Position numbers and translations under genes: made by a program. A stretch of DNA of 63,290 nucleotides, filler included, from Clostridia bacterium (GTDB taxonomy: Bacteria; CBDUZB01; JAGLHV01): NCBI GenBank assembly GCA_030637025.1. It is 4 parts of 4 records of this genome, joined end to end, with 100 filler letters (N's around TTAATTAATTAA, not from the genome) between each part and the next. Parts side by side here need not be neighbours in the genome. Positions count along the whole stretch, not along the records: positions 1 to 27,063 come from DAOVVV010000034.1; 3 more parts are not named here. The stretch is one strand, 5' to 3'. Of this stretch, positions 1-63,290 are shown one piece after another (position 1 is the first letter of the stretch; each line of letters begins with the position of its first letter). The notes beneath the pieces were generated by a model. The model was not told the origin of the DNA, ran no database searches, and saw nothing but the letters and a program-made list of their open reading frames with translations.

Positions 1-2321
1 AAGCGATAAAAGAAGTATCTATGCCGGAAGTTATGTTGGAGCTAAGCAAGGTAAGAGGAATAAAAGAGGCAGATATAAAGCAGTTAAGTATTGATACGGT
101 CAAAGAAATAACAGCGATATACGAAGGTAAAGCAGTTGTGGCAGCGGAGGGAAAGGTTTTTAAGGAAGTAGAAGTAAGCAGAGGCATACAGAATAATTTA
201 GGTTTGGATATATCCGGCCGTGAGTATCAGACGGGAATAGGGGATATAGCGCAGATAGTTTATGGCGGGGACATATCGCAGACGGTTTATAGCGGGAAGG
301 CGGGTACAGGAATCATCCCGAAGGTTTTATTGGAGATAAAGCAGATAGAAAGAAGTGGGAATATAGCAGTGAATATAGTTACGACTTCGGAAGGGAAAGC
401 AGTAATAGTCTTAAGTGTAAAAGAAGGAGTGAAGTTTAAAGTTAAAACGGTGAAGGAAGCTTTGAGCAATGTTAATGTTCGGGAGGTAATAGTAGATGTT
501 TCGTGTTTAAATAGGAGTGAGATAAAACAAGTGGAAGCAGAAGTAGTCAGAATAATAAATTTAAACAAGGATAAGCAGATTACCTTAATTTCCGAAACTC
601 AAGGGGAAATAGTAGTCCGGGTGTTTAATAATAAAAACATAAAAGGGGAAGTATGCCGTTTGCCGGAAAATGTTATGAACAATTTAAGATTGGACATAGA
701 AAATAATAATTATAAACAGGGATTAACAGATGTTGTTGATATCGTTTCTAATCAGGGAAAAGGGATAAATCGTCCTGTGGATATAACTATAAATTATGCG
801 AAAAATTTAGAGTCGAAAGGGTTGATTGTAAATCCAATAAATCCCAGAAAGGGTGTATTGGCTGTGACTACAAAGGGAAAAGTTTTTGATTTGGGAGCGA
901 TGGAAGAAGTTTTAGGTATTCCGGCCAGAGAGATAATTGTAGATTTTGCTAATATAAAAAGTAACAGGCAGCGGCAAAAAATTCAGGAAATGATAGTAGA
1001 AGCAAGAAATAATGATATAAATAAACAGATTACATTAATAGATACTTCCATAAAAGGAAAAGAGGGAATTATAAATTCTGACAATCATAATATTAATAAA
1101 CTTAATTTGCAGAAGGCAGAGGTTTTTATTCAGAATATAAGGGATGGATTAAAGATGAGGGAAATTGCTTTAATATTTAAAGATAGGGTTGTTGTAGAGG
1201 CTAAAACACCGGCAGGGACTATCTCACCAAAAACTCCAGGGGTTGGTGTTAATGCTGCTATGGCAGGGGTTCTGGGTGGAATAACGGCTTTTACCAGATT
1301 AGATGATTTAAAACAACTTCTTTTGGGTAAAGAAACGGGTATTACTATGGATATTTTAGAAGTAAAGGGTAAAATTAGCATGCTTAAACTCAAAGCAGCA
1401 ATTGATACAATTGATTTTAAATGGATAGAGGAAGAAAAAAAATGGCCTAACATAATACAATCGTTGGTGAAAACAGTTGTCCTTAATAGACGGGCAAGAG
1501 GTACTGTTTTGATAGAAGGACAGAAAAGGGTAGTAGCCATTTGCGGGGAAATATTGGCGAAATTACCGGTAGAGAGACATTCTGAAGCTTTACAAATGGC
1601 CCGGGATATTGATATATCACAAAATCGTTTTACTTTTCCTCACTTGAAAGAGGTTGCCAAAACGCTGGGAATGAAGACAATAATATTAAAAGATACGGCA
1701 AGTGAAAGTAAGCAGTTTAAGCAAATAAAGAAAATGGGAGATAGAACTTCTGATCCGATACTTATAACTATGCCGGGTCAACAAGTAAATGTTCAAGAAC
1801 GAATAAATAACTTGAAGAATAGGTTTCATGAAGAAGGTTATATGGATAAATCATTTGAAGGCGGGTTAGTAGTAACCAGCAGTAATCCGATAGTGATATC
1901 TTCAGATGTTAAAAATGTAGGAGTAGATTTTATGAACGCCTTACAGAAAAATATAGAGATAGCTGCCAGGAAAGGGTTTCAGGTGAGTAATGTTCAAGTG
2001 AAAGTAATAACTAAAGAAGGTTCTAAACAACAAGAGGTAATGAAGGCTCTTGAAGAAGATTTAAAGCAGGCAGGAATGAAGATTATTCCCAGATTTAGAG
2101 ATAAAACCAGGATTATTGTTTCTCAGATAAATAAACAAACTATGGCTAATCTTGTTCAAAACAAGGGGGGTATTAAGGTGGCAGATGCTCAACCACCAAT
2201 ACCATATATACCGGTACTTACTGATCATAAAGAATGGACCTCTAGAAAAGGGCCGAAAAATGTTTATATACTTAATGTCCCTGATATAGGGGGAATTACC
2301 GCAATAATCGGGTCTAATTAA
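1..2321 (+). CDS. C-terminal part of a large hypothetical protein (5'-truncated by window edge)
   Basis: Frame is open upstream of the ATG at 21 to the window edge (gcg ata aaa gaa gta tct atg). At least 766 aa, no recognised family. Internal repeat VREVIVDVS...KDKQITLI / AREIIVDFA...INKQITLI. Confidence 0.8.
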   Translation, partial: AIKEVSMPEVMLELSKVRGIKEADIKQLSIDTVKEITAIYEGKAVVAAEGKVFKEVEVSRGIQNNLGLDISGREYQTGIGDIAQIVYGGDISQTVYSGKAGTGIIPKVLLEIKQIERSGNIAVNIVTTSEGKAVIVLSVKEGVKFKVKTVKEALSNVNVREVIVDVSCLNRSEIKQVEAEVVRIINLNKDKQITLISETQGEIVVRVFNNKNIKGEVCRLPENVMNNLRLDIENNNYKQGLTDVVDIVSNQGKGINRPVDITINYAKNLESKGLIVNPINPRKGVLAVTTKGKVFDLGAMEEVLGIPAREIIVDFANIKSNRQRQKIQEMIVEARNNDINKQITLIDTSIKGKEGIINSDNHNINKLNLQKAEVFIQNIRDGLKMREIALIFKDRVVVEAKTPAGTISPKTPGVGVNAAMAGVLGGITAFTRLDDLKQLLLGKETGITMDILEVKGKISMLKLKAAIDTIDFKWIEEEKKWPNIIQSLVKTVVLNRRARGTVLIEGQKRVVAICGEILAKLPVERHSEALQMARDIDISQNRFTFPHLKEVAKTLGMKTIILKDTASESKQFKQIKKMGDRTSDPILITMPGQQVNVQERINNLKNRFHEEGYMDKSFEGGLVVTSSNPIVISSDVKNVGVDFMNALQKNIEIAARKGFQVSNVQVKVITKEGSKQQEVMKALEEDLKQAGMKIIPRFRDKTRIIVSQINKQTMANLVQNKGGIKVADAQPPIPYIPVLTDHKEWTSRKGPKNVYILNVPDIGGITAIIGSN

Positions 2322-2443
2322 ATGCGGCTTTAATTAAATATTTAAATCTATTAATCAAATACTCGCGCTTTCTCGGGGAGAAGTGAAGGGTCTAATAAAT
2401 GAAAGAAGGGTTAATTTTTTTTTCAGTTAAAGGTGAATAATAA

Positions 2444-3526
2444 ATGTTAAAATTGACTAAAAAAGAAAATAGTTTATTTTTTAAATTAATGGTAATAATG
2501 GTGATTTCTTCTTTTATGGTTACCTCTGTTCCTGAATATAGTTGGGCACATTTAAGCGGGATATTAATTACTGATTTTATTTCTTCTCAAAAGGTAGTGG
2601 GTGATTTATATCGTTTACCCCAACAGAGCAAATTGATTTTTCCTTCCTTTTTTATGCAACAAATAAACAATGAAGATTTAAAAAAAGAAATAAAACAAGC
2701 GGTTAATTTTATTTATATTAGCAGGAAATTATCCGGAGAAAATAATAAACTGTTTAATACTCAAGTATGTTTAAAGGGTATAAATGAAAAAATATATGCC
2801 ACAGCAGAAGAAAGCTCAAAAATTATCACAAAATTTTGCGAGCTTCATTTAAACGGTATTAAAAAATCTTTTAATTTAAGGTTGGAAAATAATTTTTTAC
2901 TAAAATATATAAAACCAATCTTTTTTAGTCCGAATTTGTCTTTGAATAAATGGGAAGACAATCTGATTATGCTTAAAAAGCTGGGATTGCCGGTAAATAT
3001 TTTGACTGTTTTATTTGGGGAAAGGATTTTTCTTTGTTCTTCACGATATGTGCTTCAAACAAAAAAAAGACTTGTTCTTAAGGGAAAAAAAAGGATAAAA
3101 CAAAAAACAAAAATAAAAGAATGGAAAAATAGAAATAATTTTTGTTTAAACAATTTTATTTTAACGGCTTTAAAGAATTCAAATAGTAAGAATAAATATA
3201 TTATTAATTTACCTCAGGGGATAAGGGGTTCTCCTAAAACAAGCATAATAAAAAAGATTAATCAACCGGAGGCAAAAGACGAAGAAGAAGGGGTTTTTCT
3301 GCAGTCAAAACAAATCTTTAGAAATTCAAAATTTCATTTATTTTTTAAGAGTATAACTAAACACACAAAAAGTATATTAAATAATTTTCCAAAAGCAAAC
3401 CAAATCATTAATAATAAATTCCAGAAAAAAATAACCATAAAATTTAAATACTTCCTGCATCAGCCAGGGAGTATTTTTAATATTAAATATAAAATTACTG
3501 ATTTATTTTTAAAAGGTAGATCATAA
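2444..3526 (+). CDS. Signal-peptide-bearing basic hypothetical protein with SecM-like GIRGSP motif
   Basis: SD-like aaggtg upstream. N-terminus KLMVIMVISSFMVTSVPEYSWA looks like a signal peptide. Body is K/N/I/F-rich. PQGIRGSP at 3212-3235. Confidence 0.65.
   Translation: MLKLTKKENSLFFKLMVIMVISSFMVTSVPEYSWAHLSGILITDFISSQKVVGDLYRLPQQSKLIFPSFFMQQINNEDLKKEIKQAVNFIYISRKLSGENNKLFNTQVCLKGINEKIYATAEESSKIITKFCELHLNGIKKSFNLRLENNFLLKYIKPIFFSPNLSLNKWEDNLIMLKKLGLPVNILTVLFGERIFLCSSRYVLQTKKRLVLKGKKRIKQKTKIKEWKNRNNFCLNNFILTALKNSNSKNKYIINLPQGIRGSPKTSIIKKINQPEAKDEEEGVFLQSKQIFRNSKFHLFFKSITKHTKSILNNFPKANQIINNKFQKKITIKFKYFLHQPGSIFNIKYKITDLFLKGRS
3446..3478 (+). terminator. Terminator/attenuator-like hairpin upstream of the giant gene
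   Basis: aaatacttcctg-catcagc-cagggagtattt (12-bp stem, one G:U) running into a T tract. Confidence 0.35.
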
Positions 3527-3542
3527 ATTCGGGAGGACGGAA

Positions 3543-6500
3543 ATGTCTTTGATTCAAGGTGCGGACGGAAAATATAGATCGTGGATTAAAATAGTGGCAG
3601 GGTTAACTTTGAGTTTTTTTATTGCTACTTTTTTACCAAATTATGCGTATGCTCAGGTGTCAATGTTGCCGCAGGCTATACCTTCGGATATGGCTTTGAA
3701 AGAGGTAATGATTAATCCTGAAAAATTAAAAGTTCCTACCAGTTTTGGTAAAATTGTAGATACTCATTGCGGGAAAGGCGATAAATTACTTATTTATATT
3801 CAGGATTTACATACTAATTATGAAGTGCAAACCAATATTTATAGTATTCTGGAAAATTTAACCGAAACTTACGATTTAAAGATAGTCGCCACAGAAGGAA
3901 CACAGGGAGAAATTGATACCTCCCTGCTTTCTACCTTTCCTTTGAAGAAAGTGAAAAAAGAAGTGGTGGAATTTTTTATGAGGAGGGGAGAAATAACCGG
4001 GCCGGAGTGTCTTTCTATAATGGGTCAAAAACCCCCTATTTTGTATGGTGTGGAAAAAAAGGAGTTATATCTTAAAAACTTAGGTTTGTATAAAAGTTCC
4101 CTGGATAGTAGAAAAAAATTGAGGGAATCATTAATTTCATTAGATAAAATAATTAAAGTTCTCCAGCAACAAATTTATTCTCCTGAAATTTTAAGATTAG
4201 TGGAAAAGGTTTCTTTGTATCAGAAAAACGAAATTTCTGTGGTTGATTTTGTTGGTTATTTGCAGGAAAGAGCTAAAGATACCAAGATAAATATAGAAAA
4301 AAGATTTAAAAATTTAGCGATATTAATAAAATTAATCCATTTAAGACAAAAATTAAATTCCGGTAAGAGCTTACAAATAGAAACAATGGCCATAGTATCA
4401 AGACTTTATGCAGTGATGAACGTTACGGAAATAAGAGGGTTGACCCGCAGAAGCCAGGAAAGCAAGGATTTAGAAAGTTATTATTTGTATTTAGAGAACT
4501 TAGCTAAGAAATATAAAGTTGATTTAAAATATTATTTTCCTTATTTAGCCAGTTATTTTGAATATATGGAACTTTCTCGCGGATTGAATAGTGTGAAGTT
4601 AGTAGAGGAGCAAATAAAATTAGTAGATGAATTGATTAATTTCTGGTGCAGGAATAAAGAAGAGAGAGAAATTATTCATTTGAGTAAAGTAATTGAAACA
4701 ATGAAGAAATTCATTGATATAAAGATGACCGGATGGGATATTGAATATTATCTAAAAAATAAGAAATTTTTTGACCGGGATAGAATTATAAATTTCTTAA
4801 AGAAAGAAATAAGAAAATATAAAAAGGAACCTTCTTCTGATATGCCTCCCGATGCTCTTCCTATGATTCTTGGCCGCTATGATTTGAATGAATTAGATGA
4901 TATACCGGATTTTAAAGAAGTCCTTACTACCAGTGAAGAATATTATGCTACCGCAGTTGGTAGAAATAAGTTCCTCCTGGAAAATAGTTTAAAAAAGATG
5001 GAGGCAGAAGAAAATTCCGTAATTGCTCTGGTTACCGGAGGTTTTCATACCCCGGGAATAACCAAACTGGCTAAAGAAAAAGGCCTTTCTTATGTGGTTG
5101 TTTCTCCGAATGTTACTCAGGCAGTAGATAGTAAGAGATATTTTGCTCTTTTAGAAGGGAAGGAAACCCCGTATAAAGATTTATTACTGGAACAAAGTGA
5201 ACTTTTACTTGCTCTTGCTTCCAAATTTATCGGTAAGGAATTTACCAGAAAGATAGCTTTTCTGATTACTAATTCCTTGATTAAAATGTATAAAAATAAA
5301 GATTGGTCAATGGAGGATATAAAAACTGAAATTGAAAATGTTTTTAACCGGACAAATGTGGAAAATGTGGAAAATTCTAAATTTCAGTTTCAGTGGGTAG
5401 AGGAATTAACCCAAAAAGATACAACCAGGGAAGTATATTCATTTAAGGTATTTGAAAATGACACCATAAAAAATGAGGGGATAAAAAGTATTTTGGCAAG
5501 CCGTATAATTATAGAAGGGGAAAAGAGATGGGAGACTAACTTTATAGATTCAAAAGAAGCTGAGGGGAATTTATCTGAAATAAAAATGGAAAAGATAAGA
5601 ATACAGAATTCCCTTAGAGGCCAGTTAGGTTTGTGGATTAGTGGTTCAATTAATTTCTTGAAAAGGGGCATGCAGATGCAATATTTTATGCATCTGGCAG
5701 GAAGAGTACAGGAAAGGGTTAAACAACAAATTATCGCCCAGGGAACCCTGGTTAACCTGGTTAAAAATACCTCCGCTTTACTTTTTTCTGCCTCGGCAGA
5801 TGTTGTTCTGGTAAAAGAAGAAATGATTGCTGAAGTACCTGGAGTGGAAGAAAAAGTGGGTGAGGTAAAAGTAGTGGAAGCGGAAGTTCCTGATGTAGAA
5901 GTGGCTGAAGTGCCGGATGTAAAAGTAGTAGAAGTTCCTGAAGTGGCAGAGAAAGTAGATGAAGTGGTGGAAGTAGTACCGCTGATTATACCTGTTATGA
6001 CTACCAGAGAATTGGGTAATGTTTCTTCTTTATATCAGGTAAAAGACCTTTATCAACAGCCCCTGCAGGATTTTCATGTTCCACCTTCTACCATTTCTGA
6101 GCAGGAGATGAGAGTAGAGGCAGAACAGGGTAAAATACTTATTCAACAGGGGAAATTTAATATTCTTAAACGTATTTCTCAGGCAAGAGGAATGAGGCTG
6201 GAAGGATATATTGAAGAATACGCCGTGGGAAAAATAAAGGGACGGCAAAATATGGCTAAAATACTTTCCGGAGTAATAATTAATCTGTTTCAATCTCTGG
6301 AAAATAAACTTAGTTCATCTAAAAAGGAATACTGGGATATTTTAGAAAAAATCAGTCAGGGGGAAATGGATTTTAATTCGGAGGAATTTTGGAATTTTAT
6401 GGCGGGAAATGACAACAGTGCGGAAATTTGGAAACTTATGCGTAGCGAAATAGCTAAGGCTTATGGTGCGGAAATATGGGCTAAAGAAAAAAATATTTCG

Positions 6501-9500
6501 ATAGAACAAGCAGAGCAGGAGATTTTAAAAGAAGTATTAAGCCCGATGGTGGATGGATTAACTGAGGAAATTAAAGCTGATTTAAGGCAGACAGGAGGAG
6601 AATTTACCGATAGTATTTTATATAAAGCACAGCTTAATCTTGATTTTGCTTATATGATTGATAATGCTGCTTTTGCCAAGGGTTTATATGAGGTGCAGGA
6701 TTTAGCGGCTGCTTATATGGCTAAAGATGGCGGTAGCTTTGTGGAAGTGCGTACGGGTGGAGGTAAGACCCTGATTGGTATGTTACCGGCTTATTTGATA
6801 GCCCTTAAAGGGGAAACTTGTCTTTTTATAACTAGAGATGCTACTCTGGTAAATCAATTTATAAAAGATAACCAAAATATTGCAGCTATTTTAGGGGTTG
6901 ATATGGAAGGATTCCTGAGGGAAGGTTCTGAAAATGTCAAAAAAGCGGATACCCCGGAAATTCAGCGTGAAATATTGAATGTTACTCCGGAAAATCAGGC
7001 AATAAGGAGAGGAAAGATTGTAGTTACTACTAGCCCTGATGTAGCTTTTACCGTGGGTTCGGATATGAAACTGAGTGAAAATGAAAAGGTTTTTCCCAAA
7101 GAATTTATATTTAATTTAATTTTTGATGAAGTAGATATGTCCGCAGCAACCCAGGCTACTATGGCTTATGTAGAAGCTTTGATGGCTGAGCCCCTCAACA
7201 AAGGGGAATTAAAAAGAGGTGTTTTTGCCGATTGGCTGGCTGTAGAATTAATCGGAGAAGGCGTAGATGAAATTCATAAAGCAGTAATAAAAGCTTATGA
7301 AAAAGGAGAAGAGCGTGAATTTTTGACTAAAGGAGGATTGGTACGAATTAATCTAACTGCGGGCAGAAAGGGCAGTCTAACGATAGCTCCGGAGGCAGAA
7401 TCTGTAATTAAGCAGTGTTATGATACGGCCCAGGAACAGGGATTAAGTTTAGGTAAATATAAAAAGTTCAGACAGATGGTAGAAGATCAGCTTACTGCTC
7501 AACTTTTACGAAAGAGTGATGAACAGTATGCATTTGAGAAAGTGGACGGTCAAATAGAAAGCAAATGTATTGAACCGGCTACAGGTGCCCGGACTAATCA
7601 ACGGGAACAAAGGATTCAGACTGCTATAGAAATTAAAGAATATAGAGCGGGAAATTTTAAGGGACAGGTCCTGGGAGAATCTCAGACCAATAATAGCCTT
7701 ACCATTCATTCTCTTATTGCTTTGGCTGTTAAATCGGGTGGTTTGGTGACGGGAATGAGCGGAACTTTCGGTAAGACAGTAACGGATGAGTTAGCTAAAA
7801 TAACAGGGAAAAAACTTTCACAGATCGGAATAGAGGTTCCTAGTCATTATGAAAGTGTGGTTGTAGACGAGGGTTTTATTTCCGGGGATACGGATTCTTC
7901 TACTATGGAAAGTATTATTAATTGGATTACTATGATAAAGAATGACAGAAAAGGGGCACCGATGTTGATGGCTTTAAATTCGGACAATACTACCCAGTGG
8001 ATAATAGAACAGATTAAAGAAGCGGTTAGTCTGGAGAAGTTTGCTTACAAAAATATTAAAGTGATTGGAGCAGAAACTGTTGTGGAGAAAATGGAAGAAC
8101 TGGAGCAGAACCGTTCTTCAGACACCTTGTTTGTTTATACGGTTACTGCTGCGACTACTGATTCCCAGATAGAACATATTCGTAAATATGGCGGACAGCC
8201 GGATACTTTACTTATCGGAGGAAAGACTATCGGGCGGGGTTTTGATGCTGGTTTTAAGACCATTAATGTTGAAGAAATCGGTCAACAGATAAAAACGATG
8301 TTGTTCGAAGCAGGAATATTCGAAGCAGAAATAGCGGAGGAAAAAGCAGCGGGTATTATTTTATTAATGGAAGAAATGCTCAATGATTTAAGAGCTGAGC
8401 GAAATATGGATATACGAAAAGAAAAAATTGAAAATATTAAAACATATTTTGATACAGTGCGTAATTTGTTAAAAGAAGGGGGAGTTAGCCTGGAGGTATT
8501 AGCTGAGTTTGAAACAATGGAACGACGGATATTTGCCCGGGAAGTATATGGTTTTCAGGGAGTTAATCAGTGTGATGATCTAACTTCTGGAGAAAGACGT
8601 CAAAGACAAGGACGGGTTGGCCGTCAAAGTGAGGCCGGTTCGACATGCGAATTAGTTTGTTATCAAAAAGGAGAAAGTAAATTTGGTGATATGATAGATT
8701 TTGAACGGGGGATAGAAGCTCCGTTGGGTGGAGTAATGGAAATGGGTAACGTCTTTAAATCTTTGTTAGCCGGAAAAATTAGTTTAAAAGAAACGTTTAT
8801 TCAGTTTGCACAAACTTCGTTTGTAGATAAATTGAAAGGATTTATATTGGGTGAAAATTCCGCTGAAGCGGCTTTTCGCAGGATGAATAGTTTAATAAAA
8901 GAATACAAACAACTTATTCAAGATCAAGGGAAAATAATAGAAAAAATTAAAGTCTCAGTCGGAGAGCAGGAAAAATCAGAATTAGAGCAACAATTAAAGG
9001 ACGTAAATGGAAAGATGGCAGGGATTAATAAGAAAGCAATTGCCCTTAAAATATATGCAGTAGATAGATTAGAAAGAAGTGATTCCCACTACCGTTTAGC
9101 TACCAGAAAGCGTAGTCTTTTTGCTACCCGGGTTTATGAAAAAATAGAAAAGTCCCGTAAGAATATTCTTAAAGCGGAAGTTACTAAATTAAACATTATT
9201 CAGCGTATTATTCAGGGTTTAAGGATAAGACAATTTTTTAGCCAGGAAGCTTTAGTCAGATTATTTATTAAAGATGAAATTAAGGATTACCGCAAAATGG
9301 CTAAAGAGATAGAAGATCCGGTTAAACGCAGTGAAATTTATCAACAGATGATTAGCCGTTTGGAAAAAGGATTAAATATAAAAGAAGGTGAACTTGCTGC
9401 GGAGTTGACTGAGGAAGCGTTGTTGTTTAAAAAATTAAAGACGAAAAAACTGGTAAATATGATTACGGAAAAGCTTATTGAGCAGAGGGGAGAGGAAAAT

Positions 9501-12500
9501 ATTTTTTATGTCGATGAACAAACCAATACCGGTGTTCTGGATGATGCTTTTAATTCGGTTAAAGCCCAGTATATCAGCTATGCGGAAAGCCAGCAGCACA
9601 AGAATATGGCTGTTCCTCTGCTTGCGGAGTTAATTAAAGTACAAATTTATAAAATAATACTCACTTATCGTTATCAAAGGGATATGCGCAGGATTGTTTC
9701 CCGGATGAGCCAGACAATGAGAGAGGGATTGGATAAAACCATAGAGACGGAAAGTTTGGGTAAAAAAAATATGGAAGTAGATGTAAATGCAGTTATTAGG
9801 AATGTTTCCGCAGGGATGACCGATGCTTTGAAAATAAGTGAATTAATGGCCGGTAAAGAAGAACGCAGTTTAAAAACACGGGTAGGAAAGGGTTTAGATA
9901 ACGCGGCTAAATTGTTTGCTGATTTTATGTGGCGAGCCCGGGGAAGATTATTAGGTGAAATTAAAGAACGGGTAGTTACCGTAGCGGAAAAGCGTGAAAT
10001 GGCGGCAGGTATACCCATGGTAATGGGACAGGCAGGTAAATCCCATACCGGAATAAAGGTTGCTGATTATAGAAAGGTGAATACTGACCAGATAGAGCGA
10101 GAAAAAGAATGGATGGAAAATAATCAAGTAACCCTGGATTTACAAGCTGGCTTAAAAGCAGAGGGATTTTTTGTGACTATGCCGGAAGAAAAAGTAGCAG
10201 AGGTAGCAGAAGAAAAACCAGTGGAAGTAGAAAAACCCGCAGAGGTAGTTACAGAAGTTCCTGGTGAGGGTCCTGAGATTCCCGAGGAAATCGTTCCTTT
10301 TGATACTAAAATAATTGCTCATTTTCAGGGGGAGACTGACCAAATAAATAAAGATTTGAATAATATTCAAACAGCTATTGAGGGGTTAGATATAGAGTTA
10401 GAAACAGAGGAAGTTAATAAAGTTTATCAGCAATTAAGTGAAATTCGGACAAAGATTTCCAGCTTAAGGCGCGAATATAAAACTATGGAAGTACCGGAAG
10501 ATTTAAGCAAAGATATTCAGTCATCATTAGAAAAAATAGGGACGGTTATCAGTACTCTGGATAATCAGGCAATTAAATTAAATAATGAATTGGATGATAA
10601 AACCGGAGCCCACATAGTTCCTTCCCGTTTTGATGTAAAGAATATTATTAGAAAAATTGACGGGAGGGTTTTAACTTTTACTCAAAATCTTGCTTCAAGC
10701 AAATTAGGCAAACCGGTTTTTGGACTTTCTTTAGGGGTGGTATTTGCCGGGTTTCTTTTTATTCTTTTTAATGGTTTATCTTTTGGTATGTTGCCTATTT
10801 TAGCTTTAGTTTTTACTCCGCTAACTATTTTATTTTCTTTCTTTAAAAAGGAGTCGGGAACTACTTTTCCTGCCCAGCCTAAAAAAGGAGCATTGGGTAA
10901 ATTAATGAATATTAGTGAAAAAGTTAAAGAGGTTATTGGCGGTACTCCCGGAAAGCCGGCTTCATGGACTAACCTTTTTATTTCAGGAATAACTTTAATT
11001 GCTTTCGGAATTAGTTTAGGTTTTGGCCCGGCTGTTCTTTTAACTGCAGGAACAGCTGTTTCTGCCGGAGTAAGTATGATGGGTTTTGGGTTCAGTCCTA
11101 TAATCTTCATTTTTATAACCAATGCTATATTACAGAAAACCAAATTTCTGGATAAGCTTGCCGATAAAATAAGCGGCCTGTTAGGTATTCGTAAAGCAAA
11201 AATAGAAAACAAAAAAGGCTTTGAAAATCTGAGATTACGGATGGAAGAAAATATTCGCCAAAACAAGGAAAATGTTCCTTTACCAATAGAACAGTTAGAA
11301 AAACAGGCAAGGATTATTGCTTTTGGGGGGGAGGAAATAGCGGAGGAAAAATTAACCCCGGCAATGAAGGAACAGTACCGGAATGTTCTCAAAGGTTTGG
11401 AAACATATTGGCGCAGTGTGGAAAGAGAGCTTTTGAAAGAAGCAATTAGTCAAAGTGAAAAAGATATTTCTCATGCGGCTGAGGTAAATAAAGCGGTAAA
11501 CGATGAGGCAATTGCCGCTTTTTGTGGTTTGAGAGTGAATTTCCAAAGAATTAAAGAAAAAAAGACATTACGACCCGATAATGAAAAATTAGAAGAGTTC
11601 GCTGTACAAATAGCTGCAGCTGAATTGGAAAAAGATGTTTCAGTAGGGGTGGTAAATGCCCGAGTTGAGGAGGTTCTGCCATATTTAAAAGAATATTGGT
11701 TTGAGGCTGAAGAGGAGGTCTTAACCGGGAAAATTGCTCAGGCTAAAGCAGATTTGGGTAATATAGTAAAAATAGCCGGAGAAGAGCAATTGGAATTAAT
11801 TGCTTCCAACGCTGTTCAACGTGCCCGGGCAGGGGAAAATGCACAAGCTTTAGAGTTATTGCAACAACGATTTGAAGAAAACAGAAAAATTTCTCAGCTT
11901 ACTCCCCAAAAATTAGCAAAAAGGCAAAAAACAATATGGGCAAACGTTGCCCTTAAATTGGGGTATCAACCGGGAGAAGAACTTTATCTCCAAATAAATA
12001 AGGCTTTACAACAATACTGGGTAAGTATAGAAGGGGAATTATTGCAATCAGCCATTAAACAAAGCCAGGAAGATATTACCCGTGCTTCTGCATTAAACAA
12101 AGCAGTAAATGATGTGGCTATTGCTGCTGTTTGCGGATTAGAAACCAGTCTGGAAAGAAGCCGGCAGAAAGAAACCTTACCTTCTGCGGAACAATTACAA
12201 AAACTAGCCGTAGATATAGTTAATGTTGAACTTAAGGAAGATGTTTCAGCTCAGGAAAGAAATGCCCGAATAGTAGAAGTGGTTCAATATTTAAAAATGT
12301 ACTGGTTTGATGCTCAACAAAAGCTTTTATCCAAAAGAATTGCTCTGGCAAGGGGGGATCTGGATAATATTGTAGACATAGCTAAAGCCCCTCAGGAAGA
12401 GTTAATTGCTCAATATGCCAGTCAGCTGGCACAGGCAAAAGAAGGGGTTGCCTTAAAAGAAAAAATAAAAAGATTAGCTACTTATATTGAACAGGAATTA

Positions 12501-15500
12501 GCTGAGTGGTCCATTCAAACAGAACTAGAGTTTATTTCAAAATCACAGGAAGATTTAATTGCTTTAGTAAACAAAGCAGAATATTTAACCGATAAAACAA
12601 AAGAAAATCATATTAACCAAATTAATCAAAAAGTTGCTCAGTTAGAGCAAGCAAGAACAGTACAACCGGAGGAAACGGTAGAGGAAGTAGTAACACCAGC
12701 GGAAGTAGATGTGAAAAAGAAAGTAACTATTGCACAGATTATAGGGGATGTTTTTGATGGGGCTTTGCGTCCATTCAATGCTTTGCATTGGGAAATAGAA
12801 GAGGGGGTAGTAGATGCGATTATTGCCGGACTGGGGTTAAAGCAAAAGGAGGTTAGCTTAACGGCAAAGCAAAGAGAAAAGGTAGTTAATGCCCTGGAAT
12901 TATTAAAAAGAGAATTTCCGGAATTGGAAAATAAAGAATTATCCGGTGCTATACAAAAAGAATTGGATGGGTTAATTAATAATCCGGAAGAGTTGAAAGT
13001 AGTCGAAGGTAAGTGGTTTATTATGGATGAGTCTAATACGCTTAAAGCCTGGGTAGGGGCATTTTTAAATGGACCGTATGTATTTATTTTAAAGGCCATG
13101 ATTAAAGGAGCGACAGAAAAACAATTAGCCGGGGCTATCTTACATGAGTTGTTGGAAGTGCAGGGAATAGAGCATGAGCCGGCAAAAAAAATTGTAGATA
13201 GGTTTATAGTCGGTGAGGAAGCTATTGAAGAACGGATGGAAAAGATTGCAATACTGGAGGCGGCAGGTTTTAAAACAACTAATCAAGAGATATTAAAATT
13301 AAGTATAAAGGAAATAAAGGAAAGAATTGCTCTTTTAAATGAATTAAAAGAATCAGGAGTAAAAGTATCGATTGGTTGGTTAACATATGCGCCGGTTACA
13401 TTGAAAGAGTGGGTAGAAGCGTTGGTGGAAATGGGTATTACTTATGCTCAGATTACTTCGAAGTTAATTATTATTCAGAGTTATATCCAGCGGCTGGCTG
13501 AAGGAGAAGATGTTGGGGAAGAACTAAATAATAAAATTGTCCGGTTAAGTGAACAGCCGGAAAATGAACAGATAGTAAATAAGTTGAAGGGAAGAGTTCA
13601 GCAGCTAATTCCTGAAGCAGTGGAAAAAGTCGAAGATGATATTGAAGAGATAAAAAATAAGATAAAAAGTTTGCCGGACGAAGAAAAACATTATATCCCA
13701 ATAACAATATCAGACACGAAAGATGTTAAATTTCTTTTAACCCGGGAAGATTATGCGGCGGGGATGAAAGTAAGTGAAGGGGGCATGCTTAGTTTATTAA
13801 GTAAAGCATTAAGCCTGGAGAAAGAATTATATTTTGGTATATATTATGAGCCATTAAATGAAGAAATTGTATTATCACTTCTTGACCAACCCCACTATTT
13901 CTCCGAGGAGCATGGGAAGAATGGTTTTATCGGAATAAACAAATCCATAGTTGAAATCAAAGATGAAAAAATACGCAATATAGTTTTGATAGTAGCTTTA
14001 ATGCACGAGTTAAGGTATGAAGTAACCGGGCGGGATGACGATGCTTTTGAGCAGGAACAATTAGCCTGGGACATTCAATTGACCCTTTCTTTATTAAATG
14101 AAGAAGGAATTTTATTAGATGATTATATTAAGACACTGGGATTATTAGATAAAGAAACTCCGTATTTAAGAGGACTGCAACAATTTCCTTATAAATATTT
14201 TGTAGAAGTATTATCAAGGACATTTGAAAGAGATGAAACTATTATCGGACAAATATTTGATAATTTTTCCGGGGATATTAATTTTGAAAAATTAACGGAA
14301 AATATTTTTAAAATGATTAAGGAATTAGAAACATTAACCGATATTGAAAAAACTGATCTTGATAAATATGAAAAATTCTCCCGGCTTTCTCTGGAAATGT
14401 TGGTAGCCATTGTACCGGCTTTGAAAGAAAACTGTCAACAACTGGATAGAGTAATAAAAGGAAAAGTAAAACCGGCAAAGGTAGATATTATTGAATTAGT
14501 TGATTCAGTAATAGAGGCAAATAAAATAAGTAATGTTAATGTATTATTACCTGAGGGGGATAATTTACCCCAAATAGAGGGATTTAGTGATTACATAGAA
14601 CAAACATTAGTTGAATTAATAACTAATGCTAATGAACATGGGGCAAGAAATATCGAGGTAACTATTTTAAAAGCCATACATCCCCAGACTAGAGAAGAAG
14701 GGATCCAAATTAAAATAAAAGATGATGGGAGGGGGATTAATTCTGAAGATCAAAAAAATATATTTAACAAGGGATTCAGGGGTGATGTAGAAGTTGGGGA
14801 AGGAAAGAAAATTACGGGTACAGGGTTAGGTTTGCATTATGCTAAAAGATTTATAGAAGAGTTATACCGGGGGGATATTAGGGTCAGTAGTGAAGGCAGG
14901 GATATTAATAAATGGGAAGCAGGGAAGGGAAATGGAAGTACCTTTAATTTGACTTTATTTGATATCGACAAGGAACGGGATTATCAAGAATATCGCTATG
15001 AGCTTGTTGTTTCTATAATTCATAATATAGGTAACAATCTCACCGTTTTAAAAGAATCTGCTGCAATGTTATATGAAAGTAAAGAAGATGATAAATTGTT
15101 TTTAGGGATAAAAAACAAGGTGGAAGACATTATTACCTACATAAAAATATTTATGGTAATGAGAGATCAAACTACTTTAAAAACGAGGCTTGAAGAAACA
15201 TGGAAAGAAGAACCGGTAACGGAAAAAAGATTTCCATTTATAGCTTTAACCTCTTTCTTAGTAAGTATATTTAGTGTGTTTGGACTTGTTGGTATAGCTA
15301 TGGCAGAATCGGGAGTTGTAACAAATGTTGTTTCCGGAATATCTTTATTAGGGATAAGTGTACCGGGGATAGTAATTGGAGGTATAGGTATAGCTCTGGG
15401 TGTATTAGGGTTGAGATGGATACTAAAAAGGATAAAGGAAAGAGCGGATAAAGAAAGAATAAAAATAGAAGCACCCCCGGTCATTGAAAAGCTCAGTAAC

Positions 15501-18500
15501 GAAGAAGCAGGAGCAATAGTTAATAATGCGGCTATTCTAAGTAATAAGGAAAGAGCTTATAATGAGGATATAGATGTTTTGCCTGTAAAAGTTAGGCCAA
15601 AAGAAATGAGAGAATTATTAAAGAGTGAAGTATTTCGGCCAAAATATCAATATAAAATTGGCAAATATACGATTTATTTATCCAATTCTTATAAGAGTGA
15701 TAAAATTACCGACCGGGAGTCAGTTGTAGCATATATTAAAAGTCCGGACGGTAAAATTGTAATAAGGTCTTTTTACTGCTCTTTATCTTTAGGATTGTGG
15801 CATAGTGCCAGTCATTTTGGGCAGCCCGGAAGCCCTTTATGGATTGGAAAAGGTATGACAGCTTTTAAATTTTCTACTCAGTTACCAATACAGATGCAAA
15901 AGGTGCTTTTTGATATTCGTTCTCAAGTTGGGTTTGCTCAAGAAGTCAGCGGAGAGGAAGCAAAGAAAGTTTTTTACGGTGCGTTACAATATTTAATTCC
16001 TACAGAATACGAAAAAGAATTGGAAGGAATTTCTGAAGGAATTAGAGACATGATCAGAGATGTGCCTGAAAGTAGAAAAGTATTGGATTCTCAAAAAGGA
16101 ATGCACATAAAACCGGAAGATTTAAAGATTAAAAGTAAAAAACTTAGACCGGATTTCAGTAAATTAATAACCAGATTTGAAGTCAGGTTAAATCCGGAAC
16201 TTTATAAAGAGGGAATAGGTGAAGCCTATGTTTTTTATTCTAACGATAAAAAATTACAGTATCTGTTTTTAAGGGATACTTCCGGGAATGTGTGGTTGGG
16301 AACGATTGATTTTATAGAGGAGGATATTAACAATTTTGGGATAAGAAGGGTTATGTATAATCCTCTTGATTTAAGTAAACCGCCGTACGAATATTATGAC
16401 AATATTCCGGAGGGATATATAGGAGAACGGAAATCTGGAAGTTATTATGAGGTTATAAATTATCATCGTAACGTTTCGATTTTAAATGAAGCGAAGAAAG
16501 TGATAGAAGAGAGAAGTAAAGAAAGAACATGGGATGAATGGAAGAATATTTTCCGGGGAGAGGGTGTTGAAATTATACAAATGGAACCTGTTAGTGTTGA
16601 TGGTTCTGAAGTTTTAACAGAGGGAGATGCCCGGAGAAGACTGGCAACATATACTTTGGAAATAGATGCAGATAAAATCACCGCAATCGAAAAAATATTT
16701 GAAGAAATCGCAGTAATTGAAAAATACATTTCAGAAATTAAACAAAAGAACGTGAAGGAAATAGCAGCAGATTATAAGTCGTGGAATATAGATAAATTAG
16801 AAAATAAATTAAATGAAATTTTAAAAACGGGTAAACTGGATGATAAAGATTTAGACAAAAAAGTATTAGAAGAAGTTAAAGTAAATATAGATAAAATTAA
16901 ACAAATTAAAAATAGCATTAACCATGAATTAAATGTTAATCGGATTAAAACAATTGAGCAAGAAATAGAAAAAATCAGTAAACAAATTAGTGAAGAAATC
17001 AGTAAAGAATCGGAGTTTGTTTATTTAATGGATGTTAATGCTTTTAATAAATTCAACGAAACACTGGAAACAATCGATAGTAAAAGGCTGGAACTTATAA
17101 ATGTTAAAAAGCCCTTATTAGAAGAAAGTAGCATTCAGCAATTAAGGGAGTTTAGAAATCGCGTTAGGGATGAAAAAAGGTTGATAAAACAAAGCCTTGA
17201 CCTTTCTGTTGATGAACGGCAAATATTTATTGGCTGGTACTTATTTAATGAATATTATGAATTATATAAGGAAGACGATAAGCATGAGCAATTAATGCAA
17301 AATGTTAAGTTTGTTGAAAGATTAATTGCCTTAAATAAAGAAAATGATATTCCGGCAAAAGAAAAAGAATTATTTGCTTTGATTAGTGAGTTAAGAGCCA
17401 GAGGTATAAATGAGGAAATTTATAAGCAGGTGCAGAAAGTTAGAGCAAGGCATATAGAGCAAAAACAATCAGTTCAGGATTCTTTAAATATCATGATCAA
17501 TCAAATGAATGTAATAAGCGGTCAGCCGGAAGAATTATTACGGGATTTAAAAAGTAAGGAATCTACGGTAAAAGTTTTAGAGGAAAAAGCATTAGTTGAA
17601 TTTAAAAGTGATTCGGAAAAATTTGCTTTGTTTAGTAAAAAGAAAACTATTTCGAAAGTTGGAAAAGATGATTACTTTCAGCAACACCTGGCCACACATG
17701 CTAAACATTTTTTCGGAGAGGCAGAGCCGCTTAATGCAAGGCAATATAGAGAACTTATTGAGCAAATAAAACAAAAAGCGGATATGTGGTTTATCTCTTT
17801 TGATGAAAATGGAGTAAAAAGATATAACTATTATGAACAGGGACATAATGTTTTATTAATAATAACAGAATACAGAGACTCAAATCCATTATTTATAAGT
17901 TGTTATCCGGTTACTTCCGATAGAGTGGGAGAGCTTTTAAAGAGAGAAAAAACCTATGTTGTATCTGATTTGAGGGAAGAAAAAGAACCGGTAAAGGGGA
18001 AAAGATTTTCTACTACAGTCTTAATTTTTTTATTAGTAAGCATAGTCAGTTTTTTTGGACTTGGTGGTATAGCCATTGCAGAATCGGAAGGTTTAACAGG
18101 TGTTGTTTCCGGAATATCTTTATTAGGGGCAAGTTTACCCTGGATAGGAATTGGATTATTAGGTATAGGGATGGATGTATTGGGGTTGATATGGATGCGA
18201 GAAAGGATAAAGGCTCTACCTACATTTTTGACTCCAAAAATAATTGCTGGGTTCGGAGGAGGTATTGGGAGGATTGAGAAAAAATTAATAAGGGTTTCTA
18301 TTGCTATGAATACAAGGTCAGAAGATGAAGAGAGTGAAAATAAAATAATTAGTGGAATGTATAAAAATTTGAAGAAAATTCAGACTCAAATTTCCGCACT
18401 TAACCGTAAATATCAGGCTGTAGAAATTCCCGCGGGTGTGAGTGAAGAACTTAAGGAGGCATTTAAAGATATTGGAGTTAGATTAACTAATGTCAATAAT

Positions 18501-21500
18501 CAGGCAATTGACTTAAATAGGCAGCTTGATGAAAGAAGAGGACCTATAGAAGTTAAGCCCCCGGTCGAAAAAGAAGTGAAAGTCAAGCCGGAAGTTGTTA
18601 CTACCGAGATAAAAGATTTGGTGAAAAAATTTTATGTAACAGGTTTACTTTTGGGAATATATATTCTTGGTTCCTTCATATTACTTCCCGGATTTAATAG
18701 CGCAGTTCCGGAGCAAATGAATTTGTTTTCTTTTTTCTTTAAAATATCTTTAGAAATGTTAACCGAGCAAGGGGATGTTGTCGGATTAATATCTCTTTTT
18801 TCCGGTGGAAGTATGGCTTCTATTTTTGCTATGGGTCTGTTGCCGTATTTTCTTGCTTCCACGGCAATTCAATTAGGAAGCTTTGTTTTTCCGGGAATAA
18901 AGAGAAGGATAAGCCAGGGAGATGCGGGAAAAGAACGACTGGAAAAATATACCCGATATTTAGCTTTAGGGATAGCAGTTTTTCAGGCGATAATAATGGT
19001 GAATTACTTAATGCCTTTTATGGTAGGTGCGGCATTAATACTTAAATTATCTACGGCTGTATCTTTAATTGTCGGGACTGCTTTTATTATGGGGATAAGC
19101 GAGCAAATAGGAAAAAGAGGCCTGGTTAAAAGAGGCAGTTTACTGGTAATAAGTGTAGGGATGTTAACCAGTATGGTATTTACTTTATTTAGCGGTCCTA
19201 TAGCAATGGCTGCGATATTTTTCGTAGCAATTGCCGTTCCTTTAGCTATAGTTATTCATAAGGTGCATTATAAAATTCCGGTCAGATTTGCTCCGCTTGC
19301 CCGTAAGGAAGCGAAAGAGAAGATGGGGTTTTTGCCTTTAAAGCTGGATACTGCCGGGGTAAGTGCGATTATTATTACTATGTCTTTTCTGATGGTAGGA
19401 TCGATGATTTCTACTGTTTTTATGGGGGCAGGGGCTATTACTATTGGGCCGAATTTAATGACCGCTATTACAGGGATAATGATATTTTTCTTTTCTTATG
19501 TAGGTACGACCAGGGTACAGATGAATGTAAAAGATCTGGTCAAGGATTTTTTACGGGGAGGAAAAATCATTCCCGGTGTTGCCCCTGGTGTGCAAACAGG
19601 GGAATACATAAAAAAGACAATAAATAGAGTGGGGTTTTTAGGTGCTTTATTGGTTACTGCCATTACTATTGCCCCAGCGGCGTTAGGGATTGGGACTTAT
19701 GCTTTAGGAATGACTATTTTAATTTCCACTCTGGTTTTCTTAGAAATTTTCAATCAGATAAGGGTTGCCTGGTCCAGTTTAAAAGTAGCTACACCCGAAG
19801 TGGTTGAAGCAGAAGAAACAGCGGAGAGGAAAAGCATCAAGTATTTAGTTGTGGCAGCAAGTGGATTATTGGGGCTGGTTAGTTTATTTTATTTAGCTTT
19901 ACCCTCTTTAGTAGACATACTTACCATGGAAATTACTTCCACACTTTTTCTGGTAGTAGGAACGGCTGTTTTGATGGGCGTGTTGTTTTTTAATTTAACT
20001 TCTTTCGGCCAACAGATTTTAAAAAACAGAGCCAGGAAAATATCTATACTCAGAGAGAAAGCAGACATAATAGATGTATTAAGGGAGAAGTATGCCGGAA
20101 AGAGCAATGAGCAATTATTGGCAGAAGCTGAGCGGTTAAGAGGGTTATTTACTCCTGAAATGACCGATGAAGAGGCGGTCAAAATACTGGAATCAATGGA
20201 CGAAGACGGTATACCGATTAAGCTGAAGGGTATTGCCTTAGCTATGACTAATATTGAACGAACTTCCCGGGAAAGTGCAGTGGAATCAGCTATTGAATGG
20301 TTAGAAAAAGATACAGAGTCGATGACGGATAAAGCAATAAAATTAGCCATTAAGCAGGCGAAGGGAAATAATGGGGAAGCATCCCAAAAAGTAGTAGATT
20401 TAGTTTTGTTTAAAATAAATAAAAAATTAGAGCAAAAGATAAGTGTACATGAAAGATTGAAATTAGAAGAAGAAATAGGAAAGATTGAGAGGAAATGGAA
20501 TTTCACTTTTAATCCCAATCAGGTATTTACTGCCCTGGCTTTGTTAGAGCGGGAAATTAAAGAAAAAACATTACTTGGTGATTGGTCAGGGAGGATACAG
20601 GGGTGGATTACTCCCAGCGACTTAATGCAGAAAATAGTAGGCAATTATGTTCAGCTACCCGGGGGAGAAGGGAAAACCCAGGTAGCTGCGAGTGCTTTAT
20701 TTACAGCATCTTTAGCCGGCCGGGGCAGTCAGTTATTAACATCGCATAAAAATCTGGCTAAGTCGCAAGGGAAAGAGATGGCTATGTGTTTAGCGCGTTT
20801 AGGGACCAGTGTGAGTGTTGTAGGAGCCGAGTATGATGAGCAGGGAAGGCAGGTGCATTATGTATATAAACTGAAAGAATTGGGTAAAGATAAGGTTAAG
20901 GTTGAATTGGTTAAAACTACTGATGTGGAAGTAGCTTATAATGAATGTGATATTACTTATAGTGATGAAGCTACGGCTAATCATCTAAGGCAGATGCACT
21001 TTTTAAATTTGCGTCCTTCTTTTTACGCTGCTTACGATGAAGGAGATGCGATTTTTAAAACTACTTCTCCCAGGAAAATATCCGCAGGAGCAGAAGGGGA
21101 AACATGGAGTAATGAGAATATAATTGCTTTAAGAAAACTCTTTTTAGAAGATGGATTAAGGGAAGGTGATTTTAAATTGGATTTCCGGGGGGATGGAAGG
21201 ATCAGGCTTACCGGAAATGGACAGGCTCAATTAAAGAGAATAATTAAAAATGAACAGCAAGCGGAAAAAATTATTAACTATTTCAGAGAAAATGGTTTAC
21301 CGGAAAAATTTGTTTTTGGGATGCTGGTAAAAAGGTTAAAACAAGCTCAGGAACGGAGAGAAGGGGAATATTTTAAGGTAAATTATGAGGAAAAAGAAGA
21401 AGTAGTAGAATTAACCTCTGCCGGCAGGGAGATAATCGAACGGAATTATTTAGGGCTTCCTTTAGATTTATCACTTACCCAGTTGGATATAATTCATTCC

Positions 21501-24500
21501 CATTGTTTACACGCGGCAATGCAGGCGGAATTTTTCTTCAGGCGTCACAGTAAAGAAGCAGTGGAAGAAGCAAAAAAGCAGGCTGAAGAAATAGGTGCCC
21601 CTCAGGTTCAGCAGTTAAAGTGGTATGACCTGGCATGGGTAAAGGATGCACAGGGGAATGATATTGTAGCCTTAGGCCCGATTAATCCGCTTAGCGGAGC
21701 ATGGGAAAGAACGCAAGTAGCAGGAGGCATTCATCAGGCGATGGAAATTGCCGTAGTATTAGATAGAGTAGAAAGGGAAGAAGTGGTTGCTAAATTTAAA
21801 TTAACCGATGAGGGAGATACCTTCAGTCAATGGACTATTCAGCAATATACTCAACAGCATTTCTGGATGGGGGCTTTATCTGCTACCGGGACAGAAGATA
21901 GAGGGTTTGAGAAAGAATTAAAGAGAGATTATGGCCTGGCTATGGTAGATATTCCCCAGGATAAAGCAGTGAGTTTAAATAGGGATAAATATGAAAATGG
22001 TTATTTTATGAAAATAAAAGACCAGATTAGTTATATTAGTGGGCTTATTGGGGAACATTGTAATATAGGCGGGATATTTGTAGTTGCTTATACCGAGGAA
22101 AAAATGATGCAGATTTTTGCGGAAGTTAAACATTCCCTGGAGAAAAAGGCTGAATGTGCCACTATTGAACCTCCGGATGTATCTCTTAGTCCGGATGAGT
22201 TTGATAAAGAGCTTATAGCTAAAATTTCCCGGGCACAGAAAGTAGAACCAGGTAAACTTACTTTATGTAAGTTAGCCAGTGGAACTACTGATGAACAGAT
22301 AGATGCTATTGCCGAGATAGGTAAATTACCCGGGGTAATAATATTTACAACTGCACGCGGTTCCAGGGGATTTAGTGTAATGGGTAAGAAAATGTTGATG
22401 ATTGAAGCGGAACTGGCACAAAGTCCGGCTGATACTATTCAGTCTTTTCGCCGGGTAGCCAGGCAGGGAGAAGAAGGTTTTGGGGTACAGGTGTTTAGTT
22501 TTGAGGATTCCGGATTATTTACCAAATATGCAAAAGGATTTGTAAAGAAGTATTTAACAAAAGGAAAAGAAGGGAACTTATTTGGAACGACCCTGGGGAC
22601 GTTATTAGAGAATATGATTAGAAAAGAAATACAGCTTACTATTGGGCTTAAACAATTATCGGAAAGAATGTTTTTTACCAAATATTATAAGACTACCCAT
22701 AAAAACAATTTAAAAGTTTATCAGTGGCAGGAAAAGATTGGGGATGCCTCTGACAGACAGATAAACAGATATGTAGAGAGATTAATTGAAATGCAGATAA
22801 GTAGTTTAAGTGGTAAGTATGCATCTTCCAAGGGAATAAAAGAAGTATTAAATGAAATAATAGCAAGGAGCGTAGAGGAATACACCTTGACCCAAAACCC
22901 CGAATTTTGGAAATTGGAGAAATTAGAAAGAGGTTTAATTAATTTATTTCCTCAGGAAAAAGATGAATTAAATGAAGTTTTCGCAGAGATAAAAATGGTG
23001 GTGGAAAGTCGTAAAGGTCCTCTGGATAATCGCGCTTTGTTTGCTTTAAGAAAAAAGGTAATTAAAAAATTGGAAGGATTTGTTGCTCAATTGGATGATG
23101 AGGTTTTAATAGAAAGAGGGCGGTATTTATTAACGAGGCAATTAATTGGTTTGGGGTTACCTCCAAAAGAAGTAGAAAAAATAGTTTCTTCGGAAGATTA
23201 TCGGGAAATGGTTGAAGGAACCGGTGACAGGTTAAGTAATAATTTATTGTTTTTAGTTAAGGACGGATATAAGGCAGGGATTGAGGTAGGGGATTTTTCT
23301 GTAGAACAAATAAAGCAGATGTTGGTTAATGTAATTAGTAAAGAGAGAATAAATTATTTAACTACAGTTGATGTGGCAATGCAAAAAGTACAATTGCTTG
23401 CTTATGCAGGAGAAGAACCTTTAGGGGAATTTAATTTTGAAGTCAACAAAAATTTTCAGGAATATACTCAGAAGGTAGTAAGAAGGGTTTTTAAAACGGT
23501 TTTTATCAACAGGATGAGAAAAGAGGAGAAACCTATTTCTTTTGCTCAGGGGATTAAAAGAATAGAAAAATTACCCACATTAAAAAGAGTTATTTTTATA
23601 GAAGGGGCTGCTCAAATCCGGGATTGTTATCAATATCGTCTCCACGGTGTGGCCGGGGAAAAATTTTTATATGAATCCCTGGAGGATTTAGGGATTAAGG
23701 AATTAAAGGAAATTTTTGCCGTACCGGAAAAAATAAAAGAAGAAATCGTAGCTGAGGGGATAGAACAAACAATTTATTCAATGCCGGAAAGAGTTATTTC
23801 CCAGGAAGTAAATTTAGATGTTGATAGAAACAAAGATATAAGGGATGCTTTAGCCAGGAGAATAACTCCTTTATCCGGGCAGTTCACAGCAGAGAATATC
23901 GGTGCGGTGGAAATAGCCGGTTTTGGAAAAACTACCAGTCCGTTGACAATAGTAAGAGTGAATAACCCTGAAAAAATTGATTCTACTGTATTGCAATGGG
24001 TGGAAGAAAGATTAGCTTTGATAAATTCAAACAGCAAATTGGTATTTGTTTATGCCGGAAGTAAAGAATCATTGAGAATGAAGAAAGGGGTTACGGCAAA
24101 AGTTTATTCTCTGGTAAAGAAAGAAAATAGAAAGCTGAAGGTGAAAGAATCAGTACCCATGTATTTTTATGATGTATTTAATGAGAAAATATCCGATGAA
24201 ATGCCGCGATTGGGAATTGTTTCCGTAATACTGTGGTCAGTCGGCCGGTGGATTTCAGGGATTTCTATTCGTTCTCCGGGAATGGCTTTAAGACGTATCT
24301 TTAGTGAATTGGGACTGGAAAATTTACGGGAAGCAGGAATTATCCGCACAGTCTATAGTTTCTTTTCTCTTTTTGCTTTAGCCGGCGGGCTTATGGTTGG
24401 ATTGGCTCAGAGTGTAGCGGCAAGTGATGAGGTAGCAGTTCCGGTAACGGAAGAAGAAGTAATAGAAGAAGTTCCCGGAATAGAAATAGCAGAAATAGAG

Positions 24501-27063
24501 GAAGAAGAAATAATTACACCTGAACCTACGGAAGAGCCCACAGAAATACCTGCGGAAGAGCCGACAGAAATACCTACAGAAGAGCCGACGGAAATACCCA
24601 CAGAAGAGCCGACAGAAATACCTACAGAAGAGCCGACGGAAATACCGACGGAAGAACCGACAGAAATACCTATGGAAGAACCTACGCCAGAGGTAACGCC
24701 CACACCCGAACCCACAGAAATACCCACAGAAGAGCCTATAGTAGGAGAATTACCGGAAGAAGAAGAGATGATGTTTTTGCTTACCACCGAACAGCTGGAA
24801 GGTTTGGGGTTTGATTTATCAGCGGTGAGGTCTTTTGAAAAAATAGATGACAATGTTAAACTTATCTATTTCGATGATAGTGAAGCAGTATATAATTTAG
24901 ATTATAAATTAATATCTTTAATAGATGAAGAAGGAAATGTTTGTGAAGTCATTCCTACCGAAGATAATGAAGTTGTTAATATTAAAATACCTGCTAAAAA
25001 TTGGGTTTTAACCTATGATACCAAGGGAGCAAAAATAACTGCTGTTTATGATGAATCTATAAACCAATTTATTGATTTAACAGTTGTTTCGGAATCTACT
25101 CTTAGCGGACTTACTTCCGGCATAAAAATTCTTGATGCTGTAGGAGATATAAAAGCAAATGATCCGTACGAAGGAGATTTGTTGAATAAAGCCCGAGACT
25201 ATTTTAATGCAGGGGAGTATGATAATGCTATAAGTTCTTGTGAAGAATTTATAGAGGTTTTTGAAGAAGATGCTATGCTGAAGCGTGATCAACTGGAAAT
25301 TTTAGGTGGAATGGATGACGCAGTAAATGGTGTTGAATGGGGGAAGATATTTGAAGAGTATGGAACATTAATAAATATGATAGAGATATATGACATTATG
25401 ATTAAGAGTTGTGAACTAAACCATGAAGATAGTAAAGCCGAAGACTATGGTAATGAATTGAAAAAAAATTATCCGGATTATATAGATTTACGGACAGATC
25501 AGGTATTGCTTATTGGGGCAAGGGTAAATTTTAATGAGGAAAATAACGAAATATCAATTCTATATGCAAACAAGTTGTATAATATTTTTGGGCAGATAAA
25601 AGGAATACAGTCTGCAGTCTCAGCTATAGCCGAAGTATCCATTTATATGGTGGTTTTAAATCCTGATGGCGTCCCGGGAGATGATGGTAAGACCTGGGAA
25701 GAAATTTATGAAGAATATCATCTTTTTACCAGGGATCAGGTATTAACCAGTGCAGTAAGAGAGAATTGGAAAACCAATCCTGTGTATGCAAAGGAATGTG
25801 CTGAAGAGTTGTACGAAATTTTTTATAATTTAGATATAGGAAAACCTTTTGATGTCATAGAGGCAGTAAAGGGACATAGATGGGGTGGTGTATTAGCCGG
25901 ACATGCTTCGGCGATGAATATAGCAGAAGTAAGTATCTATCTGAATATGGATGAAATGAAAGAAGTTTTGAGCGAGGGTGAGAAGGAAAAATGGAAAAAT
26001 ATATATAAAAACTATTCAGATTGTCCAATGGAGCAGGTATTAGCTTTCGGGGTGAGGGAAAATCACAAGGATAATCCTGACTATGCAAAGGAATATGCTA
26101 CTAATTTATATAGATGGCATTCAACAATAGATGCAGGGAAACCGGTATGGAGTAGTTATGAAGAGGTAGAGGAAGCGGTTAGAGGGAGAGAATGGATAAA
26201 AATTTTAGCTGAACATTCAGCGGCGTTAAATATAGCCGAAGTAAGTATTTATATGAAAAAAATAGATCCTAATGGTGTGCCTGTAGAAGGAGGAAAAACA
26301 TGGGAAGGGATATATGAAGAATATAAGTGGCATGATATGGGACAGGTGTTAGCTATCGGAATAAGAGAGAATTATTATAGTGGAAATTATGAATATATGC
26401 AGGGATATGCAGAAGGGTTATACAGTATTTATCATGATTCCGATATAGGTAAAAGCTTTGATGTAGGAAATGCAGTGAAAGGTAAAGAGTGGAAAGATGT
26501 GTTAGCTGAACGTGCTATAGCGATGAGTATAGCAGAAGCAAGCATTTATATGAATAAAGAGGAAGTGAAAGAAGTATTAGATGGAGAGGATATAGAACTA
26601 TGGGAAAACATATATATAGAATATAGCAGTTGTACTACGGATCAAGTATTGGTAGCCGGGGTAAGGGAAAATTATAAAGAAAATTCGGGATTAGCCGATG
26701 GATATAGGGCGGAATTTAAGAAAATGTTTGTAGATGCAGCCGAGGGGGAAGAAAAAGGGATAGTAGAACAACAGTGGGAAGCGTTACAGGAGGAATTAGA
26801 CAAGGATAAACCGTTTGAGGGTATGGGTGTAGGTACGGCGATGGGTAATTATGGAATAGTATTAAGCTGGAATGAGATAGGAGCGATATACGGAGATACG
26901 GAGGTAACCAATAAATATACTTACGGTACGGCCCAGCTGTTGGTGGCCGGGGTAAAGGCTAATTATGCGGATAACAAAGGTTTAGCACTCGGATATAAAG
27001 ATATGTTTAAAGTGTTGTTTGTAGATAGCGGTATAGTGGATGAGCAATTGGAAAGACTTAAAA
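3543..27063 (+). CDS. Giant multidomain membrane protein (at least 7,840 aa, 3'-truncated) with two SecA-like ATPase domains and a SecY-like channel
   Basis: Uninterrupted frame from ATG 3543 (SD gggagg) to the N gap. The apparent stop at 27119 is in the artificial spacer. Signal peptide ends PNYAYA. Domain evidence is in the entries below. Confidence 0.95.
3740..5170 (+). other. Giant-protein N-terminal domain, TraB/TIKI (EreA/ChaN-like) fold candidate with helical insertion
   Basis: Motifs IQDLH, ATEG, GRNKFL and ALVTGGFHTPGI occur in the order typical of this superfamily. Confidence 0.5.
6660..9720 (+). other. SecA-like ATPase domain 1 within giant ORF
   Basis: LYEVQ...EVRTGGGKTLIGMLPAYLIALKG (Walker A), IFDEVD (7125-7136), EPATGA...IQTAIEIKE, GMSGT, GRGFD and QRQGRVGRQ (8601-8627), all in SecA order. 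Confidence 0.88.
11406..12390 (+). repeat. Tandem duplication of about 203 aa (609-nt period) within giant ORF
   Basis: YWRSVERELLKEAISQSEKDI..NKAVNDEAIAAFCGL..YLKEYWF vs YWVSIEGELLQSAIKQSQEDI..NKAVNDVAIAAVCGL..YLKMYWF (starts 11406 and 12015). Confidence 0.9.
14470..14960 (+). other. Histidine-kinase-type ATPase (HATPase_c) domain within giant ORF
   Basis: N box ELITNANEHG, G1 IKDDGRGI, F box IFNKGF, G2 GTGLGL, G3 GSTFNLTL. Confidence 0.9.
15207..15437 (+). repeat. Internal signal-peptide-like/TM hairpin repeat, copy 1
   Basis: KRFPFIALTSFLVSIFSVFGLVGIAMA-ES...VVSGISLLG...GVLGLRWILKRIK. Shares an exact 27-nt stretch gttgtttccggaatatctttattaggg with copy 2. Confidence 0.85.
17982..18212 (+). 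repeat. Internal signal-peptide-like/TM hairpin repeat, copy 2
   Basis: KRFSTTVLIFLLVSIVSFFGLGGIAIA-ES...VVSGISLLG...DVLGLIWMRERIK. Confidence 0.85.
18624..19763 (+). other. SecY-like translocon channel domain within giant ORF
   Basis: Ten hydrophobic segments and SecY signatures in order: GSFILLPG, LFSGG, SIFAMGLLPY, GKERLEKYTRYL, GTAFIMGISEQIGKRG, LPLKLDTAGV, IIPGVAPGVQTGEYI, GMTILI. Confidence 0.92.
20010..23520 (+). other. SecA-like ATPase domain 2 within giant ORF
   Basis: SecA N-terminal helix (KYAGKSNEQLLAEAERLR), QLPGGEGKT (20661-20678), YDEGD (21036-21047), NPLSG...GGIHQAMEI, SATGT, GSRGFSV, QSFRRVARQGEEG, SFED and the C-terminal LLAYAGEEPLGEF (cf. LRGYAQKDPKQEY). Confidence 0.88.
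24516..24737 (+). repeat. 24-nt tandem repeat encoding EEPTEIPT linker
   Basis: About 8 imperfect copies of gaagagcc(g/c)ac(a/g)gaaatacc(t/c)ac(a/g), a Pro/Thr/Glu spacer. Confidence 0.95.
25497..27063 (+). repeat. About 100-aa helical repeats at the visible C-terminal end of giant ORF
   Basis: Anchor (D/E)QVL..GVREN at 25497, 25734, 26031, 26340, 26640 and 26931; most units also contain NIAEVSIYM-like and AVKG.EW motifs. Confidence 0.85.
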
Positions 27064-27163
27064 NNNNNNNNNNNNNNNNNNNNNNNNNNNNNNNNNNNNN
27101 NNNNNNNTTAATTAATTAANNNNNNNNNNNNNNNNNNNNNNNNNNNNNNNNNNNNNNNNNNNN
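27064..27163. other. Artificial contig spacer
   Basis: N-run, TTAATTAATTAA (stops in all six frames), N-run; 100 nt. Confidence 0.97.
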
Positions 27164-27380
27164 GGGGAAATCTCTTTTCATATTCTTTCATCTAATTTTT
27201 GACACTACCTAATAATGAAATAATTACCTATTTAATATCTTTTATTTTTTTATAGCTCTTTTTACAGTATCGGAAAAGCTTAAATAATAGTTTATATAAT
27301 ATAAGTATAACCAAAAGGAACAAAAAAGCAAGGTGTTTTTTGTCTTTTAAGTGCTTAATATTTTTGTTATAATCAATATT

Positions 27381-28565
27381 ATGACAAAGTCAATGTTTAA
27401 AGAACGATATATTTTACATATTGATATGGATGCTTTTTTTGCGGCAATTGAGCAGAGGGATAATCCCCAATACCGGAAAAAACCAGTGATAGTAGGAGCA
27501 GAGCCTAAAGGAGGGAAAGGGAGAGGGGTTGTTTCTACCTGTTCCTATCAAGCCCGTAAATTTGGTATTCATTCGGCAATGCCTATTTCTATAGCTTACC
27601 GCAAGTGCCCGGAGGCTATTTTTTTACCGGTAAATATGGAAAAATATCATCAGGTATCATTAGAAATTGGAAAAATTTTAGATGAATTTACTCCTCAGGT
27701 TGAATGGGTTAGTATTGATGAGGCCTTTTTGGATATTACCGGAAGTTATCATCTTTTTGGTTCTCCCTATGAGGTGGGAATGCTTTTAAAATCACGCATA
27801 AAAGAAGTAACTGGACTGACCGCTTCAATTGGGATAGCTCCCCAGAAATTTGCAGCAAAAATTGCTTCTGATTTAAAAAAACCCGATGGATTAGTGCTGG
27901 TTAGCCAAAGATCTCTATCAGCTTTTCTCTGGCCGTTAAACGTCACTAAGATATGGGGTGCGGGCAGAGAGACGGTGAAGGCATTAAATAGAAAAGGTAT
28001 TTATACAATGGGTGATTTAGCCCTGAGAAAGGTTGAGGAAATGGTAAAGTTGTTGGGTAAAAACGGAGAACATTTCTGGCAGCTATCCAATGGTATTGAT
28101 GGGAGGGCAGTGAAAACTCAAACCCGGATAAAATCAATAAGTAATGAATTTACTTTCCAACAGGACACAAATGACAAAGAAAAAATAGAAAGTGTTCTTT
28201 TATCGTTATGTGAAAAGGTTTCCCAACGCTTATATCAAAAAGAATTAAAAGCGAAAACAATTACTTTAAAAATTCGTACGGGTAATTTTAGAACATACAA
28301 CCGGGCAGTGACTATTGATGTTCCATCTAATTTCGCAAATGTAATTTTTAAAAGAATAAAAAAGATATATGATAATTTTCCCGTAAAAGGTAAAAAAATA
28401 CGCCTGTTGGGGGTAAAGGTATCTAATTTTGGCGAAGGGGTAGTTCAGAGTGATTTTTTGAATGAAAAAGGGGATAGGAAACAAAAGGAAATACAAAAGG
28501 CAATGGAAAAGATAAAAGATAAATTTGGTGAAGATGCCATTTATAGAAGCGGTGGAAAATTGTAG
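27381..28565 (+). CDS. dinB: DNA polymerase IV (Y family)
   Basis: ILHIDMDAFFAAIEQRD, STCSYQARKFGIHSAMP, SIDEAFLD, KIASDLKKPDG. Start uncertain (27351/27381/27393). Confidence 0.95.
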   Translation: MTKSMFKERYILHIDMDAFFAAIEQRDNPQYRKKPVIVGAEPKGGKGRGVVSTCSYQARKFGIHSAMPISIAYRKCPEAIFLPVNMEKYHQVSLEIGKILDEFTPQVEWVSIDEAFLDITGSYHLFGSPYEVGMLLKSRIKEVTGLTASIGIAPQKFAAKIASDLKKPDGLVLVSQRSLSAFLWPLNVTKIWGAGRETVKALNRKGIYTMGDLALRKVEEMVKLLGKNGEHFWQLSNGIDGRAVKTQTRIKSISNEFTFQQDTNDKEKIESVLLSLCEKVSQRLYQKELKAKTITLKIRTGNFRTYNRAVTIDVPSNFANVIFKRIKKIYDNFPVKGKKIRLLGVKVSNFGEGVVQSDFLNEKGDRKQKEIQKAMEKIKDKFGEDAIYRSGGKL

Positions 28566-28569
28566 TTTT

Positions 28570-29823
28570 TTATGTTTTAGAGATAGGTTGAGTTGCTTTT
28601 TTTATAGCCTGGATTCTTAATAAGACAGGAGGATGACTGTATTCTAAAAAAACTTTTAATGGATGAGGGGTTAAGTTCCCCAGGTTATCAACAGTCAATT
28701 TTTTTAAAGCGGTAATAAATGCTTCTGGTTTTGGGTAAGAGGAAACAGCATATTGGTCAGCTTCATATTCATATTTACGGGAAAGAATTTTACCCAAAAC
28801 GGAAAATAGCAGATTAATAGGAGAGTAAAGAAAACCAAAAAAGAACAAACTGGCATAGATAGAAGTTTGTTTCATTTTAAAAGCAGCAAATAGTCCCGGA
28901 TTATTAATAAACAAAGAAAGAATGAAAAACATTAATCCGGAGGTAAGAATAGAAAAGATTATACTTTTTACAATGTGTTTTTTCCGGTTATGGCCTATTT
29001 CATGAGCCAGGATGGATACGATTTCTTCTACCGTATGTTTTTCAATGAGGGTATCAAATAGAGCTATACGGCGGTATTTACCAAAACCGGTAAAGAAAGC
29101 ATTTGTTTTTGTAGAACGCTTGGAAGCATCTATTTTAAAAATTCCTTTCATTTTAAAATTTTTTGACTTTGCATAATCTTCAATACTATTTTTAAGTTCC
29201 CCGTTTTCTAAAGGAAGAAACTTATAAAACAGGGGAATAATGAGTACCGGGGCAATGAAAAATAAAAATAGTTGAAAACAAGAAAGAGCGGCCCAGCAGT
29301 AAAACCAGGCCCAGGGTCCTGTTTTATTAAAAAACCATAAAATTCCCAGAAAAGCTATTCCTCCCAGCAAAGCAGTTAAAAACCATCTTTTTAAAATGTC
29401 GCTAATAAAAGTCCTGATACTGGTTTTATTAAAACCGTATTTTTCTTCAATAACAAAAGTTTGATAAATCCCAAAAGGTATATGTATTAATTGGGAGCCA
29501 AAGACTAAAATCGCAGCGAAAAGTAATCCGGTAAAAAGAAAATTGAATTGAAAACTCCTTGCCCACTGGTCAACAAAATTAAACCCGCCCAAAAGAATAA
29601 AGAAGATGATAAGCAAGGTAAAAGCAGCATCTTCAATTAAAGAAAAGATGGTATTCTCTTTTAAATAAGTTTGAGATTGGGTGTATTTATTGGCATTATA
29701 ATATCCGGTAAATTCTTTGGGTAAAGCCGGCGCAGCATATTTTACATTTAAAATCCCAATAAGTAAGTTTAGTAAATATTCACCAAGTAAGATAAATAAA
29801 ATGATAATCAAGTAAGTATTCAT
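28570..29823 (-). CDS. M48 family (Ste24-like) membrane zinc metallopeptidase
   Basis: Multiple TMs, NAFFTGFG, HEIGH, EYEAD, SHPP. Confidence 0.93.
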   Translation of the reverse strand: MNTYLIIILFILLGEYLLNLLIGILNVKYAAPALPKEFTGYYNANKYTQSQTYLKENTIFSLIEDAAFTLLIIFFILLGGFNFVDQWARSFQFNFLFTGLLFAAILVFGSQLIHIPFGIYQTFVIEEKYGFNKTSIRTFISDILKRWFLTALLGGIAFLGILWFFNKTGPWAWFYCWAALSCFQLFLFFIAPVLIIPLFYKFLPLENGELKNSIEDYAKSKNFKMKGIFKIDASKRSTKTNAFFTGFGKYRRIALFDTLIEKHTVEEIVSILAHEIGHNRKKHIVKSIIFSILTSGLMFFILSLFINNPGLFAAFKMKQTSIYASLFFFGFLYSPINLLFSVLGKILSRKYEYEADQYAVSSYPKPEAFITALKKLTVDNLGNLTPHPLKVFLEYSHPPVLLRIQAIKKATQPISKT

Positions 29824-30225
29824 GGATAAGTATCCTTAAAAAAATATTTTTTATCTTTTATAACCGGATGCCGTAATTGAAATCTTTGAAGTTTAAATTT
29901 TATGCAATAAGAATAACAGATTAATTAAAAGAAATCAATTAAATAATTTCAAAGAATGGACAGGTTTAGGCACATGGTTTCCACCCTTTGGCTTTTCTTT
30001 ATCATCTGCTTCCCGGGCAAGATTAATGCTTTGTTGTATGATTAATAAACTCTTCTATCCTTAATTTATTTGCTTCCTTTATTTTCAGGCTGTGTCCAGA
30101 TTTTTATGAGGCAGCTGTTTAGGTGTTCTTTTAAACTTTGTATACTCTTCTTTATTTAAATAATTGTAGCTTACTTAGGTAGATACCCTGTGCCTGTAAT
30201 TTCCATTTTAGAGGCATAAAATACA

Positions 30226-30254
30226 TTGACAAAAGCAGGAATTATTGATAAAAT
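30226..30254 (+). promoter_or_regulatory. Sigma70-type promoter
   Basis: TTGACA-17 nt-TAAAAT upstream of the diguanylate cyclase gene. Confidence 0.65.
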
Positions 30255-30345
30255 TAATTATTAATGATGAGTGTATTACAAATTATTTACCAGGGGTAAA
30301 AAAAGCGGTTTTTTTGAAAAGAGAGGGTCAAAAAGGTGTTTTATT

Positions 30346-31791
30346 ATGATTAAAGAGGAAATTAAAGTAATAATAGTAGATGATGAACCGATTATTACTG
30401 AATCGTTAAGTAGTTCTTTAGAAGAGGAAAATTGGCATGTTTTTTCTACTAATCAGGGGGAAAAAGCTGTTGAGCTGGCGGAAAAAATTCGTCCTGATGT
30501 AGCCATTATAGATTTACAACTGCCCAATATAAGCGGTTTAGAAATAGCGCAGGCGATAAAAGAGATGGATTCGGGTGTGTGTATTATTATTATAACTGCT
30601 CATGCAAAAATGGAAACAGCTATAAGTGCATTATTAGGAGGAGCTTATGATTATATTACTAAACCGTACGATATCAGTCATGTGAAATCAGTGGTACGAA
30701 AGGGATTAGAAAAACGTTTTCTTGCTTTAAAAAACAAAGAGCTGATCATAAGATTGAAAAGAGAAAAAAGAAGAGTAGAAGCTATTTTGGAAATAAGCAA
30801 AATGTTTAATGTAATCATTTCGTTAAGTGATTTAGTAGATTTCTGTGTGGTTAAGGTTTCCCATATGTTAGAGGCACAAAGAGGATCTTTAATGCTGGTA
30901 GATAAAGAGTCAAAAGAACTTTTTATTTGCGGGGCCTATGGTTTAGACGAAAAAGTAGTTAAGGACACCAGATTAAGAATAGGAGAAAGCATTGCCGGCC
31001 GGGTAGTTGAATCGGGAGAACCTTTGTGCGTTGTTGATATTGAAAATGATATGCGTCTTTTACGTAAAAATCAACCTATTTATGACTCTAAGTCTTTTAT
31101 TTGTATCCCCTTAAAACAAGAGGAAGAGATTATCGGTGTATTTAATTTTTCCAACAAAGAACCTTTTTTTACTGAAGAAGATGTTTCTTTTGTTTCCATT
31201 GTTGCCCATCAGGCGGCTATTGCTATTCAAAAAATTCGTTTATATGATATGGTAACGAAATTAGCTATTACCGATGAATTAACCGGATTATTCAATCGTC
31301 GCTATTTTATTAGACAATTAAAAGAAGAGATTAAACGGAATAAGAGATATCATCGTTCTCTTTCCTTAATTATGTTTGATGTTGATGATTTTAAAGAATT
31401 TAATGATAATTACGGCCATTTAACAGGAGATGCTGTTCTTAAGAAAATAACGAAGATTTTAATTGCTAATGTACGTAATGTAGATATTGTCAGCCGGTAT
31501 GGAGGAGAAGAATTTATTGTTATTTTACCGGAAACTGATATTCAGGAAGCAGCAAGGGTGGCAGAAAAAATAAGAAAATCTTCAGAAGAGAGTCTTTTTA
31601 CCAGAAAATTTCTAGGCAAAAACCAGGGAGGAAAAAAAGATATAAAAAAATTAACTGTTAGCGGAGGAGTAGCTGCTTATAAATCAGGTGAAGGATTAGA
31701 GTCATTTATTAAGAGAGTGGATAGTGTTCTTTATCGTGCTAAAAAAACAGGAAAAAATAAAATTGAATGTGCTTCTTTGTCTCACAAGTAA
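30346..31791 (+). CDS. Diguanylate cyclase, REC-GAF-GGDEF
   Basis: REC (IVDDE, IIDLQLP, TKP), GAF, TDELTGLFNRR, RNVD I-site, RYGGEEF. Start taken at the ATG following aaggtg; the ORF extends to 30271. Confidence 0.93.
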   Translation: MIKEEIKVIIVDDEPIITESLSSSLEEENWHVFSTNQGEKAVELAEKIRPDVAIIDLQLPNISGLEIAQAIKEMDSGVCIIIITAHAKMETAISALLGGAYDYITKPYDISHVKSVVRKGLEKRFLALKNKELIIRLKREKRRVEAILEISKMFNVIISLSDLVDFCVVKVSHMLEAQRGSLMLVDKESKELFICGAYGLDEKVVKDTRLRIGESIAGRVVESGEPLCVVDIENDMRLLRKNQPIYDSKSFICIPLKQEEEIIGVFNFSNKEPFFTEEDVSFVSIVAHQAAIAIQKIRLYDMVTKLAITDELTGLFNRRYFIRQLKEEIKRNKRYHRSLSLIMFDVDDFKEFNDNYGHLTGDAVLKKITKILIANVRNVDIVSRYGGEEFIVILPETDIQEAARVAEKIRKSSEESLFTRKFLGKNQGGKKDIKKLTVSGGVAAYKSGEGLESFIKRVDSVLYRAKKTGKNKIECASLSHK

Positions 31792-31949
31792 TTTTATAGT
31801 TTGTTGAGTTTCCTTAGCTTTTTAAAATACACGCAACAATCTTTATCTATTTCCCCCAAAAACCGGATTTTATTTTTCATCAAAAGAGACAATCTTTATG
31901 AAAAGCTTCAAAAGAATTTTCTTCAGGAAATGAAAGAAGAGAAATTCTC

Positions 31950-31978
31950 TTGCAATTATTTAAAAAGTTGTATAAAAT
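31950..31978 (+). promoter_or_regulatory. Sigma70-type promoter candidate
   Basis: TTGCAA-17 nt-TAAAAT upstream of the 32086 ORF. Confidence 0.45.
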
Positions 31979-32085
31979 AAATTGTTTTAATCTGTAAAAA
32001 AGGGTATCTATAAACTGTCTTTTGTGAGACAGTTCTTTTTATTTTATTAAAAAACAAAAAAGGACAGATTAAGAAGGGTGATTAT

Positions 32086-33474
32086 ATGTTGAACTTGGCA
32101 GATTTTTATTTCCATCCCGAAGTGCGCAAAAGAATTATGGAATATTGTGGAGGGGAAAATGATTTTTCTTCTTTTACAGCTGCAACGTTAGTCGGTTATG
32201 GAGAAAAATGGGTAGGTAAAAATTATGAACAACTTGGATTCCTTCCTCAAGAGGGGTTTGAGCAAATATTAGGAAACGGATGGGATATTTTTCGTTCGAG
32301 CTGGGATAATATGAGCAGTTTGGGGATTTTAGATGTAGAATATTTTAATTTGGATTATCCCGGAGAGATATATCTTCATCCTTACCGGACATTTAAAAAA
32401 TTAGAGTTATTATATAAAACAATCTTAAGTGTTTTTTATAAATTTAACATTATCCCCTTAGTCATTATGACTGGTCAAGGTTACCATTTTTCCTTTCGTT
32501 TACCTCAAAACAACAGAATTCATCAGAAAATTGAAGAAATAGGCAATATTCCATCTTCTGTAAAAAATAAATATATTGATTTAAAAAACAGGGGATTGTG
32601 TTTTTCTCTTCGTCAGGGGAAAGCTTACGAAGGGATGGGCAGGTTGATGGAATATATGACTCATCTGGTTATTAAAAAAATGCGGAATAGTCTAATACCT
32701 GTTGTGTGCACTGATTTAGCCGTAGGAATGACTGATTCAGTACGGGAAGCGATTTCTCTGGATTTATCTATGTATGGAGATCCCCTACATTTTCGACATA
32801 TTCGTTGTCCGTTTAGTTCCTATCAAAAACACAGAAATCAGAAATTTCGAATTGGAGAATTAGCTACAAAAAGTCCTGTTCAGATTACTCTTCCCAGGAC
32901 TGAAACAGTAAAACTGGAAGATTTATGCCAATGGAAAAATGATTTTCGAAAAGCCAGTGACTATGCATCTAAAGTGGAAACCCGGATTCCGGATGTATCC
33001 ATAGGATATGATAATTTAATTAGAAGTTACAAGCGTTCACAACTTTATCAGTTTCATAAGTATTTTGATTCCCAGGAGCATGATTTGCCTTCTGTATGGG
33101 GGAAAACTTATGATCGTTTTGATTTAGGCAAGCTTCCTCCTTGCATAGCACATGCGCTTTCTTTTCCCAATGATAATTTATTAAAACCGACTAATATACA
33201 GGCTATTACGCGGGTATTGCTAAAGCAAAGATGGCATCCAAAACATATTGCCGGTCTTATTCGTTCTAAATATGAGCGAAATCATAGTTGGGGGGATATA
33301 TGGATAAGAAATGATGCTAGTTTGCGTGCTGATTTTTATGTTCGGCTTTTTGCAGGATTATTGAGTGATGGAACGGATCAGGAAGAAGATTTAAATTGTA
33401 CTTCTTATCAAAAGAAAGGGTATTGTTGGAAGAAGTGGTGTGGATATAATTTAGAGCATTATAAAATAAATTGA
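32086..33474 (+). CDS. Hypothetical protein with archaeo-eukaryotic primase (AEP)-like motifs and Cys-rich PriL-like C-terminus
   Basis: ILDVEY, MTGQGYHF, LDLSMY, LPPCI and a terminal C-x8-C-x4-C cluster. Confidence 0.55.
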   Translation: MLNLADFYFHPEVRKRIMEYCGGENDFSSFTAATLVGYGEKWVGKNYEQLGFLPQEGFEQILGNGWDIFRSSWDNMSSLGILDVEYFNLDYPGEIYLHPYRTFKKLELLYKTILSVFYKFNIIPLVIMTGQGYHFSFRLPQNNRIHQKIEEIGNIPSSVKNKYIDLKNRGLCFSLRQGKAYEGMGRLMEYMTHLVIKKMRNSLIPVVCTDLAVGMTDSVREAISLDLSMYGDPLHFRHIRCPFSSYQKHRNQKFRIGELATKSPVQITLPRTETVKLEDLCQWKNDFRKASDYASKVETRIPDVSIGYDNLIRSYKRSQLYQFHKYFDSQEHDLPSVWGKTYDRFDLGKLPPCIAHALSFPNDNLLKPTNIQAITRVLLKQRWHPKHIAGLIRSKYERNHSWGDIWIRNDASLRADFYVRLFAGLLSDGTDQEEDLNCTSYQKKGYCWKKWCGYNLEHYKIN

Positions 33475-33540
33475 AACGGGTAAAGATTTATTAATCAGCA
33501 GGTTTTTTTTAGTTATTTTAAAAAGTGGAAATAAAATTAA

Positions 33541-34386
33541 ATGGAAATAGGTATTTCTACAGGGATTATTTATAATTATAATTTATTGGAAAATCTTTTT
33601 TTATTTAAAGAAGCGGGTTTTGATAGTATCGAAATTTGCTTTAATCCCCGATTGAATAAAGATAGGTTTTATCAATTTAATTATCAAAACTGGCTTTATG
33701 TATATGAACTTAAAGATAAATTAAAAAGGCACGAATTGAAGGTGCATTCAATACATGCTCCTTATTCCGGCACTTTTGACATTTCTGATTTAAGTGAGCG
33801 GCAGCGTATAAATACAGTGCATGAAATAAAACAGATTATCGATGTTTTAAGAGTTTTGGACGGAAGCAATTTGATTCTTCATCCTACAATAAAAGAAATT
33901 TGTGAAAATAATTTTGAAGAAAGAGGTAAATGGTTTAAACAGGTAACAAAAAGCCTTAAAAGTATTGTAGCTTACGGTGAAAAAAAGGGGATTAAGATAG
34001 CAATTGAAAATATGCTGCCCCATCTTTTTTTTGGGGACTTTAATGATTTATTAAATTTAATCAATCAGTTTGATTCTGAAAATCTAGGAATTTGCCTGGA
34101 TACTTCCCATGCTAATTTAAGTAAAGGAGTTCTTGAAGCAGTAAGAAAATTCGGCCCAAAAATTATTTCTTTACACATTTCTGATAATTATGGTAATGAA
34201 GACAGTCATTTTCCTCTGGGTGAAGGGAGTATCAACTGGAATGAATTTTTACATGAACTATTTAAAGTAAATTTTAAAGGGGTTTTTATGTTAGAAATTC
34301 TAAAAGAAGTAAAAGAAGAAGAGCTTCCTTCAATGTTAAAGAAAACATATGAAAATACAAGAAGATTTGTGGAGGGAAAACTTTGA
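33541..34386 (+). CDS. Sugar phosphate isomerase/epimerase (AP endonuclease 2 TIM barrel) family protein
   Basis: GFDSIE, SIHAP, IAIENM, CLDTSH, LHISDNYG, H..LGEGSINW, MLE. Confidence 0.9.
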   Translation: MEIGISTGIIYNYNLLENLFLFKEAGFDSIEICFNPRLNKDRFYQFNYQNWLYVYELKDKLKRHELKVHSIHAPYSGTFDISDLSERQRINTVHEIKQIIDVLRVLDGSNLILHPTIKEICENNFEERGKWFKQVTKSLKSIVAYGEKKGIKIAIENMLPHLFFGDFNDLLNLINQFDSENLGICLDTSHANLSKGVLEAVRKFGPKIISLHISDNYGNEDSHFPLGEGSINWNEFLHELFKVNFKGVFMLEILKEVKEEELPSMLKKTYENTRRFVEGKL

Positions 34387-35693
34387 AATATGATTCTGTG
34401 CGGGGAACAAGAGATATTTTAAACGAAGAGGTTCTTAAATTACGTTACTTGGAAAATTTAGGTCGGGAGGTTTTTTCTTCCTATGGGTATAAAGAAATAA
34501 TAATTCCTACTTTTGAGCGAACGGAACTTTTTACCCGTAGTATCGGGGAAGTATCGGATATTGTAGAAAAAGAAATGTATACTTTTCAGGATAAAAAGAG
34601 CAGGAGTTTGAGTTTGCGTCCGGAAGGTACTGCCGGTGTAGTGCGTGCCTATATACAACGCAGTTTGTATAGAGAAAATGCTTCCCTACGACTTTATTAC
34701 TTGGGCCCAATGTTCAGGTATGAAAGGCCTCAGGCAGGTAGATATAGAGAGTTTCGTCAAATAGGTGCGGAATTCTTTGGTAGTGGGAGTACCAGGGGTG
34801 ATGCAGAAATTATAAATGTGTTTATGGATTTTTTCGGGAAGGTGGGGTTGAAGGAGAAAGATTTCAAGCTTTATATCAATAATGTAGGGTGTGAAAGTTG
34901 TAGAAAAAAATACAAAGAGGTTTTTACCAATTCTATGCCGGATAATCTTTCTAACCTTTGTGTTGATTGTCAGAAAAGATTTTCCCGCAATCCTTTTCGG
35001 GTTTTGGATTGTAAAAATAAAAATTGCAGAGATTATATAAAAAATGTTCCCCTTATTTCCGGGTGTTTATGTCCGGATTGTAAGAAGAAAACACAAGAAA
35101 TAAAAAAATATCTTAAGGAGTTAGACATAAAATATAAAGAAGACCCGTACTTAGTAAGGGGTTTAGATTATTATACCGGTATAGTTTTTGAAATAAAATG
35201 TAGCAAATTAGGAGCTCAGGATGCTATTGCTGCCGGGGGAAGATATGATACCTTAGTAAAAGATATGGGCGGACATTCTGTGCCGGCAGTGGGTTGTGCA
35301 CTTGGTTTAGAAAGGTTATTGGACGCGGTAAATTCGGAAGAAATTGATTTGCCCATAAAAAAAGAATTAGATGTATCTTTTGTTTGTTTAGGAGAAAGGG
35401 CTTTAGCCAAAGGTGTTGATTTAGCCGGTAGGTTACGATATAAGAAAGTTTCCTGTCAGGTAGATTATAATGAAAAAAGTCTGAAAGCACAATTAAAAGA
35501 AGCGAATAGGTTGCAAGCAAAGTTTGCCGTTATTATAGGAGATGAGGAATTGCAAAAAGGGATAGTAACTTTAAAGGATATGAAGGAAGAAACACAGAAA
35601 GAAGTAAAACAAGAGGAATTAACGGCTGAGATAAGAGGCCATGATAAAACAATAAGTCAACGAAGATTAGATCAAATAGAACAAAGACATTAA
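34383..35693 (+). CDS. hisS: Histidine--tRNA ligase
   Basis: RGTRD, LRPEGTA, FRYERPQAGRYREF, LVRGLDYYTG, GGRYD; TTG start. Confidence 0.98.
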   Translation: MKYDSVRGTRDILNEEVLKLRYLENLGREVFSSYGYKEIIIPTFERTELFTRSIGEVSDIVEKEMYTFQDKKSRSLSLRPEGTAGVVRAYIQRSLYRENASLRLYYLGPMFRYERPQAGRYREFRQIGAEFFGSGSTRGDAEIINVFMDFFGKVGLKEKDFKLYINNVGCESCRKKYKEVFTNSMPDNLSNLCVDCQKRFSRNPFRVLDCKNKNCRDYIKNVPLISGCLCPDCKKKTQEIKKYLKELDIKYKEDPYLVRGLDYYTGIVFEIKCSKLGAQDAIAAGGRYDTLVKDMGGHSVPAVGCALGLERLLDAVNSEEIDLPIKKELDVSFVCLGERALAKGVDLAGRLRYKKVSCQVDYNEKSLKAQLKEANRLQAKFAVIIGDEELQKGIVTLKDMKEETQKEVKQEELTAEIRGHDKTISQRRLDQIEQRH

Positions 35694-35713
35694 TTTAAAA
35701 ACGGGAAAAATAA

Positions 35714-37462
35714 ATGAAATTAAAAAGAACGCATTATTGTGTGGAATTGGATAAAGATAATATTGGGCAGGAAGTAGTTGTTTGTGGGTGGGTGAATTCA
35801 CGGAGGGATCATGGGGGAGTTATTTTTATTGACTTGAGGGATAAAGGTGGGCTTCTCCAGGTAGTTTTTGATGCTAATTTTGAAATTGCTCATAAATTAC
35901 GCAGTGAATATGTCTTAGCGGTTAAAGGGGAAATAAGAAGACGGCCTCCGGATACACAAAATCCCCATTTAAAAACAGGGGAAATTGAACTTGTTGCCGG
36001 AGAAGTGGAGTTATTGAATAAGTCTCTTACCCCCCCCTTTGAAATTTCTGAAAAAACCAAAACTTCCGAAGAAATAAGATTAAAATATAGATATATTGAT
36101 TTAAGGCGGCCGCAATTGTTAAAAAATTTCTTTCTGCGGCATAAAGTAACCAAGATAATAAGGGATATATTAGATAAAAAAGGGTTTATAGAAGTGGAAA
36201 CACCTATTTTGACTAAGTCTACTCCGGAAGGGGCAAGAGATTATTTAGTTCCCAGCAGAGTTAATCCCGGTGAATTTTTTGCTTTACCGCAATCTCCTCA
36301 ATTGTTTAAACAACTTTTAATGGTTGCCGGGATGGATAAATATTTTCAAATTTGTAAATGTTTTAGAGATGAAGATTTAAGAGCAGATAGGCAACCGGAA
36401 TTTACCCAGGTAGATTTAGAAATGTCTTTTATAGATGAAGAAGAAATTTTTGCTATAATTGAAGAGGTAATAAGTTCTATTTTTAAACTGGTATTAAATA
36501 AAGAAATAACCCGGCCTTTTTTGCGGTTAACTTATTCGGAAGTAATGGAAAAATATGGAACGGATAAACCTGATTTACGTTTTGGTCTGGAGATTAGTGA
36601 TCTTTCTAATATAGTTAATAATTGTCAATTTAAGGTTTTCAAAAGCGTCGTGGAAAAAGGCGGGAAGGTAAAAGGCATTCGGGTCCAAGGAGAGTTTTCC
36701 CGTAAAGAAATAGAAGAAATGACGGAATGGATTGCTTCTTTTGGGGCAAAAGGATTAGCCTGGATGAAAGTAACTTCTAATGGATTAGAATCAAATATTA
36801 CTAAATTTTTTGAAAAAGAAGAATTGCAGAAAATACAGGATAAAATGCAGGGAGGGGAAGGTGATTTATTGTTATTTGTTGCGGATAAGGAGAAGATAGT
36901 AAATAATAGTTTAGCTAATTTGCGGTTGTATCTGGCCAAAAAAAATAAATTAATTAATCCGGATAATTTCCATTTTTCCTGGATTACGGATTTTCCGCTT
37001 TTGGAATACAACGAAGAAGAAAAACGCCTGCAAGCTTTGCATCATCCTTTTACCGGTCCAAAAGAAGAAGATATTTCTCTTCTGAGCAAATCACCGCAAG
37101 AAGTTCGTTCCCGTGCTTATGATTTGGTTTTAAACGGTTATGAATTAGGAGGCGGGAGTATAAGGATTCATAATGCCTCATTACAAAGAGAACTGTTTAA
37201 TGTTTTAGGAATTTCCAATGTTCAGGCAGAAGAAAAATTCGGATTTCTTTTGAAGGCCCTGGATTTTGGTGCGCCTCCACACGGAGGAATAGCTTTAGGA
37301 TTAGACCGTTTAATAATGCTTATGGTCGGGGCTGATTCTATCAGGGATGTAATTGCTTTTCCAAAAACTCAAAAAGCAATTTGTCTTTTAACCGAATCTC
37401 CTTCTTCTGTTGTCGAAAAACAATTGAGGGAATTACATATTAGATTGGATGTTAATGAATAA
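35714..37462 (+). CDS. aspS: Aspartate--tRNA ligase
   Basis: RRDHGGVIFIDLRD, STPEGARDY, ALPQSPQLFKQ, FRDEDLRADRQPEFTQ, GAPPHGG. Confidence 0.98.
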   Translation: MKLKRTHYCVELDKDNIGQEVVVCGWVNSRRDHGGVIFIDLRDKGGLLQVVFDANFEIAHKLRSEYVLAVKGEIRRRPPDTQNPHLKTGEIELVAGEVELLNKSLTPPFEISEKTKTSEEIRLKYRYIDLRRPQLLKNFFLRHKVTKIIRDILDKKGFIEVETPILTKSTPEGARDYLVPSRVNPGEFFALPQSPQLFKQLLMVAGMDKYFQICKCFRDEDLRADRQPEFTQVDLEMSFIDEEEIFAIIEEVISSIFKLVLNKEITRPFLRLTYSEVMEKYGTDKPDLRFGLEISDLSNIVNNCQFKVFKSVVEKGGKVKGIRVQGEFSRKEIEEMTEWIASFGAKGLAWMKVTSNGLESNITKFFEKEELQKIQDKMQGGEGDLLLFVADKEKIVNNSLANLRLYLAKKNKLINPDNFHFSWITDFPLLEYNEEEKRLQALHHPFTGPKEEDISLLSKSPQEVRSRAYDLVLNGYELGGGSIRIHNASLQRELFNVLGISNVQAEEKFGFLLKALDFGAPPHGGIALGLDRLIMLMVGADSIRDVIAFPKTQKAICLLTESPSSVVEKQLRELHIRLDVNE

Positions 37463-38453
37463 AAATATTTTTTTAAAAGATAACGAAGAGAGTTTAAATC
37501 TCTGTGGGCAGCTTGATGAAAATCTGCATTTGATGGAAAATGCATTTAAGGTTGCTATTATTGCCAGAGGGAATAAACTTACTATAAAAGGGGAAGTAAG
37601 AAACATACAAAAAGCAGAAAAAGTTGTAGAAGAAATTTTAGAGGTGTATCGTTCAGGACACATTCTTACCCGGCAGGAAATTAAATATATAATCGACCAA
37701 ATCAAAATGGGGATGAAAGATAAGGTGTCTACTGTTTTTTCCGAAGTAATTTATACAACGCTAAAGGGCGAAAACATCAAAGCAAAAACCCTGCAACAAC
37801 AAAAATATCTCCGGGCAATTAAGCAGTATGATATGGTTGTGGCTATAGGTCCGGCAGGTACCGGAAAAACTTATCTGGCAGTGGCTTCTGCTTTAGCTGC
37901 TTTAAAAGCAAAAGAAATTTCCCGTATTGTTTTAACCAGGCCTTTAGTAGAGGCGGGGGAAAAATTAGGTTATTTACCGGGAGATTTGCAGGAAAAAGTA
38001 AATCCTTATTTGTATCCTCTTTACGATGCTTTTTTTCTTATGTTGGGCTATGAAAGATTTCAGAGATTACGGGAAGAAGAAATTGTAGAAGTGGTTCCTT
38101 TAGCTTATATGCGGGGGCGAACATTGAATGATGCGTTTATTATATTAGATGAAGCACAAAATACCACTGCTGATCAGATGAAAATGTTTTTAACCAGATT
38201 GGGATTTGAATCCCGCATGGTTATTACCGGAGACATTACACAAATAGATTTAGAAAAGAAAGATTTTTCCGGTTTGGTTCAAATGCAATATGTTTTAAAA
38301 AAGATAAAAGAAATTGAATTTATTAGTTTTTCCAGTAAGGATGTGATAAGACACAAATTAGTGAGCAGGATAATTGAAGCTTATTCTTTCTGGGAAAAGA
38401 AAAATAATTTTCACAAGTTTTCGGATAAGAGGGGACAACAGGCAAAAAAATAA
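37449..38453 (+). CDS. phoH: PhoH family ATPase
   Basis: GPAGTGKTYLA, LGYLPGDL, YMRGRTL, ILDEAQN, TGDITQID. Confidence 0.96.
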   Translation: MLMNKNIFLKDNEESLNLCGQLDENLHLMENAFKVAIIARGNKLTIKGEVRNIQKAEKVVEEILEVYRSGHILTRQEIKYIIDQIKMGMKDKVSTVFSEVIYTTLKGENIKAKTLQQQKYLRAIKQYDMVVAIGPAGTGKTYLAVASALAALKAKEISRIVLTRPLVEAGEKLGYLPGDLQEKVNPYLYPLYDAFFLMLGYERFQRLREEEIVEVVPLAYMRGRTLNDAFIILDEAQNTTADQMKMFLTRLGFESRMVITGDITQIDLEKKDFSGLVQMQYVLKKIKEIEFISFSSKDVIRHKLVSRIIEAYSFWEKKNNFHKFSDKRGQQAKK

Positions 38454-38473
38454 TTTTAAAAAAGGAGAAGGTA

Positions 38474-39973
38474 ATGTTTGAATGGAGATTACCGTTAAGA
38501 AAATTATTGATACGCTTATTAAAATGGATAAAGAAAAAACCCTCAAAAACTTCTGTTAGAAGAAACGATGTTTTTTTAGGTCACAAAATACATATGCCGG
38601 TCTGGGCTGTAAGCAGTTTAACTTTTCTTATTTTATATTGGATTTTATTTCTTGAACTTGGCCTAAATTGGAATAATGCTTTAGGAATATTTCTTTTTAT
38701 TTCTTTATTGATTTTTAGTACCAGGTTTTATTTACAGCGTTGTGCCCCGGAAGTTATTTCCAATAACAATCGGTTGGCGTTACTCAGTGTTATAGCCAGT
38801 GTAATTGTTTTATTTATGGTAATGGTCGTAGAACTTAAATTGACAATGCCGGGTATTTCTCCTTATATTGTTCCTGTTCCGGCAGCAGCTATGTTGGCCA
38901 CCATTCTTTTAGGAAGTAGTTCTGCGGGAATAATCGTTTTATTTTTAAGTATTATTTTGAGTGTATTAAACGGCTTTGATTTTAATTATTTTTTCGTAGC
39001 TTTAGTTGGTGGGATAACCGGAATCGGGAGTGTTTTAGGGGTACGCAATAGAAGGGATTTTAGACGTGCAGGGTTGTTTGTAAATATTGCGAATATTATG
39101 GCAATATTGATTCTGGGTTTTTTACAAGATGTTTCTCCTTTTATAATCGGTAAAAATTGTTTATGGGGAGTAGGAAATGGTTTTTTATCTGTAATTTTAG
39201 CCATAGGCCTCCTGCCTTATTTGGAAAATGCTTTTTTTATTACTACTGATATTAAACTTTTGGAATTAGCTGATTTTAACCAGCCTTTACTTAAAAGATT
39301 AATGTTAGAGGCCCCTGGAACTTATCATCATAGCCTTTTAGTGGGTAATTTAGTAGAAACGGCCTCAGAGGTAATCGGGGCTAATTCTCTGTTGGCTAGG
39401 GTTGGTGCTTATTATCATGATATTGGGAAGCTTAACAAACCGGAATATTTTATCGAGAATATTCCGGCTCTTAAAAGTAAACATGATAGTTTAGTTCCCT
39501 CCATGAGTAGCCTTATTTTAGTTTCGCATGTAAAAGATGGAGTAGCTCTGGCAAAGGAACATCGTTTGGACAAAGAAATAATAGATATTATTCAACAACA
39601 TCATGGTACTTGTTTAATTCATTTTTTTTATCAGAGGGCATTGGAAGAATATGAATTAAAAAAAGTAGAAGAGGGGACTTATCGTTATCCGGGACCAAAA
39701 CCTAAAACCAGAGAAGCAGCTTTAGTGATGTTGGCAGATGCGGTAGAAGCGGCTTCCCGTTCGTTAGAAGAACCATCTCATCGTAGAATAGAGGAGATAG
39801 TAAATAAAATTATTAATAATAAGTTTATTGATGAGCAGTTAAATGATTGTAATATTACCTTATCTAATTTGCATCGTATCGCGGAAAGTTTTGTTCATTC
39901 TCTGGTTAGTATTTACCATTCAAGAATAGAATATCCCGGATATGGAGAAGAAAAAGATCAGGAAAAAAAATGA
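38474..39973 (+). CDS. 7TM-HD (HDIG) phosphohydrolase, PgpH-like
   Basis: Multi-TM region then APGTYHHS, YYHDIGK, QHHGT, MLADAVEAA. Conserved position between phoH and ybeY. Confidence 0.9.
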   Translation: MFEWRLPLRKLLIRLLKWIKKKPSKTSVRRNDVFLGHKIHMPVWAVSSLTFLILYWILFLELGLNWNNALGIFLFISLLIFSTRFYLQRCAPEVISNNNRLALLSVIASVIVLFMVMVVELKLTMPGISPYIVPVPAAAMLATILLGSSSAGIIVLFLSIILSVLNGFDFNYFFVALVGGITGIGSVLGVRNRRDFRRAGLFVNIANIMAILILGFLQDVSPFIIGKNCLWGVGNGFLSVILAIGLLPYLENAFFITTDIKLLELADFNQPLLKRLMLEAPGTYHHSLLVGNLVETASEVIGANSLLARVGAYYHDIGKLNKPEYFIENIPALKSKHDSLVPSMSSLILVSHVKDGVALAKEHRLDKEIIDIIQQHHGTCLIHFFYQRALEEYELKKVEEGTYRYPGPKPKTREAALVMLADAVEAASRSLEEPSHRRIEEIVNKIINNKFIDEQLNDCNITLSNLHRIAESFVHSLVSIYHSRIEYPGYGEEKDQEKK

Positions 39974-40410
39974 TAATTTTAATTCATAATCTTCAAAAGG
40001 CAACGAAAATTAATCAACAGTATGTGAAAAAGGTTGTAAGAAAAACATTAAAGGCTAATAACTTCTTTGTAAATAGTAAGGTTAAAAAAAACACAGAAAT
40101 GAATATAGTTTTTGTGGACAATAAATATATAAAGAAATTGAATAAAAAATATTTAAATAGAAATTGTCCTACGGATGTAATATCTTTTTTGATAGGAGAA
40201 GGGGATATGTTCGGGGATGTTTTCATTTCTGTGGAACGGGCTAAAAAACAAGCAAAAGAACAGAATTGTCCTTTAAAAGAAGAATTAACTCTTTTGGTAG
40301 TTCATGGTGTTTTACATTTGTTGGGGTATGATCATATGACTAAAAAAGAAAATTTAATTATGAGGCGAAAAGAAAGTAATATTTTACAAGCCTGTTTAGA
40401 TTTGGATTAG
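39970..40410 (+). CDS. ybeY: rRNA maturation endoribonuclease YbeY
   Basis: PTDVISF, GDVFIS, HGVLHLLGYDH. Confidence 0.97.
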   Translation: MIILIHNLQKATKINQQYVKKVVRKTLKANNFFVNSKVKKNTEMNIVFVDNKYIKKLNKKYLNRNCPTDVISFLIGEGDMFGDVFISVERAKKQAKEQNCPLKEELTLLVVHGVLHLLGYDHMTKKENLIMRRKESNILQACLDLD

Positions 40411-40442
40411 TAAAGAGTTCAATCATTAAAGGGTTTTTTTAA

Positions 40443-41168
40443 ATGGAAATTATTAAAAATAAAACATTATGGTCTAGTTTTAATAATGCAATCAAAGGAA
40501 TAATTTATGTATTAAAAACACAGCGGAATATGCGGGTACATTTTTTGCTGGCATTTGGAATTTTAATTATTAGTTTGTTTTTAGATTTGACTAAATTTGA
40601 AATATTGATTCTTATTTTTGCCATAACAGTTGTTTTAATTGTGGAAATGATAAATACTGCAATAGAAGTGGTTATAAATTTAATTACCGAAACTTATCAT
40701 CCTTTGGCTAAAATGGCTAAGGATATTGCTGCCGGAGCTGTTTTATTTGCAGCGATAAATGCTTTTATTGTTGGGTATTTGATTTTTATGAAGTTTATAA
40801 AACTATATGTAGAATCTGATTTAGAAGTAGTATTGCTTAAAGTACAGCGTTCCCCGGAGTACATTACTCTTATTTGTTTATTAGTAGTAATAATTTCAGT
40901 GCTTATGGGAAAGTCAATTTTTAAGAGGGGAAGTCCTTTATCCGGAGGAATGCCCAGTGGGCATAGTGCTGTTGCTTTTGCTATTTGGACAATTACTTTG
41001 TATGTTCATCCGGATAATGTTCTTGTTCTTTCCGTGCCGGTTTTTATTCTGGCGGTTTTAGTCGTTCATAGCCGGATTGCTTTAGGAATTCATAATTGGT
41101 GGGAGGGTTTGACCGGGTCTTTTTTAGGTGTTTTAATTACCACATTAATTTTTCAATTATTTAGTTAA
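40443..41168 (+). CDS. dgkA: Diacylglycerol/undecaprenol kinase fused to PAP2-like domain
   Basis: QRNMRVH, EMINTAIE, AKDIAAGAV; C-terminal MPSGHS and SRIALGIH. Confidence 0.88.
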   Translation: MEIIKNKTLWSSFNNAIKGIIYVLKTQRNMRVHFLLAFGILIISLFLDLTKFEILILIFAITVVLIVEMINTAIEVVINLITETYHPLAKMAKDIAAGAVLFAAINAFIVGYLIFMKFIKLYVESDLEVVLLKVQRSPEYITLICLLVVIISVLMGKSIFKRGSPLSGGMPSGHSAVAFAIWTITLYVHPDNVLVLSVPVFILAVLVVHSRIALGIHNWWEGLTGSFLGVLITTLIFQLFS

Positions 41169-41306
41169 TTTAAAAAAATTTATAAAATAATCTAAGTCTT
41201 ATTTATTCTGAGAAACCGAAGGGGGCCCCGCAGCTTGCTGAGGGGTAGTTGATTGCCGGCTAAAAAAATTTTGTGATTATTTATTGAAAAAAACAGGAGA
41301 AAATAG

Positions 41307-42344
41307 TTGTTTTTGTTTAAAGGATTAATTTTAGTAATATTATTAATGTGGTCATTCTTTTTTTCGTTAATGGAGACAATTTTTGTTTCTTTGGATAAAT
41401 TTAAGATAAGAGAAATAAAAGAAAAAAAATCTTTTTTAAGTATTGACCGATTATTGGAAAAACCATCCTGGTGGCTGACGGATATTCTGATAGGAAATAC
41501 TTTAGTTAATATAATCTTTACTACCATGGCTATAAGTATGGCGGTTGATGTTACTTACAGGTGGTCTATTAAGAAGGAATGGATAACAGGGATAACGGCT
41601 GTTTTGGTAATGGTTATTATACTTGTCTTTGGAGAAATTATTCCCAAGACTTTAGCCCGGGTGCAAACAGTTAAGTTTTTTTCTTTAATGATTAAACCTT
41701 TTTTAACGGTGGATAAAATTTTGGTTCCGGCAAGTAAGCTATTTTTGTGGATCACCAATCTTTTTATTAAGCCCGGAAAAGAACAGCCGGAAAAAACAAA
41801 GGTAACGAAAAAAGAGTTATATTTTTTCTTGCGTACAGGCAGAAAAGAAGGAGCATTAGAAGAAGAAGAGGAGAAAATAATTTATCGGGTATTAGATTTG
41901 AAAGATATTTCCGCAGAGAGGATAATGACGCCTCGAAATAAAATAGATGCAATTTCTCTATCTCAAATTAAAGATAAAGAAGAACTTTTTTATAGGGTAA
42001 TGGAAATAGGAAGATCTCGTATTCCGGTATATAAAGATAGTTTGGACAATATAAAAGGGATCCTTTATGTTAAGGATTTATTATCAGTCATAAGGGAAAC
42101 GGAATCCTTTTCTATAATTAATTTTATGCATTCTACGTTTTTTGTTGAGCCGGATATAAAAATAGATGATTTATTTAAAGAATTTAATGCTAAAAAAATA
42201 CACATTGCTCTGGTAAAAGAAAAAGGAATTTTAAAAGGGCTGATAACCATGGAAGATATTATAGAAGAAATTGTAGGAGAAATTCTGGATGAATATGATT
42301 TGGGCAAGATTAGAGAAAGACAATATGGAGGATTTCGGTTATGA
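41307..42344 (+). CDS. CNNM/DUF21-CBS (hemolysin/CorC-like) membrane protein, copy 1
   Basis: ILIGNTLVN, FGEIIPK, IMTPR, SRIPVY, TMEDIIEEIVGEILDEYD; TTG start. Confidence 0.92.
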   Translation: MFLFKGLILVILLMWSFFFSLMETIFVSLDKFKIREIKEKKSFLSIDRLLEKPSWWLTDILIGNTLVNIIFTTMAISMAVDVTYRWSIKKEWITGITAVLVMVIILVFGEIIPKTLARVQTVKFFSLMIKPFLTVDKILVPASKLFLWITNLFIKPGKEQPEKTKVTKKELYFFLRTGRKEGALEEEEEKIIYRVLDLKDISAERIMTPRNKIDAISLSQIKDKEELFYRVMEIGRSRIPVYKDSLDNIKGILYVKDLLSVIRETESFSIINFMHSTFFVEPDIKIDDLFKEFNAKKIHIALVKEKGILKGLITMEDIIEEIVGEILDEYDLGKIRERQYGGFRL

Positions 42345-43351
42345 TGATGGGAATTATCTCTCTAATTGTGTTGGTGTTTTTATTTTTAGGTGTTATTTTT
42401 TTTGCAGCGGGAGAAATAGGGCTTACGTCTTTAAATAAATGGACAATAAAAAAAATAATAGATGAAAAGGGGAAAGAGGCTTGTTCTTTAGAAGCTTGGA
42501 TAGAAAAGCCAAATCAATTGTTAACGACTATGCTGGTAGGCGGTAATTTAATGGTAATTGCTGTTTCAGCCTGGGCAGCAAATTTTGCTTTAAATCTTTC
42601 CTCTACTATGCACTGGAAAAAGCAATTAGTGCTTCCTGTTGTTACGATTATAACCTCTTTTTTTGTCTTGCTTTTTGGAGAAATAATACCTAAGGTTTTT
42701 ACTCGTTATAATGCGGAAAAGGTATCCTTTTTGCTTATCAAGCCTCTTCTTCTGATTGATAAAATTTTAAATCCGGTAGTTGGCCTTTTGGTAAAATTCA
42801 CGGATTTAATTGTTTATCTTTTTGGGGGCCGGATAATAAAACAAGGTAATTTATTGACGGAGAAAGAAATTCGTAATTTAATAGATATCAGTCAAAAAGA
42901 TGGCATTTTGGAAAAACAAGAAAAAGAAATGATTGAGGGCACTTTAGAATTTACAGACACAGTGGTAGGAGAGGTGATGATTCCTTTATCCGATATCGTG
43001 GCGATAGATAGTAGTAAATCTTCCGATGAAATAATTGATTTAGTAGTTGATATGGAATATTCTCGGGTCCCTATTTTTAAAGACAATGTAGCTAATATTA
43101 TCGGTATTCTTTATACCAGGGATTTATTATATACCACTAAAAACGAATCTCTTTTTGTTCTTCAGGATATTATGCGTAAGGTTTATTTTATAGAAGAAAA
43201 ACAAAAAATAGGTAAATTATTAAAAGAATTTAAAAAAGGCAATATCCATATAGCCATAGTAGTAGATAAAGATAAAAAGGCTTTAGGATTAGTAACTATC
43301 GAAGATTTAATCGAAGAAATATTCGGAGAAATTTTAGATGAATATGATTAG
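42341..43351 (+). CDS. CNNM/DUF21-CBS (hemolysin/CorC-like) membrane protein, copy 2
   Basis: FGEIIPK, YSRVPIF, TIEDLIEEIFGEILDEYD. Confidence 0.92.
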   Translation: MMMGIISLIVLVFLFLGVIFFAAGEIGLTSLNKWTIKKIIDEKGKEACSLEAWIEKPNQLLTTMLVGGNLMVIAVSAWAANFALNLSSTMHWKKQLVLPVVTIITSFFVLLFGEIIPKVFTRYNAEKVSFLLIKPLLLIDKILNPVVGLLVKFTDLIVYLFGGRIIKQGNLLTEKEIRNLIDISQKDGILEKQEKEMIEGTLEFTDTVVGEVMIPLSDIVAIDSSKSSDEIIDLVVDMEYSRVPIFKDNVANIIGILYTRDLLYTTKNESLFVLQDIMRKVYFIEEKQKIGKLLKEFKKGNIHIAIVVDKDKKALGLVTIEDLIEEIFGEILDEYD

Positions 43352-43450
43352 TAAACTTTTTTTCTGCCCGGAGTGAGTAAACAGGTAAATACCAACGACG
43401 GCAATGGTAAATCAGCATAAATGTTTTTTATAAAAAGAAGGTATTTTTAA

Positions 43451-44245
43451 GTGTATATAAACACAGAGGCTTTTGTTTTAAAACACTATGACTTAAAAGA
43501 ATCAGATAAAATTATAACTTTATATACCAGGGATTTAGGTAAAATTCAGGCGGTAGTAAAAGGAATAAGAAAGGCAAAAAGCAAATTAGCCGTCACCATG
43601 GAACCTTTTACGTATATTGATTTAACTCTTTATCGTAAATCTCAAAATAAATTGTTTACTATTACCAATGGTAATATTAAATATTCCTTATATAAGATAA
43701 AAGAAGATTTTTTGCGGATAGTTTATGGGGATTATTTGTTGGAGTTGGTAGATAAATTAACAGAGACAGAGGAAAAAAATCGTGCACTTTTTAACCTGAT
43801 AAAAGATTTTCTTTTTTTAATGGAATATAAAAGTGTGGAACTTATTCTGTGGTGTTTTAAAATAAGATTTTTAAGTTTAATCGGTTATCAACTTTGTTTA
43901 GATATTTGCTCTCTTTGTGGAAAAAAAGTTCAGCCTTTTAAAAAAGGAATGGATTGGAAAATAGGATTTAGTCCCAAAGAAGGGGGGGTTCTTTGTTATC
44001 AGTGCAGAGGTATTTGCAATTACAAAGAGGATATTTCTCCGGGAGTAATAGAAGTGTTTAAAAAACTTTTAAAAATAAATTTAGATAAAATAGATTATTT
44101 GAAGTTTTCAGGTAAAATGCGTGAAGAAGTAAGACATAGTTTACAATATTTTTTGGCATATCATTTATCCGGGGAGTTGAAAACACAACAATTCATTGAA
44201 AAAATTTCCCGCTATAAAGTATATGGTCAAGGGGTAAGAATATAA
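43451..44245 (+). CDS. recO: DNA repair protein RecO
   Basis: ESDKIITLYTRDLGKI, KGIRKAKS, CxxC...GGVLCxxC zinc motif; upstream of glyQ. Confidence 0.95.
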   Translation: MYINTEAFVLKHYDLKESDKIITLYTRDLGKIQAVVKGIRKAKSKLAVTMEPFTYIDLTLYRKSQNKLFTITNGNIKYSLYKIKEDFLRIVYGDYLLELVDKLTETEEKNRALFNLIKDFLFLMEYKSVELILWCFKIRFLSLIGYQLCLDICSLCGKKVQPFKKGMDWKIGFSPKEGGVLCYQCRGICNYKEDISPGVIEVFKKLLKINLDKIDYLKFSGKMREEVRHSLQYFLAYHLSGELKTQQFIEKISRYKVYGQGVRI

Positions 44246-44407
44246 TGGATAAAAAAAGTTATATAAATGGAGCATAGTTAGAAAAAATAATAATTTGGCA
44301 ATATTTCTTTATAATTGAGAATATAAAATTAGAAATTATGAACAAAAGAGATGTTATTAAGATTATTGGCTAATAATAAAATGAAAAAGAAGGAGAATGG
44401 ATTTAAA

Positions 44408-45277
44408 ATGACTTTTCAAGAAATTATTTTTGTACTGGAGAAATTTTGGGCAAAAGAAGGATGTGTTGTTTTTCAACCTTATGATATAGAAAAAGGTGCC
44501 GGAACTTTTAATCCGGCTACTTTTCTTAAATGTTTGGGACCTAAACCGTGGGCAGCATGTTATGTAGAGCCTTCCCGCCGTCCTGCAGATGGAAGATACG
44601 GAGAAAATCCTAATCGTCTTCAGCAATATTATCAGTATCAGGTCATTGTAAAACCGCCTACTTCAAATATTCAAGAACTTTATTTAAGAAGTTTAAAAAA
44701 ATTGGGTTTAGATTCTCATCGTCATGATATCCGTTTTGTTGAAGATAATTGGGAATCACCCACCCTGGGTGCCTGGGGTTTGGGTTGGGAGGTACAGTTA
44801 GATGGGATGGAAATTACTCAATTTACCTATTTTCAACAAATAGGAGGTATAGATTTGAATCCCATAAGTTGTGAAATTACTTATGGATTAGAGCGGATAG
44901 CTATGTATTTACAGAGACAGGATAACGTATTTGAATTGTTATGGTCGGATAAAGTTAAATATGGAGAGATACAATTATTAAATGAAATTCAGTTTTCTAA
45001 GTATAATTTTCAGGAAGCAAATTTAGAAATGTTATTTACTCTTTTTCAAATTTACGAACAAGAAGGCCGGAGATTATTACAAAAAGATCTGGTTTTACCG
45101 GCTTATGATTTTGTTATGAAATGTTCACATATATTTAATTTATTAGATGCTCGAGGAGCACTGAGTGTGACTGAGCGAATTAGCTTTATTGGCCGAATAA
45201 GAAATTTAGCCTGCCAGTCAGCTCGATTATACCTTAAAACTATAGAACTTGAAAGGGAAAAAGATGGAAAAAAGTAA
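44408..45277 (+). CDS. glyQ: Glycine--tRNA ligase alpha subunit
   Basis: [53 protein letters not shown]. Confidence 0.98.
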
Positions 45278-47420
45278 GGACTTTTTATTAGAAATAGGAA
45301 CAGAAGAGTTTCCGGCGACGTACATAAAACCAGCATTATCAGAAATGCAAAAACTTATGGAAGAAAAGCTTAAAGAAAGAGGAATTGATTATTCTAAATT
45401 GGTTGTTTATGCTACTCCCAGAAGGTTAGTACTTATAATCGAGGAGATAAATTGTAAAGGGAAAGAGGGGTTGTTAGAAATAAACGGGCCTCCTAAGAAG
45501 AGGGCTTTTGATCAAGACAATGTACCAACAGGAGTGGCTATTGGTTTTGCTAAAAAGTATGGGGTAGGGATTGAGGATTTGTTGGTTAAAAAGACCCAAA
45601 AAGGAGAATATATTTGTATAAAAAAGAAACAACCACCGGAAGATACAAAAAAAGCATTAGCAGAAATTGTTCCCCAAATTATTACTTCGTTAAATTTCCC
45701 TAGAACTATGCGATGGATAACCGGGAGTGATTTCCATTTTGCCCGCCCGATTAGATTGTTATTATGCCTTTATGGAAACAAAACAGTTAAATTTACTTTT
45801 CAAAATATAAAGTCAGGTAATTATACTTATGGGCTTTATGCTTTATCCCGGCAGAAAGTAGTTATTCCTCTTGTCGGAAAATATAAAGAGATTTTGCGAA
45901 ATAATTGTGTTATTGTGGATATGGAAGAAAGAAAAAAAATAATTAATAAAGCAATTGCCCAGGTTGTTAGAAAAACCGGAGGGACGATACTGGAAGATAA
46001 TAAGCTGGTAGAAGAAATAAATTTTCTTCTGGAATACCCTACTGCAATTTTGGGAAAGTTTCCGGAAAAATATTTAGATTTACCTAAAGAAGTTCTGATT
46101 ACTTGTATGCGGCATCATCAAAAATATTTTTGCATAGTGGATAAAGAAGAAAAGCTTCTTCCTTTTTTTGTTGCTTTGCGCAATGGAACTTCGGAATATT
46201 TAGAAGTATTGAGAGAAGGATTGGAAAAAGTATTAGTGGCGCGTCTTCAGGATGCAGAATTTTATTTTAAGCAAGATACCAAAACCCCTCTGGTAAAAAA
46301 AGTAGAAAAACTTAAAAAAGTTGTATATCATCAACAACTGGGTAGTTTGTATAATAAGGTCGAAAGAGTTATAAAAATTTCCGAATTTATTGCCCGGGAG
46401 GTGGAAGGGCTAAATTTTAACCTATCCACGGTAAAGCGTATTGCCCTTTTGTCTAAAGCGGATTTAGTTACTGAAATGGTGAAAGAATTTCCTGAGTTAG
46501 AGGGAGTGATGGGAGAAATATATGCTCTTCATTGTGGGGAAGAAGAGATTGTATCTAAAGGAATAAGAGAACATTATTTACCACAATCACTGGAAAGCGT
46601 GTTGCCCAAAACAGTAGAATCTTTAATAGTAAGTATTGCTGATAAAATGGATACAATTGCCGGTAATTTTTGTGTCGGGTTGATTCCTTCCGGTTCAGGA
46701 GACCCTTACGCTTTAAAAAAATGTGCCCAGGGAATTATCAGGATTATGATTGATAAAGGATGGCGTTTATCTTTAGGAAAATTGGTAAATTCATCGGTAG
46801 GGCTTTTTAATTTAGAAGAAGAAAAACAAAAGTTGCTAAAGCAGCAAATATTGCAGTTTTTTTATCAAAGAATGGAAAATACTTTTACCTCTTTCCAGCT
46901 TAGTTACGATGAAATAGATGCTGTTTTAAGTGTGAAATTTGTAGATATAGCAGATAGTTTTAAGCGGGTTTGTACCCTTCATCGTTTTCGGCATTTGCCG
47001 GATTTTATACAATTAATTACTTTATTTAAAAGAGCATACAACATTGTTAAACAAGCAGAAAGGGAAGGAAGAGTAAAGAAAGATGATGGATGTTCCCGTG
47101 AGTTTGTTATAGCGGAGGTAAATATAGAATTACTGCAAGAACCTGCAGAAAAGGAACTCTGGGAAATTTTTAACCGGAAAGTAAAAGGACAAACAGAAAA
47201 ATTATTAAAAGAAAGTAAATATGAAGAGGGGTTAAAAGTATTATTAAGTTTACAGGAATATATAAATAATTTTTTCGACTCAGTAAAGATAATGGCGGAA
47301 AAGGAAGATTTACGAAATAATCGGTTGACTTTATTAAGAAATATTGTAGAATTATTCTTAAGAATTGCTGATTTTTCAAAAATAGTGATTGAAGGTAAAA
47401 AAGAGTTTAAAAATAATTAA
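45264..47420 (+). CDS. glyS: Glycine--tRNA ligase beta subunit
   Basis: [53 protein letters not shown]. Confidence 0.97.
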
Positions 47421-47447
47421 TATGAAAATAAAAAATGGAGGTAATAA

Positions 47448-48761
47448 GTGAAAGGAGAAAAAATGAATATTTTTGATAAATGTGACAAGTTTACAGTTGC
47501 GAAAGATGTAATGGCTACAGGATGTTATCCTTATTTCCGTCGGGTTGAATCAGGACAGGATCCGGAAGTCATTATTGAAGGGAAAAAAGTAATAATGATG
47601 GGGTCGAATAACTATCTTGGGTTAACTTCTTATTGGCGGTTAAAAGCATCATCTATTCGGGCAACCCAGAAGTATGGGGTGGGTTGTGTTGGTTCCCGGT
47701 TTTTGAATGGGACCCTGGATATTCATGAAGAATTGGAAAAAAAATTAGCTACATTTGTAAGAAAAGAAAAAGCGATACTTTTTTCTACAGGAATGCAAGC
47801 AAATTTAGGTGCTCTTTCTTCGTTAGTTGGAAAGAATGATACAGTAATTACGGATAAATATGACCATGCCAGTATTATTGATGGCTGCCGGCTTTCTTTT
47901 GGACAGATGAAAAGATTCAAACATAATGATATGCAGGATTTGGAGAGGGTTTTAATTCCTTTAAAAGATATGACAAAGTTGATTGTTGTTGATGGTATTT
48001 TTAGTATGGAAGGGGATATTGTTAATCTTCCTGAAATTGTAAGATTAGCTAAGAAATATAATGCTCAGGTTATGGTAGATGATGCTCATTCCTTAGGGGT
48101 TTTGGGAAAACAGGGAAGAGGGACTTGTGAATATTTTGGACTGACTGACGAAGTGGATATTATTATGGGAACATTCTCCAAGGCTTTTGCTTCTGTAGGG
48201 GGATTTATTGCTGCCAATGACTCAATAGTTCATTATATTAAACATAATGCGCGAGCCTTAATTTTTAGCGCCAGCCTTCCTCCCAGTAATGTGGCTTCGG
48301 TGATGGCAGCTTTGGAAGTAATTAAAAAAGATAATTACCGAATTAAACGTTTGTGGCGTAACACACACAAAATGATGAAAGGGTTTAAAAATTTAGGGTT
48401 TGATACCGGAACGAGTGATACTCCTATTATTCCCATTGTTGTTGGTGATGATTTTAAAGCTTTTCAAATGTGGCGCATGCTTTTTGATCTGGGAATCTTT
48501 ACTACCCCGATAGTTTCTCCGGCTGTCCCTCCGGGAAGAGCTCTTATTCGGGTAAGCAATATGGCTACACATACGGATAAACAGTTAGATAAAGTATTAA
48601 AAATTTTTGGAGAAGTAGGAAGAGAGCTGGGTATTATTCCGTCCGTTAACAAAAAGGGAACCTGTTCCTCCGTAAACAAAAAAAGGTTTCGTTTCTGGGA
48701 AAAAATAAATAGGAATATGATAAAAAAATGGATGAAAAGATTGTGGAATATTAAATCTTAA
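47448..48761 (+). CDS. PLP-dependent alpha-oxoamine synthase, serine-palmitoyltransferase-like
   Basis: YPYFR, GSNNYLGL, GSRFLNGT, DHASIIDG, SMEGD, DDAH, GTFSK. Confidence 0.85.
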   Translation: MKGEKMNIFDKCDKFTVAKDVMATGCYPYFRRVESGQDPEVIIEGKKVIMMGSNNYLGLTSYWRLKASSIRATQKYGVGCVGSRFLNGTLDIHEELEKKLATFVRKEKAILFSTGMQANLGALSSLVGKNDTVITDKYDHASIIDGCRLSFGQMKRFKHNDMQDLERVLIPLKDMTKLIVVDGIFSMEGDIVNLPEIVRLAKKYNAQVMVDDAHSLGVLGKQGRGTCEYFGLTDEVDIIMGTFSKAFASVGGFIAANDSIVHYIKHNARALIFSASLPPSNVASVMAALEVIKKDNYRIKRLWRNTHKMMKGFKNLGFDTGTSDTPIIPIVVGDDFKAFQMWRMLFDLGIFTTPIVSPAVPPGRALIRVSNMATHTDKQLDKVLKIFGEVGRELGIIPSVNKKGTCSSVNKKRFRFWEKINRNMIKKWMKRLWNIKS

Positions 48762-48891
48762 TGCTAAAAAAGTAAGTAATAAAAATCTTTTACAAACCTT
48801 GATTATGTAAAATTTTACAAAAAGAATTGACAAATGAATAAAAAGTGATATTTTATATAGATAAGGAAAAAATCAAAAGGAGGGTAAAAGG

Positions 48892-51012
48892 ATGGATGAA
48901 GATGTAAGAGGGCATGAAGAAGAAATGAACGAAGAAGAGCAGGGGGCAGAAGTAGATGAAAAAACCTGTTTGGAAAGCAGTCCCAAAATAACAGTTAAAA
49001 AAGATACGGAAACAATATTAGAATATGAAATACTGAAAGATTTGGTAATTATTGGCCGGAGAGCAGGGAATGATATAGTCCTTGATAATCGCAAAGTATC
49101 CCGTAAACATGCTCAGATAAAAAGAGAAGGAGATAATTTTATTATAGAAGACTTACAGAGTACAGGCGGTACAGAGATTAATGGAGAAAAAATAACGTCA
49201 CGACAAATATTTACCGGGGAGATCATTAAAATAGGAGACTTTGAATTGCACTTTAATTCGGGTATAGAAGGGGAAGAAAAAACAGTTTTTGAGGAAGATG
49301 ATAAAACAATATTTGATGACGATAAAACGGTTTTCTATGAAGAAACGGTAGCTAAATTAATTGTTGAACGTTCGGTAAATCTTCAGGGGGAAATTAGTAT
49401 AGAAGGGGAAGCTGTAATCGGACGGGGGGAAGAAGCTACTATTCAATTAGAGGACCAGCGTGCTTCCAGGGAACATTGTAAAATTGCGTTAGTAGATAGT
49501 AATTTCGTTATTACAGATTTAGAAAGTAGTAATGGTACTTATGTTAACGGGGAAAAGATAACTGAAAAATCCCTGGAAAATGGAGACAAAATTCAAATTG
49601 GTGATGCTGTTTTTGAATTTCAAATGGAAAAAGGCGTTAAAGGCGGAGCTAAAAAATTTATTGGAAAGCAACTGGTTAAAAAGGTAGGTTTAGTGGCATT
49701 AGGTGTATTTGTTTTTGTTGTGGTTTTTCAATTGGCCAATAGGGAAAAGCCGCATTCCGTAGTTCTTAGCCAAATATGGGAAAAACAAATCAAAGGGGAA
49801 ATTCGGACCTCTCCTGCTATCGGAGATTTAAATAATGATACTTTTAACGATATTGTAGTGGGGGATACCGAAGGATTTATTTATGCCCTGGATGGCCGTA
49901 CAGGAGGTAGTATCTGGAATAAACCGTATACTGCCGGACGGCCTATTCTTTCTTCTCCTGTATTGGGTAATATTAATCATGAAGGTGGTAATTTAGATGT
50001 TATTGTTGGGGCAGAAAGGAAACGAATGCTTTCTGTAAAGGACCGGATGGATAGTTCCCTAACAGGAAAAATATACGCTATTGATGGAGAAAAAGGGGAT
50101 ATGATTTGGGAAAGCAGTGTAGTTAAAGGGGGAATTGTTTCATCTCCGGCATTGGTAGATTTAAATACAGATAAAGTCCTGGATGTAGTTGTGGGGTCTA
50201 AGGATAGATTTGTTTATGCTCTGGATGGGAAACAGGGAGGAGAAGTCTGGAATTTTGAAACTAAAGGGGGAATAAGTGCCACCCCTTCTTTGACCGATAT
50301 TGACAATGATGGGATTCTTGATGTAATTATTGGTTCTCAGGATAATATTTATGCTTTATCAGGTGCAAACGGGAAAAAATTATGGCTTTTTCATCACCTG
50401 GGAAATCCATCCTCGGCTGCTATAGGAAAATTTGATGATGATGAGATTGAAGATGTAGTTGTTGCTTTTGCCGGAGAAATAGTAGTGCTTAACGGAAAAA
50501 CCGGTGCGATTATTTGGGAGTGGAAAAGTCCTGTGTTATTAACAGAAGAAACATTATTGCCCATTGCTCCGGTTTTAGGCGACCTTAATAATGATGGCGT
50601 TTTAGATGTTGTCTGTGGTTCGGATAAGGGGCACGTTTATGCTGTAAATGGGGTAACCGAAGGGGAAAAATATCTCTGGGATTTTAATATGGGAGAAGAA
50701 ATTCCGTCTTCTGCTGCACTTTTTGATTTTAACGGTGACAAAAGTCTTGATGTAGCTGTTATTTCTCAGACAGGCGTTATTTATTTAATTAGCGGAAAAG
50801 ACGGACATTTGTTAGTTCAATTTGATATTAATGCGCCGGTGATAAGTTCTCTGGTTATTGCTGATGTCAATGCTAATAAGATAGCCGATTTAGTAATTGG
50901 AACGCTGGACGGTAAAATTATAGTTGTAGAATCAAATGCAAAATGTAAAGAGAAAGAAATTATCTGGGGTGTTTTAGGGGGAAATGAATTACATACTTCA
51001 CTGAAGAAGTAA
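48892..51012 (+). CDS. Membrane protein with two FHA domains and extracytoplasmic FG-GAP/PQQ-like beta-propeller
   Basis: Two FHA signatures (IGR..VSRKHA..DLQSTGGT; IGR..ASREH..DLESSNGT), one TM, repeated SSPA(I/L)xDLNxD..DVVVG..YALDG units. Confidence 0.9.
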   Translation: MDEDVRGHEEEMNEEEQGAEVDEKTCLESSPKITVKKDTETILEYEILKDLVIIGRRAGNDIVLDNRKVSRKHAQIKREGDNFIIEDLQSTGGTEINGEKITSRQIFTGEIIKIGDFELHFNSGIEGEEKTVFEEDDKTIFDDDKTVFYEETVAKLIVERSVNLQGEISIEGEAVIGRGEEATIQLEDQRASREHCKIALVDSNFVITDLESSNGTYVNGEKITEKSLENGDKIQIGDAVFEFQMEKGVKGGAKKFIGKQLVKKVGLVALGVFVFVVVFQLANREKPHSVVLSQIWEKQIKGEIRTSPAIGDLNNDTFNDIVVGDTEGFIYALDGRTGGSIWNKPYTAGRPILSSPVLGNINHEGGNLDVIVGAERKRMLSVKDRMDSSLTGKIYAIDGEKGDMIWESSVVKGGIVSSPALVDLNTDKVLDVVVGSKDRFVYALDGKQGGEVWNFETKGGISATPSLTDIDNDGILDVIIGSQDNIYALSGANGKKLWLFHHLGNPSSAAIGKFDDDEIEDVVVAFAGEIVVLNGKTGAIIWEWKSPVLLTEETLLPIAPVLGDLNNDGVLDVVCGSDKGHVYAVNGVTEGEKYLWDFNMGEEIPSSAALFDFNGDKSLDVAVISQTGVIYLISGKDGHLLVQFDINAPVISSLVIADVNANKIADLVIGTLDGKIIVVESNAKCKEKEIIWGVLGGNELHTSLKK

Positions 51013-51079
51013 ATAAGAGTAAAAGGCAAAAAATAATTCCCTGATTTTTATTATCACTTAAAAAGGAAAAACAAACAAA

Positions 51080-51853
51080 ATGAAAATTTCTGCTTTTAGT
51101 ATTACTGATTTAGGAAGAAGACGTTCCTTAAATGAGGATTTTTGTATTTGCGACAATGAGAGACAAATATATTTGGTTGCTGATGGAATGGGAGGAAGGG
51201 AAGGGGGAGAAGTGGCAAGTAGAATGGCGGGAGAAACTTTTCTGGCAAAAATTTCTCCCTTTTTGGAGGATGAAGATGTGACTTTCCCTTTTGAAATAAA
51301 AGAAGAAAGGGATTTTTTTTCTGCAATTATTAAATATGCTATGGAAGAGGCTAATACTGCAGTGTATCAGCATAGTTTAAATGAAACTTCAAAAAAAGGA
51401 ATGGGAACGACTTTTACAGCAGCGATTCTTTATGACGGAAATCTTTATGTGGGCCATATTGGGGACTCAAGATTATATAGAATTCGCCAGAGGAATATTG
51501 CTCAACTCTCAGAGGATCATACGTTAGTACAACAAATGATAAAAGAAGGGCGTCTTGATGCTAAAGGAGCCCGAAATCATCAAAAAAAAAATGTAATTAC
51601 CCGTTCCCTGGGACCAAAAAAGAAAATTAAACCCGATATTTTTTGTGAACGAATTATTCCCGGGGATATTTATTTGCTTTGTAGTGATGGTTTGTACCAG
51701 ATGTTAGAAGATGAAGAATTATTCGGGGAACTTCTTTCTCTTGGAGAGAAGGATTTAGAAACTGTAGGTAAAAATCTTATTTTTATGGCTAATGAAAATG
51801 GAGGTAAGGATAATATCACTTTACTTCTTTTTAGAGTAGAGGAAGAAAATTAA
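51080..51853 (+). CDS. PP2C-family Ser/Thr phosphatase (Stp1/PrpC-like)
   Basis: NED, VADGMGG, MGTT, HIGDSRLY, CSDGL, GGKDNIT. Confidence 0.96.
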   Translation: MKISAFSITDLGRRRSLNEDFCICDNERQIYLVADGMGGREGGEVASRMAGETFLAKISPFLEDEDVTFPFEIKEERDFFSAIIKYAMEEANTAVYQHSLNETSKKGMGTTFTAAILYDGNLYVGHIGDSRLYRIRQRNIAQLSEDHTLVQQMIKEGRLDAKGARNHQKKNVITRSLGPKKKIKPDIFCERIIPGDIYLLCSDGLYQMLEDEELFGELLSLGEKDLETVGKNLIFMANENGGKDNITLLLFRVEEEN

Positions 51854-51859
51854 TATAAA

Positions 51860-53014
51860 ATGCTTAAGGAATTAGGAAAATATAAAATAATTAAACAACT
51901 TAGTACAGGAAGCGCAGCTAATATTTATTTAGCAGTGCAAAAGAATCTGGAAAGACAGGTTGTTATTAAACAGTTAATGCGGGAATTTTCTCTGCATAAA
52001 AAACTGGTTGCCCGCTTTGAACAAGAAGCAAAGATAATTTCTTCCCTGCGGTATGATTCTATTATTCATATTTACGATTACTGGAAAAAAGGTAATTCTT
52101 ACTATATTGTGATGGAATACGTTTCCGGTAAGACCCTTAAAGAAATCCTCTTTCATTCTTCCTCCTTTCCTTTACCGGAAGGGTTAATCCTTTTCTACGA
52201 AATTATTAAAGCTCTGGAATATGCTCATAATCAGGGAGTTGTTCACCGTGATTTAAAACCGGCTAATATTATGATTTCTGAAGAGGGAAGGTTGAAAATT
52301 TTAGACTTTGGTATTGCTCATGTTGTGGAAAAAAATATGACGAACATGGGTGTAATTATCGGAACTTATTCTTATATGTCTCCGGAACAGGCGGTGGGGA
52401 ATAAAATAGATCACCGTTCGGATATTTTTTCTTTAGGGATAGTAATGTATGAACTTTTAAGCGGGAAAAAGCCTTTTAAAAAAGATGAACAGGGAGAAGT
52501 GACTGAGAAAATAATTAACCAAAAACCCCTTTCCGTAAGGAAAATTAATTCCCAAATTCCCTGGGGGGTAGGGAGAATTATAAAAAAATGTTTGAGAAAG
52601 AAACCGAATAAACGATTTCAGAATATGGGGCAAATTAAAAAAAAGTTAGAAAAATATATTCGTAAATTACCCCTGGACCATCAGTCAGTGCTAAAGAAAT
52701 TTGTAGAAGATTCAACCCCATTACCTGACCAAAAGACCATTTTAATGGAGAAAATAGAAAAGAAAGAAAAAAAAGAGAAAAAAACAAAGAAGAAAAAAAG
52801 TAAAATAAAAGAAAAAATAGCAAAGCTTAAAGCTTTTTTCCAAATAAAAAATAAACCGCGTTTAAAATTTTTCATAATAACATTATTATTATTTATTCTC
52901 TTTGTCGAGGTAGAATTTATCTTTAACTATTTTAATATTACCTTTAAGATACAAAAAGAATGGGTAATATCTTTAGGTAAATGGATTTTTTCCATTATGA
53001 AAAAAATTTCCTAA
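51860..53014 (+). CDS. Hanks-type Ser/Thr protein kinase with C-terminal TM
   Basis: VVIK, HRDLKPANI, DFG, YMSPEQ, SDIFSLG; Lys-rich linker then hydrophobic helix. Confidence 0.96.
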   Translation: MLKELGKYKIIKQLSTGSAANIYLAVQKNLERQVVIKQLMREFSLHKKLVARFEQEAKIISSLRYDSIIHIYDYWKKGNSYYIVMEYVSGKTLKEILFHSSSFPLPEGLILFYEIIKALEYAHNQGVVHRDLKPANIMISEEGRLKILDFGIAHVVEKNMTNMGVIIGTYSYMSPEQAVGNKIDHRSDIFSLGIVMYELLSGKKPFKKDEQGEVTEKIINQKPLSVRKINSQIPWGVGRIIKKCLRKKPNKRFQNMGQIKKKLEKYIRKLPLDHQSVLKKFVEDSTPLPDQKTILMEKIEKKEKKEKKTKKKKSKIKEKIAKLKAFFQIKNKPRLKFFIITLLLFILFVEVEFIFNYFNITFKIQKEWVISLGKWIFSIMKKIS

Positions 53015-53241
53015 AGCACTTCTCGTATTGCGATCCGGTACCCCCGGAAAAGTTTAATATAAATGAGTCTATATAAATATTGAAAAAAAAGTTTAAATAG
53101 GTTTGCTTAATGAAGCAAAATATATTTTTTTCTGGAGGCGTAATTTTAATTAGGATATTTTGCTTTTATTTTGTTGATTTTTTGGTAGAGGTAAGAAGAG
53201 AGGGCAGGATAAAAATAAAACAGATAGGGTAATTATTTCAG

Positions 53242-54860
53242 GTGAAAAGAAAATATTTAACATTTTATAAAATAGGATTATTTTTTTTGGTTTATCTTGG
53301 ATTTATGTTTATTTTTAATATTAAAGTTTGGGCGGGAACATTGATTACTCTTTCTTCGACAAGCTATGACAGGGGTAATAGTGAGATAGCGAACGGAGTG
53401 GCGGCAGATAGTAATAATAATATTATTATTACCGGAGAAAGTTACAACGGAACAAATTATGATTGGTTTACCATAAAATATGATAGTAATTTAGTAATTA
53501 TTAGTTCGATAGTTTATGATGCGGGTGGTTCAAATGACGAGTTAGCATATGACGTGACTGTAGACGGTAATGATAATATTATTGTTACCGGGTATAGTAA
53601 TAATGGAATAAATGATAATTATTTTACCATAAAATATGATAATAATTTAGTAGTTATTACTTCGGCAGGTTATGATGGGGGTGGTGATGACGTAGCGTAT
53701 GGAGTGACGGTAGATGGTAATAATAATATTATTGTTGCCGGATATACTACTATTATTATTGGACTAGATCGGGATTATTTAACCATAAAATATGATAGCA
53801 ATTTAGTGATTATTTCTTCGGTAGCTTATGATGTGAGTAATTTTGATTATGCGGAGGGAGTGGCGACGGATGATAATAATAATATTATTGTTACCGGAAA
53901 AGTAAATGATGATTATTTAACCGTAAAATATGATAGTAATTTAATGGTTATTTCTTCGGCGACCTATGATGGGTTTAGTGCTGATTGGGCGTATGGAGTT
54001 ACGGCAGATAGTAATAATGATATTATTGTTACCGGAGAAAGGTTCAACGGAACAGAGTATGATTATTTAACTATAAAATATGATAGTAATTTAGTAGTTA
54101 TTTCTTCAGTGGCCTATGATGGGGGTAGCAATGATTATGCGGAGGGGGTGACGACAGATGACACTAATAATATTATTGTTGTCGGAGGAAGTAGGATTGG
54201 AGGAGATTATGATTATTTTACTATAAAATATGATAGTAATTTAGTAGTTATTTCTTCGGCGGTCTATGATGGGAGTAATTTGGATGAGGCGTACGCAGTA
54301 ACGACGGATGGCAATAATAATATTATTGTTACCGGGGTTCATAATAGTTCAGGAAATTATGATTATTTTACCATAAAATATCTTGGTTCACCTCAGGTAT
54401 TTTCTCTTTCTCCTTTCTTTGCCTTTTCCGGAGAGACATTATATATTGTTGTTAACGGTTTAAATTTTTATAATGGGGCTGATATTATGTTTAGTGGCAC
54501 AGGAATAACTATAAATTCGGTTGATTTTATTAGTGCTACTCAATTGCGAGCTAATATTACCATTGATGATAATGCTTTTTCCGGCAGCAGGGATATTACG
54601 GTGGCTAATATTGATGAAGCAACAGGGATATTGGCAGGAGGATTTGAAATCAGGGGAAACATTAGTTATCAGGAGGAAGATGATTCTCGTTTTGTTAAAC
54701 TAACCCCGAAGATAATTACGCCTAACGGGGATGGAATAAATGATGTAGCTAATTTTATTTTTACCAATCCTAATAACGAAACAGTTGAAGGAATGATATT
54801 TGATTTATCGGGCAGTGTGGTGAGGGATAACTTACCATCAAGTAGTATTACATCTTTAAC
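53242..54860 (+). CDS. Secreted beta-propeller repeat protein with Ig-like and gliding-motility/FlgD-like C-terminal domain (3'-truncated)
   Basis: Signal peptide ends KVWA. Seven repeats of AYGVxxDxNNNIIVTG..DYxTIKYD. ITPNGDGIND motif. Runs into the N gap. Confidence 0.88.
53360..54385 (+). repeat. Seven about 49-aa (about 147-nt) beta-propeller blade repeats
   Basis: Recurrent aaatatgatagtaatttagt and aatattattgttaccgg at regular spacing. Confidence 0.9.
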
Positions 54861-54960
54861 NNNNNNNNNNNNNNNNNNNNNNNNNNNNNNNNNNNNNNNN
54901 NNNNTTAATTAATTAANNNNNNNNNNNNNNNNNNNNNNNNNNNNNNNNNNNNNNNNNNNN
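54861..54960. other. Artificial contig spacer
   Basis: N-run, TTAATTAATTAA, N-run. Confidence 0.97.
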
Positions 54961-55263
54961 TTTCATGATTTGTATCAATTTAATTCGCCGGTCATAATTA
55001 TGAGGTATCCTTTGGACATAACCCCATTTTTCCAGACGATCTATAATACCGGTTATATCCGAACGGGAAACAACCAATCGAGAACTTAGCTCATATTGAC
55101 TGAGTTTAATTTCAGTGCTTTTTAAGATTATCAGCACATTATATTGTGCCGTAGTAAGATTATACGGCTTAAAAAACCGGTCAGCAGTTTTTGTCAATGA
55201 ATTAGCCGTTTGAACAAGGTTTAATATTACCTGATTAGCAAAGCTTCTTTTTTTAATATCCAT
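54961..55263 (-). CDS. MarR family transcriptional regulator (3'-truncated)
   Basis: LTTAQYNVL, ITGIIDRLEKWGYVQR, DRR; SD aggagg. Confidence 0.93.
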
Positions 55264-55303
55264 ATTATCCTCCTTTCCAAAAATTAATTATATAATAAAT
55301 TCA

Positions 55304-58300
55304 TTAGCTCTTACCAGAATAAATTTCTTCGGCTATTTTTTTTATTGCGGATAAGTCAAGTTTTCCGCTGCCTAATAAAGGAATATTTTCAATACGATGA
55401 AAATTACTACTCCGGGGTATCCACAATTTGGAAATATTTGATTCATTCATCTTTTTGCATATATCCTGCGGATCTAAATTAACAGTATACAACACTACCA
55501 ACTTTTCCCCTTTTTTTTCATCGGATACCGAAGTAACCACACATAATTGGTCAATTGCATTAAGAACAGTATGAATCATTTCTTCTGTCCCGATATGCGG
55601 AACCATTTCTCCTCCGATTTTACTAAACCTACTCTGTCGTGAAGTAAGCTGAATAAATCCATCTTCATCGATATTCCCGATATCTCCTGTAATATACCAA
55701 TCTCCATACATAACCGCTTTGGTCAACTCAGGTTGATGTAAATAACCGGCCATTACATTTCCTCCTTTTACCAACAAAAGGCCATCTTGATCAGGTCCTA
55801 ATTCGGCAAAAGTTTCAGGATTCACCACTTTTACTACTTCACCCGGTAAAGGATGCCCTACTTTACTTGCTTTATAGCACACCTGATGAATTATTTTATT
55901 TTCCTTTTTAAATGAATAATCCGGCACACTAACCGAAACAATAGGTGACAATTCCGTTGCTCCATATCCTTCCATAGGTACAATATTAAATTTTTCATAG
56001 AAACTCCAAGCAATTTTTTCTTTTAATTTTTCTGCACCAACAACTAAATATTTTAAACTTTTAAATTGTTCCGGTTTAATTTTTCTAATGTACGATAAAA
56101 GAAATGTGGGGGTGCTGAGCAATAAAGTCGGCTTATATTTATCAGCTAATTTGCCAATTACCTCGGCTTCCAGAGGATTATAATGGTAAACAACCCCTGC
56201 TCCCGAAAGCAGAGGAAACCACAATGTTGCGGTAAATCCAAATGAATGAAAAAGAGGTAATATACCCAAAACTTTGTCATTTTTTTCAATATTAAATATT
56301 TGGTAAAATCCTTCAACATTAGTAGTAATATTGGCATGGGTCAACATAATTCCTTTAGGAACACCGGTTGACCCACTGGAAAAAATGATAGTTGCCACAT
56401 TTTGCATTGAATCAGATAAAGTCTTTTTTAACTTAAACCGGGCATACATCTTTACCGGCATTAACCATGCCTTTATTATTGAAACAACCATGGGGATAAT
56501 TGACATTTCTTTTACCAAATCTTCGATAAAAAGCATATTTTTAAACTGAGGAATATTTCTTTTTTTCAGAAATTTTCTGGAAGTTATAATATAGTTAATG
56601 TTACATTGGTCTACAATTTTTTCCATAACTTCCTGAGAAAGAGTAAAATTAATATTTACCGGAATCATTTCTGTCAATGATACACTTATATTTGACAAGA
56701 CGGCAGCAACTGAAGATGGAAGCAATATACCCACCATCTTCTGAGGAGGCATATGTTTTTTAATGATTTTTGACAGAGCCAAACTTACATATAAAGCTTT
56801 ACCGTAAGAAAGTTTTTTACCTGTAGAATCCGCCATACAAAATTTAAAAGGGTGTTTTTTCGCCTCTCTCCAAAAAGCCAGTGGCAACGGAATATAATCT
56901 TCAACCCGGTATTTAAAAGCCTCCGAACCCAATTCTAACACTTTTTGCCGTACCGCAAATACCTTTGAATCCGGTGGCATTAGCTCGCCAAACGATACGG
57001 TTACCGGATAAGGTATTCTCTTGGGGATTTTAAAAAAGAATTTATTATCTTTAAAACTAAAAATACTGCCCCAAACCCGATCCAGATACACCGGAATAAT
57101 CGGGCAATTTGTTCCTTTAACCATATATTCAAAACCCTTATTAAATGGAAGCATATTACCTGTTCTACTCAATTGCCCTTCGGCAAAAATACAGACTAAT
57201 CCACCTTTATTTAATTCTTCCTTTACTTTTTTAAAAGCCTTTATAATTTCTTTAGGTGAATCTTCTGCGGATACAGGAATAGCATTGGCTAAATTAAATA
57301 ATATTTTAAGTAATGGATTACGGTACAATTTACCATAGACGACAAAGCGTACCGGTCGTGATAATGAAAACTGAATTAAAAATCCATCTATATATGAAAC
57401 ATGATTAGCCACCAATAAGGCAGGTCCTTCCGCAGGAATATGCTCTTTACCAACAGCCTTTATTTTATAAATCGAATGTGTTATCACCCATAAAACAAAA
57501 CGAATCAGAGCATCGGGAAGCAGTTTACAAATATAAACGGAAACAGCTATAGTCACAATACCAATATAGATAAAAATTTGTGCTGTGTTTAAATGAATAA
57601 TCTCTCTCAAGAACCACAACATACCGTTTGCCAGAAATATTGCTAAAAATTGAAGAAAATAATTAGCTGCCAATATCCTGCCGCGCATTTGATAATGACT
57701 TTTTCCCTGAATATAGGAAACAAGCGGAACGAGAAAAAAACCACCGCTTATACCTAACATAAAAAGGCAAATCCCCGTAATGAGGAAAGAATTATAACTT
57801 AATCCTAAAAATATAGAAAATATACTCAATCCGATACTACCTAAAGGTACCAGTCCAAACTCAATTTTTCCTTCTGAAAATTTACCGGCCAAAACGCTTC
57901 CACAAGCAAGTCCCAGTGCAATCATAGTAACCAAAATACCCGAATAAGTTTCACTAAGGTTCATCATGTTTTTAGCGTAAATAAGGATACTCAATTGAAA
58001 AAGCCCGGCTAATAAATAAAAATAGACCGTACCCATTATGGATAAATACAGCCCCCATGATCTATAAACATCTTTCATAGTGTTTAAAATTTCAGTAACA
58101 AAATTAAATCGAAATTTTCTCCTGCTTCCCGAAGCAGCTACTTTACTAATAAAAATGCTGGTTAAAATTCCTGCCAATGATATCAATATAAAAATCATTG
58201 ATACCATATAAAGTCTTTCTTTAAAAAAAGCAAGAAAAAACCCTCCTGAAGCCATTCCCAAAATAATGGCCAGGTTGGTCCACATGTTCAATAGACCATT

Positions 58301-58720
58301 ACCCCAGGAAAGTTCTTCTTCTGTTAATAATTCGGGAATAATACCGTATTTGGACGGCCCAAAAAAAGCACTTTGCGTTCCCATCAGAAAAAGGACAACA
58401 AACATCAACCAAATACTTCCCATCACAAAAGCAATAAACCCCATTATCATAACAAAAAGTTCTGCGACTTTCGCCCAGATAATAACTGTTCTCTTGCTGA
58501 ACCTGTCTGCAAGAAAACCGGCATACGTTGAAAACAATAAAAAAGGTAATATAAACAAAGCTCCGGCAAGGGACACATAAATTGTACCACTGCTTGAGGT
58601 TACAAAAAGTTTAATTGCAAGAAGAGATATAACCATTTTAAAGGCATTGTCATTAAAAGCACCCAGAAACTGAGTAACCAATAAAGCTTTAAATCCCCTT
58701 TTTTTCAAAAGTGCAAACAT
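55304..58720 (-). CDS. aas: Acyl-[ACP]--phospholipid O-acyltransferase / acyl-ACP synthetase fused to LplT-like MFS domain (Aas type)
   Basis: MFS (TQFLGAFNDN, FFGPSKY), acyltransferase (NHVSYID, FAEG), AMP-binding (FSSGSTGVPKG, EGYGATE, TGD, SKIGGEMV). Confidence 0.93.
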   Translation of the reverse strand: MFALLKKRGFKALLVTQFLGAFNDNAFKMVISLLAIKLFVTSSSGTIYVSLAGALFILPFLLFSTYAGFLADRFSKRTVIIWAKVAELFVMIMGFIAFVMGSIWLMFVVLFLMGTQSAFFGPSKYGIIPELLTEEELSWGNGLLNMWTNLAIILGMASGGFFLAFFKERLYMVSMIFILISLAGILTSIFISKVAASGSRRKFRFNFVTEILNTMKDVYRSWGLYLSIMGTVYFYLLAGLFQLSILIYAKNMMNLSETYSGILVTMIALGLACGSVLAGKFSEGKIEFGLVPLGSIGLSIFSIFLGLSYNSFLITGICLFMLGISGGFFLVPLVSYIQGKSHYQMRGRILAANYFLQFLAIFLANGMLWFLREIIHLNTAQIFIYIGIVTIAVSVYICKLLPDALIRFVLWVITHSIYKIKAVGKEHIPAEGPALLVANHVSYIDGFLIQFSLSRPVRFVVYGKLYRNPLLKILFNLANAIPVSAEDSPKEIIKAFKKVKEELNKGGLVCIFAEGQLSRTGNMLPFNKGFEYMVKGTNCPIIPVYLDRVWGSIFSFKDNKFFFKIPKRIPYPVTVSFGELMPPDSKVFAVRQKVLELGSEAFKYRVEDYIPLPLAFWREAKKHPFKFCMADSTGKKLSYGKALYVSLALSKIIKKHMPPQKMVGILLPSSVAAVLSNISVSLTEMIPVNINFTLSQEVMEKIVDQCNINYIITSRKFLKKRNIPQFKNMLFIEDLVKEMSIIPMVVSIIKAWLMPVKMYARFKLKKTLSDSMQNVATIIFSSGSTGVPKGIMLTHANITTNVEGFYQIFNIEKNDKVLGILPLFHSFGFTATLWFPLLSGAGVVYHYNPLEAEVIGKLADKYKPTLLLSTPTFLLSYIRKIKPEQFKSLKYLVVGAEKLKEKIAWSFYEKFNIVPMEGYGATELSPIVSVSVPDYSFKKENKIIHQVCYKASKVGHPLPGEVVKVVNPETFAELGPDQDGLLLVKGGNVMAGYLHQPELTKAVMYGDWYITGDIGNIDEDGFIQLTSRQSRFSKIGGEMVPHIGTEEMIHTVLNAIDQLCVVTSVSDEKKGEKLVVLYTVNLDPQDICKKMNESNISKLWIPRSSNFHRIENIPLLGSGKLDLSAIKKIAEEIYSGKS

Positions 58721-58737
58721 ATTGTTTACCTCCTTAT

Positions 58738-58753
58738 TGTTAACCTATTAACA
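58738..58753. promoter_or_regulatory. Palindromic operator candidate (MarR)
   Basis: TGTTAA-N4-TTAACA between the -10 box and the SD. Confidence 0.55.
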
Positions 58754-58781
58754 GTATATCACATAACAGTAAACCTGTCAA
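58753..58781 (-). promoter_or_regulatory. Sigma70 promoter of aas-marR
   Basis: Minus strand TTGACA-17 nt-TATACT, followed by SD AAGGAGG (58729-58735). Confidence 0.8.
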
Positions 58782-59158
58782 GTAAAAAATTATTAACTAC
58801 ACCGAATCCACTTAATATAATATTTATTTAAAACCCACCGGAAGGATTTTTAGGAGGTGTCTTATCCTAATTTTAACTCATCAATACTGTGTCACAAATA
58901 GCCATATACTCTCTTCATTCCTATCATATATTGTCATAAACTATATTTGACTATTCTTTTCAAACTCCCAAATTCAAATTTCAAATTTCAAACTTTTTTA
59001 AAACAAATTTAAAATAATAAAACCAATCTAAACTCCGCCTTATAGACTAGCGGACAGGTAGACAATTAAACTGTTTTTTTACTATCTTTTTGATGCCTTT
59101 GTGCCTGTCTTTTTCTTTTAACTGTCTTCCCTATTTCGCCAGAACACAATCATAAAAG

Positions 59159-59326
59159 AAAATAAAGGCAACATGTGTTTTGAACAATTTAGCAAATTTT
59201 AGCAAAAATTAGCGTTAAAAAAATAAGCCTGTATGAGCAAAGCGAGTTGCTTATTTTTAGCTTGTTTTTGCGTGCCCAGAGGGTAAAATTATGCGTTTAG
59301 AGAAAAACATATTTTGCCTTTATTTT
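59159..59326. repeat. Long imperfect foldback (REP/MITE-like) element
   Basis: Outer IR aaaataaaggcaacatgtgtttt / aaaacatattttgcctttatttt (21 of 23 match), inner IR aaaaataagc / gcttattttt, core tgtatgagcaaagcgagtt. Confidence 0.65.
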
Positions 59327-59908
59327 GCCACCACAACCGTCCCATTAAACACTTTCCCACCCACTTTAATTTGATAAATATACACCTTACCACTTACAAC
59401 ACATCCACTATTATCCCGGCCATCCCAGGTTAAAGATGTCGTACTACTTGTTGGTAAGTTATCTCTCACCACACTACCCGATAAATCAAATATCATTCCT
59501 TCAACTGTTTCATTATCAGGATTGGTAAAAATAAAATTAGCCACATCATTTATTCCATCTCCGTTAGGAGTGATTATTTTAGGACTTAACTCAACAAAAC
59601 GGGATTCTTCTTCCTCATGAAAACTAATGTTTTCCCTGATTTCAAATCCTCCTGCTAACATTCCGCTTGCTTCATCAATATTAGTTACTGTAATATCCCT
59701 ACTGCCGGAAAAAACATTATCATCAACAGTAAAATTAACTCGCAATTGAGTAGCACTAATAAAATCAATGGAATTTATGGTTATTACAGATACACTAAAC
59801 ATAATATCAGCTCCATTATAGAAATCTAAACCGTTAACGAAAATATCAAATGTTTCTACCTGAGAAGGTAAAAAAGGGGAAAGAGAAAATACTTGAGTAT
59901 AACAAAGA
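59320..59908 (-). CDS. C-terminal part of a paralog of the 53242 secreted protein (5'-truncated)
   Basis: Frame stays open from the gap (LCYTQVFSLSPF...FYNGADIMFS). Closely similar to 54380-54860. Ends WDGRD...VYIYQI...FNGTVVVAK. Confidence 0.88.
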
Positions 59909-60008
59909 NNNNNNNNNNNNNNNNNNNNNNNNNNNNNNNNNNNNNNNNNNNNTTAATTAATTAANNNNNNNNNNNNNNNNNNNNNNNNNNNNNNNNNNNN
60001 NNNNNNNN
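59909..60008. other. Artificial contig spacer
   Basis: N-run, TTAATTAATTAA, N-run. Confidence 0.97.
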
Positions 60009-60070
60009 CAAGTGAGTAAGCGTTTAACGCATCAGATATGCGTTTTGCAATAGCGACAATATATAAGCTT

Positions 60071-60148
60071 GCCCCCATCGTCTAGCCTGGTCTAGGACAT
60101 GTGGTTCTCAGCCATAAAACAGGGGTTCGAATCCCCTTGGGGGTACCA
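60071..60148 (+). tRNA. tRNA-Glu (anticodon CTC)
   Basis: Acceptor GCCCCCA/TGGGGGT, anticodon arm TGTGG-TTCTCAG-CCATA, T arm AGGGG-TTCGAAT-CCCCT, encoded CCA. Confidence 0.95.
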
Positions 60149-60151
60149 AAT

Positions 60152-60183
60152 AAAAAGATTCTCAATTTTTTGAGAATCTTTTT
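60152..60183. terminator. Intrinsic terminator after tRNA (potentially bidirectional)
   Basis: aaaaagattctcaa-tttt-ttgagaatcttttt perfect inverted repeat. Confidence 0.8.
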
Positions 60184-60325
60184 CCATATGGGGAAACGAA
60201 GTTTCCCGTGACCTCTAACCCCTAATCCCCACACCCTATCCCCAGTTTTTTAGAGCACGGTCTTGTTTTCCAAAGGTTAGCGGAAGATGCGAACTACGTT
60301 CGATTCCCCTTTAGAGCATTAAAAA

Positions 60326-62152
60326 TTAACTACTTGATAATAATTCTTCTCTTTTATAAATATAAAAAGCAGTCGGTACAGGTTTGTAGTCAAGATACCA
60401 TTGCAACGTATTTTCCAGCCTAAAAAGCGTTTTTAACTCAGAAAGCCTCAAGGGAAAAAATTCAGGGACAACAATTTCTTTTCCTTCAAAGCGGATAAAA
60501 TCCACCTCATTAGAAATAGAAAATTTTATTTTTCGTTTTTCAAACATCCTCTCTAAATTTTCTAACAACTCTTCCTCTGATGGCCATCCCTTAAGCGATT
60601 TGGAACATATTATCATAACATCTATTTCTTCCAGCTGGTTGAAAAATTCCGTAGGGCAACTGAAAAAATCAATTATCTCCGGTAAATTTTTACTATCCAG
60701 CAAAAATCTGGCTCCGATATGTGTATAGATATCAATAAGATACTCCTCAGTTCCTAACGCCAAAATTCCTATTTTGTATTTATGGTTACCAATCTCACTG
60801 AAAGTTTCTATGAAATCCTCTTTTTCCTCCCCTGAAGCAAAAAACATTATATGCGGCGAACTGTTATCATAAGAAAAAACTGCCGCCAAAATAATTATCA
60901 GAGCAAGCGAATACCTAATAATTTTCTTGGATATTTTATTTACGGCAATGCTAATAAGCAGAACAAAAGCCGGCAACACAGGGAGAATATAGCTAACCTC
61001 CAAGGGATAACGATGATCCTGAAAAAAACCAGTGGGTTCCATCCCTACAAATCGACTTATAAGAAATGCTGCTTTGAAAAACACAGGGATAACCAGAAAT
61101 GGAGAAAAAGCCCAAACAAAAAAAATATGTTTGGAACTTGATTTTAAAAAAGCAAGAAATATGCAAGCAGTAAAAAACAAGCCGACAAAAAAAGGGGACG
61201 GCAGATAATGCTTTGTAATATCAAAATAAAACTGAGACATTTGAAAAAAGCTTTTACCTGAGTAGAAATTAACATTTACTAAAACATCCGCAGAATGGTT
61301 TAAAAACTGTCGATTATGGTAATAACTAGAAGTAATCAATACAGCCACTAGAAAAGCCAGCACAATATTAATCACACGCTTTCTATCTTGAAGTTCTTTA
61401 CATAAAACTGTCCTCAATATTTCTAGAAATAATATTGCAATCAAGAAAACAATGAATGTCTGCCGGGTCAGCATACCTAAGCCTAAACTAATGCCGAAAA
61501 AGATTGAAAAATTTTTCTCCCTAAAATTATTACATTTAAGATAAAAATAAAAACTGGCAGTAACCATTGCGCAAACAGCTAATTCCAAATTAAATTGGCG
61601 CATGCTGTGATAAATTATAGGGCAAAAAGAAATAAGAAAAACAGACAAGATCCCGCTGCCCTTTATAGCTAATTCACTTATTTTAAACGTAAAAATGATA
61701 AGAAAAACAAAAAAGACACTGCTAGTAAGTAAAATTACTCTCGCGCTTATCCATCCCAGAAAAATTTTAAGCAAAACCCCGACGAAAAAATAAAATGGCG
61801 GATAGTTAGGGCGCGCAAATATAAATTTATACAAAAAGGAATGCCCATTGTCAACCAACATCGCTATATTTCTTGCTTGAGCTATTTTAATCATGTCGGA
61901 AAGTTGATAAAGATGGGAATACGTATCTTTACCCAGCGGCATATCATTGACATTTAACCAGCAAATAGTTTTTATCAAATGAAATAATACTATGATAAGC
62001 ACAAGAATAATCATCTTATGCTTATTGGTGATCACAAATTTAAGCGGCATATCTTCTTTTCTGTTTTCAATGCTTTTATAAATTGTATGATTTTTTTTAT
62101 GCTCAATTCTTAACCATACAATTTTAGCATTTATTTTATCAATAAATTCCAC
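60326..62152 (-). CDS. ArnT/PMT-like (GT-C fold) membrane glycosyltransferase
   Basis: TM1 then D..SH, YPPFYF, GLGMLTRQTF, about 12 TMs, soluble C-terminal domain. True start probably near 62050. Confidence 0.8.
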   Translation of the reverse strand: MEFIDKINAKIVWLRIEHKKNHTIYKSIENRKEDMPLKFVITNKHKMIILVLIIVLFHLIKTICWLNVNDMPLGKDTYSHLYQLSDMIKIAQARNIAMLVDNGHSFLYKFIFARPNYPPFYFFVGVLLKIFLGWISARVILLTSSVFFVFLIIFTFKISELAIKGSGILSVFLISFCPIIYHSMRQFNLELAVCAMVTASFYFYLKCNNFREKNFSIFFGISLGLGMLTRQTFIVFLIAILFLEILRTVLCKELQDRKRVINIVLAFLVAVLITSSYYHNRQFLNHSADVLVNVNFYSGKSFFQMSQFYFDITKHYLPSPFFVGLFFTACIFLAFLKSSSKHIFFVWAFSPFLVIPVFFKAAFLISRFVGMEPTGFFQDHRYPLEVSYILPVLPAFVLLISIAVNKISKKIIRYSLALIIILAAVFSYDNSSPHIMFFASGEEKEDFIETFSEIGNHKYKIGILALGTEEYLIDIYTHIGARFLLDSKNLPEIIDFFSCPTEFFNQLEEIDVMIICSKSLKGWPSEEELLENLERMFEKRKIKFSISNEVDFIRFEGKEIVVPEFFPLRLSELKTLFRLENTLQWYLDYKPVPTAFYIYKREELLSSS

Positions 62153-62436
62153 TTAAATTCAAGTGAGAATCGGCCTGTTTTGAATAAAGACTATTTTTTA
62201 CAAACTTTGCATTTTGTATCATACATACACGTAACCACCTAAAAAACAAAAGAAAATATTATCATTAATAAATCAATTTAACCAAACAATAACCAGCTCA
62301 TAATATTCCCCTTTCTTATTCCTTAATAATACTGCCGTCCGGCAATAAATTCTTCGACGGATTTTTTTCAGCAATTCTGCGTTTAAATCTTACGCAATGC
62401 GGATCATTTTACTTAAAATTTTCTTTTTTCATTATC

Positions 62437-62919
62437 TCAAAGCTTATATTTTATAGTCCGCAGCAGATTTTTACGACATTTAATATCTTTTTTCTTCTCT
62501 ATGCCTTTAGGCTTAGATCCGTCAATAACTCCAATAATCCCTCTACCCTGCACCGTCTCGGCAGTAAGCACTTCAAGCGGATTGGCAGTAGCACAGAATA
62601 TCCGGCAAATTTCTGGAATATTTTTCAGTGCGTTCATTACATTTATGGGAAAAGCTTTTCTTATAAAAAGCACAAAACAATGCCCTGCAGCTATTTCAAG
62701 CGCTGCTTTCTCGGCCCTTTTTTTTAACTCCCGATCATTGCCCTCAGACCTGACTAAACAAGCATCTGAGGCCTCGCAAAATCCAACCCCGAATTTTATC
62801 CCAGGAACAGTCCCGACCAATGCCTCATGGATATCTTCTACTGTTTTAATAAAATGACTTTGTCCGACAATTACATTAGCTTCACTTGGAATTTCTATTC
62901 TAATACTGTCAATTTCCAT
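62437..62919 (-). CDS. Adenosine-specific kinase family protein
   Basis: NVIVGQSHFIKTVEDIHE, FCEAS, FPINV, IFCATANP, GRGIIGVIDG. Confidence 0.92.
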   Translation of the reverse strand: MEIDSIRIEIPSEANVIVGQSHFIKTVEDIHEALVGTVPGIKFGVGFCEASDACLVRSEGNDRELKKRAEKAALEIAAGHCFVLFIRKAFPINVMNALKNIPEICRIFCATANPLEVLTAETVQGRGIIGVIDGSKPKGIEKKKDIKCRKNLLRTIKYKL

Positions 62920-63063
62920 AATTACCCCCTTGTAAATATTGGTTCTTTCTTAAACTTTGTGATAAATATTCGGACTAAATCAATCATGCTTAAATTATAG
63001 CAAAAAATATGTTTTTGTACAGAAAAAGAGGCTCTTTCTTATTTAGTGTGGACTTCGAATAAA

Positions 63064-63290
63064 GATTATGGGGGAATTTTTAAGCGCGTTCACTGATTTA
63101 GGCAAATATTCGTTGTGTTTTTGGGTACCCTTGACATCTTTGATGTCAAGGGCGCGAAGAGTGTCTGAGCTATTGACATTTTTAATGTCAATGGTGAGTT
63201 TCTGAAGCGCTAAAAATACAGCGGATATTTGCCGGTACCGCTGTTCTTTGGCGGTAAAATTGGTGCCAAGCGTAAAATTTACCCATAATC
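63064..63290. repeat. Long imperfect foldback (REP/MITE-like) element with nested hairpins
   Basis: Ends gattatggg / cccataatc. Inner arms 63101-63124 / 63210-63233. Twin hairpins ttgacat(c/t)ttt(g/a)atgtcaa. Core tgtctgagc...gtgagtt. Confidence 0.65.

Follow-up and report, generated by a model that had tools for sequence, protein, structure and literature searches.

Does the open reading frame that immediately precedes a gene for a giant protein with SecY and SecA domains encode a secretion monitor that arrests its own translation? Export-sensing arrest peptides are widespread, and the locus examined here, in a genome assigned to a Clostridia bacterium (GCA_030637025.1), has several of the features by which they are recognized. 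The window, i.e. the whole stretch of DNA that was analysed, comprises 63,290 nucleotides made of four joined parts. The initial annotation described an ORF, hereafter P0001, as a SecM-like monitor, on the grounds of an N-terminal signal-type segment, the peptide PQGIRGSP (residues 257-264, positions 3212-3235) and an end 16 nt before the giant gene. These elements were all found where it had placed them, and the motif is indeed remote from the stop codon (96 codons) and from the Shine-Dalgarno (SD) sequence of the giant gene (296 nt, for an announced distance of about 300 nt), unlike that of SecM. E. coli SecM has about 170 residues, and its arrest motif is found about 4 codons before the stop. 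Our preferred reading, which we hold tentatively and at somewhat less than an even chance, is that P0001 is an exported operon partner of the giant gene with a pause site of the SecM/RAPP class. The features of the ORF are as follows.

2431..2436, + strand: Shine-Dalgarno-like AGGTGA, 7 nt 5' of the P0001 ATG, read from the sequence
2444..3526, + strand: P0001 ORF, ATG start, 360 aa; basic, exported or membrane-associated
2444..2548, + strand: signal-peptide-like N-terminus, residues 1-35; hydropathy highest over residues 11-29
2963..3037, + strand: second, weaker hydrophobic stretch, residues 174-198 (Kyte-Doolittle 1.44-1.61, 19-residue windows)
3044..3211, + strand: strongly basic linker that evolves fast, residues 201-256 (17 K+R, 1 D+E)
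3206..3235, + strand: conserved motif NLPQGIRGSP, residues 255-264, in all four orthologs
3446..3486, + strand: hairpin (3446-3476) followed by TTTTTAATATT, terminator-like, inside the last 27 codons of P0001

P0001 is a real, genus-restricted gene, in an operon layout with the giant gene. Its frame is syntenic and open in the four species, with indels that keep the frame, and its dN/dS ratio, calculated against the G001 ortholog, is 0.38 overall and about 0.15 over residues ~1-90. An equivalent ribosome-binding site (AGGT[GA]A or GGGTGA) precedes the orthologs of G001 and G003. On hydropathy, the N-terminus is a signal peptide or signal anchor: it starts K-rich, continues with a hydrophobic core whose mean Kyte-Doolittle value is 2.13 (residues 11-29), and then reads S-W-A|H. 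By the -3/-1 rule, cleavage would occur after S-W-A. This region includes VTSVPEYSWAHLSG, identical in G000, G001 and G003. The initial annotation described the rest of the protein as a featureless basic body. Basic it is (64 K+R for 23 D+E, pI 10.1), and very rich in K, N, I and F, but featureless it is not, as much of it is conserved and residues 174-198 are hydrophobic. After this possible second membrane segment comes a positive stretch, and the linker evolves with a dN/dS ratio of 0.65-0.91 (windows over alignment columns 181-280). The ~90 N-terminal residues have a paralog elsewhere in all four genomes; the paralog, of 151 aa, shares the signal-peptide pattern and precedes no sec gene. 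Almost no variation is seen in residues 317-348, and further conserved islands include KTKIKEWKN and NQIINNKFQKKIT.KFKYFL. Finally, the dS value of P0001 (0.55) is about half that of its neighbours (1.04 and 1.24), which may reflect some constraint on the nucleotide sequence itself.

Searches with P0001 returned no Pfam family at E<=0.01 and a single sub-threshold NCBIfam match (E 0.012, 15 bits for a cut-off of 300). A profile search of the PDB gave no match, matches in the ESM Atlas scored at most 0.85 and were all to unnamed clusters, and AlphaFold2 run on a five-row alignment yielded an unusable model (mean pLDDT 29.9). In six-frame searches for the SecM family PF06558, none of the lineage's four genomes gave a score above the cut-off, and the positive control, E. 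coli, did. P0001 is therefore no SecM homologue, nor is it a minimal leader.

The distribution of the gene is narrow. Orthologs are present in all three other genomes of the genus and in none of 37 other genomes sampled. P0001 searched against 5.8 billion proteins retrieved three matches, itself and two orthologs from within the genus, and a profile of five P0001 sequences searched against 1.84 billion representatives also gave three, two ortholog fragments and the 151-aa paralog. With an alignment of the giant protein's N-terminus, we obtained 595 pattern matches but no relatives in JGI metagenome contigs, and three loci in GTDB genome contigs, those of the same three species of the genus. 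Among 2161 candidate proteins 4321-13752 aa long, none scored for a SecY region related to that of the giant; the known orthologs were missed too, and the search therefore speaks neither for nor against such relatives. Among the 12 sequencing runs listed, none was an RNA run that holds the locus. As the GTDB phylum of the source genome comprises four genomes only, the test of the motif's conservation is a shallow one, all relatives coming from a single genus.

How specific is the resemblance to arrest sequences? The comparison made by the initial annotation with published SecM cores is borne out by the available text of PMC12526060, which gives FSTPVWISQAQGIRAGP as the arrest sequence of E. 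coli SecM and HAPIRGSP, eight residues that are enough for arrest, as that of M. succiniciproducens. RGSP, at residues 261-264 of P0001, belongs to the experimentally supported tetrapeptides of the RAPP-like, R-x-x-P class (RAGP, RAPP, RAPG, RGSP ...); it served as a query motif in arrest-peptide searches, and stalling was demonstrated for M. succiniciproducens SecM (PMC10987492). Bare RAPP-like tetrapeptides are common in the genome, with 75 matches in ORFs of 50 aa or more, and RGSP shows no depletion (4 observed, ~3.9 expected, in ORFs of at least 150 aa); the weight is therefore carried by the extended match only. G[IV]R[AG][GS]P occurs once when the genome is read in six frames (7605 ORFs of at least 60 aa; 1,169,410 residues), and its expectation for a single 360-aa ORF is 8e-5. 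This value must be read with the caveat that the scan from which the locus originated spans very many windows, so that a few chance matches to the motif are expected before any test of conservation. A degenerate DNA pattern for NLPQG[IV]RGSP matched twice in metagenome contigs, both times out of frame with the listed ORFs and hence by chance. Family, structure and PDB searches of P0001 revealed no known family, fold or non-ribosomal motif that would explain this peptide.

NLPQG[IV]RGSP is present in all four species of the sole genus with the gene, the I/V alternation being the only residue change, and its codons vary synonymously (AGG/AGA for Arg, GGT/GGA/GGC/GGG for Gly, TCT/TCA/TCC for Ser). 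Over eight motif codons, we counted six synonymous changes and one conservative non-synonymous change among the four species, as opposed to 22 synonymous and 68 non-synonymous changes in the flanks (residues 218-256 and 265-316; Fisher p=0.002). The motif windows rank first of 111 eight-codon windows for synonymous change with at most one residue change. A fifth lineage, represented by a metagenome contig of run X6 that shows 25 differences over 456 nt, keeps the motif with three changes, all synonymous, while the 30 differences listed across P0001 for X6 include 14 synonymous and 16 non-synonymous ones. A 10-residue indel begins right after the Pro residue of the motif, and the linker that precedes it evolves almost neutrally, a pattern that is that of a short linear motif and not of a fold element. 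Judging from these substitutions, the motif peptide is clearly kept by selection. The expectation that upstream ORFs would conserve only a signal peptide and the motif holds for the motif, found in the four orthologs and the fifth lineage, but not for the word 'only', given the conservation of residues ~1-90 and 317-348.

The features downstream of P0001 are listed below, the domains being given in residues of the giant protein.

3531..3537, + strand: Shine-Dalgarno sequence of the giant gene, GGGAGGA, 5 nt past the P0001 stop
3543..27119, + strand: giant gene, 7858 aa, complete with stop; own signal-like N-terminus
Residues 1038-1198: SecA_DEAD domain
Residues 3683-3805: HATPase_c domain
Residues 5093-5402: SecY domain (E 1.7e-44)
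Residues 5698-6118: second SecA_DEAD match
Residues 6429-6654: SecA_SW, a weak match below the Pfam cut-off (23.6 vs 26.7 bits)

Between the end of P0001 (3526) and the start of the giant ORF (3543) lies a gap of 16 nt that contains GGGAGGA. In G002 and G003, the orthologous ORF reads through the SD sequence of the giant gene and stops 10-16 nt inside it, so that the stop codon is beside or within the start region of the giant gene in three of the four species. In G001, a 279-nt repeat insertion separates the two. Canonical SecY and SecA are encoded separately, elsewhere in the genome, and canonical secA has no leader ORF before it, its upstream neighbours being two cold-shock genes. Set against the criteria of Fujiwara et al. 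2024, P0001 is (i) an unannotated ORF whose end is separated by 16 nt from a gene with both SecY and SecA domains, although this neighbour is a giant multidomain gene and not a canonical secA, secDF or yidC, and P0001 is not small. It has (ii) an N-terminal secretion signal or transmembrane segment, on hydropathy, whose pattern is kept in the orthologs. The motif (iii) is kept in the four species but ends 96 residues before the C-terminus, and the spacer (iv), for which more than 30 residues are expected, has about 228 residues between residues 36 and 264.

The hairpin close to the 3' end of P0001 has predicted energies of -14.3, -14.4, -15.4 and -7.5 kcal/mol in the four species. Its stems are nearly invariant and its loop variable, with a mismatch in one species, and no compensatory changes are found among the four. 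The hairpin escaped a terminator scan with strict settings (at least 10 pairs, -12 kcal/mol or lower) and was found with relaxed ones. Across the genome, long ORFs have seven such sites within their final 120 nt, this one included, and hairpins of the kind turn up every 18 kb or so of coding strand. Sites of the relaxed scan are merely ~1.3-fold enriched outside long ORFs, which makes the case for a terminator role of the hairpin weak. A promoter scan gave 12 sites for 7.4 expected in shuffles, among which nothing stands out.

Could the locus work as SecM does, with a stall that melts an RNA helix hiding the SD sequence of the giant gene, so that a secretion defect would raise its translation? 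The motif, the signal sequence and the gene order would all fit, and in this genome UUCUCCU, in the Gly-Ser-Pro codons of the motif, is complementary to GGGAGGA. We rejected that pairing as a candidate because it is limited to this genome and the synonymous changes of the relatives (TCA, TCC, GGA/GGC/GGG) destroy it. More generally, no conserved pairing of the motif region with the SD sequence was found: its predicted partners differ in each of the four species and none adjoins the motif, and positions 3200-3570 fold with a stability that does not exceed that of shuffled sequences (z = -0.71). These predictions give no sign that a stalled ribosome would expose the downstream SD sequence. The stall site is 296 nt away from it, whereas the downstream footprint of a stalled ribosome is only about 15 nt, and the insertion of G001 puts a further 279 nt before it. 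The canonical switch is thus disfavoured, and we regard it as very unlikely. Of the SecM-like monitor initially proposed, the motif, the signal and the Sec-gene context are retained; neither SecM homology (PF06558 in none of the four genomes) nor an RNA link between motif and SD sequence is supported. At the other extreme, P0001 might be non-coding, a chance frame in an AT-rich spacer or in the 5' leader of the giant gene. The lack of a family match, a pLDDT of 30, a low recognition score in the ESM Atlas and the composition, very rich in K, N, I and F, speak for a spurious frame. However, the syntenic frame is open in four of four species with frame-keeping indels, dN/dS is 0.38 overall and 0.15 in the N-terminal part, the ribosome-binding site is conserved, and the signal-peptide pattern is also that of the paralog. 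This explanation is disfavoured to the point of being hardly credible.

A far more serious contender is that P0001 is an ordinary exported or membrane partner of the giant protein, involved in its assembly, anchoring or processing, and that the motif is an epitope, a processing site or a turn whose likeness to SecM is coincidental. This is nearly as probable as a pause site, and short of an even chance as well. It accommodates the length of 360 aa and the purifying selection, strongest in the N-terminal part, the paralog of the N-terminal domain in all four genomes, the other conserved islands, and the possible second membrane segment with its positive stretch. Moreover, the motif is distant from the stop codon and has no conserved link to the SD sequence, RAGP-type motifs are also found in non-stalling proteins (PMC10951299), and RGSP is undepleted here. 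What it explains less well is a match to G[IV]R[AG][GS]P, with a chance expectation of about 8e-5, in an ORF that has both a signal and a downstream gene with Sec domains. Nor did the searches yield a family, fold or non-ribosomal motif that accounts for NLPQG[IV]RGSP.

The pause-site reading is suggested by the identity, the uniqueness and the selection of the motif, by the gene context and by a layout compatible with coupling at the 3' end of P0001. Several observations weigh against it. The motif is internal to a 360-aa protein, constraint extends beyond signal and motif, and the downstream gene is not part of the housekeeping Sec machinery; RAGP-type motifs are also known from non-stalling proteins, no conserved pairing ties the motif to the SD sequence, G001 has its insertion in the gap, the hairpin lacks compensatory changes, and the evidence is confined to one genus. 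Its parts deserve different degrees of belief. That ribosomes stall at the motif is about an even bet. That such a pause affects the giant gene at all, in whichever direction, is doubtful. As for the release of the stall, we infer that it would be brought about by export.

In the course that we propose, the signal sequence would bring nascent P0001 to the translocon. Peptide-bond formation would slow once Ser263 occupies the P site and Pro264 the A site, in the manner of the IRGS/P sequence of Mannheimia SecM. About 228 residues would then lie between the signal sequence and the peptidyl-transferase centre, and the pull of translocation would free the ribosome. The latter would translate the last 96 codons, across the terminator-like hairpin, and terminate at the ribosome-binding site of the giant gene, 16 nt before its ATG here and, in two relatives, 10-16 nt beyond it. 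The duration of the pause would set the number of ribosomes that reach the junction, and expression of the 23.6-kb gene might thereby be tied to export capacity. The link would operate through coupling at the 3' end of P0001, not by the SecM-style unmasking of the SD sequence by a stalled ribosome. A stricter version, which we deem improbable, is a checkpoint: the arrest would hold the ribosome ~210 nt 5' of the hairpin, and only during export of the nascent chain would the ribosome move on, keep pace with the polymerase, read through the hairpin and feed the start of the giant gene. The logic of such a checkpoint, to which we give equally little credence, would be opposite to that of SecM, with commitment to a 7858-residue membrane protein encoded by 23.6 kb only if export works. 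Such a pause might, in addition, hold the long mRNA at the membrane.

The export-sensing arrest peptides described so far are small leaders that stall the ribosome at their extreme end. If the motif does stall ribosomes, this class of arrest sequences would also exist inside longer, functional proteins, would extend to a barely sampled lineage of four genomes in its GTDB phylum, and could precede a giant self-exporting protein, with control of a costly gene by coupling and not by SD unmasking. If it does not, P0001 would serve as a warning that a near-perfect core, even one under selection and with the 'right' genes around it, need not be an arrest peptide.

Among known systems, E. coli SecM is the obvious reference. 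Like it, P0001 is a signal-bearing ORF directly 5' of a gene with SecA domains, its QGIR..P matches FSTPVWISQAQGIRAGP at five of seven positions, and export is proposed to relieve the stall in both. The differences are considerable. P0001 has no sequence homology to SecM and no Pfam match, it has 360 residues with the motif 96 codons from the stop, no SD-masking helix adjoins the stall site, the alignment has no counterpart for F150 and W155 of SecM, and the downstream gene codes for a 7858-aa multidomain protein and not for housekeeping SecA. The hairpin evokes another system of E. coli, the pyrBI leader-attenuator, where a terminator hairpin is located within a translated leader ORF and a ribosome that keeps pace with the polymerase prevents termination. 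There also the hairpin is inside the ORF; however, the signal in pyrBI is the UTP-dependent pausing of the polymerase, whereas for P0001 it would be a pause imposed by the nascent chain, at a hairpin that is just terminator-like by prediction.

The SecM of M. succiniciproducens is closer in the core, as IRGSP, the last five of the eight residues sufficient for arrest, is identical. The three preceding residues differ (PQG in P0001, HAP in Mannheimia), as do, in the way noted for E. coli SecM, the place of the motif in the ORF and the gene that follows. With the RAPP-like or 'RQH' peptides ApdA, ApdP and ApcA, as presented in the available text of PMC10987492 and PMC12992588, P0001 shares an R-x-x-P-type core without overall homology, a localisation signal at the N-terminus, and a scattered distribution, limited to particular lineages, before genes for localisation and other functions; RGSP is also among the query motifs. 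Those peptides are small with the motif near the C-terminus, as are the Sec/YidC monitoring substrates described in the same sources, whose screens required that arrangement, whereas P0001 is long, has an internal motif and is conserved in other parts. Lastly, the giant gene itself has counterparts in the giants of Candidatus Omnitrophota, which are membrane-associated, have SecA DEAD-type domains beside a normal SecA, and have been suggested to export themselves (West-Roberts et al., bioRxiv 10.1101/2023.11.21.568195). The part of that preprint available to us describes no upstream leader ORF or arrest motif for them. In both cases, SecA DEAD-type domains are found in genomes that also hold a normal SecA. 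Yet the Omnitrophota giants, as described there, are devoid of the SecA scaffold and wing and have SecYEG encoded separately, whereas the giant protein encoded after P0001 combines a weak SecA_SW match with a strong, embedded SecY domain.

P0001, a 360-residue ORF, lies between a large upstream gene and a giant gene, and this order is the same in all four species of the genus. The source genome is metagenome-assembled (2.36 Mb, 77 contigs, 97.8% complete).

Features of the locus (coordinates, strand, description)
3..2321, +, 3' part of the large upstream gene, family unknown
2444..3526, +, P0001, 360 aa, 122 nt after the upstream gene
3212-3235, +, sequence PQGIRGSP, residues 257-264 of P0001
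3446-3476, +, hairpin followed by TTTTTAATATT, inside the most nucleotide-conserved stretch of P0001 and within its last 27 codons
3543..27119, +, giant ORF, 7858 aa, 16 nt after P0001

The window is not continuous: contig C25 supplies positions 1-27163, and contig C27 positions 27164-54860. Because the contigs are separate, the DinB-type polymerase, M48 peptidase and GGDEF response regulator genes, among others, are not shown to be neighbours of the giant gene. The upstream gene (3-2321, +) is truncated at the contig end; in the related species G001 it codes for at least 1500 residues (locus L015, 1-4503). It has no Pfam family in G000, the genome under study, or in G001, and the two versions have diverged (42% identity, dS 1.24). 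Thus, a second large orphan gene precedes the giant gene.

The giant protein begins with a signal-like segment of its own and contains several recognizable domains.

Domain matches in the giant protein
residues 1038-1198, first SecA_DEAD, E 1.2e-10
residues 3683-3805, HATPase_c, E 3.6e-16
residues 5093-5402, SecY, E 1.7e-44, profile matched over its full length
after SecY, second SecA_DEAD, E 8.2e-11
after SecY, SecA_SW, weak match

Since SecA domains (two SecA_DEAD and the weak SecA_SW) and SecY are matched in this single 7858-aa ORF, the label of SecA/SecY giant gene in the initial annotation was correct. These modules are extra copies: a SecY and an 894-aa SecA, both normal, are encoded on other contigs, and no leader-like ORF was found upstream of the canonical secA. 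Self-export has been suggested for giant proteins with SecA domains in Omnitrophota; in the passages of that preprint bearing on this point, SecYEG is encoded separately, whereas here the SecY channel is embedded in the giant protein, which may be unusual (bioRxiv 10.1101/2023.11.21.568195).

P0001 is a translated gene for an exported or membrane-associated protein and forms, together with the giant gene, an operon-like array. An AGGTGA sequence lies 7 nt 5' of its start, with an equivalent site in G001 and G003. Residues 1-35 comprise a K-rich start, a hydrophobic core (11-29) and then S-W-A|H, and the protein is basic (pI 10.1). All the features first read from this ORF hold, namely the signal-type N-terminus, the basic body, PQGIRGSP and the 16-nt gap, as do the distances: the motif lies 96 codons from the stop and 296 nt from the Shine-Dalgarno sequence (SD) of the giant gene, initially put at about 300. 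Region 2963-3211 (+) codes for a second hydrophobic stretch, of moderate strength (residues 174-198), and then for a segment with 17 K+R and 1 D+E. If this stretch spans the membrane, P0001 would be a two-pass membrane protein rather than a secreted one, with the motif and its final 160 residues on the cytoplasmic side.

Orthologues of P0001 were found in 4 of the 41 genomes searched, all of one genus (G000 and three other species), and in none of the 37 outside it. Two protein-database searches gave three matches each, none outside the genus, and scans with the better conserved N-terminus of the giant protein (82-83% identity) yielded no further loci. The GTDB phylum consists of only these four genomes. 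All four orthologues have NLPQG[IV]RGSP, with codons that vary among species (Arg AGG/AGA, Gly GGT/GGA/GGC/GGG, Ser TCT/TCA/TCC). Counting distinct codons and residues per alignment column across the four species, the eight motif codons show one non-synonymous (I/V) and six synonymous changes, as against 68 and 22 in the flanks (residues 218-256 and 265-316; Fisher p = 0.002, for a window chosen post hoc and species that are not independent). Among 111 eight-codon windows of the four aligned sequences, those of the motif rank top for synonymous change at no more than one residue change. A contig of metagenome run X6, from a different study and a fifth lineage, spans 3053-3508 with 25 differences; all three in the motif are silent (GGG>GGA, TCT>TCC, CCT>CCG), and among the 30 differences listed across P0001, 14 are silent and 16 replacing. 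The relatives carry 10 extra residues immediately C-terminal of the motif Pro, and the basic linker on its N-terminal side is almost neutral (dN/dS 0.65-0.91). As residues are kept while codons vary, next to a near-neutral linker and an indel right after the Pro, the motif is a short peptide element kept by strong purifying selection within a loosely constrained region.

A bare RAPP-like tetrapeptide is uninformative. In the genome's ORFs of at least 50 aa, the 25 motifs of Fujiwara et al. are matched 75 times, and RGSP is about as frequent as composition predicts. The G[IV]R[AG][GS]P core, six residues long, occurs once among 7605 ORFs (1.17 million residues), against an expectation of 8e-5 in P0001 and about 0.2 across the whole genome. 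As the motif was picked from a survey over very many windows, in which some such coincidences must be expected without further test, the weight rests on its conservation.

Constraint is not limited to the motif. The prediction that relatives would keep only the signal peptide and the motif was borne out for the motif, kept in all four, but not for the 'only': residues 1-80 have a dN/dS of about 0.15, and residues 317-348 are almost invariant. Taken whole, P0001 has a dN/dS of 0.38; the upstream gene reaches 0.42 and the giant gene, over its first 2500 residues, 0.25. Relative to G001, dS is 0.55 for P0001 and about twofold higher for the flanking genes (1.04 and 1.24), which may reflect RNA-level constraint or merely extreme AT-rich codon use. 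The N-terminus of P0001 also has a paralogue:

G000:C58:8661-8933 (L008 1318-1773), -, 151-aa paralogue of the P0001 N-terminus

The two are 31% identical over residues 1-93, sharing the signal peptide and about 55 more residues. The paralogue, which has no Pfam family, is present in every one of the four genomes; it follows an OmpA-like gene, and no gene comes after it. Between them, P0001 and the paralogue define a small lineage-specific N-terminal domain.

As for the link from the motif to the start of the giant gene, region 3200-3570 folds no better than shuffles (z = -0.71), and the predicted partners of the SD (GGGAGGA, 3531-3537) are different in each of the four species, in none of them next to the motif. 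A UUCUCCU/GGGAGGA complementarity between motif and SD, seen in G000, is broken by silent changes in the other species. In G001 only, a 279-nt insertion separates the P0001 stop from the SD (L002 2632-2910); a TGACGCCCGT[CT]GGAAAA module is present in it twice, several of its 14-mers are found 5-7 times in G000, and it is probably an intergenic repeat module. The hairpin and its T-run (3446-3486) are terminator-like and present in all four species, with energies of -14.3, -14.4 and -15.4 kcal/mol in three and -7.5 in G003, which has one mismatch. Its stems hardly vary and its loop does, with no compensatory pair. As it is one of 304 relaxed-criteria sites genome-wide (101 inside long ORFs) and one of seven in the last 120 nt of a long ORF, the hairpin is unusual, not compelling. 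In G000 the SD begins 5 nt downstream of the P0001 stop codon, and in G002 and G003 the orthologue runs across the SD and ATG to end 10-16 nt inside the giant gene, a layout typical of translationally coupled genes.

P0001 brings together a selected motif of the SecM/RAPP class, a hairpin that is conserved, and a junction arranged for coupling. In the reading favoured here, the motif would slow Ser263-Pro264 peptide-bond formation, as in IRGS/P of Mannheimia SecM and RAG/P of E. coli SecM (PMC12526060, PMC10951299). The roughly 228 residues synthesized by that point would be exported, which would pull on the nascent chain and free the ribosome, and the length of the pause would set the number and promptness of ribosomes arriving at the hairpin and junction. 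We give stalling at the motif an even chance; a true influence on the giant gene, in either direction, seems less likely than not. A checkpoint fits the layout better than SecM-style derepression: failing export, the ribosome would lag, the hairpin would form or coupling fail, and no giant protein would be made. The pyrBI attenuator is a precedent for a terminator within a translated leader.

Nearly as likely, P0001 simply works alongside the giant protein as its partner, and the motif has another purpose. The conservation of residues 1-80 and 317-348, the N-terminus shared with the paralogue, the internal position of the motif and the lack of an RNA device reaching the SD favour such a role, as does the occurrence of RAGP-type motifs in non-stalling proteins, reported in passages of PMC10951299. 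What speaks against it is the low chance expectation (8e-5) of such a core in P0001, an ORF that also has a signal-type N-terminus and a Sec-domain gene downstream.

The initial proposal of a SecM-like secretion monitor is therefore partly supported: the motif is selected, but SecM homology, a C-terminal motif and SD unmasking fail. P0001 is not homologous to the SecM family (no Pfam family; PF06558 negative). In known monitoring substrates the motif is C-terminal and acts by SD unmasking, whereas that of P0001 is internal and no RNA device ties it to the SD. Arrest sequences excerpted from PMC12526060 are FSTPVWISQAQGIRAGP for E. coli SecM and HAPIRGSP, eight residues that suffice for arrest, for M. 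succiniciproducens SecM; P0001 has IRGSP in common with the latter, and it shares Q-G-I-R plus the last P with the former, where alignment on that Pro matches I156 and leaves F150 and W155 unmatched. A non-exhaustive literature search found no arrest peptide before a giant gene, and novelty is set here against passages of PMC10987492 and PMC12992588, whose uORF tables could hold long ORFs or internal motifs. Compared with these systems, the motif is a candidate RAPP-class export-sensing arrest peptide of a new sort: it is internal, the protein that carries it is long and conserved, the next gene is a giant with Sec domains, and the lineage has hardly been sampled.

Follow-up and report, generated by a model that had tools for sequence, protein, structure and literature searches.

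A single open reading frame (ORF) of an uncultured cold-seep bacterium was found to encode a complete SecY-like channel domain, a two-transmembrane (2-TM) hairpin and a SecA-like ATPase in one chain, with a second SecA-like motor further upstream. The reading preferred here, to which a probability of about one half was given, is that this SecY-hairpin-SecA module acts as a dedicated cis-acting translocon for the C-terminal part of its own chain.

Results

Extent of the giant frame and soundness of the assembly

The window, that is the whole stretch of DNA analysed (63,290 nucleotides, filler included), is composed of several contigs joined by N-linkers. One linker directly follows the giant ORF and further ones of the same kind were located at 54861-54960 and 59909-60008, so genes past 27163 are not neighbours of the giant ORF. 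The ORF was listed at 3543..27119 on the plus strand (7,858 aa), in which genuine sequence stops at 27063. Since the contig ended there and no stop codon had been reached, the frame is 3'-truncated, and the single uninterrupted frame of at least 7,840 aa described in the initial annotation was recovered as 7,840 codons running to the contig end. The GC content of its DNA was ~36%, and the longest ORFs on the opposite strand were 236, 209 and 153 aa; openness over this length at this GC content, together with such short opposite-strand ORFs, is not due to chance. The giant gene is real. Read depth over the C-terminal repeats was ~4-fold higher, which accounts for the assembly break at 27063.

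A chimeric assembly is unlikely. In run X1 a single contig spanned 18099-22039, including the SecY, hairpin and SecA junctions, with 0 differences, and in run X2 a single contig spanned 18866-23066 with 4 differences, while depth was flat in 29 of 30 bins (~20x and ~9x in the two runs). The chimera considered in the initial annotation is thus opposed by contigs from both runs that bridge SecY, hairpin and SecA, and by three distant relatives sharing the same order. An artefact, either a chimera or a decaying pseudogene still open by luck, would fit the draft metagenome bin from which the sequence comes, the termination of the contig within the gene, and the variation between strains and the loose ends seen along its length (for example at 18726 in both X1 and X2), but it is barely credible against the stop-free codons, the junctions bridged at flat depth and the architecture of the relatives. 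AspS of the same bin had its nearest named relatives in '[bacterium]' at 87%, followed by ~60% to many phyla, and so gave no confirmation of an Omnitrophota origin. About 22 TM segments were counted in the giant ORF by hydropathy scan, and its product is best explained as a giant multi-pass inner-membrane protein whose mass is nearly all cytoplasmic. The features are collected in Table 1.

Table 1. Features of the giant ORF and the adjoining linker, in order along the window
Feature	Position (nt)	Residues (aa)	Strand	Basis or remarks
Giant ORF	3543..27063		+	Start ATG 3543; 7,840 sense codons; no stop; enters contig-joining N-linker
N-terminal signal-peptide-like hydrophobic segment	3579..3638	13-32	+	Hydropathy
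N-terminal domain common to relative P0002	3894..5171	118-543	+	Alignment
SecA-like motor 1 (SecA-1)	6654..8627	1038-1695	+	Walker A aa 1071-1076, Walker B aa 1194-1198, motif VI aa 1690-1695
Helical segment, copy 1	10389..10607	2283-2355	+	36% identity to the copy before SecY
Four-TM cluster	10713..11132	2391-2530	+	Hydropathy; positively charged flanks
Tandem duplication of a ~210-aa helical unit	11205..12449	2555-2969	+	41-50% identity
HATPase_c, histidine-kinase-type ATPase	14589..14957	3683-3805	+	Pfam 3e-16, NCBIfam
2-TM hairpin A	15228..15428	3896-3962	+	53% identical to hairpin B
2-TM hairpin B	18000..18197	4820-4885	+	Hydropathy and self-comparison
Helical segment, copy 2, directly before SecY	18324..18542	4928-5000	+	Self-comparison
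SecY channel domain, full-length, divergent, 10 TM	18624..19763	5028-5407	+	Pfam, NCBIfam, PDB, model
2-TM hairpin after SecY	19833..20009	5431-5489	+	Hydropathy; present in 4/4 fused proteins
SecA-like ATPase 2, fuller (SecA-2)	20031..23504	~5497-6654	+	Pfam, motifs, alignments
SecA-2 motifs				Walker A aa 5707-5712, Walker B aa 5831-5835, motif VI aa 6303-6312
Conserved ~60-aa block between SecA-2 and last TM	23907..24089		+	38% identity to P0003 aa 2798-2858
Internal signal-peptide-like TM	24348..24425	6936-6961	+	Arg-rich upstream, acidic downstream
Acidic Pro/Thr/Glu linker, 12/24-nt tandem repeats	24426..24752		+	Pfam PT repeat
C-terminal ~100-aa tandem repeats, up to contig end	25311..27062		+	Self-comparison
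Artificial contig-joining linker	27064..27163		.	N-run, TTAATTAATTAA, N-run

A complete and divergent SecY domain

The span of the NCBIfam SecY model TIGR00967 (aa 5028-5407, nt 18624-19763) coincided exactly with the SecY-like domain of the initial annotation, and the 10 TM claimed for it were found by hydropathy. Pfam SecY (PF00344) matched aa 5093-5402 over profile positions 1-305 of 306 (1.2e-44; 153.4 bits against a cut-off of 32.2), and SecY was matched along the whole chain in a sequence search of the PDB (1.2e-33). Structure prediction, which had been proposed as a check on this segment, returned a SecY fold (AF2; pLDDT 77.9, pTM 0.76). When this model was searched with Foldseek, SecY/Sec61 accounted for all 50 of the best matches listed (TMt up to 0.75), with 5gae_g at the top (E 2.3e-15, TMt 0.74).

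The domain scored 139.2 bits with the housekeeping equivalog TIGR00967 against the 253.6 set for it, and it kept 28 of the 43 positions that are at least 90% conserved in free-standing SecY; 38-43 of these positions were kept in the free-standing rows and 18-28 in the four fused SecY domains. In the tree, the four fused domains lay on one side of a branch (SH-aLRT 96) versus 46 free-standing SecY, and their branches were very long. The Arg of the C5 loop, which matters for SecA-driven translocation in E. coli, was Ala in the window and A, P and R in the three relatives, i.e. it was lost in three of the four fused proteins; 40 of the 46 free-standing SecY carried R. No SecE- or SecG-like segment was found among the TM segments of the giant ORF. 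The TM2 region, the C4 hairpin, the rest of the C5-loop motif and TM10 were kept across the fused lineages at 26-30% identity.

Two SecA-like motors of different completeness

In the profile scan proposed with the initial annotation, SecY and both copies of SecA_DEAD exceeded their cut-offs and SecA_SW fell just under its own. SecA_DEAD was called at aa 1038-1198 (3e-11) and aa 5630-6118 (1.3e-10), with 41.5-46.1 bits for the two copies and a cut-off of 24.6 bits, and SecA_SW (wing/scaffold) at aa 6429-6654 of SecA-2 (4.4e-5; 25.7 bits, cut-off 26.7). For the first of the two claimed ATPases (6660-9720), a motor was confirmed at 6654-8627, aa 1038-1695, whereas SecA character could not be demonstrated for the remainder up to 9720, and a wing/scaffold of SecA-1 was matched neither by Pfam nor by alignment. 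The second one, claimed at 20010-23520, was upheld at 20031-23504 by SecA_DEAD and by its motifs; Walker A, Walker B, motif III and motif VI were retained in SecA-2 and across the relatives.

A two-helix-finger-like stretch of SecA-2 (aa 6618-6630) was placed Tyr-on-Tyr with the C-terminal helices of Thermotoga maritima SecA in a weak local alignment (6.8 bits alone), and it was not recovered in the relative P0003. The preprotein cross-linking domain received no Pfam call in the window, where an insert occupied its position in the SecA alignments; it was called in P0005 and weakly in P0004. The SecA equivalog TIGR00963 gave 29.4 bits against 800. The fold model of SecA-2 was too poor to support conclusions on single domains (pLDDT 53.4, pTM 0.28; TM-scores of 0.17-0.24 to SecA structures), and a complex prediction, in which SecY aa 5025-5410 was combined with only the C-terminal 611 residues of SecA-2, scored 0.15 (mark 0.32) and counts neither for nor against docking.

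These data also bear on a reading in which a degenerate, non-conducting SecY serves as membrane anchor or docking platform and the SecA-like domains act as cytoplasmic ATP-driven unfoldases or remodelers. The loss of the C5-loop Arg, the low number of conserved positions, the very long branches and the lack of a SecE/SecG-like part among the TM segments would suit it, as would SecA-1 without wing and scaffold, which is similar to the motor-only SecA domains of other giants in the accessible portion of West-Roberts et al. 2023. A mere anchor, however, needs neither a full 10-TM fold nor most of the hallmark stretches kept at 26-30% identity, and SecA-2 has retained its ATPase motifs and probably a channel-engaging C-terminal part. 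Such a role was considered quite unlikely.

Hairpins and membrane topology

The 2-TM hairpin after SecY, annotated at about 19840-20005, was placed by hydropathy at 19833-20009. Cytoplasmic-type loops contained 33 K+R versus 1 in periplasmic-type loops, in agreement with the earlier claim that the hairpin brings the chain back to the membrane side on which SecY ends. The N-terminal region of SecA-2 started within ~10 residues of the hairpin end, which bears out the proposed tether: as the hairpin leads straight into SecA-2, the motor is predicted to be held permanently next to its own channel, at the cytoplasmic opening. Positive flanks were present on both sides of every hairpin. In a related strain, hairpin A is fused to hairpin B and the intervening 2,775 nt are missing.

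The signal-like segment at the N-terminus predicts an N-in/C-out orientation and counts against the main reading, since the next TM occurs only at aa 2391 and such a start would put SecA-1 outside. The same segment could be taken to favour a secreted protein whose SecY-like part is placed in a prey or host membrane for effector delivery, as had also been suggested in the initial annotation, and the giant proteins of ultra-small bacteria are linked to predation in the available text of West-Roberts et al. (10.1101/2023.11.21.568195). The kinase-type ATPase and the two SecA-like ATPases, whose motifs are intact, nevertheless depend on ATP and hence on a cytoplasm, and the positive-inside pattern fits insertion into the producer's own membrane. 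With neither secretion-system genes on the contig of the giant ORF nor adhesion or lytic domains in the ORF by Pfam, the suggestion found no support and was judged highly improbable.

Distant relatives with the same module

A total of 3,279 matches at E<=1e-3 were obtained from 1.84 billion cluster representatives, and E<=1e-30 was reached by four of them, including two of the three fused relatives. SecY followed by SecA_DEAD in one protein was found in three of the four top-scoring matches, namely P0002 (MCK5218449.1, '[bacterium]'), P0003 (MBN1596347.1, 'candidate division FCPU426 bacterium') and P0005, whose score of 9.1e-33 came from the SecA part alone; the other of the four best matches, P0004, was a SecA-only fragment. 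As had been proposed, a search for the same architecture thus recovered the order of SecY, 2-TM hairpin and SecA in three distant relatives at 26-30% identity, with collinear alignments of up to 1,894 columns to the window. P0002, P0003 and P0005/P0155 are 'hypothetical proteins' and all incomplete, being cut at one end or at both by the limits of short contigs. The start of the module lay at aa 5028 in the window protein, at aa 321 in P0005, and no earlier than aa 603 and aa 1187 in P0002 and P0003, respectively. In P0003, TMs also followed SecA, with a conserved block ahead of them.

When a profile built from six family sequences was compared with the PDB, all matches (43/43) were SecY/Sec61 or SecA/SecA2, with best scores of 1.6e-65 for SecY and 2.9e-37 for SecA. 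No giant of comparable length (0 matches) was returned by a word-based protein search, and the search with the family alignment gave 4 matches, consisting of 1 free-standing SecY and 3 ordinary SecA. Contig scans yielded 42 loci in genomes and 35 in metagenomes, all matching the SecY part only at 25-37% identity, i.e. ordinary SecY genes. Among plasmids and phages, 0 of 27 and 0 of 8 matching records, respectively, covered 80% of the junction query. At the level of aligned sequences, the SecY-hairpin-SecA module is conserved in the fused proteins.

Other modules of the chain

The N-terminal domain (aa 118-543) had no match in Pfam, PHROG or PDB; in P0002 it was located upstream of SecY with no TM between. 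The enzyme-like modules mentioned in the initial annotation were reduced to HATPase_c, as no other was identified by Pfam, NCBIfam or PDB. The remaining parts of the protein gave only low-complexity matches to PDB sequences, and PHROGs gave one weak match (1.8e-05, transcriptional regulator) in aa 2530-3700 and none elsewhere. In the Atlas comparison, the best scores were 0.83 for the C-terminal repeats (TPR-like) and 0.84 for the SecA clusters, both under the level that counts. Serine-rich repeats were absent from the giant ORF. The term 'polyprotein' was rejected, as neither a protease domain nor a processing site was found by Pfam.

The downstream flank of the last TM had 5 acidic and 0 basic residues. 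A weak hydrophobic stretch was also present at aa 6891-6909; if it spans the membrane, the C-terminal topology would be reversed. Two ORFs upstream of the giant ORF matched no family, and the upstream 360-aa ORF had a signal-like N-terminus. No canonical secY, secA or secE was found on the other contigs of the window.

Discussion

Few bacterial proteins are as conserved or as well studied as SecY and SecA, which are known as products of separate housekeeping or accessory genes. In accessory Sec systems, SecA2 and SecY2 are likewise encoded separately, alongside Asp proteins, glycosylation partners and a serine-rich cargo. The module described here would resemble the Gram-positive SecA2/SecY2 as an additional SecY/SecA pair reserved for surface proteins of large size and unusual kind, but its components form one ORF. 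The SecY2 equivalog scored 84.8 bits against 249.6, below the score of the SecY model, and the SecA2 equivalog 39.5 bits against 930. No natural SecY/SecA fusion was found in literature searches, in keeping with the initial annotation, to which no described SecA/SecY/cargo fusion was known.

In the accessible part of West-Roberts et al. 2023 (bioRxiv 10.1101/2023.11.21.568195), a role in their own export is proposed for the SecA-like domains of giant proteins. The SecYEG genes are placed there at other loci, out of synteny with the genes for the giants, and no fused SecY is reported in that part of the text. SecA-like domains in giants and the idea of self-export were thus already published. 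Compared with those giants of Omnitrophota and other phyla, as far as that text describes them, the window ORF is similar in its great length, many TM and divergent SecA_DEAD motors, and its SecA-1 likewise shows no wing/scaffold match. It differs in carrying a whole in-frame SecY domain and in a SecA-2 that seems to retain a wing/scaffold-like part. The archaeovorin- and dockerin-type sets outlined there were not found: Pfam at E<=0.01 matched neither dockerin nor NUDIX domains, and neither peptidases nor glycosyl transferases or hydrolases.

In the available sections of Sugano et al. 2017 (PMC5562318), an engineered SecY-(GGSG)4-SecA with SecE/G was roughly equal to SecYEG plus SecA in translocating proOmpA, so that a covalently linked single unit is able to translocate substrate. 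The window module shares with this SecYAEG the linkage of the SecY C-terminus to the SecA N-terminus. SecYAEG, as presented in those sections, is artificial, made of housekeeping proteins with a 16-residue flexible linker, supplied with SecE/SecG and given its substrate in trans, whereas the window module is natural, highly divergent, linked by a 2-TM hairpin and embedded in a giant chain. Secondary SecA_DEAD proteins with HlyD/M50 modules are described in the accessible part of Kamneva et al. 2015 (PMC4452313), where a SecA-derived motor is also tied to very large surface proteins. Those motors, to judge from that part, are free-standing and short, lack the SecY-engaging part and have type-I-like partners and no SecY, whereas in the window both motors are built into the giant ORF and no HlyD/M50/GAF neighbours lie upstream.

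The self-exporting system put forward in the initial annotation stood as the best-fitting reading, with a signal-like TM, an acidic linker and repeats downstream of SecA-2; as a function it is still inferred. For such a dedicated cis-acting translocon, channel activity of SecY, docking of SecA-2 and a cargo in cis are inferred, and the order of events may be pictured as follows. The chain would be made from N to C, and its SecY domain would be inserted by the housekeeping machinery. SecA-2 would fold before the rest of the chain emerges, the signal-like TM (aa 6936-6961) would enter the private SecY channel, and SecA-2 would then drive the acidic linker and the long repeat region at the C-terminus outward at the expense of ATP. 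In this way, the essential SecYEG would stay unblocked for the minutes that such a chain requires. A SecY scoring below the housekeeping cut-off, the lost C5-loop Arg, the lack of a SecE/SecG-like segment among the TM segments of the ORF, the poor SecA-2 model and the weak alignment of the finger-like stretch count against it, and owing to the 3' truncation only part of the putative cargo is seen.

An accessory translocon acting in trans, in which the module serves to export other proteins, such as neighbouring gene products or other giants, and is regulated or positioned by the remainder of the chain, was regarded as unlikely. SecA2/SecY2 systems that export other proteins exist (PMC6973325, in the portion available), and their NCBIfam models matched weakly; the kinase-type ATPase and the second motor could be regulatory, the distance of the module from the N-terminus varies widely (aa 321 in P0005, 5028 in the window), and the upstream 360-aa ORF might, by its N-terminus, be taken as favouring export in trans. 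Against this, the module is followed directly, within one chain, by the signal-like TM, the acidic linker and the repeats, P0003 likewise has TMs after SecA, and a candidate substrate gene was not found, the two upstream ORFs being without family.

More tentatively, the cis-acting translocon may be extended to a chain whose own SecY and SecA thread a C-terminus of possibly many thousand residues independently of the essential Sec system, and whose hairpin replaces the lipid-binding N-terminus of SecA and perhaps SecE. If so, it would be a natural single-copy SecY-SecA machine with a covalently attached substrate, and it would offer structural studies a naturally tethered complex together with a candidate cis substrate. 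As a natural and conserved fusion, it would mean that the unit of one channel and one motor, engineered for single-molecule work, had also arisen by evolution. It would also reveal which SecY features, such as the C5-loop Arg and the need for SecE, are dispensable when the motor is covalently attached, and the question of how membrane and surface proteins of giant size are moved across the membrane would gain an answer that is specific and open to test.

Results

Architecture of the giant frame

The giant frame started with ATG at 3543 on the plus strand and ran through 7,840 stop-free codons into the first linker. The window combined four or more contigs of a draft bin via N-runs around TTAATTAATTAA, and gene neighbourhood across the linker points is meaningless. 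The frame is thus cut off where its own contig ends, and genes past 27163 do not adjoin it. The longest opposite-strand ORFs inside it were 236, 209 and 153 aa, and a 23.5-kb open frame in DNA of about 36% GC cannot have arisen by chance. Just two ORFs (766 and 360 aa) lay upstream on the same contig, with a gap of 16 nt to the giant gene, and neither matched a Pfam or PHROG family. On other contigs, three genes in a row at 48892-53014 (FHA-domain/beta-propeller protein, PP2C phosphatase and Ser/Thr protein kinase) formed a eukaryote-like signalling trio, and one 1,138-aa chain (55304-58720, minus strand) that joins an MFS transporter to an acyltransferase and an AMP-binding enzyme is probably a lysophospholipid transporter/re-acylation protein.

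Features of the giant frame and contig-joining linkers (aa, along the frame's product; nt, along the window)
Feature	aa	nt	Source and score
Signal-like N-terminal segment	13-32	3579-3638	Hydropathy
N-terminal domain	118-543	3894-5171	
SecA_DEAD (SecA-1)	1038-1198		Pfam
Helical segment, about 73 aa, first copy		10389-10607	
4-TM cluster	2391-2530		Hydropathy
HATPase_c	3683-3805	14589-14957	Pfam
Two homologous 2-TM hairpins	3896-3962, 4820-4885		Hydropathy
Helical segment, about 73 aa, second copy		18324-18542	
SecY	5028-5407	18624-19763	NCBIfam SecY model, 139 bits
SecY	5093-5402		Pfam, 305/306 profile positions, 1.2e-44
2-TM hairpin following the ten SecY helices	5431-5489		Hydropathy
SecA_DEAD (SecA-2)	5630-6118		Pfam
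SecA_SW	6429-6654		Pfam, region scanned alone, 25.7 bits, slightly below cut-off (26.7)
Weakly hydrophobic segment	6891-6909		
Single strong TM	6936-6961		Hydropathy
Linkers (N-runs)		27064-27163, 54861-54960, 59909-60008	

The SecY domain

The SecY-like domain of the initial annotation coincided exactly with the NCBIfam SecY match, whose score was far below the equivalog cut-off of 253.6 bits; the SecY2 and SecA2 models scored lower than the SecY model. Solved SecY chains aligned with the full length of the domain in the PDB sequence search (3dl8_G, 1.2e-33). The AlphaFold model, built from an alignment of 50 sequences, reached pLDDT 77.9 and pTM 0.76, and with it all 50 Foldseek matches listed were SecY or Sec61 (best E 2.3e-15, TM 0.74).

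At 43 reference positions conserved in at least 90% of 46 free-standing SecY, the domain kept 28, compared with 18-23 in three relatives and 38-43 in the free-standing rows. Hallmark stretches could still be recognised at TM2, at the C4 hairpin, in the C5 loop and at TM10. The C5-loop Arg, which is important in SecA-dependent translocation in E. coli and was R in 40/46 free-standing SecY, was replaced by Ala in the window and was A, P and R in the three relatives; this may reflect either the covalent tether or a lost function. That the SecY domain is a degenerate, translocon-derived anchor, a reading favoured by the replaced Arg and opposed by the retained hallmarks, is considered unlikely. 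Among the TM segments of the giant ORF, none resembling SecE or SecG was found.

SecA-like motors and other regions

Walker A, Walker B, motif III and motif VI were retained in both motors. Five collinear pieces of SecA-2, the motor behind SecY, aligned with T. maritima SecA, each weak on its own; they covered NBD1 including Walker A, the insert, NBD2 and a C-terminal stretch, and a Tyr in this last, weak piece was paired with that of the SecA C-terminal helices. The fold model of SecA-2 was poor (pLDDT 53.4), and among the Foldseek matches listed all SecA and SecA2 structures outranked any other protein (first 4.6e-13) at TM-scores of only 0.17-0.24. Of the family profile, SecA-1 aligned with the NBD1-NBD2 part alone (466 columns at 95.7% probability), and no wing/scaffold was found in its region. 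The rest of the giant protein gave no PDB sequence match. The histidine-kinase-type ATPase domain lay between a tandem helical duplication and hairpin A of the chain. The two copies of the helical segment (36% identity) were located right before the 4-TM cluster behind SecA-1 and right before SecY, and the segment may be a membrane-approach or targeting element.

Membrane topology

In SecY and its hairpin, 33 Lys+Arg were counted in the loops that are cytoplasmic in SecY and 1 in the remaining loops. All hairpins had positive flanks on both sides, while the last TM followed an Arg-rich loop and preceded 5 acidic and 0 basic residues. From this charge pattern, SecA-1, SecA-2 and the kinase-type ATPase are predicted to be cytoplasmic, and the acidic Pro/Thr/Glu linker, encoded with tandem 12/24-nt repeats, and the C-terminal repeats of about 100 aa are predicted to be outside. 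Two segments did not fit. The N-terminal one resembled an ordinary N-in/C-out signal, and the next TM did not occur before aa 2391; the segment, which has a small-residue cleavage-type motif, conflicts with the cytoplasmic site that SecA-1 requires, and the relative P0005 also began with a signal-peptide-like segment. The other (aa 6891-6909) contained Arg and was read as not membrane-spanning.

Metagenome contigs

The giant-gene stretch was present in cold-seep metagenome runs, and per-run contigs were compared over 7064-27063 in 30 bins. Depth was flat in 29 of them (about 20x in run X1, about 9x in X2), and the roughly fourfold depth of the final bin fits repeats that broke the assembly. 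X1 and X2 are possibly the source samples, yet were assembled separately with another pipeline. Positions 18099-22039 were found on one X1 contig with 0 differences and 18866-23066 on one X2 contig with four, each running from upstream sequence or SecY through the hairpin into SecA-2. An artefact was judged extremely improbable.

In both runs another contig matched from 18726 on with different upstream sequence (255-nt loose ends), and the same samples may contain another locus, or another strain, in which a similar SecY part has different surroundings. Runs X5 and X7 of two other studies contained pieces of the gene at 90-99% identity. One X7 contig, from marine sediment, connected 15318 to 18094, with 8 differing letters in one piece and 24 in the other, and left out exactly 925 codons (2,775 nt) between two hairpin repeats of 80% identity (15205-15438 and 17980-18213). 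In this related strain the entire module aa 3926-4850 is thus missing, a sign of modular gain and loss through recombination between hairpins.

Relatives of the fusion

An exhaustive HMMER search with aa 5050-6249 against 1.84 billion cluster representatives gave 3,279 matches at E<=1e-3, nearly all ordinary SecY. The four best-scoring hits reached E<=1e-30, and SecY followed by SecA_DEAD on one chain was found in three of these: P0002 (MCK5218449.1, 2,037 aa), P0003 (MBN1596347.1, 3,157 aa, labelled candidate division FCPU426) and P0005 (1,527 aa). P0004 was a fragment with SecA only. The P0005 match (9.1e-33) covered only the SecA part, and its SecY was shown separately with Pfam (3.6e-36). 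The SecY-hairpin-SecA family is rare, with three relatives among all representatives. P0002 and P0003, annotated 'hypothetical, partial', spanned their entire contigs, whereas P0005 and its cluster mate P0155 (ENA) had a genuine N-terminus and ran off the end of short contigs.

Alignments of the relatives with the window were collinear across as many as 1,894 columns (24-28% identity), and in P0002 and P0003 no more than 7-9 residues lay between the hairpin's last helix and the start of the SecA_DEAD profile. The N-terminal domain, without a match in Pfam, PHROG or PDB, was common to P0002 (two blocks, 31% and 22% identity), where it was directly upstream of SecY with no TM between. P0003 had TMs after SecA, preceded by a conserved 60-aa block. 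A profile from six family sequences alone matched 43 PDB sequences, all SecY/Sec61 or SecA/SecA2. In the SecY tree (50 sequences) the fused four, including the window, were all on one side of a branch (SH-aLRT 96), on long branches that could exaggerate their grouping. The relatives are independent support that the SecY-SecA fusion is real.

Discussion

The single frame with SecA followed by SecY-hairpin-SecA, proposed in the initial annotation, was confirmed by the open frame, Pfam/NCBIfam domains, contigs of two runs and three relatives. Its interpretation held in part: self-export in cis is retained with a probability of about 0.5, while a device for a prey membrane is now considered highly unlikely. 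In the cis mechanism, the chain's own SecY channel and SecA-2 would export its C-terminal part. As translation runs N to C, SecY would already have been inserted, and SecA-2 would have folded, by the time the last TM appears. The hairpin would keep the SecA-2 N-terminus at the membrane beside the channel; free SecA is held there by a lipid-binding N-terminal helix that can be replaced with an artificial tether. The signal-like last TM, about 280 residues past the motor, would loop into the lateral gate, and the motor would then drive the acidic linker and repeat region outward. Such a private channel would keep essential SecYEG free during the many minutes this chain needs. PDB entry 5eul, named 'SecA, Insertion Peptide Chimera', appeared in the PDB matches; we take it to be SecA with a substrate fused into it, which would mean that covalent attachment does not stop a substrate from engaging the channel.

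In Omnitrophota and some other phyla, divergent SecA DEAD and preprotein-binding domains that lack wing/scaffold were reported from most giant proteins. The genes for normal SecA and SecYEG lie elsewhere, 'not syntenic' with those of the giants, and a possible role of the SecA-like domains in exporting their own giant protein was proposed (West-Roberts et al. 2023, bioRxiv 10.1101/2023.11.21.568195). The text of that preprint mentions SecY only in the 'not syntenic' sentence; its supplementary tables could list a SecY domain. An Omnitrophota preprint of 2026 names an architecture cluster with PF07517, and no mention of SecY was counted in it. Secondary SecA_DEAD proteins described by Kamneva et al. 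2015 (PMC4452313) are free-standing with HlyD/M50 partners, no SecY fusion appearing in the sections available. Full-text literature searches found no natural SecY-SecA fusion. Together with SecE and SecG, an engineered SecY-(GGSG)4-SecA protein reached roughly the proOmpA translocation of the unfused components, and extra SecA or SecYEG brought no gain (Sugano et al. 2017, PMC5562318). The natural module might be an accessory translocon acting in trans, which we regard as a minor possibility beside export in cis.

Giant proteins with SecA-like domains are thus known already; what is new here is the conserved module of SecY, hairpin and SecA in one frame, accompanied by a candidate cargo in cis, and it is relevant to the protein-translocation field and to giant-protein biology.

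Follow-up and report, generated by a model that had tools for sequence, protein, structure and literature searches.

Signal-like helical hairpins duplicated within a giant protein with a SecY-like channel from a Clostridia bacterium: candidate membrane anchors and putative cleavage sites

A 7,858-aa ORF (3543..27119; + strand, as are all features described here) in the window, i.e. the whole stretch of Clostridia bacterium DNA that was analysed (63,290 nucleotides, filler included), contains internal repeats that resemble signal peptides, which raises the question of whether signal peptidase I cuts the encoded protein into separate subunits, or whether the repeats anchor an intact chain in the membrane. 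The last 19 codons of the ORF lie within a masked N stretch, and its stop codon is putative. For giant bacterial proteins in general, the choice between a single chain and cut pieces is described as open in the accessible text of West-Roberts et al. (2023; 10.1101/2023.11.21.568195), with no cleavage points known; a later survey, in its accessible part, dismisses internal signal-peptide calls as chunking artefacts (10.64898/2026.06.07.730766).

The ORF encodes two SecA-like ATPase domains, an ATPase domain of the histidine-kinase type and a complete SecY-like channel. It combines ~23 hydrophobic helices and two SecA_DEAD matches in a single reading frame; SecA_SW (scaffold/wing) is a weak match (23.5 bits; cut-off 26.7 bits). 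The modules follow one another in the order HATPase_c, first repeat copy (R1), 847-aa block, second repeat copy (R2), juxta-membrane motif, SecY-like channel, SecA-like ATPase, single helix, acidic linker and C-terminal repeats. The HATPase_c domain (aa 3683-3805; 14589..14957; E 4e-16) is directly upstream of R1, on the predicted cytoplasmic side. The juxta-membrane motif (aa 4928-5000; 18324..18542; family D9) is a repeat of aa 2283-2355 at 36% identity, and both copies directly precede a membrane-helix cluster. Next comes the SecY-like channel with two extra helices (aa 5029-5489; 18627..20009; PF00344, E 1.8e-44, profile positions 1-305 of 306). The second SecA DEAD-like ATPase domain (aa 5698-6118; 20634..21896) was identified by a domain profile match. 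Protein searches, including a library search, found no orthologue of the giant protein and no giant relative.

The initial annotation had claimed two copies that are similar also at the DNA level, and this is borne out. R1 (aa 3888-3965; 15205..15438) and R2 (aa 4813-4890; 17980..18213), helical hairpins of one repeat family (D3) identified as a DNA repeat and by protein comparison, align over 234 nt without gaps at 80% identity, and a BLASTP alignment of the two translated regions spans 95 aa at 53% identity (E 8e-25); the two are homologous at the DNA level. They differ at 47 of the 234 positions, no exact run exceeds the 28 nt at 15326-15353, and tblastn detected R1 and R2 as the only copies in the window. 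Their starts are 2775 nt apart, equal to 925 codons, so that R1 and R2 are in frame and in register. The motifs described earlier (KRF, a 25-residue uncharged stretch ending IAMA or IAIA, ES, VVSGISLLG, a Gly-rich second helix and RIK) were all recovered, and each copy comprises a basic flank, a first transmembrane helix that ends in AxA-ES, a loop of 13 residues free of Lys/Arg, a second, Gly-rich transmembrane helix and a basic cluster. In R1, helix 1 (aa 3897-3921; 15231..15305) consists of 25 uncharged residues preceded by KR and ending AMA, followed by ES to form a putative -3/-1 site, and helix 2 (aa 3935-3957; 15345..15413) is Gly-rich (GIVIGGIGIALGVLG), with seven Lys/Arg among the 15 residues of the next flank. 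In R2, helix 1 (aa 4822-4846; 18006..18080) ends AIA, again followed by ES. The hydrophobicity of R2 helix 2 (aa 4860-4884; 18120..18194) is marginal and below that of R1 helix 2; a barely hydrophobic segment with one Asp speaks against an anchor.

R1 and R2 are far younger than all other internal repeats of the gene, or have been homogenised via gene conversion: the pair has a dS of 0.22 and a dN of 0.245 (omega ~1.1, a noisy estimate at 78 codons), compared with a dS of 1.0-1.9 and ratios of 0.2-0.5 for the coil motif, the tandem repeat and the C-terminal repeats. The differences are spread evenly over the three codon positions (15/18/15). Under a null model (20,000 simulations of 48 random changes each), a stop codon was gained in 75.5% of simulations, whereas the observed frame is open; the cores of both helices contain one strongly polar residue versus 4.2 ± 1.8 expected (as few or fewer in 6% of simulations), and the observed hydrophobicity of helix 1 was reached in 3.5%. 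Identical residues, by comparison, number 46 of 78 versus 47.4 expected under random mutation. Selection has therefore been on membrane character and not on sequence: R1 and R2 have retained hydrophobic character and reading frame only, and their residues have drifted.

Our preferred reading, to which we assign a probability of roughly 55%, is that R1 and R2 are paralogous, uncut two-helix hairpins that hold one cytoplasmic module after another of a giant multi-pass protein at the membrane. Based on Kyte-Doolittle windows and charge counts (Lys/Arg in N-flank, loop and C-flank of 4/0/7 for R1 and 5/0/4 for R2), both basic flanks of each hairpin would be cytoplasmic and the 13-residue loop would be outside; the hairpins would insert co-translationally as loops, in keeping with the positive-inside rule, and would remain uncut. 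Domains that need the cytoplasm occur both upstream (HATPase_c) and downstream (SecA/SecY) of the hairpins. If each hairpin consists of two helices, all ATPase domains are on one side and only the C-terminal ~900 aa cross the membrane, via aa 6936-6961; this single helix would export the acidic linker and the C-terminal repeats, which would end up outside the cell. The N-terminus (aa 1-37) has the appearance of a canonical cleavable signal peptide, which would put the first SecA-like module outside the cell; the proposed topology does not account for this. With regard to origin, a single hairpin may have been duplicated to give a double hairpin resembling that at aa 2388-2530, and the 2.5-kb block may have entered the cytoplasmic loop between the copies or come along with the second copy. 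AxA-ES would then be a legacy of the single ancestral hairpin, dispensable for anchor function.

The block between the copies (15439..17979; 2541 nt, 847 aa) is predicted to be cytoplasmic. Its N-domain (aa 3975-4345; 15465..16577), rightly called an unknown domain at the outset given that no Pfam, NCBIfam or PHROG match was found, represents a widespread uncharacterised family of ~290 aa; AlphaFold models the N-domain with confidence, and no look-alike was found in the PDB. Of the 150 matches listed in the library search, 149 cover this N-domain only, in proteins of ~190 to 4,000 aa, and none is a relative of the hairpin sequence. Partners of the N-domain relatives include FHA, eCIS_core with DnaJ, and an ADP-ribosyltransferase domain; its occurrence across many unrelated architectures marks the N-domain as a promiscuous module, and FHA fusion (4 of 30 scanned relatives) was counted as support for a cytoplasmic location. 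The middle part (aa 4346-4690; 16578..17612) is rich in Glu, Lys, Ile and Leu, has 2.8% Pro+Gly and is probably helical; the coiled coil proposed for it is weakly supported by the heptad score (0.261 versus 0.202 ± 0.023 for 50 shuffles). For the C-domain (aa 4691-4812; 17613..17978), the proposed RNase, of BECR type, is a lead only: PBECR nuclease families were indicated by language model only (0.82-0.87), there was no Pfam, NCBIfam or PHROG match, and the low-confidence fold (pLDDT 48.7) had no PDB match at E ≤ 0.001.

As an alternative to the anchor reading, the two copies could serve, or could once have served, as homology arms for the gain, loss or exchange of the 2.5-kb block, leaving an intact chimeric hairpin. 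This swappable-cassette idea is plausible: the copies are young and 925 codons apart, the N-domain is promiscuous, and a crossover between copies in register would restore one hairpin. Nevertheless, we regard it as an unlikely account of the locus, given that identity between the copies is only 80% and that their longest exact run is close to the minimum that RecA-type exchange requires. Further, the GC3 of the block (0.256) is within the range of the other 200-codon windows of the gene (0.24-0.37), terminal inverted repeats were looked for and none were found, and the same R1-block junction is present in the one other record, a near-identical 1539-aa fragment (P0002; two differences) that spans R1 and 494 aa of the block in the same arrangement.

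Cleavage requires consideration of a third signal-like segment, RTVYSFFSLFALAGGLMVGLAQSVAA-SDE (aa 6935-6964; 24345-24434), which is located, as first described, ahead of an acidic Pro/Thr/Glu repeat. Its helix (aa 6936-6961; 24348..24425) is the sole unpaired helix, with two Lys/Arg in the N-flank, and no Lys/Arg and seven Asp/Glu in the C-flank; the 12-nt tandem repeats that encode the acidic stretch (24482..24760; families D1 and D2; PT match) provide the linker to the C-terminal repeat domain. Judged by sequence, this helix is the best candidate for cleavage among the three putative sites. All three segments could be procoat-like internal signals, cut after AMA or AIA in the hairpins and after VAA (aa 6961) in the third helix, which would turn the polyprotein into separately anchored subunits and release the C-terminal domain outside the cell. 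The match to the signal peptidase I pattern is fair, as originally claimed, with a basic n-region (KR ahead of both hairpins, R ahead of the third helix), a hydrophobic core, small and neutral -3 and -1 positions and a residue other than Pro at +1 (AMA-E, AIA-E, VAA-S); the hairpins fit -3/-1 perfectly, have Gly at -5 and acidic Glu at +1, and continue into a second helix and a basic stop. Among the 55 uncharged hydrophobic stretches of the ORFs in the window, a strict AxA immediately before the first charge is present in two, R1 and R2 themselves, and absent from the other 53, whereas the loose -3/-1 rule is satisfied by 15. The closest language-model clusters of the hairpins are the major coat proteins Phage_Coat_B and Phage_coatGP8 (0.86-0.87, under the 0.9 mark and thus a lead only), and inovirus major coat proteins are hairpins that are cut by leader peptidase. 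The acidic linker type after the third helix also occurs, according to a protein search, in proteins with domains that are commonly found outside the cell (dockerin, PKD and FN3), and the open state of the cleavage question for giant proteins leaves room for such processing.

Nevertheless, the circumstantial evidence leans against cleavage for the two hairpins, and we consider the polyprotein reading unlikely. R1 and R2 stem from one recent duplication (dS 0.22), and the two AxA-ES sites are therefore one inherited evolutionary event, to be counted once; purifying selection on the hairpin sequence was not seen in either dN/dS or the null model, and coat-protein profile similarity is absent (no Pfam match to the inovirus coat profiles PF05356 or PF19199 in the hairpin units at E up to 1, and none in PHROGs). 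Within the 7,858 residues, the segments begin at aa 3895, 4820 and 6935, rather than at the N-terminus as in a type I signal peptide, and the n-side of the hairpins is ~3,900 residues long. By eye, all three internal segments have 25 residues between the last basic residue and the putative site, compared with 21 in the window's three N-terminal signal peptides, and the core is ~19-20 versus ~15 residues, longer than the short core of a signal peptide. For yeast signal peptidase, the accessible text of one study reports that substrates with long n-regions and more hydrophobic cores are cleaved less well, and that the motif alone is not decisive (PMC8277137); as this enzyme is eukaryotic, the finding is only an analogy for the bacterial case.

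A more elaborate version, to which we give slightly less credence, is that the giant ORF encodes a self-exporting polyprotein, whose own SecA/SecY would insert the procoat-like hairpins and in which signal peptidase I would cut AMA-ES, AIA-ES and VAA-SD. If true, this would release a two-helix-anchored cytoplasmic 847-aa module and a free extracellular C-terminal domain, and would for the first time pin down cleavage points in giant bacterial proteins. We hold it to be very improbable that helix 1 of the hairpins, especially that of R2, acts in cis as a signal-sequence mimic that occupies or regulates the lateral gate of the channel within the same protein: R2 is located 140 aa ahead of the SecY-like domain and helix 1 is signal-like in shape, but free sequence drift would be unexpected for a specific gate ligand. 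Lastly, the masked stretches in the window and the probable metagenome assembly could point to a second copy that arose from a collapsed or chimeric join, but such an artefact is hardly credible for copies that differ at 47 of 234 positions and yet are in frame, within an uninterrupted giant ORF, and with an independent 1539-aa record that is colinear from R1 into the block with two differences.

Whichever reading applies, AMA-ES, AIA-ES and VAA-SD are short, explicit and cheaply testable cleavage candidates. If the protein is uncut, as in the anchor reading, the locus would be an ordinary case of a membrane anchor recently duplicated, with a module inserted between the copies, and would still usefully illustrate the growth of such proteins. 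The fused SecY-like channel of the host protein may matter more than the repeats.

Giant bacterial proteins typically have membrane helices scattered along the chain as well as SecA DEAD domains (10.1101/2023.11.21.568195; 10.64898/2026.06.07.730766), and giant multi-pass proteins with SecA DEAD-like domains have been described mainly from Omnitrophota (West-Roberts et al., 2023; 10.1101/2023.11.21.568195). Based on the accessible text of that study, the protein described here shares with those giants a very long ORF, an N-terminal signal-like segment, many membrane helices, divergent SecA_DEAD and HATPase_c; it differs in size (7,858 aa versus the 30,000 aa highlighted there) and in having, in addition, a complete SecY-like domain together with a weak match to SecA wing/scaffold. 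In the accessible portions of the two sources, SecY is named only as canonical SecYEG, with one occurrence in 10.1101/2023.11.21.568195 and none in 10.64898/2026.06.07.730766. The hairpin units resemble M13 gp8-type procoat, which inserts as a hairpin and to whose kind the nearest language-model clusters belong, in having ~75-80 residues, a basic start, a helix ending small-x-small, a short acidic external loop, a second helix and a basic tail; unlike procoat, they are internal to a giant protein and have a longer helix 1, and profile searches showed no similarity between the two. They share with type I signal peptides the layout of n-, h- and c-regions and Ala at -3 and -1, but are internal and have the longer basic-to-site run. 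Viral polyproteins and the single precursor of Bradyrhizobium cytochromes b and c1 are membrane polyproteins that host signal peptidase cuts on the outer face at internal signal sequences; there, cleavage is documented, and what follows the site is translocated. In the giant protein, by contrast, both flanks of each hairpin are proposed to be cytoplasmic, and only the third helix would precede an exported part.

The direct repeat lies where the initial annotation placed it: two copies of a hairpin-encoding sequence, R1 (nt 15205-15438) and R2 (nt 17980-18213), each 234 nt, align without gaps at 80% identity, 2775 nt apart, and carry the motifs ascribed to them. As this spacing equals 925 codons, the copies are in frame and in register, and both reside in a single ORF of 7,858 aa (3543-27119, + strand; the giant ORF). 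Their translated regions share 53% identity over 95 aa (E 8e-25, BLASTP), the longest exact run (28 nt, 15326-15353) encodes VVSGISLLG, and tblastn with each copy as query found no further copies in the whole window. The edges of the repeat are sharp, with nucleotide identity rising from 0.17-0.30 (the three 30-nt windows preceding 15210) to 0.73-0.93 (from there to 15419). Our preferred reading (probability roughly 0.55) is that a hairpin anchor was duplicated recently, its copies flanking an inserted or co-duplicated cytoplasmic module; the repeat is a sound observation of modest biological import.

Across 78 codons, R1 and R2 have 46 identical residues; four codons differ synonymously and 32 non-synonymously, with differences distributed 15/18/15 by codon position. 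By the Nei-Gojobori method, the pair has a dS of 0.22 and a dN of 0.245 (dN/dS 1.1), versus dS of 1.0-1.9 and dN/dS of 0.2-0.5 for the other internal repeats (a coil motif, the tandem pair 2610/2813, and the C-terminal repeats); given this gap in dS, either the hairpin pair arose long after the other internal repeats or gene conversion has homogenised it. When 48 random changes were applied to copy 1 as a null model (20,000 runs), a stop codon was gained in 75.5% of runs, helix cores acquired 4.2 +/- 1.8 strongly polar residues versus the single one observed (6% of runs at or below), and the observed hydrophobicity of helix 1 was reached in 3.5% of runs; the number of identical residues (46) was close to the null mean (47.4). 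Selection has therefore kept the open frame and the membrane character, not particular residues, which is the expectation for a generic anchor. Older repeats in the giant ORF are a tandem pair with units of ~158 aa (aa 2610-2767 and 2813-2969, 50% identity; nt 11370-12449) and, in the C-terminal domain, which is probably external, repeats ~100 aa long (nt 25317-27059). A further repeated motif, 73 aa in length (aa 2283-2355 and 4928-5000; nt 10389-10607 and 18324-18542; 36% identity, dS about 1), stands before each of two membrane-helix clusters (the double hairpin and the SecY-like domain, respectively).

Pfam matches in the giant ORF comprise SecA_DEAD (aa 1038-1198; nt 6654-7136), HATPase_c (aa 3683-3805), SecY (aa 5093-5402; PF00344, E 1.8e-44, profile positions 1-305 of 306), a second SecA_DEAD (aa 5698-6118; nt 20634-21896), SecA_SW (aa 6429-6654; 23.5 bits, below the 26.7-bit cut-off), and a PT repeat (aa 7006-7040). 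The full-length SecY-like channel domain (nt 18627-20009) is fused between R2 and the second SecA-like ATPase, so the giant protein may carry its own translocon. The last 19 codons of the giant ORF cross a masked run of N, leaving the stop codon unverified; the N place concerned (27064-27163) resembles those at 54861-54960 and 59909-60008 in consisting of two 44-nt N runs split by 12 readable bases, at or near a gene end. The giant ORF is flanked by ordinary chromosomal genes (aminoacyl-tRNA synthetases, RecO, PhoH, and a DinB-type polymerase), and a cluster at 48892-53014 comprises genes for an FHA-plus-beta-propeller protein, a PP2C phosphatase, and a Ser/Thr kinase. There was no paralogy between the upstream 360-aa ORF and the giant N-terminus, and the only Rfam element in the window at gathering score was a tRNA (60071-60145).

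A 19-residue Kyte-Doolittle scan of the giant ORF located an N-terminal helix (aa 13-32), two adjacent hairpins (aa 2388-2530), R1 (aa 3896-3962), R2 (aa 4820-4885), the SecY-like bundle plus two helices (aa 5029-5489), and a last, unpaired helix (aa 6936-6961). R1 has four Lys/Arg in its 15-aa N-flank, none in its loop, and seven in its 15-aa C-flank, and R2 has five, none, and four, respectively; the loops of the hairpins at aa 2388-2530 are likewise without Lys/Arg. The last helix, which has no loop, has two in its 15-aa N-flank and none in its C-flank, where there are seven Asp/Glu. On these charge counts, the simplest reading is that R1 and R2 would each form a helical hairpin with both flanks cytoplasmic. 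All ATPase domains and the 847-aa block between the copies would thereby remain inside the cell, and only the C-terminal ~900 aa would cross the membrane. The N-terminus (3543-3653) resembles a canonical cleavable signal peptide (h-core of ~15 residues, Pro at -6, AYA-Q), which would make the first SecA-like module extracellular and so misfits the proposed topology; the next 2,350 aa include an ATPase domain and no clear membrane helix, and we found no convincing helix within aa 33-2387 that would return this module to the cytoplasm. The last helix is preceded, at a distance of 27 aa, by a marginal hydrophobic stretch (aa 6887-6909; nt 24201-24269; KD 1.48, internal Arg). Were this stretch to cross the membrane, it would leave the C-terminal domain in the cytoplasm, although the Arg-rich loop that separates the stretch from the last helix counts against this.

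The block (nt 15439-17979) begins with an N-domain (15465-16577) that has no match in Pfam, NCBIfam, or PHROGs. A library-wide HMMER search with aa 3871-5070 retrieved 412 proteins at E <= 0.001 (150 at E <= 1e-10), and 149 of the 150 matches listed cover only query residues ~98-468 (aa ~3970-4338). The N-domain belongs to a large uncharacterised family; among the matches listed it is ~290 aa long and usually forms the C-terminal end of proteins of ~190-4,000 aa. FHA, a domain also encoded in the cluster at 48892-53014, was its commonest partner in the 30 proteins scanned with Pfam (4/30); eCIS_core with DnaJ, an ADP-ribosyltransferase exoenzyme domain, and a peptidoglycan-binding domain occurred once each, one protein was the window's own fragment, and 22 had no Pfam family. 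An AlphaFold2 model of the N-domain from a 30-sequence alignment was confident (pLDDT 84.5, pTM 0.86), yet Foldseek returned no PDB match at E <= 0.001 (best TM-score ~0.14-0.17). The middle of the block is rich in Glu, Lys, Ile, and Leu and shows a weak heptad signal. The putative RNase function of the C-terminal 120 aa comes solely from Atlas leads (PBECR families, 0.82-0.87); this C-domain had no profile match in Pfam, NCBIfam, or PHROGs, and its model was too poor for the fold-search matches to be meaningful. Composition was uninformative as to a foreign origin of the block, and a MITE-like element was rejected, as there are no terminal inverted repeats and the one 12-nt pair is likely due to chance.

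The proposal that the block could be swapped by recombination between R1 and R2 is mechanistically possible, but no variant supports it. The only close record (P0002) is a fragment of 1,539 aa that differs at two positions from the colinear aa 2921-4459 and has the same R1-to-block junction. No giant relative of aa 3850-5500 was found among proteins of 4,321-13,752 aa, nor a relative of aa 4798-5500 among proteins of 1,232-3,515 aa. The hairpins, the juxta-membrane motif, and the rear of the block were unmatched among the HMMER matches listed for aa 3871-5070, and an HMM built from R1 and R2 had no match to the fetched proteins. Related loci in genome contigs (41) were all ordinary SecY genes (24-36% identity), the nearest belonging mainly to Verrucomicrobiota and Planctomycetota. 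A search with aa 6900-7839 gave 1,313 matches, of which the 120 listed span just 5-18% of the query, as would be the case if the Pro/Thr linker alone were matched.

The initial annotation further read the hairpins as signal-peptide-like repeats that may cut the giant protein, which we consider unlikely. Among the 55 uncharged hydrophobic stretches (18 aa or longer) in the ORFs of the window, two have a strict AxA directly before the first charge, and these are R1 and R2 themselves; 15 satisfy the looser -3/-1 rule. The presence of IA-x-AES in both copies is as expected from shared recent ancestry, so the two sites amount to one event. By eye, N-terminal signal peptides occur in the giant ORF (AYA-Q) and in the ORFs at 2444 (SWA-H) and 53242 (VWA-G), the latter two (2444-3526 and 53242-54912) without Pfam match; the last basic residue lies 21 residues from the likely site in all three, and position -6 is Pro in the first two and Asn in the third. 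In contrast, this distance is 25 in all three internal segments, which have Gly at -5 or -6. In favor of processing, the nearest language-model-feature clusters to R1 and R2 are filamentous-phage major coat proteins (0.86-0.87, 166-174 shared features, below the 0.9 mark), whose procoats are hairpins cut by leader peptidase. A complex prediction for R1 with R2 scored 0.00, run without controls, and counts neither way. The third signal-like segment (aa 6935-6964; nt 24345-24434) does, as described, precede a 12-nt tandem array that encodes an acidic Pro/Thr/Glu linker; because it alone precedes the exported part, its processing is more plausible than that of the hairpins, if still doubtful. Internal signal cleavage has a bacterial precedent in fbcH, of which the papers searched gave no account. 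Yeast processes substrates less well when the n-region is longer or the core more hydrophobic, and cleavage is not decided by motif alone (PMC8277137); for the bacterial enzyme these data are only an analogy.

R1 and R2 have no profile similarity to filamentous-phage coat proteins in Pfam or PHROGs; the likeness is architectural and does not reflect descent. A fused SecY was not found among the titles and abstract openings of the papers that a literature search returned, and preprint supplements may contain comparable cases; "SecY" occurs once in West-Roberts et al. (10.1101/2023.11.21.568195), for canonical SecYEG, and not at all in a 2026 preprint (10.64898/2026.06.07.730766). The 2026 preprint downgrades internal signal-peptide calls as chunking artefacts (10.64898/2026.06.07.730766), and West-Roberts et al. 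leave open the cleavage of giant products, with no cleavage points known (10.1101/2023.11.21.568195). The giant proteins of West-Roberts et al. combine numerous membrane helices with divergent SecA DEAD domains (10.1101/2023.11.21.568195); the 2026 preprint reports TM-only and SP+TM architectures, and lists HATPase_c as a frequent domain (10.64898/2026.06.07.730766).

Follow-up and report, generated by a model that had tools for sequence, protein, structure and literature searches.

A giant membrane protein with a built-in SecY channel and a SecA-type motor in an uncultured sediment bacterium

A giant membrane protein that contains a built-in SecY channel and its own SecA motor was identified in an uncultured sediment bacterium. 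The protein is encoded by a giant open reading frame (ORF; 3543..27062) in the window, the 63,290-nt stretch of DNA that was analysed, and this ORF and all features given below lie on the plus strand. The frame stays open through 7,840 codons (G+C content about 36%), contains Pfam domains, and encodes at least 7,840 aa, a lower bound because the 3' end is lost at a contig end (N linker, 27064-27163). A very long ORF, many transmembrane (TM) segments and a divergent SecA_DEAD domain place it with the giant SecA-bearing proteins. On balance, the SecY domain appears to be the first module of a dedicated single-chain translocase within this membrane protein.

The SecY channel domain (aa 5027-5410; 18621..19772) consists of 10 TM helices, a plug helix and the C4 beta-hairpin. 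It matches Pfam PF00344 with 154.1 bits (gathering score 32.2; E = 7e-45) over model positions 1-305 of 306, and all 16 matches obtained with phmmer in the PDB are SecY. The AlphaFold (AF2) model has a pLDDT of 84.5, a pTM of 0.83 and the expected order of helices. Its best Foldseek match is 5aww_Y (SecYEG; E = 1e-18), with TM scores of 0.73-0.77 normalised to the target, and at E <= 1e-3 all of the matches listed (50 of 68) are SecY/Sec61 chains. The plug (TM2a) motif LFSGGSMASIF (18795..18827) aligns with the canonical FSGGAL and is kept in six of seven SecYs of this type, the SGG core being absent from relative G026, and the four pore-ring columns are still hydrophobic. Positions 18621-19772 therefore encode a complete, folded SecY domain.

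The domain is neither a housekeeping SecY nor a known accessory one. It scores 141.9 bits with the housekeeping SecY equivalog NCBIfam TIGR00967 (cut-off 253.6) and is embedded in a chain of 7,840 aa or more, whereas a housekeeping SecY is a free-standing subunit of about 400-480 aa that works with SecE. The accessory SecY2 models TIGR02920 (87.1 bits, cut-off 249.6) and NF009082 (80.3, cut-off 353) were likewise missed. The first-pass annotation had called for comparison with the SecY and SecY2 families and for inspection of the plug and pore ring; the former gives SecY by Pfam and no SecY2, and the latter finds both pore elements preserved.

A SecA-type motor (aa 5653-6657; 20499..23513) follows in the same chain and is defined by Pfam, collinearity with SecA and a family profile. 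It contains motifs which we take to be Walker A (LPGGEGKT, 20655-20678), Walker B (YDEGD, 21033-21047), GGIHQA (21723-21752), motif VI (RRVARQG, 22446-22478) and a two-helix-finger-like segment (VQLLAYAGEEPLGEF, 23388-23432). Pfam SecA_DEAD (PF07517) is detected at 4.8e-11 with 42.9 bits (cut-off 24.6), and SecA_SW reaches 25.6 bits, under its cut-off of 26.7. The motor is collinear with Thermotoga maritima SecA in the order NBD1-PPXD-NBD2-scaffold with the two-helix finger, and its motifs are conserved in relatives. A profile of the family matches PDB SecA with an E-value of 4.7e-36 in four collinear pieces that span SecA residues 92-803. The aromatic tip of the finger-like motif (Y6621 in the window) is kept in all five sequences reaching that far, and in relative G028 the preprotein cross-linking domain is recognised by Pfam SecA_PP_bind (3.1e-5). 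The score with the NCBIfam SecA equivalog is 53 against a cut-off of 814. For the motor, AF2 gave a low-confidence model (pLDDT 62, pTM 0.36), and the profile alignment was therefore relied on instead; among the Foldseek matches listed for this model, ranks 1-33 are all SecA, with TM scores of 0.3-0.45. As judged from the alignments, a complete SecA-type motor is present in the same chain as SecY.

A two-TM hairpin (aa 5431-5489; 19833..20009), located by a hydropathy scan, lies between the SecY domain and the motor. It is present in seven of eight embedded SecYs and has a pLDDT of 62-74 in the AF2 model. The first-pass annotation had suggested that this hairpin replaces SecE, which is unsupported: hhalign of seven hairpins against five SecE proteins gave a probability of 0.4%. 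A complex prediction that paired the SecY domain (residues 1-396) and the hairpin (400-476) yielded an ipSAE of 0.00 in two runs made without controls, a value that speaks neither for nor against the suggestion. Its remark that secE and secG are not visible agrees with a profile search of the entire window translated in all six frames, in which neither was found (best E-values 0.65 and 0.17); the SecE and SecG profiles, built from five proteins of relatives each, have limited sensitivity because their source lineage is distant. A self-exporting single-chain Sec translocase, with the hairpin substituting for SecE and the loss of a conserved arginine (Arg) as the signature of independence, is a tentative and somewhat doubtful proposal. 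Under it, the channel, the SecE-substituting hairpin and the SecA motor would be made first and inserted into the membrane, and would afterwards draw the megadalton portion that lies downstream in the same chain across, independently of ribosome docking and of the housekeeping SecYEG.

The C5 loop of the embedded SecY reads IPGVAPG (aa 5343-5349; 19569..19589), exactly as first annotated, and places Ala 5347 under Arg 357 of Escherichia coli SecY (reference 5abb_A, 443 aa), which lies in the PGIRPG motif; the housekeeping form of this loop is (I/V)PG(I/L/V)RPG. In the seven SecYs that are followed by a motor, the window included, this column contains A, A, A, A, T, P and P, and Arg or Lys in none, whereas 58 of 61 free-standing SecYs are basic here (Arg in 56, Lys in two). 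The only embedded SecY without a detectable fused motor, that of genome G020, reads RIGLRPG and keeps the Arg, an association of Arg with motor absence that is based on this one sequence. A one-off mutation, which the first-pass annotation had named as a refuting outcome, is contradicted by these counts, and loss of the Arg is a trait of the whole family. Six N-terminally extended SecYs (530-579 aa) suspected of being fragments of giant proteins were rejected, as they look ordinary and have Arg or Lys in this column.

A second cytoplasmic motif, GIGNG, is replaced by GLVKRG (aa 5193-5198; 19119..19136), a replacement read correctly by the first annotation and aligned under GIGNGI (E. coli 182-187). 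The motif G(I/L/V)GNG before TM5 is nearly invariant in the free-standing SecYs (G 61/61, G 60/61, N 57/61 and G 61/61), and both it and the C5 Arg are altered throughout the motor-linked SecYs. At the tip of the C4 loop (ARKEAKEK, 19299..19322), an R-K pair of the window's SecY aligns with E. coli R255/R256, so that the cytoplasmic face still carries basic residues.

The initial suggestion that the channel stopped recruiting SecA and ribosomes holds in part. It is favoured by the family-wide loss of the Arg, by the presence of a motor in the chain and by the Arg kept in G020; the R-K pair at R255/R256 argues against it. According to the available portion of PMC6021171, the R357E substitution leaves SecA binding intact and uncouples the ATPase from plug opening, so that the phrase "no longer recruits" is too simple. 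As the same substitution blocks plug opening (PMC6021171, same portion), a channel without the Arg might gate differently, or not at all. An alternative is a repurposed SecY fold that has lost protein translocation and either holds the ATPase at the membrane, as its anchor or scaffold, or conducts something other than polypeptide. The disappearance of the conserved cytoplasmic motifs (C5 Arg, GIGNG and C4 tip), fast evolution and the missing SGG core in G026 would fit such a role, but it is improbable given the hydrophobic pore ring, the plug motif in most copies, and a motor that keeps the polypeptide-pushing finger motif and, in G028, the preprotein cross-linking domain.

The domain had also been described as minimised, with very short extracytoplasmic loops. 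Compared with free-standing SecYs of related genomes, the TM3-4, TM5-6, TM7-8 and TM9-10 loops of the window's SecY are shorter by about 9, 10, 15 and 4-6 residues, respectively, and the TM1-plug loop is about 12 residues longer. The distance between anchors in TM1 and TM10 is 360 residues in the window and 344-353 in six relatives with the same arrangement, against a median of 380 (range 367-409) in 61 free-standing SecYs. The description thus holds to a modest degree: of the five loops on the periplasmic side four are shorter, but the domain is only 5-10% shorter and one loop has grown.

The order SecY, two-TM hairpin and SecA-type motor with the two-helix-finger motif forms a conserved cassette, which in the window extends over aa 5020-6960 (about 1,940 aa). 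Among 99 genomes from a phylum related to Firestonebacteria (that of genome G001), six were found with SecY and a SecA-like motor in one open frame, and a seventh genome, G020, contains an embedded SecY without the motor. Three of the cassette frames in relatives are 13,678, 11,265 and 9,337 aa long, and three more end at contig ends. The cassette of the window aligns collinearly with that of relative P0002 over 1,585 aa (BLASTP, 26% identity, E = 2e-117). A contig of 5,350 nt assembled in a different study covers SecY, the hairpin and the first part of the motor, with about 91% identity to the window. The AspRS of the window is at most 62% identical to that of any of the 99 genomes.

Several wider searches were made. 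No relative of region 5020-5495 was found among proteins of 4,321-13,752 aa, and region 590-1100 of P0002 retrieved only itself from proteins of 1,120-3,565 aa. Family alignment A3 retrieved nothing from proteins of 894-2,550 aa and missed P0002 itself, which indicates poor sensitivity. A scan of genome contigs yielded one locus, a near-copy of P0002. Among metagenome contigs, alignment A4 found no relative, and the window protein matched 35 loci, none of them past query residue 391 (the end of SecY) and none with the cassette.

A starred branch of the phylogenetic tree, with SH-aLRT support of 99-100, has the embedded SecYs on one side. Their branches measure 0.4-2.2 changes per site, compared with 0.001-0.08 for the housekeeping SecYs of the same genomes. 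These long branches could reflect relaxed constraint; they also lower confidence in the clade, and the copies are best regarded as candidate orthologues. Variants were counted against related contigs pooled over four public runs. Among the 40 variants listed of 423, synonymous changes number 8 in the SecY domain and 12 in the flanks, and non-synonymous ones 3 and 17, respectively. Neutral decay, which had been named at the outset as an outcome that would overturn a functional interpretation, is unlikely because the fold, plug and pore ring are kept in most lineages and the cassette is still alignable across them; the variants listed for the SecY domain, mostly synonymous, agree with this. A degenerating relic, an isolated mutation or a chimeric assembly might be suspected from the long branches and because no close relative of the window's lineage was found in the protein libraries. 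Such an origin is very improbable in view of a frame open for 7,840 codons at about 36% G+C, the same architecture in seven independent assemblies and in the contig of another study, the loss of the Arg in every cassette SecY and the predominance of synonymous variants in the domain.

Further parts of the giant protein lie outside the cassette. A signal-peptide-like leader (...AYA/Q) and a domain of about 260 aa (3543..4320) are common to the giant proteins of relatives; the domain is 23-35% identical (tblastn) to the giants of G028, G030 and G020, and the N-termini look alike. The window's protein thus combines a signal-peptide-like leader with cytoplasmic-type ATPases and many TM segments, an observation that weighs against the preferred explanation. 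A helical segment immediately before SecY (18324..18620) duplicates aa 2283-2438 (BLASTP, 30% identity over 156 aa, E = 5e-13; DNA repeat D6). A single TM helix (24348..24416) is located past the motor; a PT-rich linker and repeats come after it. Between the window's protein and its relatives, alignment is still possible only in the cassette and the N-terminal domain.

Housekeeping SecY, SecE, SecG and SecA are encoded in all five relatives tested, and the cassette is, as judged from these five, an accessory to the housekeeping Sec genes. It starts at aa 1,024 in G028, 2,929 in G030 and 5,020 in the window, with large parts of the protein upstream, and further genes with the same N-terminal domain are found near the cassette gene in G030 (contig C1) and G020 (contig C8). 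The coexisting housekeeping genes, the variable position and the neighbouring genes would all suit an accessory translocon acting in trans, which exports sister giants or neighbours as SecA2/SecY2 does for large adhesins. That arrangement is rather unlikely, since at most one cassette per genome and no cassette as a free gene was found among the 99 genomes, every copy lies within a giant frame, and the SecY2 score is 87 bits against 249.6.

The preferred explanation, that of a dedicated single-chain translocase, regards the cassette as an export device that would most probably carry later extracytoplasmic parts of its own giant protein across the inner membrane; its cargo might instead be sister giants. 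An export device of its own would keep the housekeeping SecYEG unoccupied. With channel and motor tethered, the cytoplasmic face would no longer be under the constraints by which free-standing SecYs retain the C5 Arg and GIGNG, and the periplasmic loops may have been trimmed alongside. Translocation by the cassette, its action on its own chain and this reason for the loss of the Arg are what we infer from the architecture.

SecY and SecA are textbook separate subunits, and models of protein export in bacteria centre on the transient docking of the two. The cassette shares with the housekeeping SecYEG-SecA (PDB 3DIN, 5EUL, 6ITC and 5AWW) the channel fold, the order of motor domains, the two-helix-finger region, the plug motif and the hydrophobic ring. 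It differs in that channel and motor are one polypeptide, no SecE or SecG partner was detected, neither the C5 Arg nor GIGNG is retained, four loops on the periplasmic side are shorter, and the equivalog scores are far below their cut-offs. The SecA2/SecY2 system of Gram-positive bacteria is a second, divergent channel-motor pair beside the housekeeping one; it is encoded by separate genes, works with Asp helper proteins and is linked to very large surface proteins. The cassette resembles it as a second divergent channel and motor tied to giant proteins, but its channel and motor are joined in one chain within the presumed cargo, and it falls short of the accessory-Sec family models compared (TIGR02920 and TIGR03714), with 87 bits for the SecY2 model.

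Giant Omnitrophota proteins with multiple TM segments and an embedded divergent SecA_DEAD domain have been described, and a role in self-export was proposed for them (West-Roberts et al. 2023, bioRxiv 10.1101/2023.11.21.568195). In the available sections of that preprint, SecYEG is mentioned only as separate genes, and the SecA-like parts are without scaffold and wing; in the protein described here, SecY directly precedes the motor, and the motor can be aligned to the scaffold and finger region of SecA. The 'Hodor' megaplasmids carry a SecY-SecG-SecE operon beside genes for secreted proteins of more than 7,300 aa (bioRxiv 10.64898/2026.02.21.707213, in the text accessible). They too link an extra Sec channel genetically to giant exported proteins, but their SecY, SecG and SecE are, in the same text, separate and complete subunits without a fused motor, unlike the cassette. 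No published account of an embedded SecY was found in a literature search.

The natural fusion may be regarded as evolution's own genetic experiment, one that separates partner-recruitment features of the channel from pore features. By this criterion, the features that serve recruitment only would be the C5 Arg, the GIGNG motif and long loops on the periplasmic side, whereas the plug and the hydrophobic ring belong to the pore. The cassette may also serve as a compact single-gene translocase for reconstitution. How giant proteins pass the membrane is a question left open in the available parts of the papers that describe them, and the fusion offers a concrete, testable answer for proteins of 8,000-14,000 residues with many extracytoplasmic parts.

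A giant open reading frame of 7,840 stop-free codons (DNA of ~36% G+C) extends from 3543 to 27062, the end of the first contig. Because the window consists of four draft-assembly contigs joined artificially, with N linkers at 27064-27163, 54861-54960 and 59909-60008 that each carry a TTAATTAATTAA spacer, none of the genes past 27163 neighbours the giant gene. The remainder of the window contains housekeeping genes of ordinary bacterial type. The Pfam domains of the giant protein include a first SecA_DEAD (aa 1038-1198; ~1038-1202, window ~6654-7150), a histidine-kinase-type ATPase, HATPase_c (~aa 3683-3805, window ~14589-14957, 1.5e-16), SecY (aa 5093-5402; model positions 1-305 of 306 matched at 154 bits, E 7e-45), another SecA_DEAD (aa 5630-6118), a SecA wing/scaffold slightly below the cut-off (aa 6429-6654, 25.6 versus 26.7) and PT repeats. 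A profile of the motors that follow embedded SecYs gave 0.4 bits with the first SecA_DEAD/DEAD-like ATPase (aa 1038-1202), which it thus failed to recognise; this upstream ATPase is therefore of a different SecA-like type.

A 4-TM block (aa 2388-2530) is located downstream of the first SecA_DEAD. Two helical segments, at 10389-10856 and 18324-18752, are 30% identical across 156 aa (E 5e-13) and precede the 4-TM block and SecY, respectively, with the match extending into SecY TM1. This block might be what is left of a channel module, or a partial copy of one. A direct repeat of 234 nt (15205-15438 and 17980-18213, 80% identity) encodes two near-identical 2-TM hairpins at ~aa 3888-3965 and 4813-4890.

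All 16 phmmer matches of the embedded SecY among PDB sequences were SecY. From 69 sequences, AlphaFold2 modelled aa 5020-5495 (pLDDT 84.5, pTM 0.83) with ten TM helices, a plug helix and a beta-hairpin in the 6/7 loop. The best fold matches of the model are SecYEG structures (top 5aww_Y, E 1e-18, target-normalised TM 0.73), and SecY or Sec61 accounted for 50 of the 50 matches listed, out of 68 with E<=1e-3. The first-pass annotation had described this SecY as minimised, which applies to the periplasmic loops, four of five being shorter than in free-standing SecYs, but only modestly to the domain as a whole, which measures 360 residues from anchor to anchor against a free-standing median of 380 (range 367-409, n=61).

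HMMER found 3,628 matches among 1.84 billion representative proteins, and the best 150 of these were all ordinary SecYs of ~230-580 aa except P0002, a 2,037-aa fragment collinear with the window protein over 1,585 residues (26% identity) that comprises SecY, hairpin and SecA-like motor. The C5 motif of P0002 is IPGIAPG. A 6-kb contig from a Candidatus Firestonebacteria MAG carries a near-copy of P0002, and the window cassette (SecY, hairpin and motor) was then searched against 99 genomes of the phylum of that MAG. Six of the 99 genomes carry SecY and motor in one open frame: G030 (13,678 aa), G023 (11,265 aa), G028 (9,337 aa; a complete relative of 9,318 aa, G028:C19:2956-30966, loci L045 and L046), and G001, G026 and G031, in which contig ends cut all three frames. 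A more divergent embedded SecY is present in a 9,665-aa frame of a seventh genome, G020, in whose giant protein the cassette-motor profile detected no motor. The AspRS of the window is at most 62% identical to those of all 99 genomes, so the window organism is not close to them.

An ordinary SecY occurs besides the embedded copy in 7/7 genomes (a fragment in G026), and SecE, SecG and SecA (880-905 aa) are present in all five genomes tested. Genome G001, with its housekeeping and embedded SecYs, also contains a third SecY-like gene, which is free-standing, very divergent and 430 aa long (G001:C115, L004:1363-2655; PF00344, 68.7 bits, model positions 1-230). No PGxRPG was seen in this gene, which reads NNLPGIIFDES. 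In G028, the giant protein that contains SecY/SecA also has four stretches of TolC-like OEP domains (1.2e-24) plus a GH5 cellulase-like domain; this single polypeptide joins inner-membrane export parts, outer-membrane export parts and a hydrolase. A signal-peptide-like leader (...AYA/Q; window 3543-3671) followed by a ~250-aa domain is common to the giants of the window, G030:C1 and G020:C8 (L040, L041 and L049), and is also found in further tandem genes of G030 and G020.

In an alignment to the full-length SecY of E. coli (5abb_A), Ala 5347 faces R357, which confirms the loss of the key cytoplasmic Arg first noticed in the motif IPGVAPG (nt 19569-19589). Eight embedded SecYs were aligned with 61 free-standing ones, six from the same genomes and 55 chosen for near-full-length coverage among 149 ordinary listed matches. 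The R357 column contains R in 56, K in two and A, H and F in one each of the free-standing SecYs, whereas the seven cassette SecYs have A, A, A, A, T, P and P; the loss is shared across the cassette family, neither R nor K occurring there in any of the seven. The SecY of G020, which has no motor, has R. Three cassette SecYs have Lys one position before this column. The GxGNG motif is nearly invariant in the 61 free-standing SecYs, whereas the cassette family has GL(G/V/S)... with basic residues; GLVKRG of the window does lie, as annotated, in place of GIGNG (nt 19119-19136, facing E. coli GIGNGI, residues 182-187). In the available text of PMC3575545, R255/R256 and R357 are described as universal binding sites of the ribosome, FtsY and SecA, and in that of PMC6021171 R357E leaves the plug closed and SecA binding undisturbed, the SecA ATPase being likely uncoupled from plug opening. 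The 6/7-loop tip is not conserved among embedded SecYs, yet the window has R-K facing E. coli R255/R256.

The pore ring, which we take to be E. coli I82, I86, I278 and I408 (with I187/I191), was counted at the first four columns, the alignment at I187/I191 not being confident. Hydrophobic or aromatic residues (L/W, F/Y/I, I/F/M/V and I/L/V) occupy 31 of the 32 embedded positions, and the plug motif FSGG is retained by 6/7 cassette SecYs. The pore features are largely retained, unlike the cytoplasmic motifs.

In tblastn searches with 500-aa pieces of the window protein against the relatives, only the first ~260 aa and the cassette align. In the tree, the embedded SecYs lie to one side of a branch with SH-aLRT 99-100, and their own branches measure 0.4-2.2 changes per site versus 0.001-0.08 for housekeeping SecYs of the same genomes, a contrast that is only qualitative given the length of the embedded branches and the unproven orthology of the copies. 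The window stretch is present in public runs labelled cold seep and marine sediment metagenomes. A 5,350-nt contig from one public run, X10, spans window 18558-21600; the two show 281 differences and 5 gaps. In this relative (~91% identical, from another study), 888 other letters stand in place of the 390 nt just 5' of SecY (18167-18558); the linker adjoining the conserved channel is variable. Among 40 listed of 423 differences, a small, pooled sample, the SecY domain has 8 synonymous and 3 non-synonymous changes (Y5031F, I5039V and R5132Q), and the regions outside it 12 and 17, respectively.

The motor is complete. Its aa 5620-6720 align with T. maritima SecA in five collinear pieces, and a profile of six cassette motors matches SecA structures with E 4.7e-36, spanning SecA residues 92-803. 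Walker A (GxGKT), Walker B (DEGD/H), GGxHQA and RVxRQ are conserved in relatives. A two-helix-finger-like motif reads VQLLAYAGEEPLGEF in the window and VQLRSYGQKDPIVEF in T. maritima, and its aromatic tip is retained in 5/5 sequences reaching that point. Relative G028 also has a match to the preprotein cross-linking domain of SecA. Structure prediction for the motor was of low quality (pLDDT 62); Foldseek with this low-confidence model placed SecA chains at ranks 1-33 among the matches listed, some ranks being skipped. A 2-TM hairpin follows SecY in 7/8 embedded copies. Profiles of the relatives' SecE and SecG match nothing in the window, in agreement with the first-pass annotation, while its proposal that the hairpin might substitute for SecE found no support, the hairpin having no profile similarity to the relatives' SecE (hhalign probability 0.4%).

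Downstream of the motor, the window protein has one TM helix, then a PT-rich linker and repeats, an arrangement that fits export of the downstream part of the chain. The cassette may act in cis, on its own chain, or in trans, on other proteins; less probably, it may have a non-translocating role. At 24500-24741 and 25607-26552 the window has PTEEPTEI tandem repeats of 12/24-nt period, directly following the post-motor TM helix, and then ~100-aa units every ~300 nt that reach the contig end.

The available text of West-Roberts et al. (2023) describes giant proteins with SecA-like domains and names SecYEG only as separate genes. The main text of a 2026 Omnitrophota preprint mentions neither PF00344 nor SecY, and main-text searches on giant proteins and SecY-SecA fusions turned up no paper that describes an embedded SecY. 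The most economical explanation of the cassette is a dedicated single-chain translocase that serves as an accessory beside the housekeeping one. The channel would be freed from the need to recruit the ribosome, FtsY or free SecA, and its cytoplasmic face would have been reshaped.
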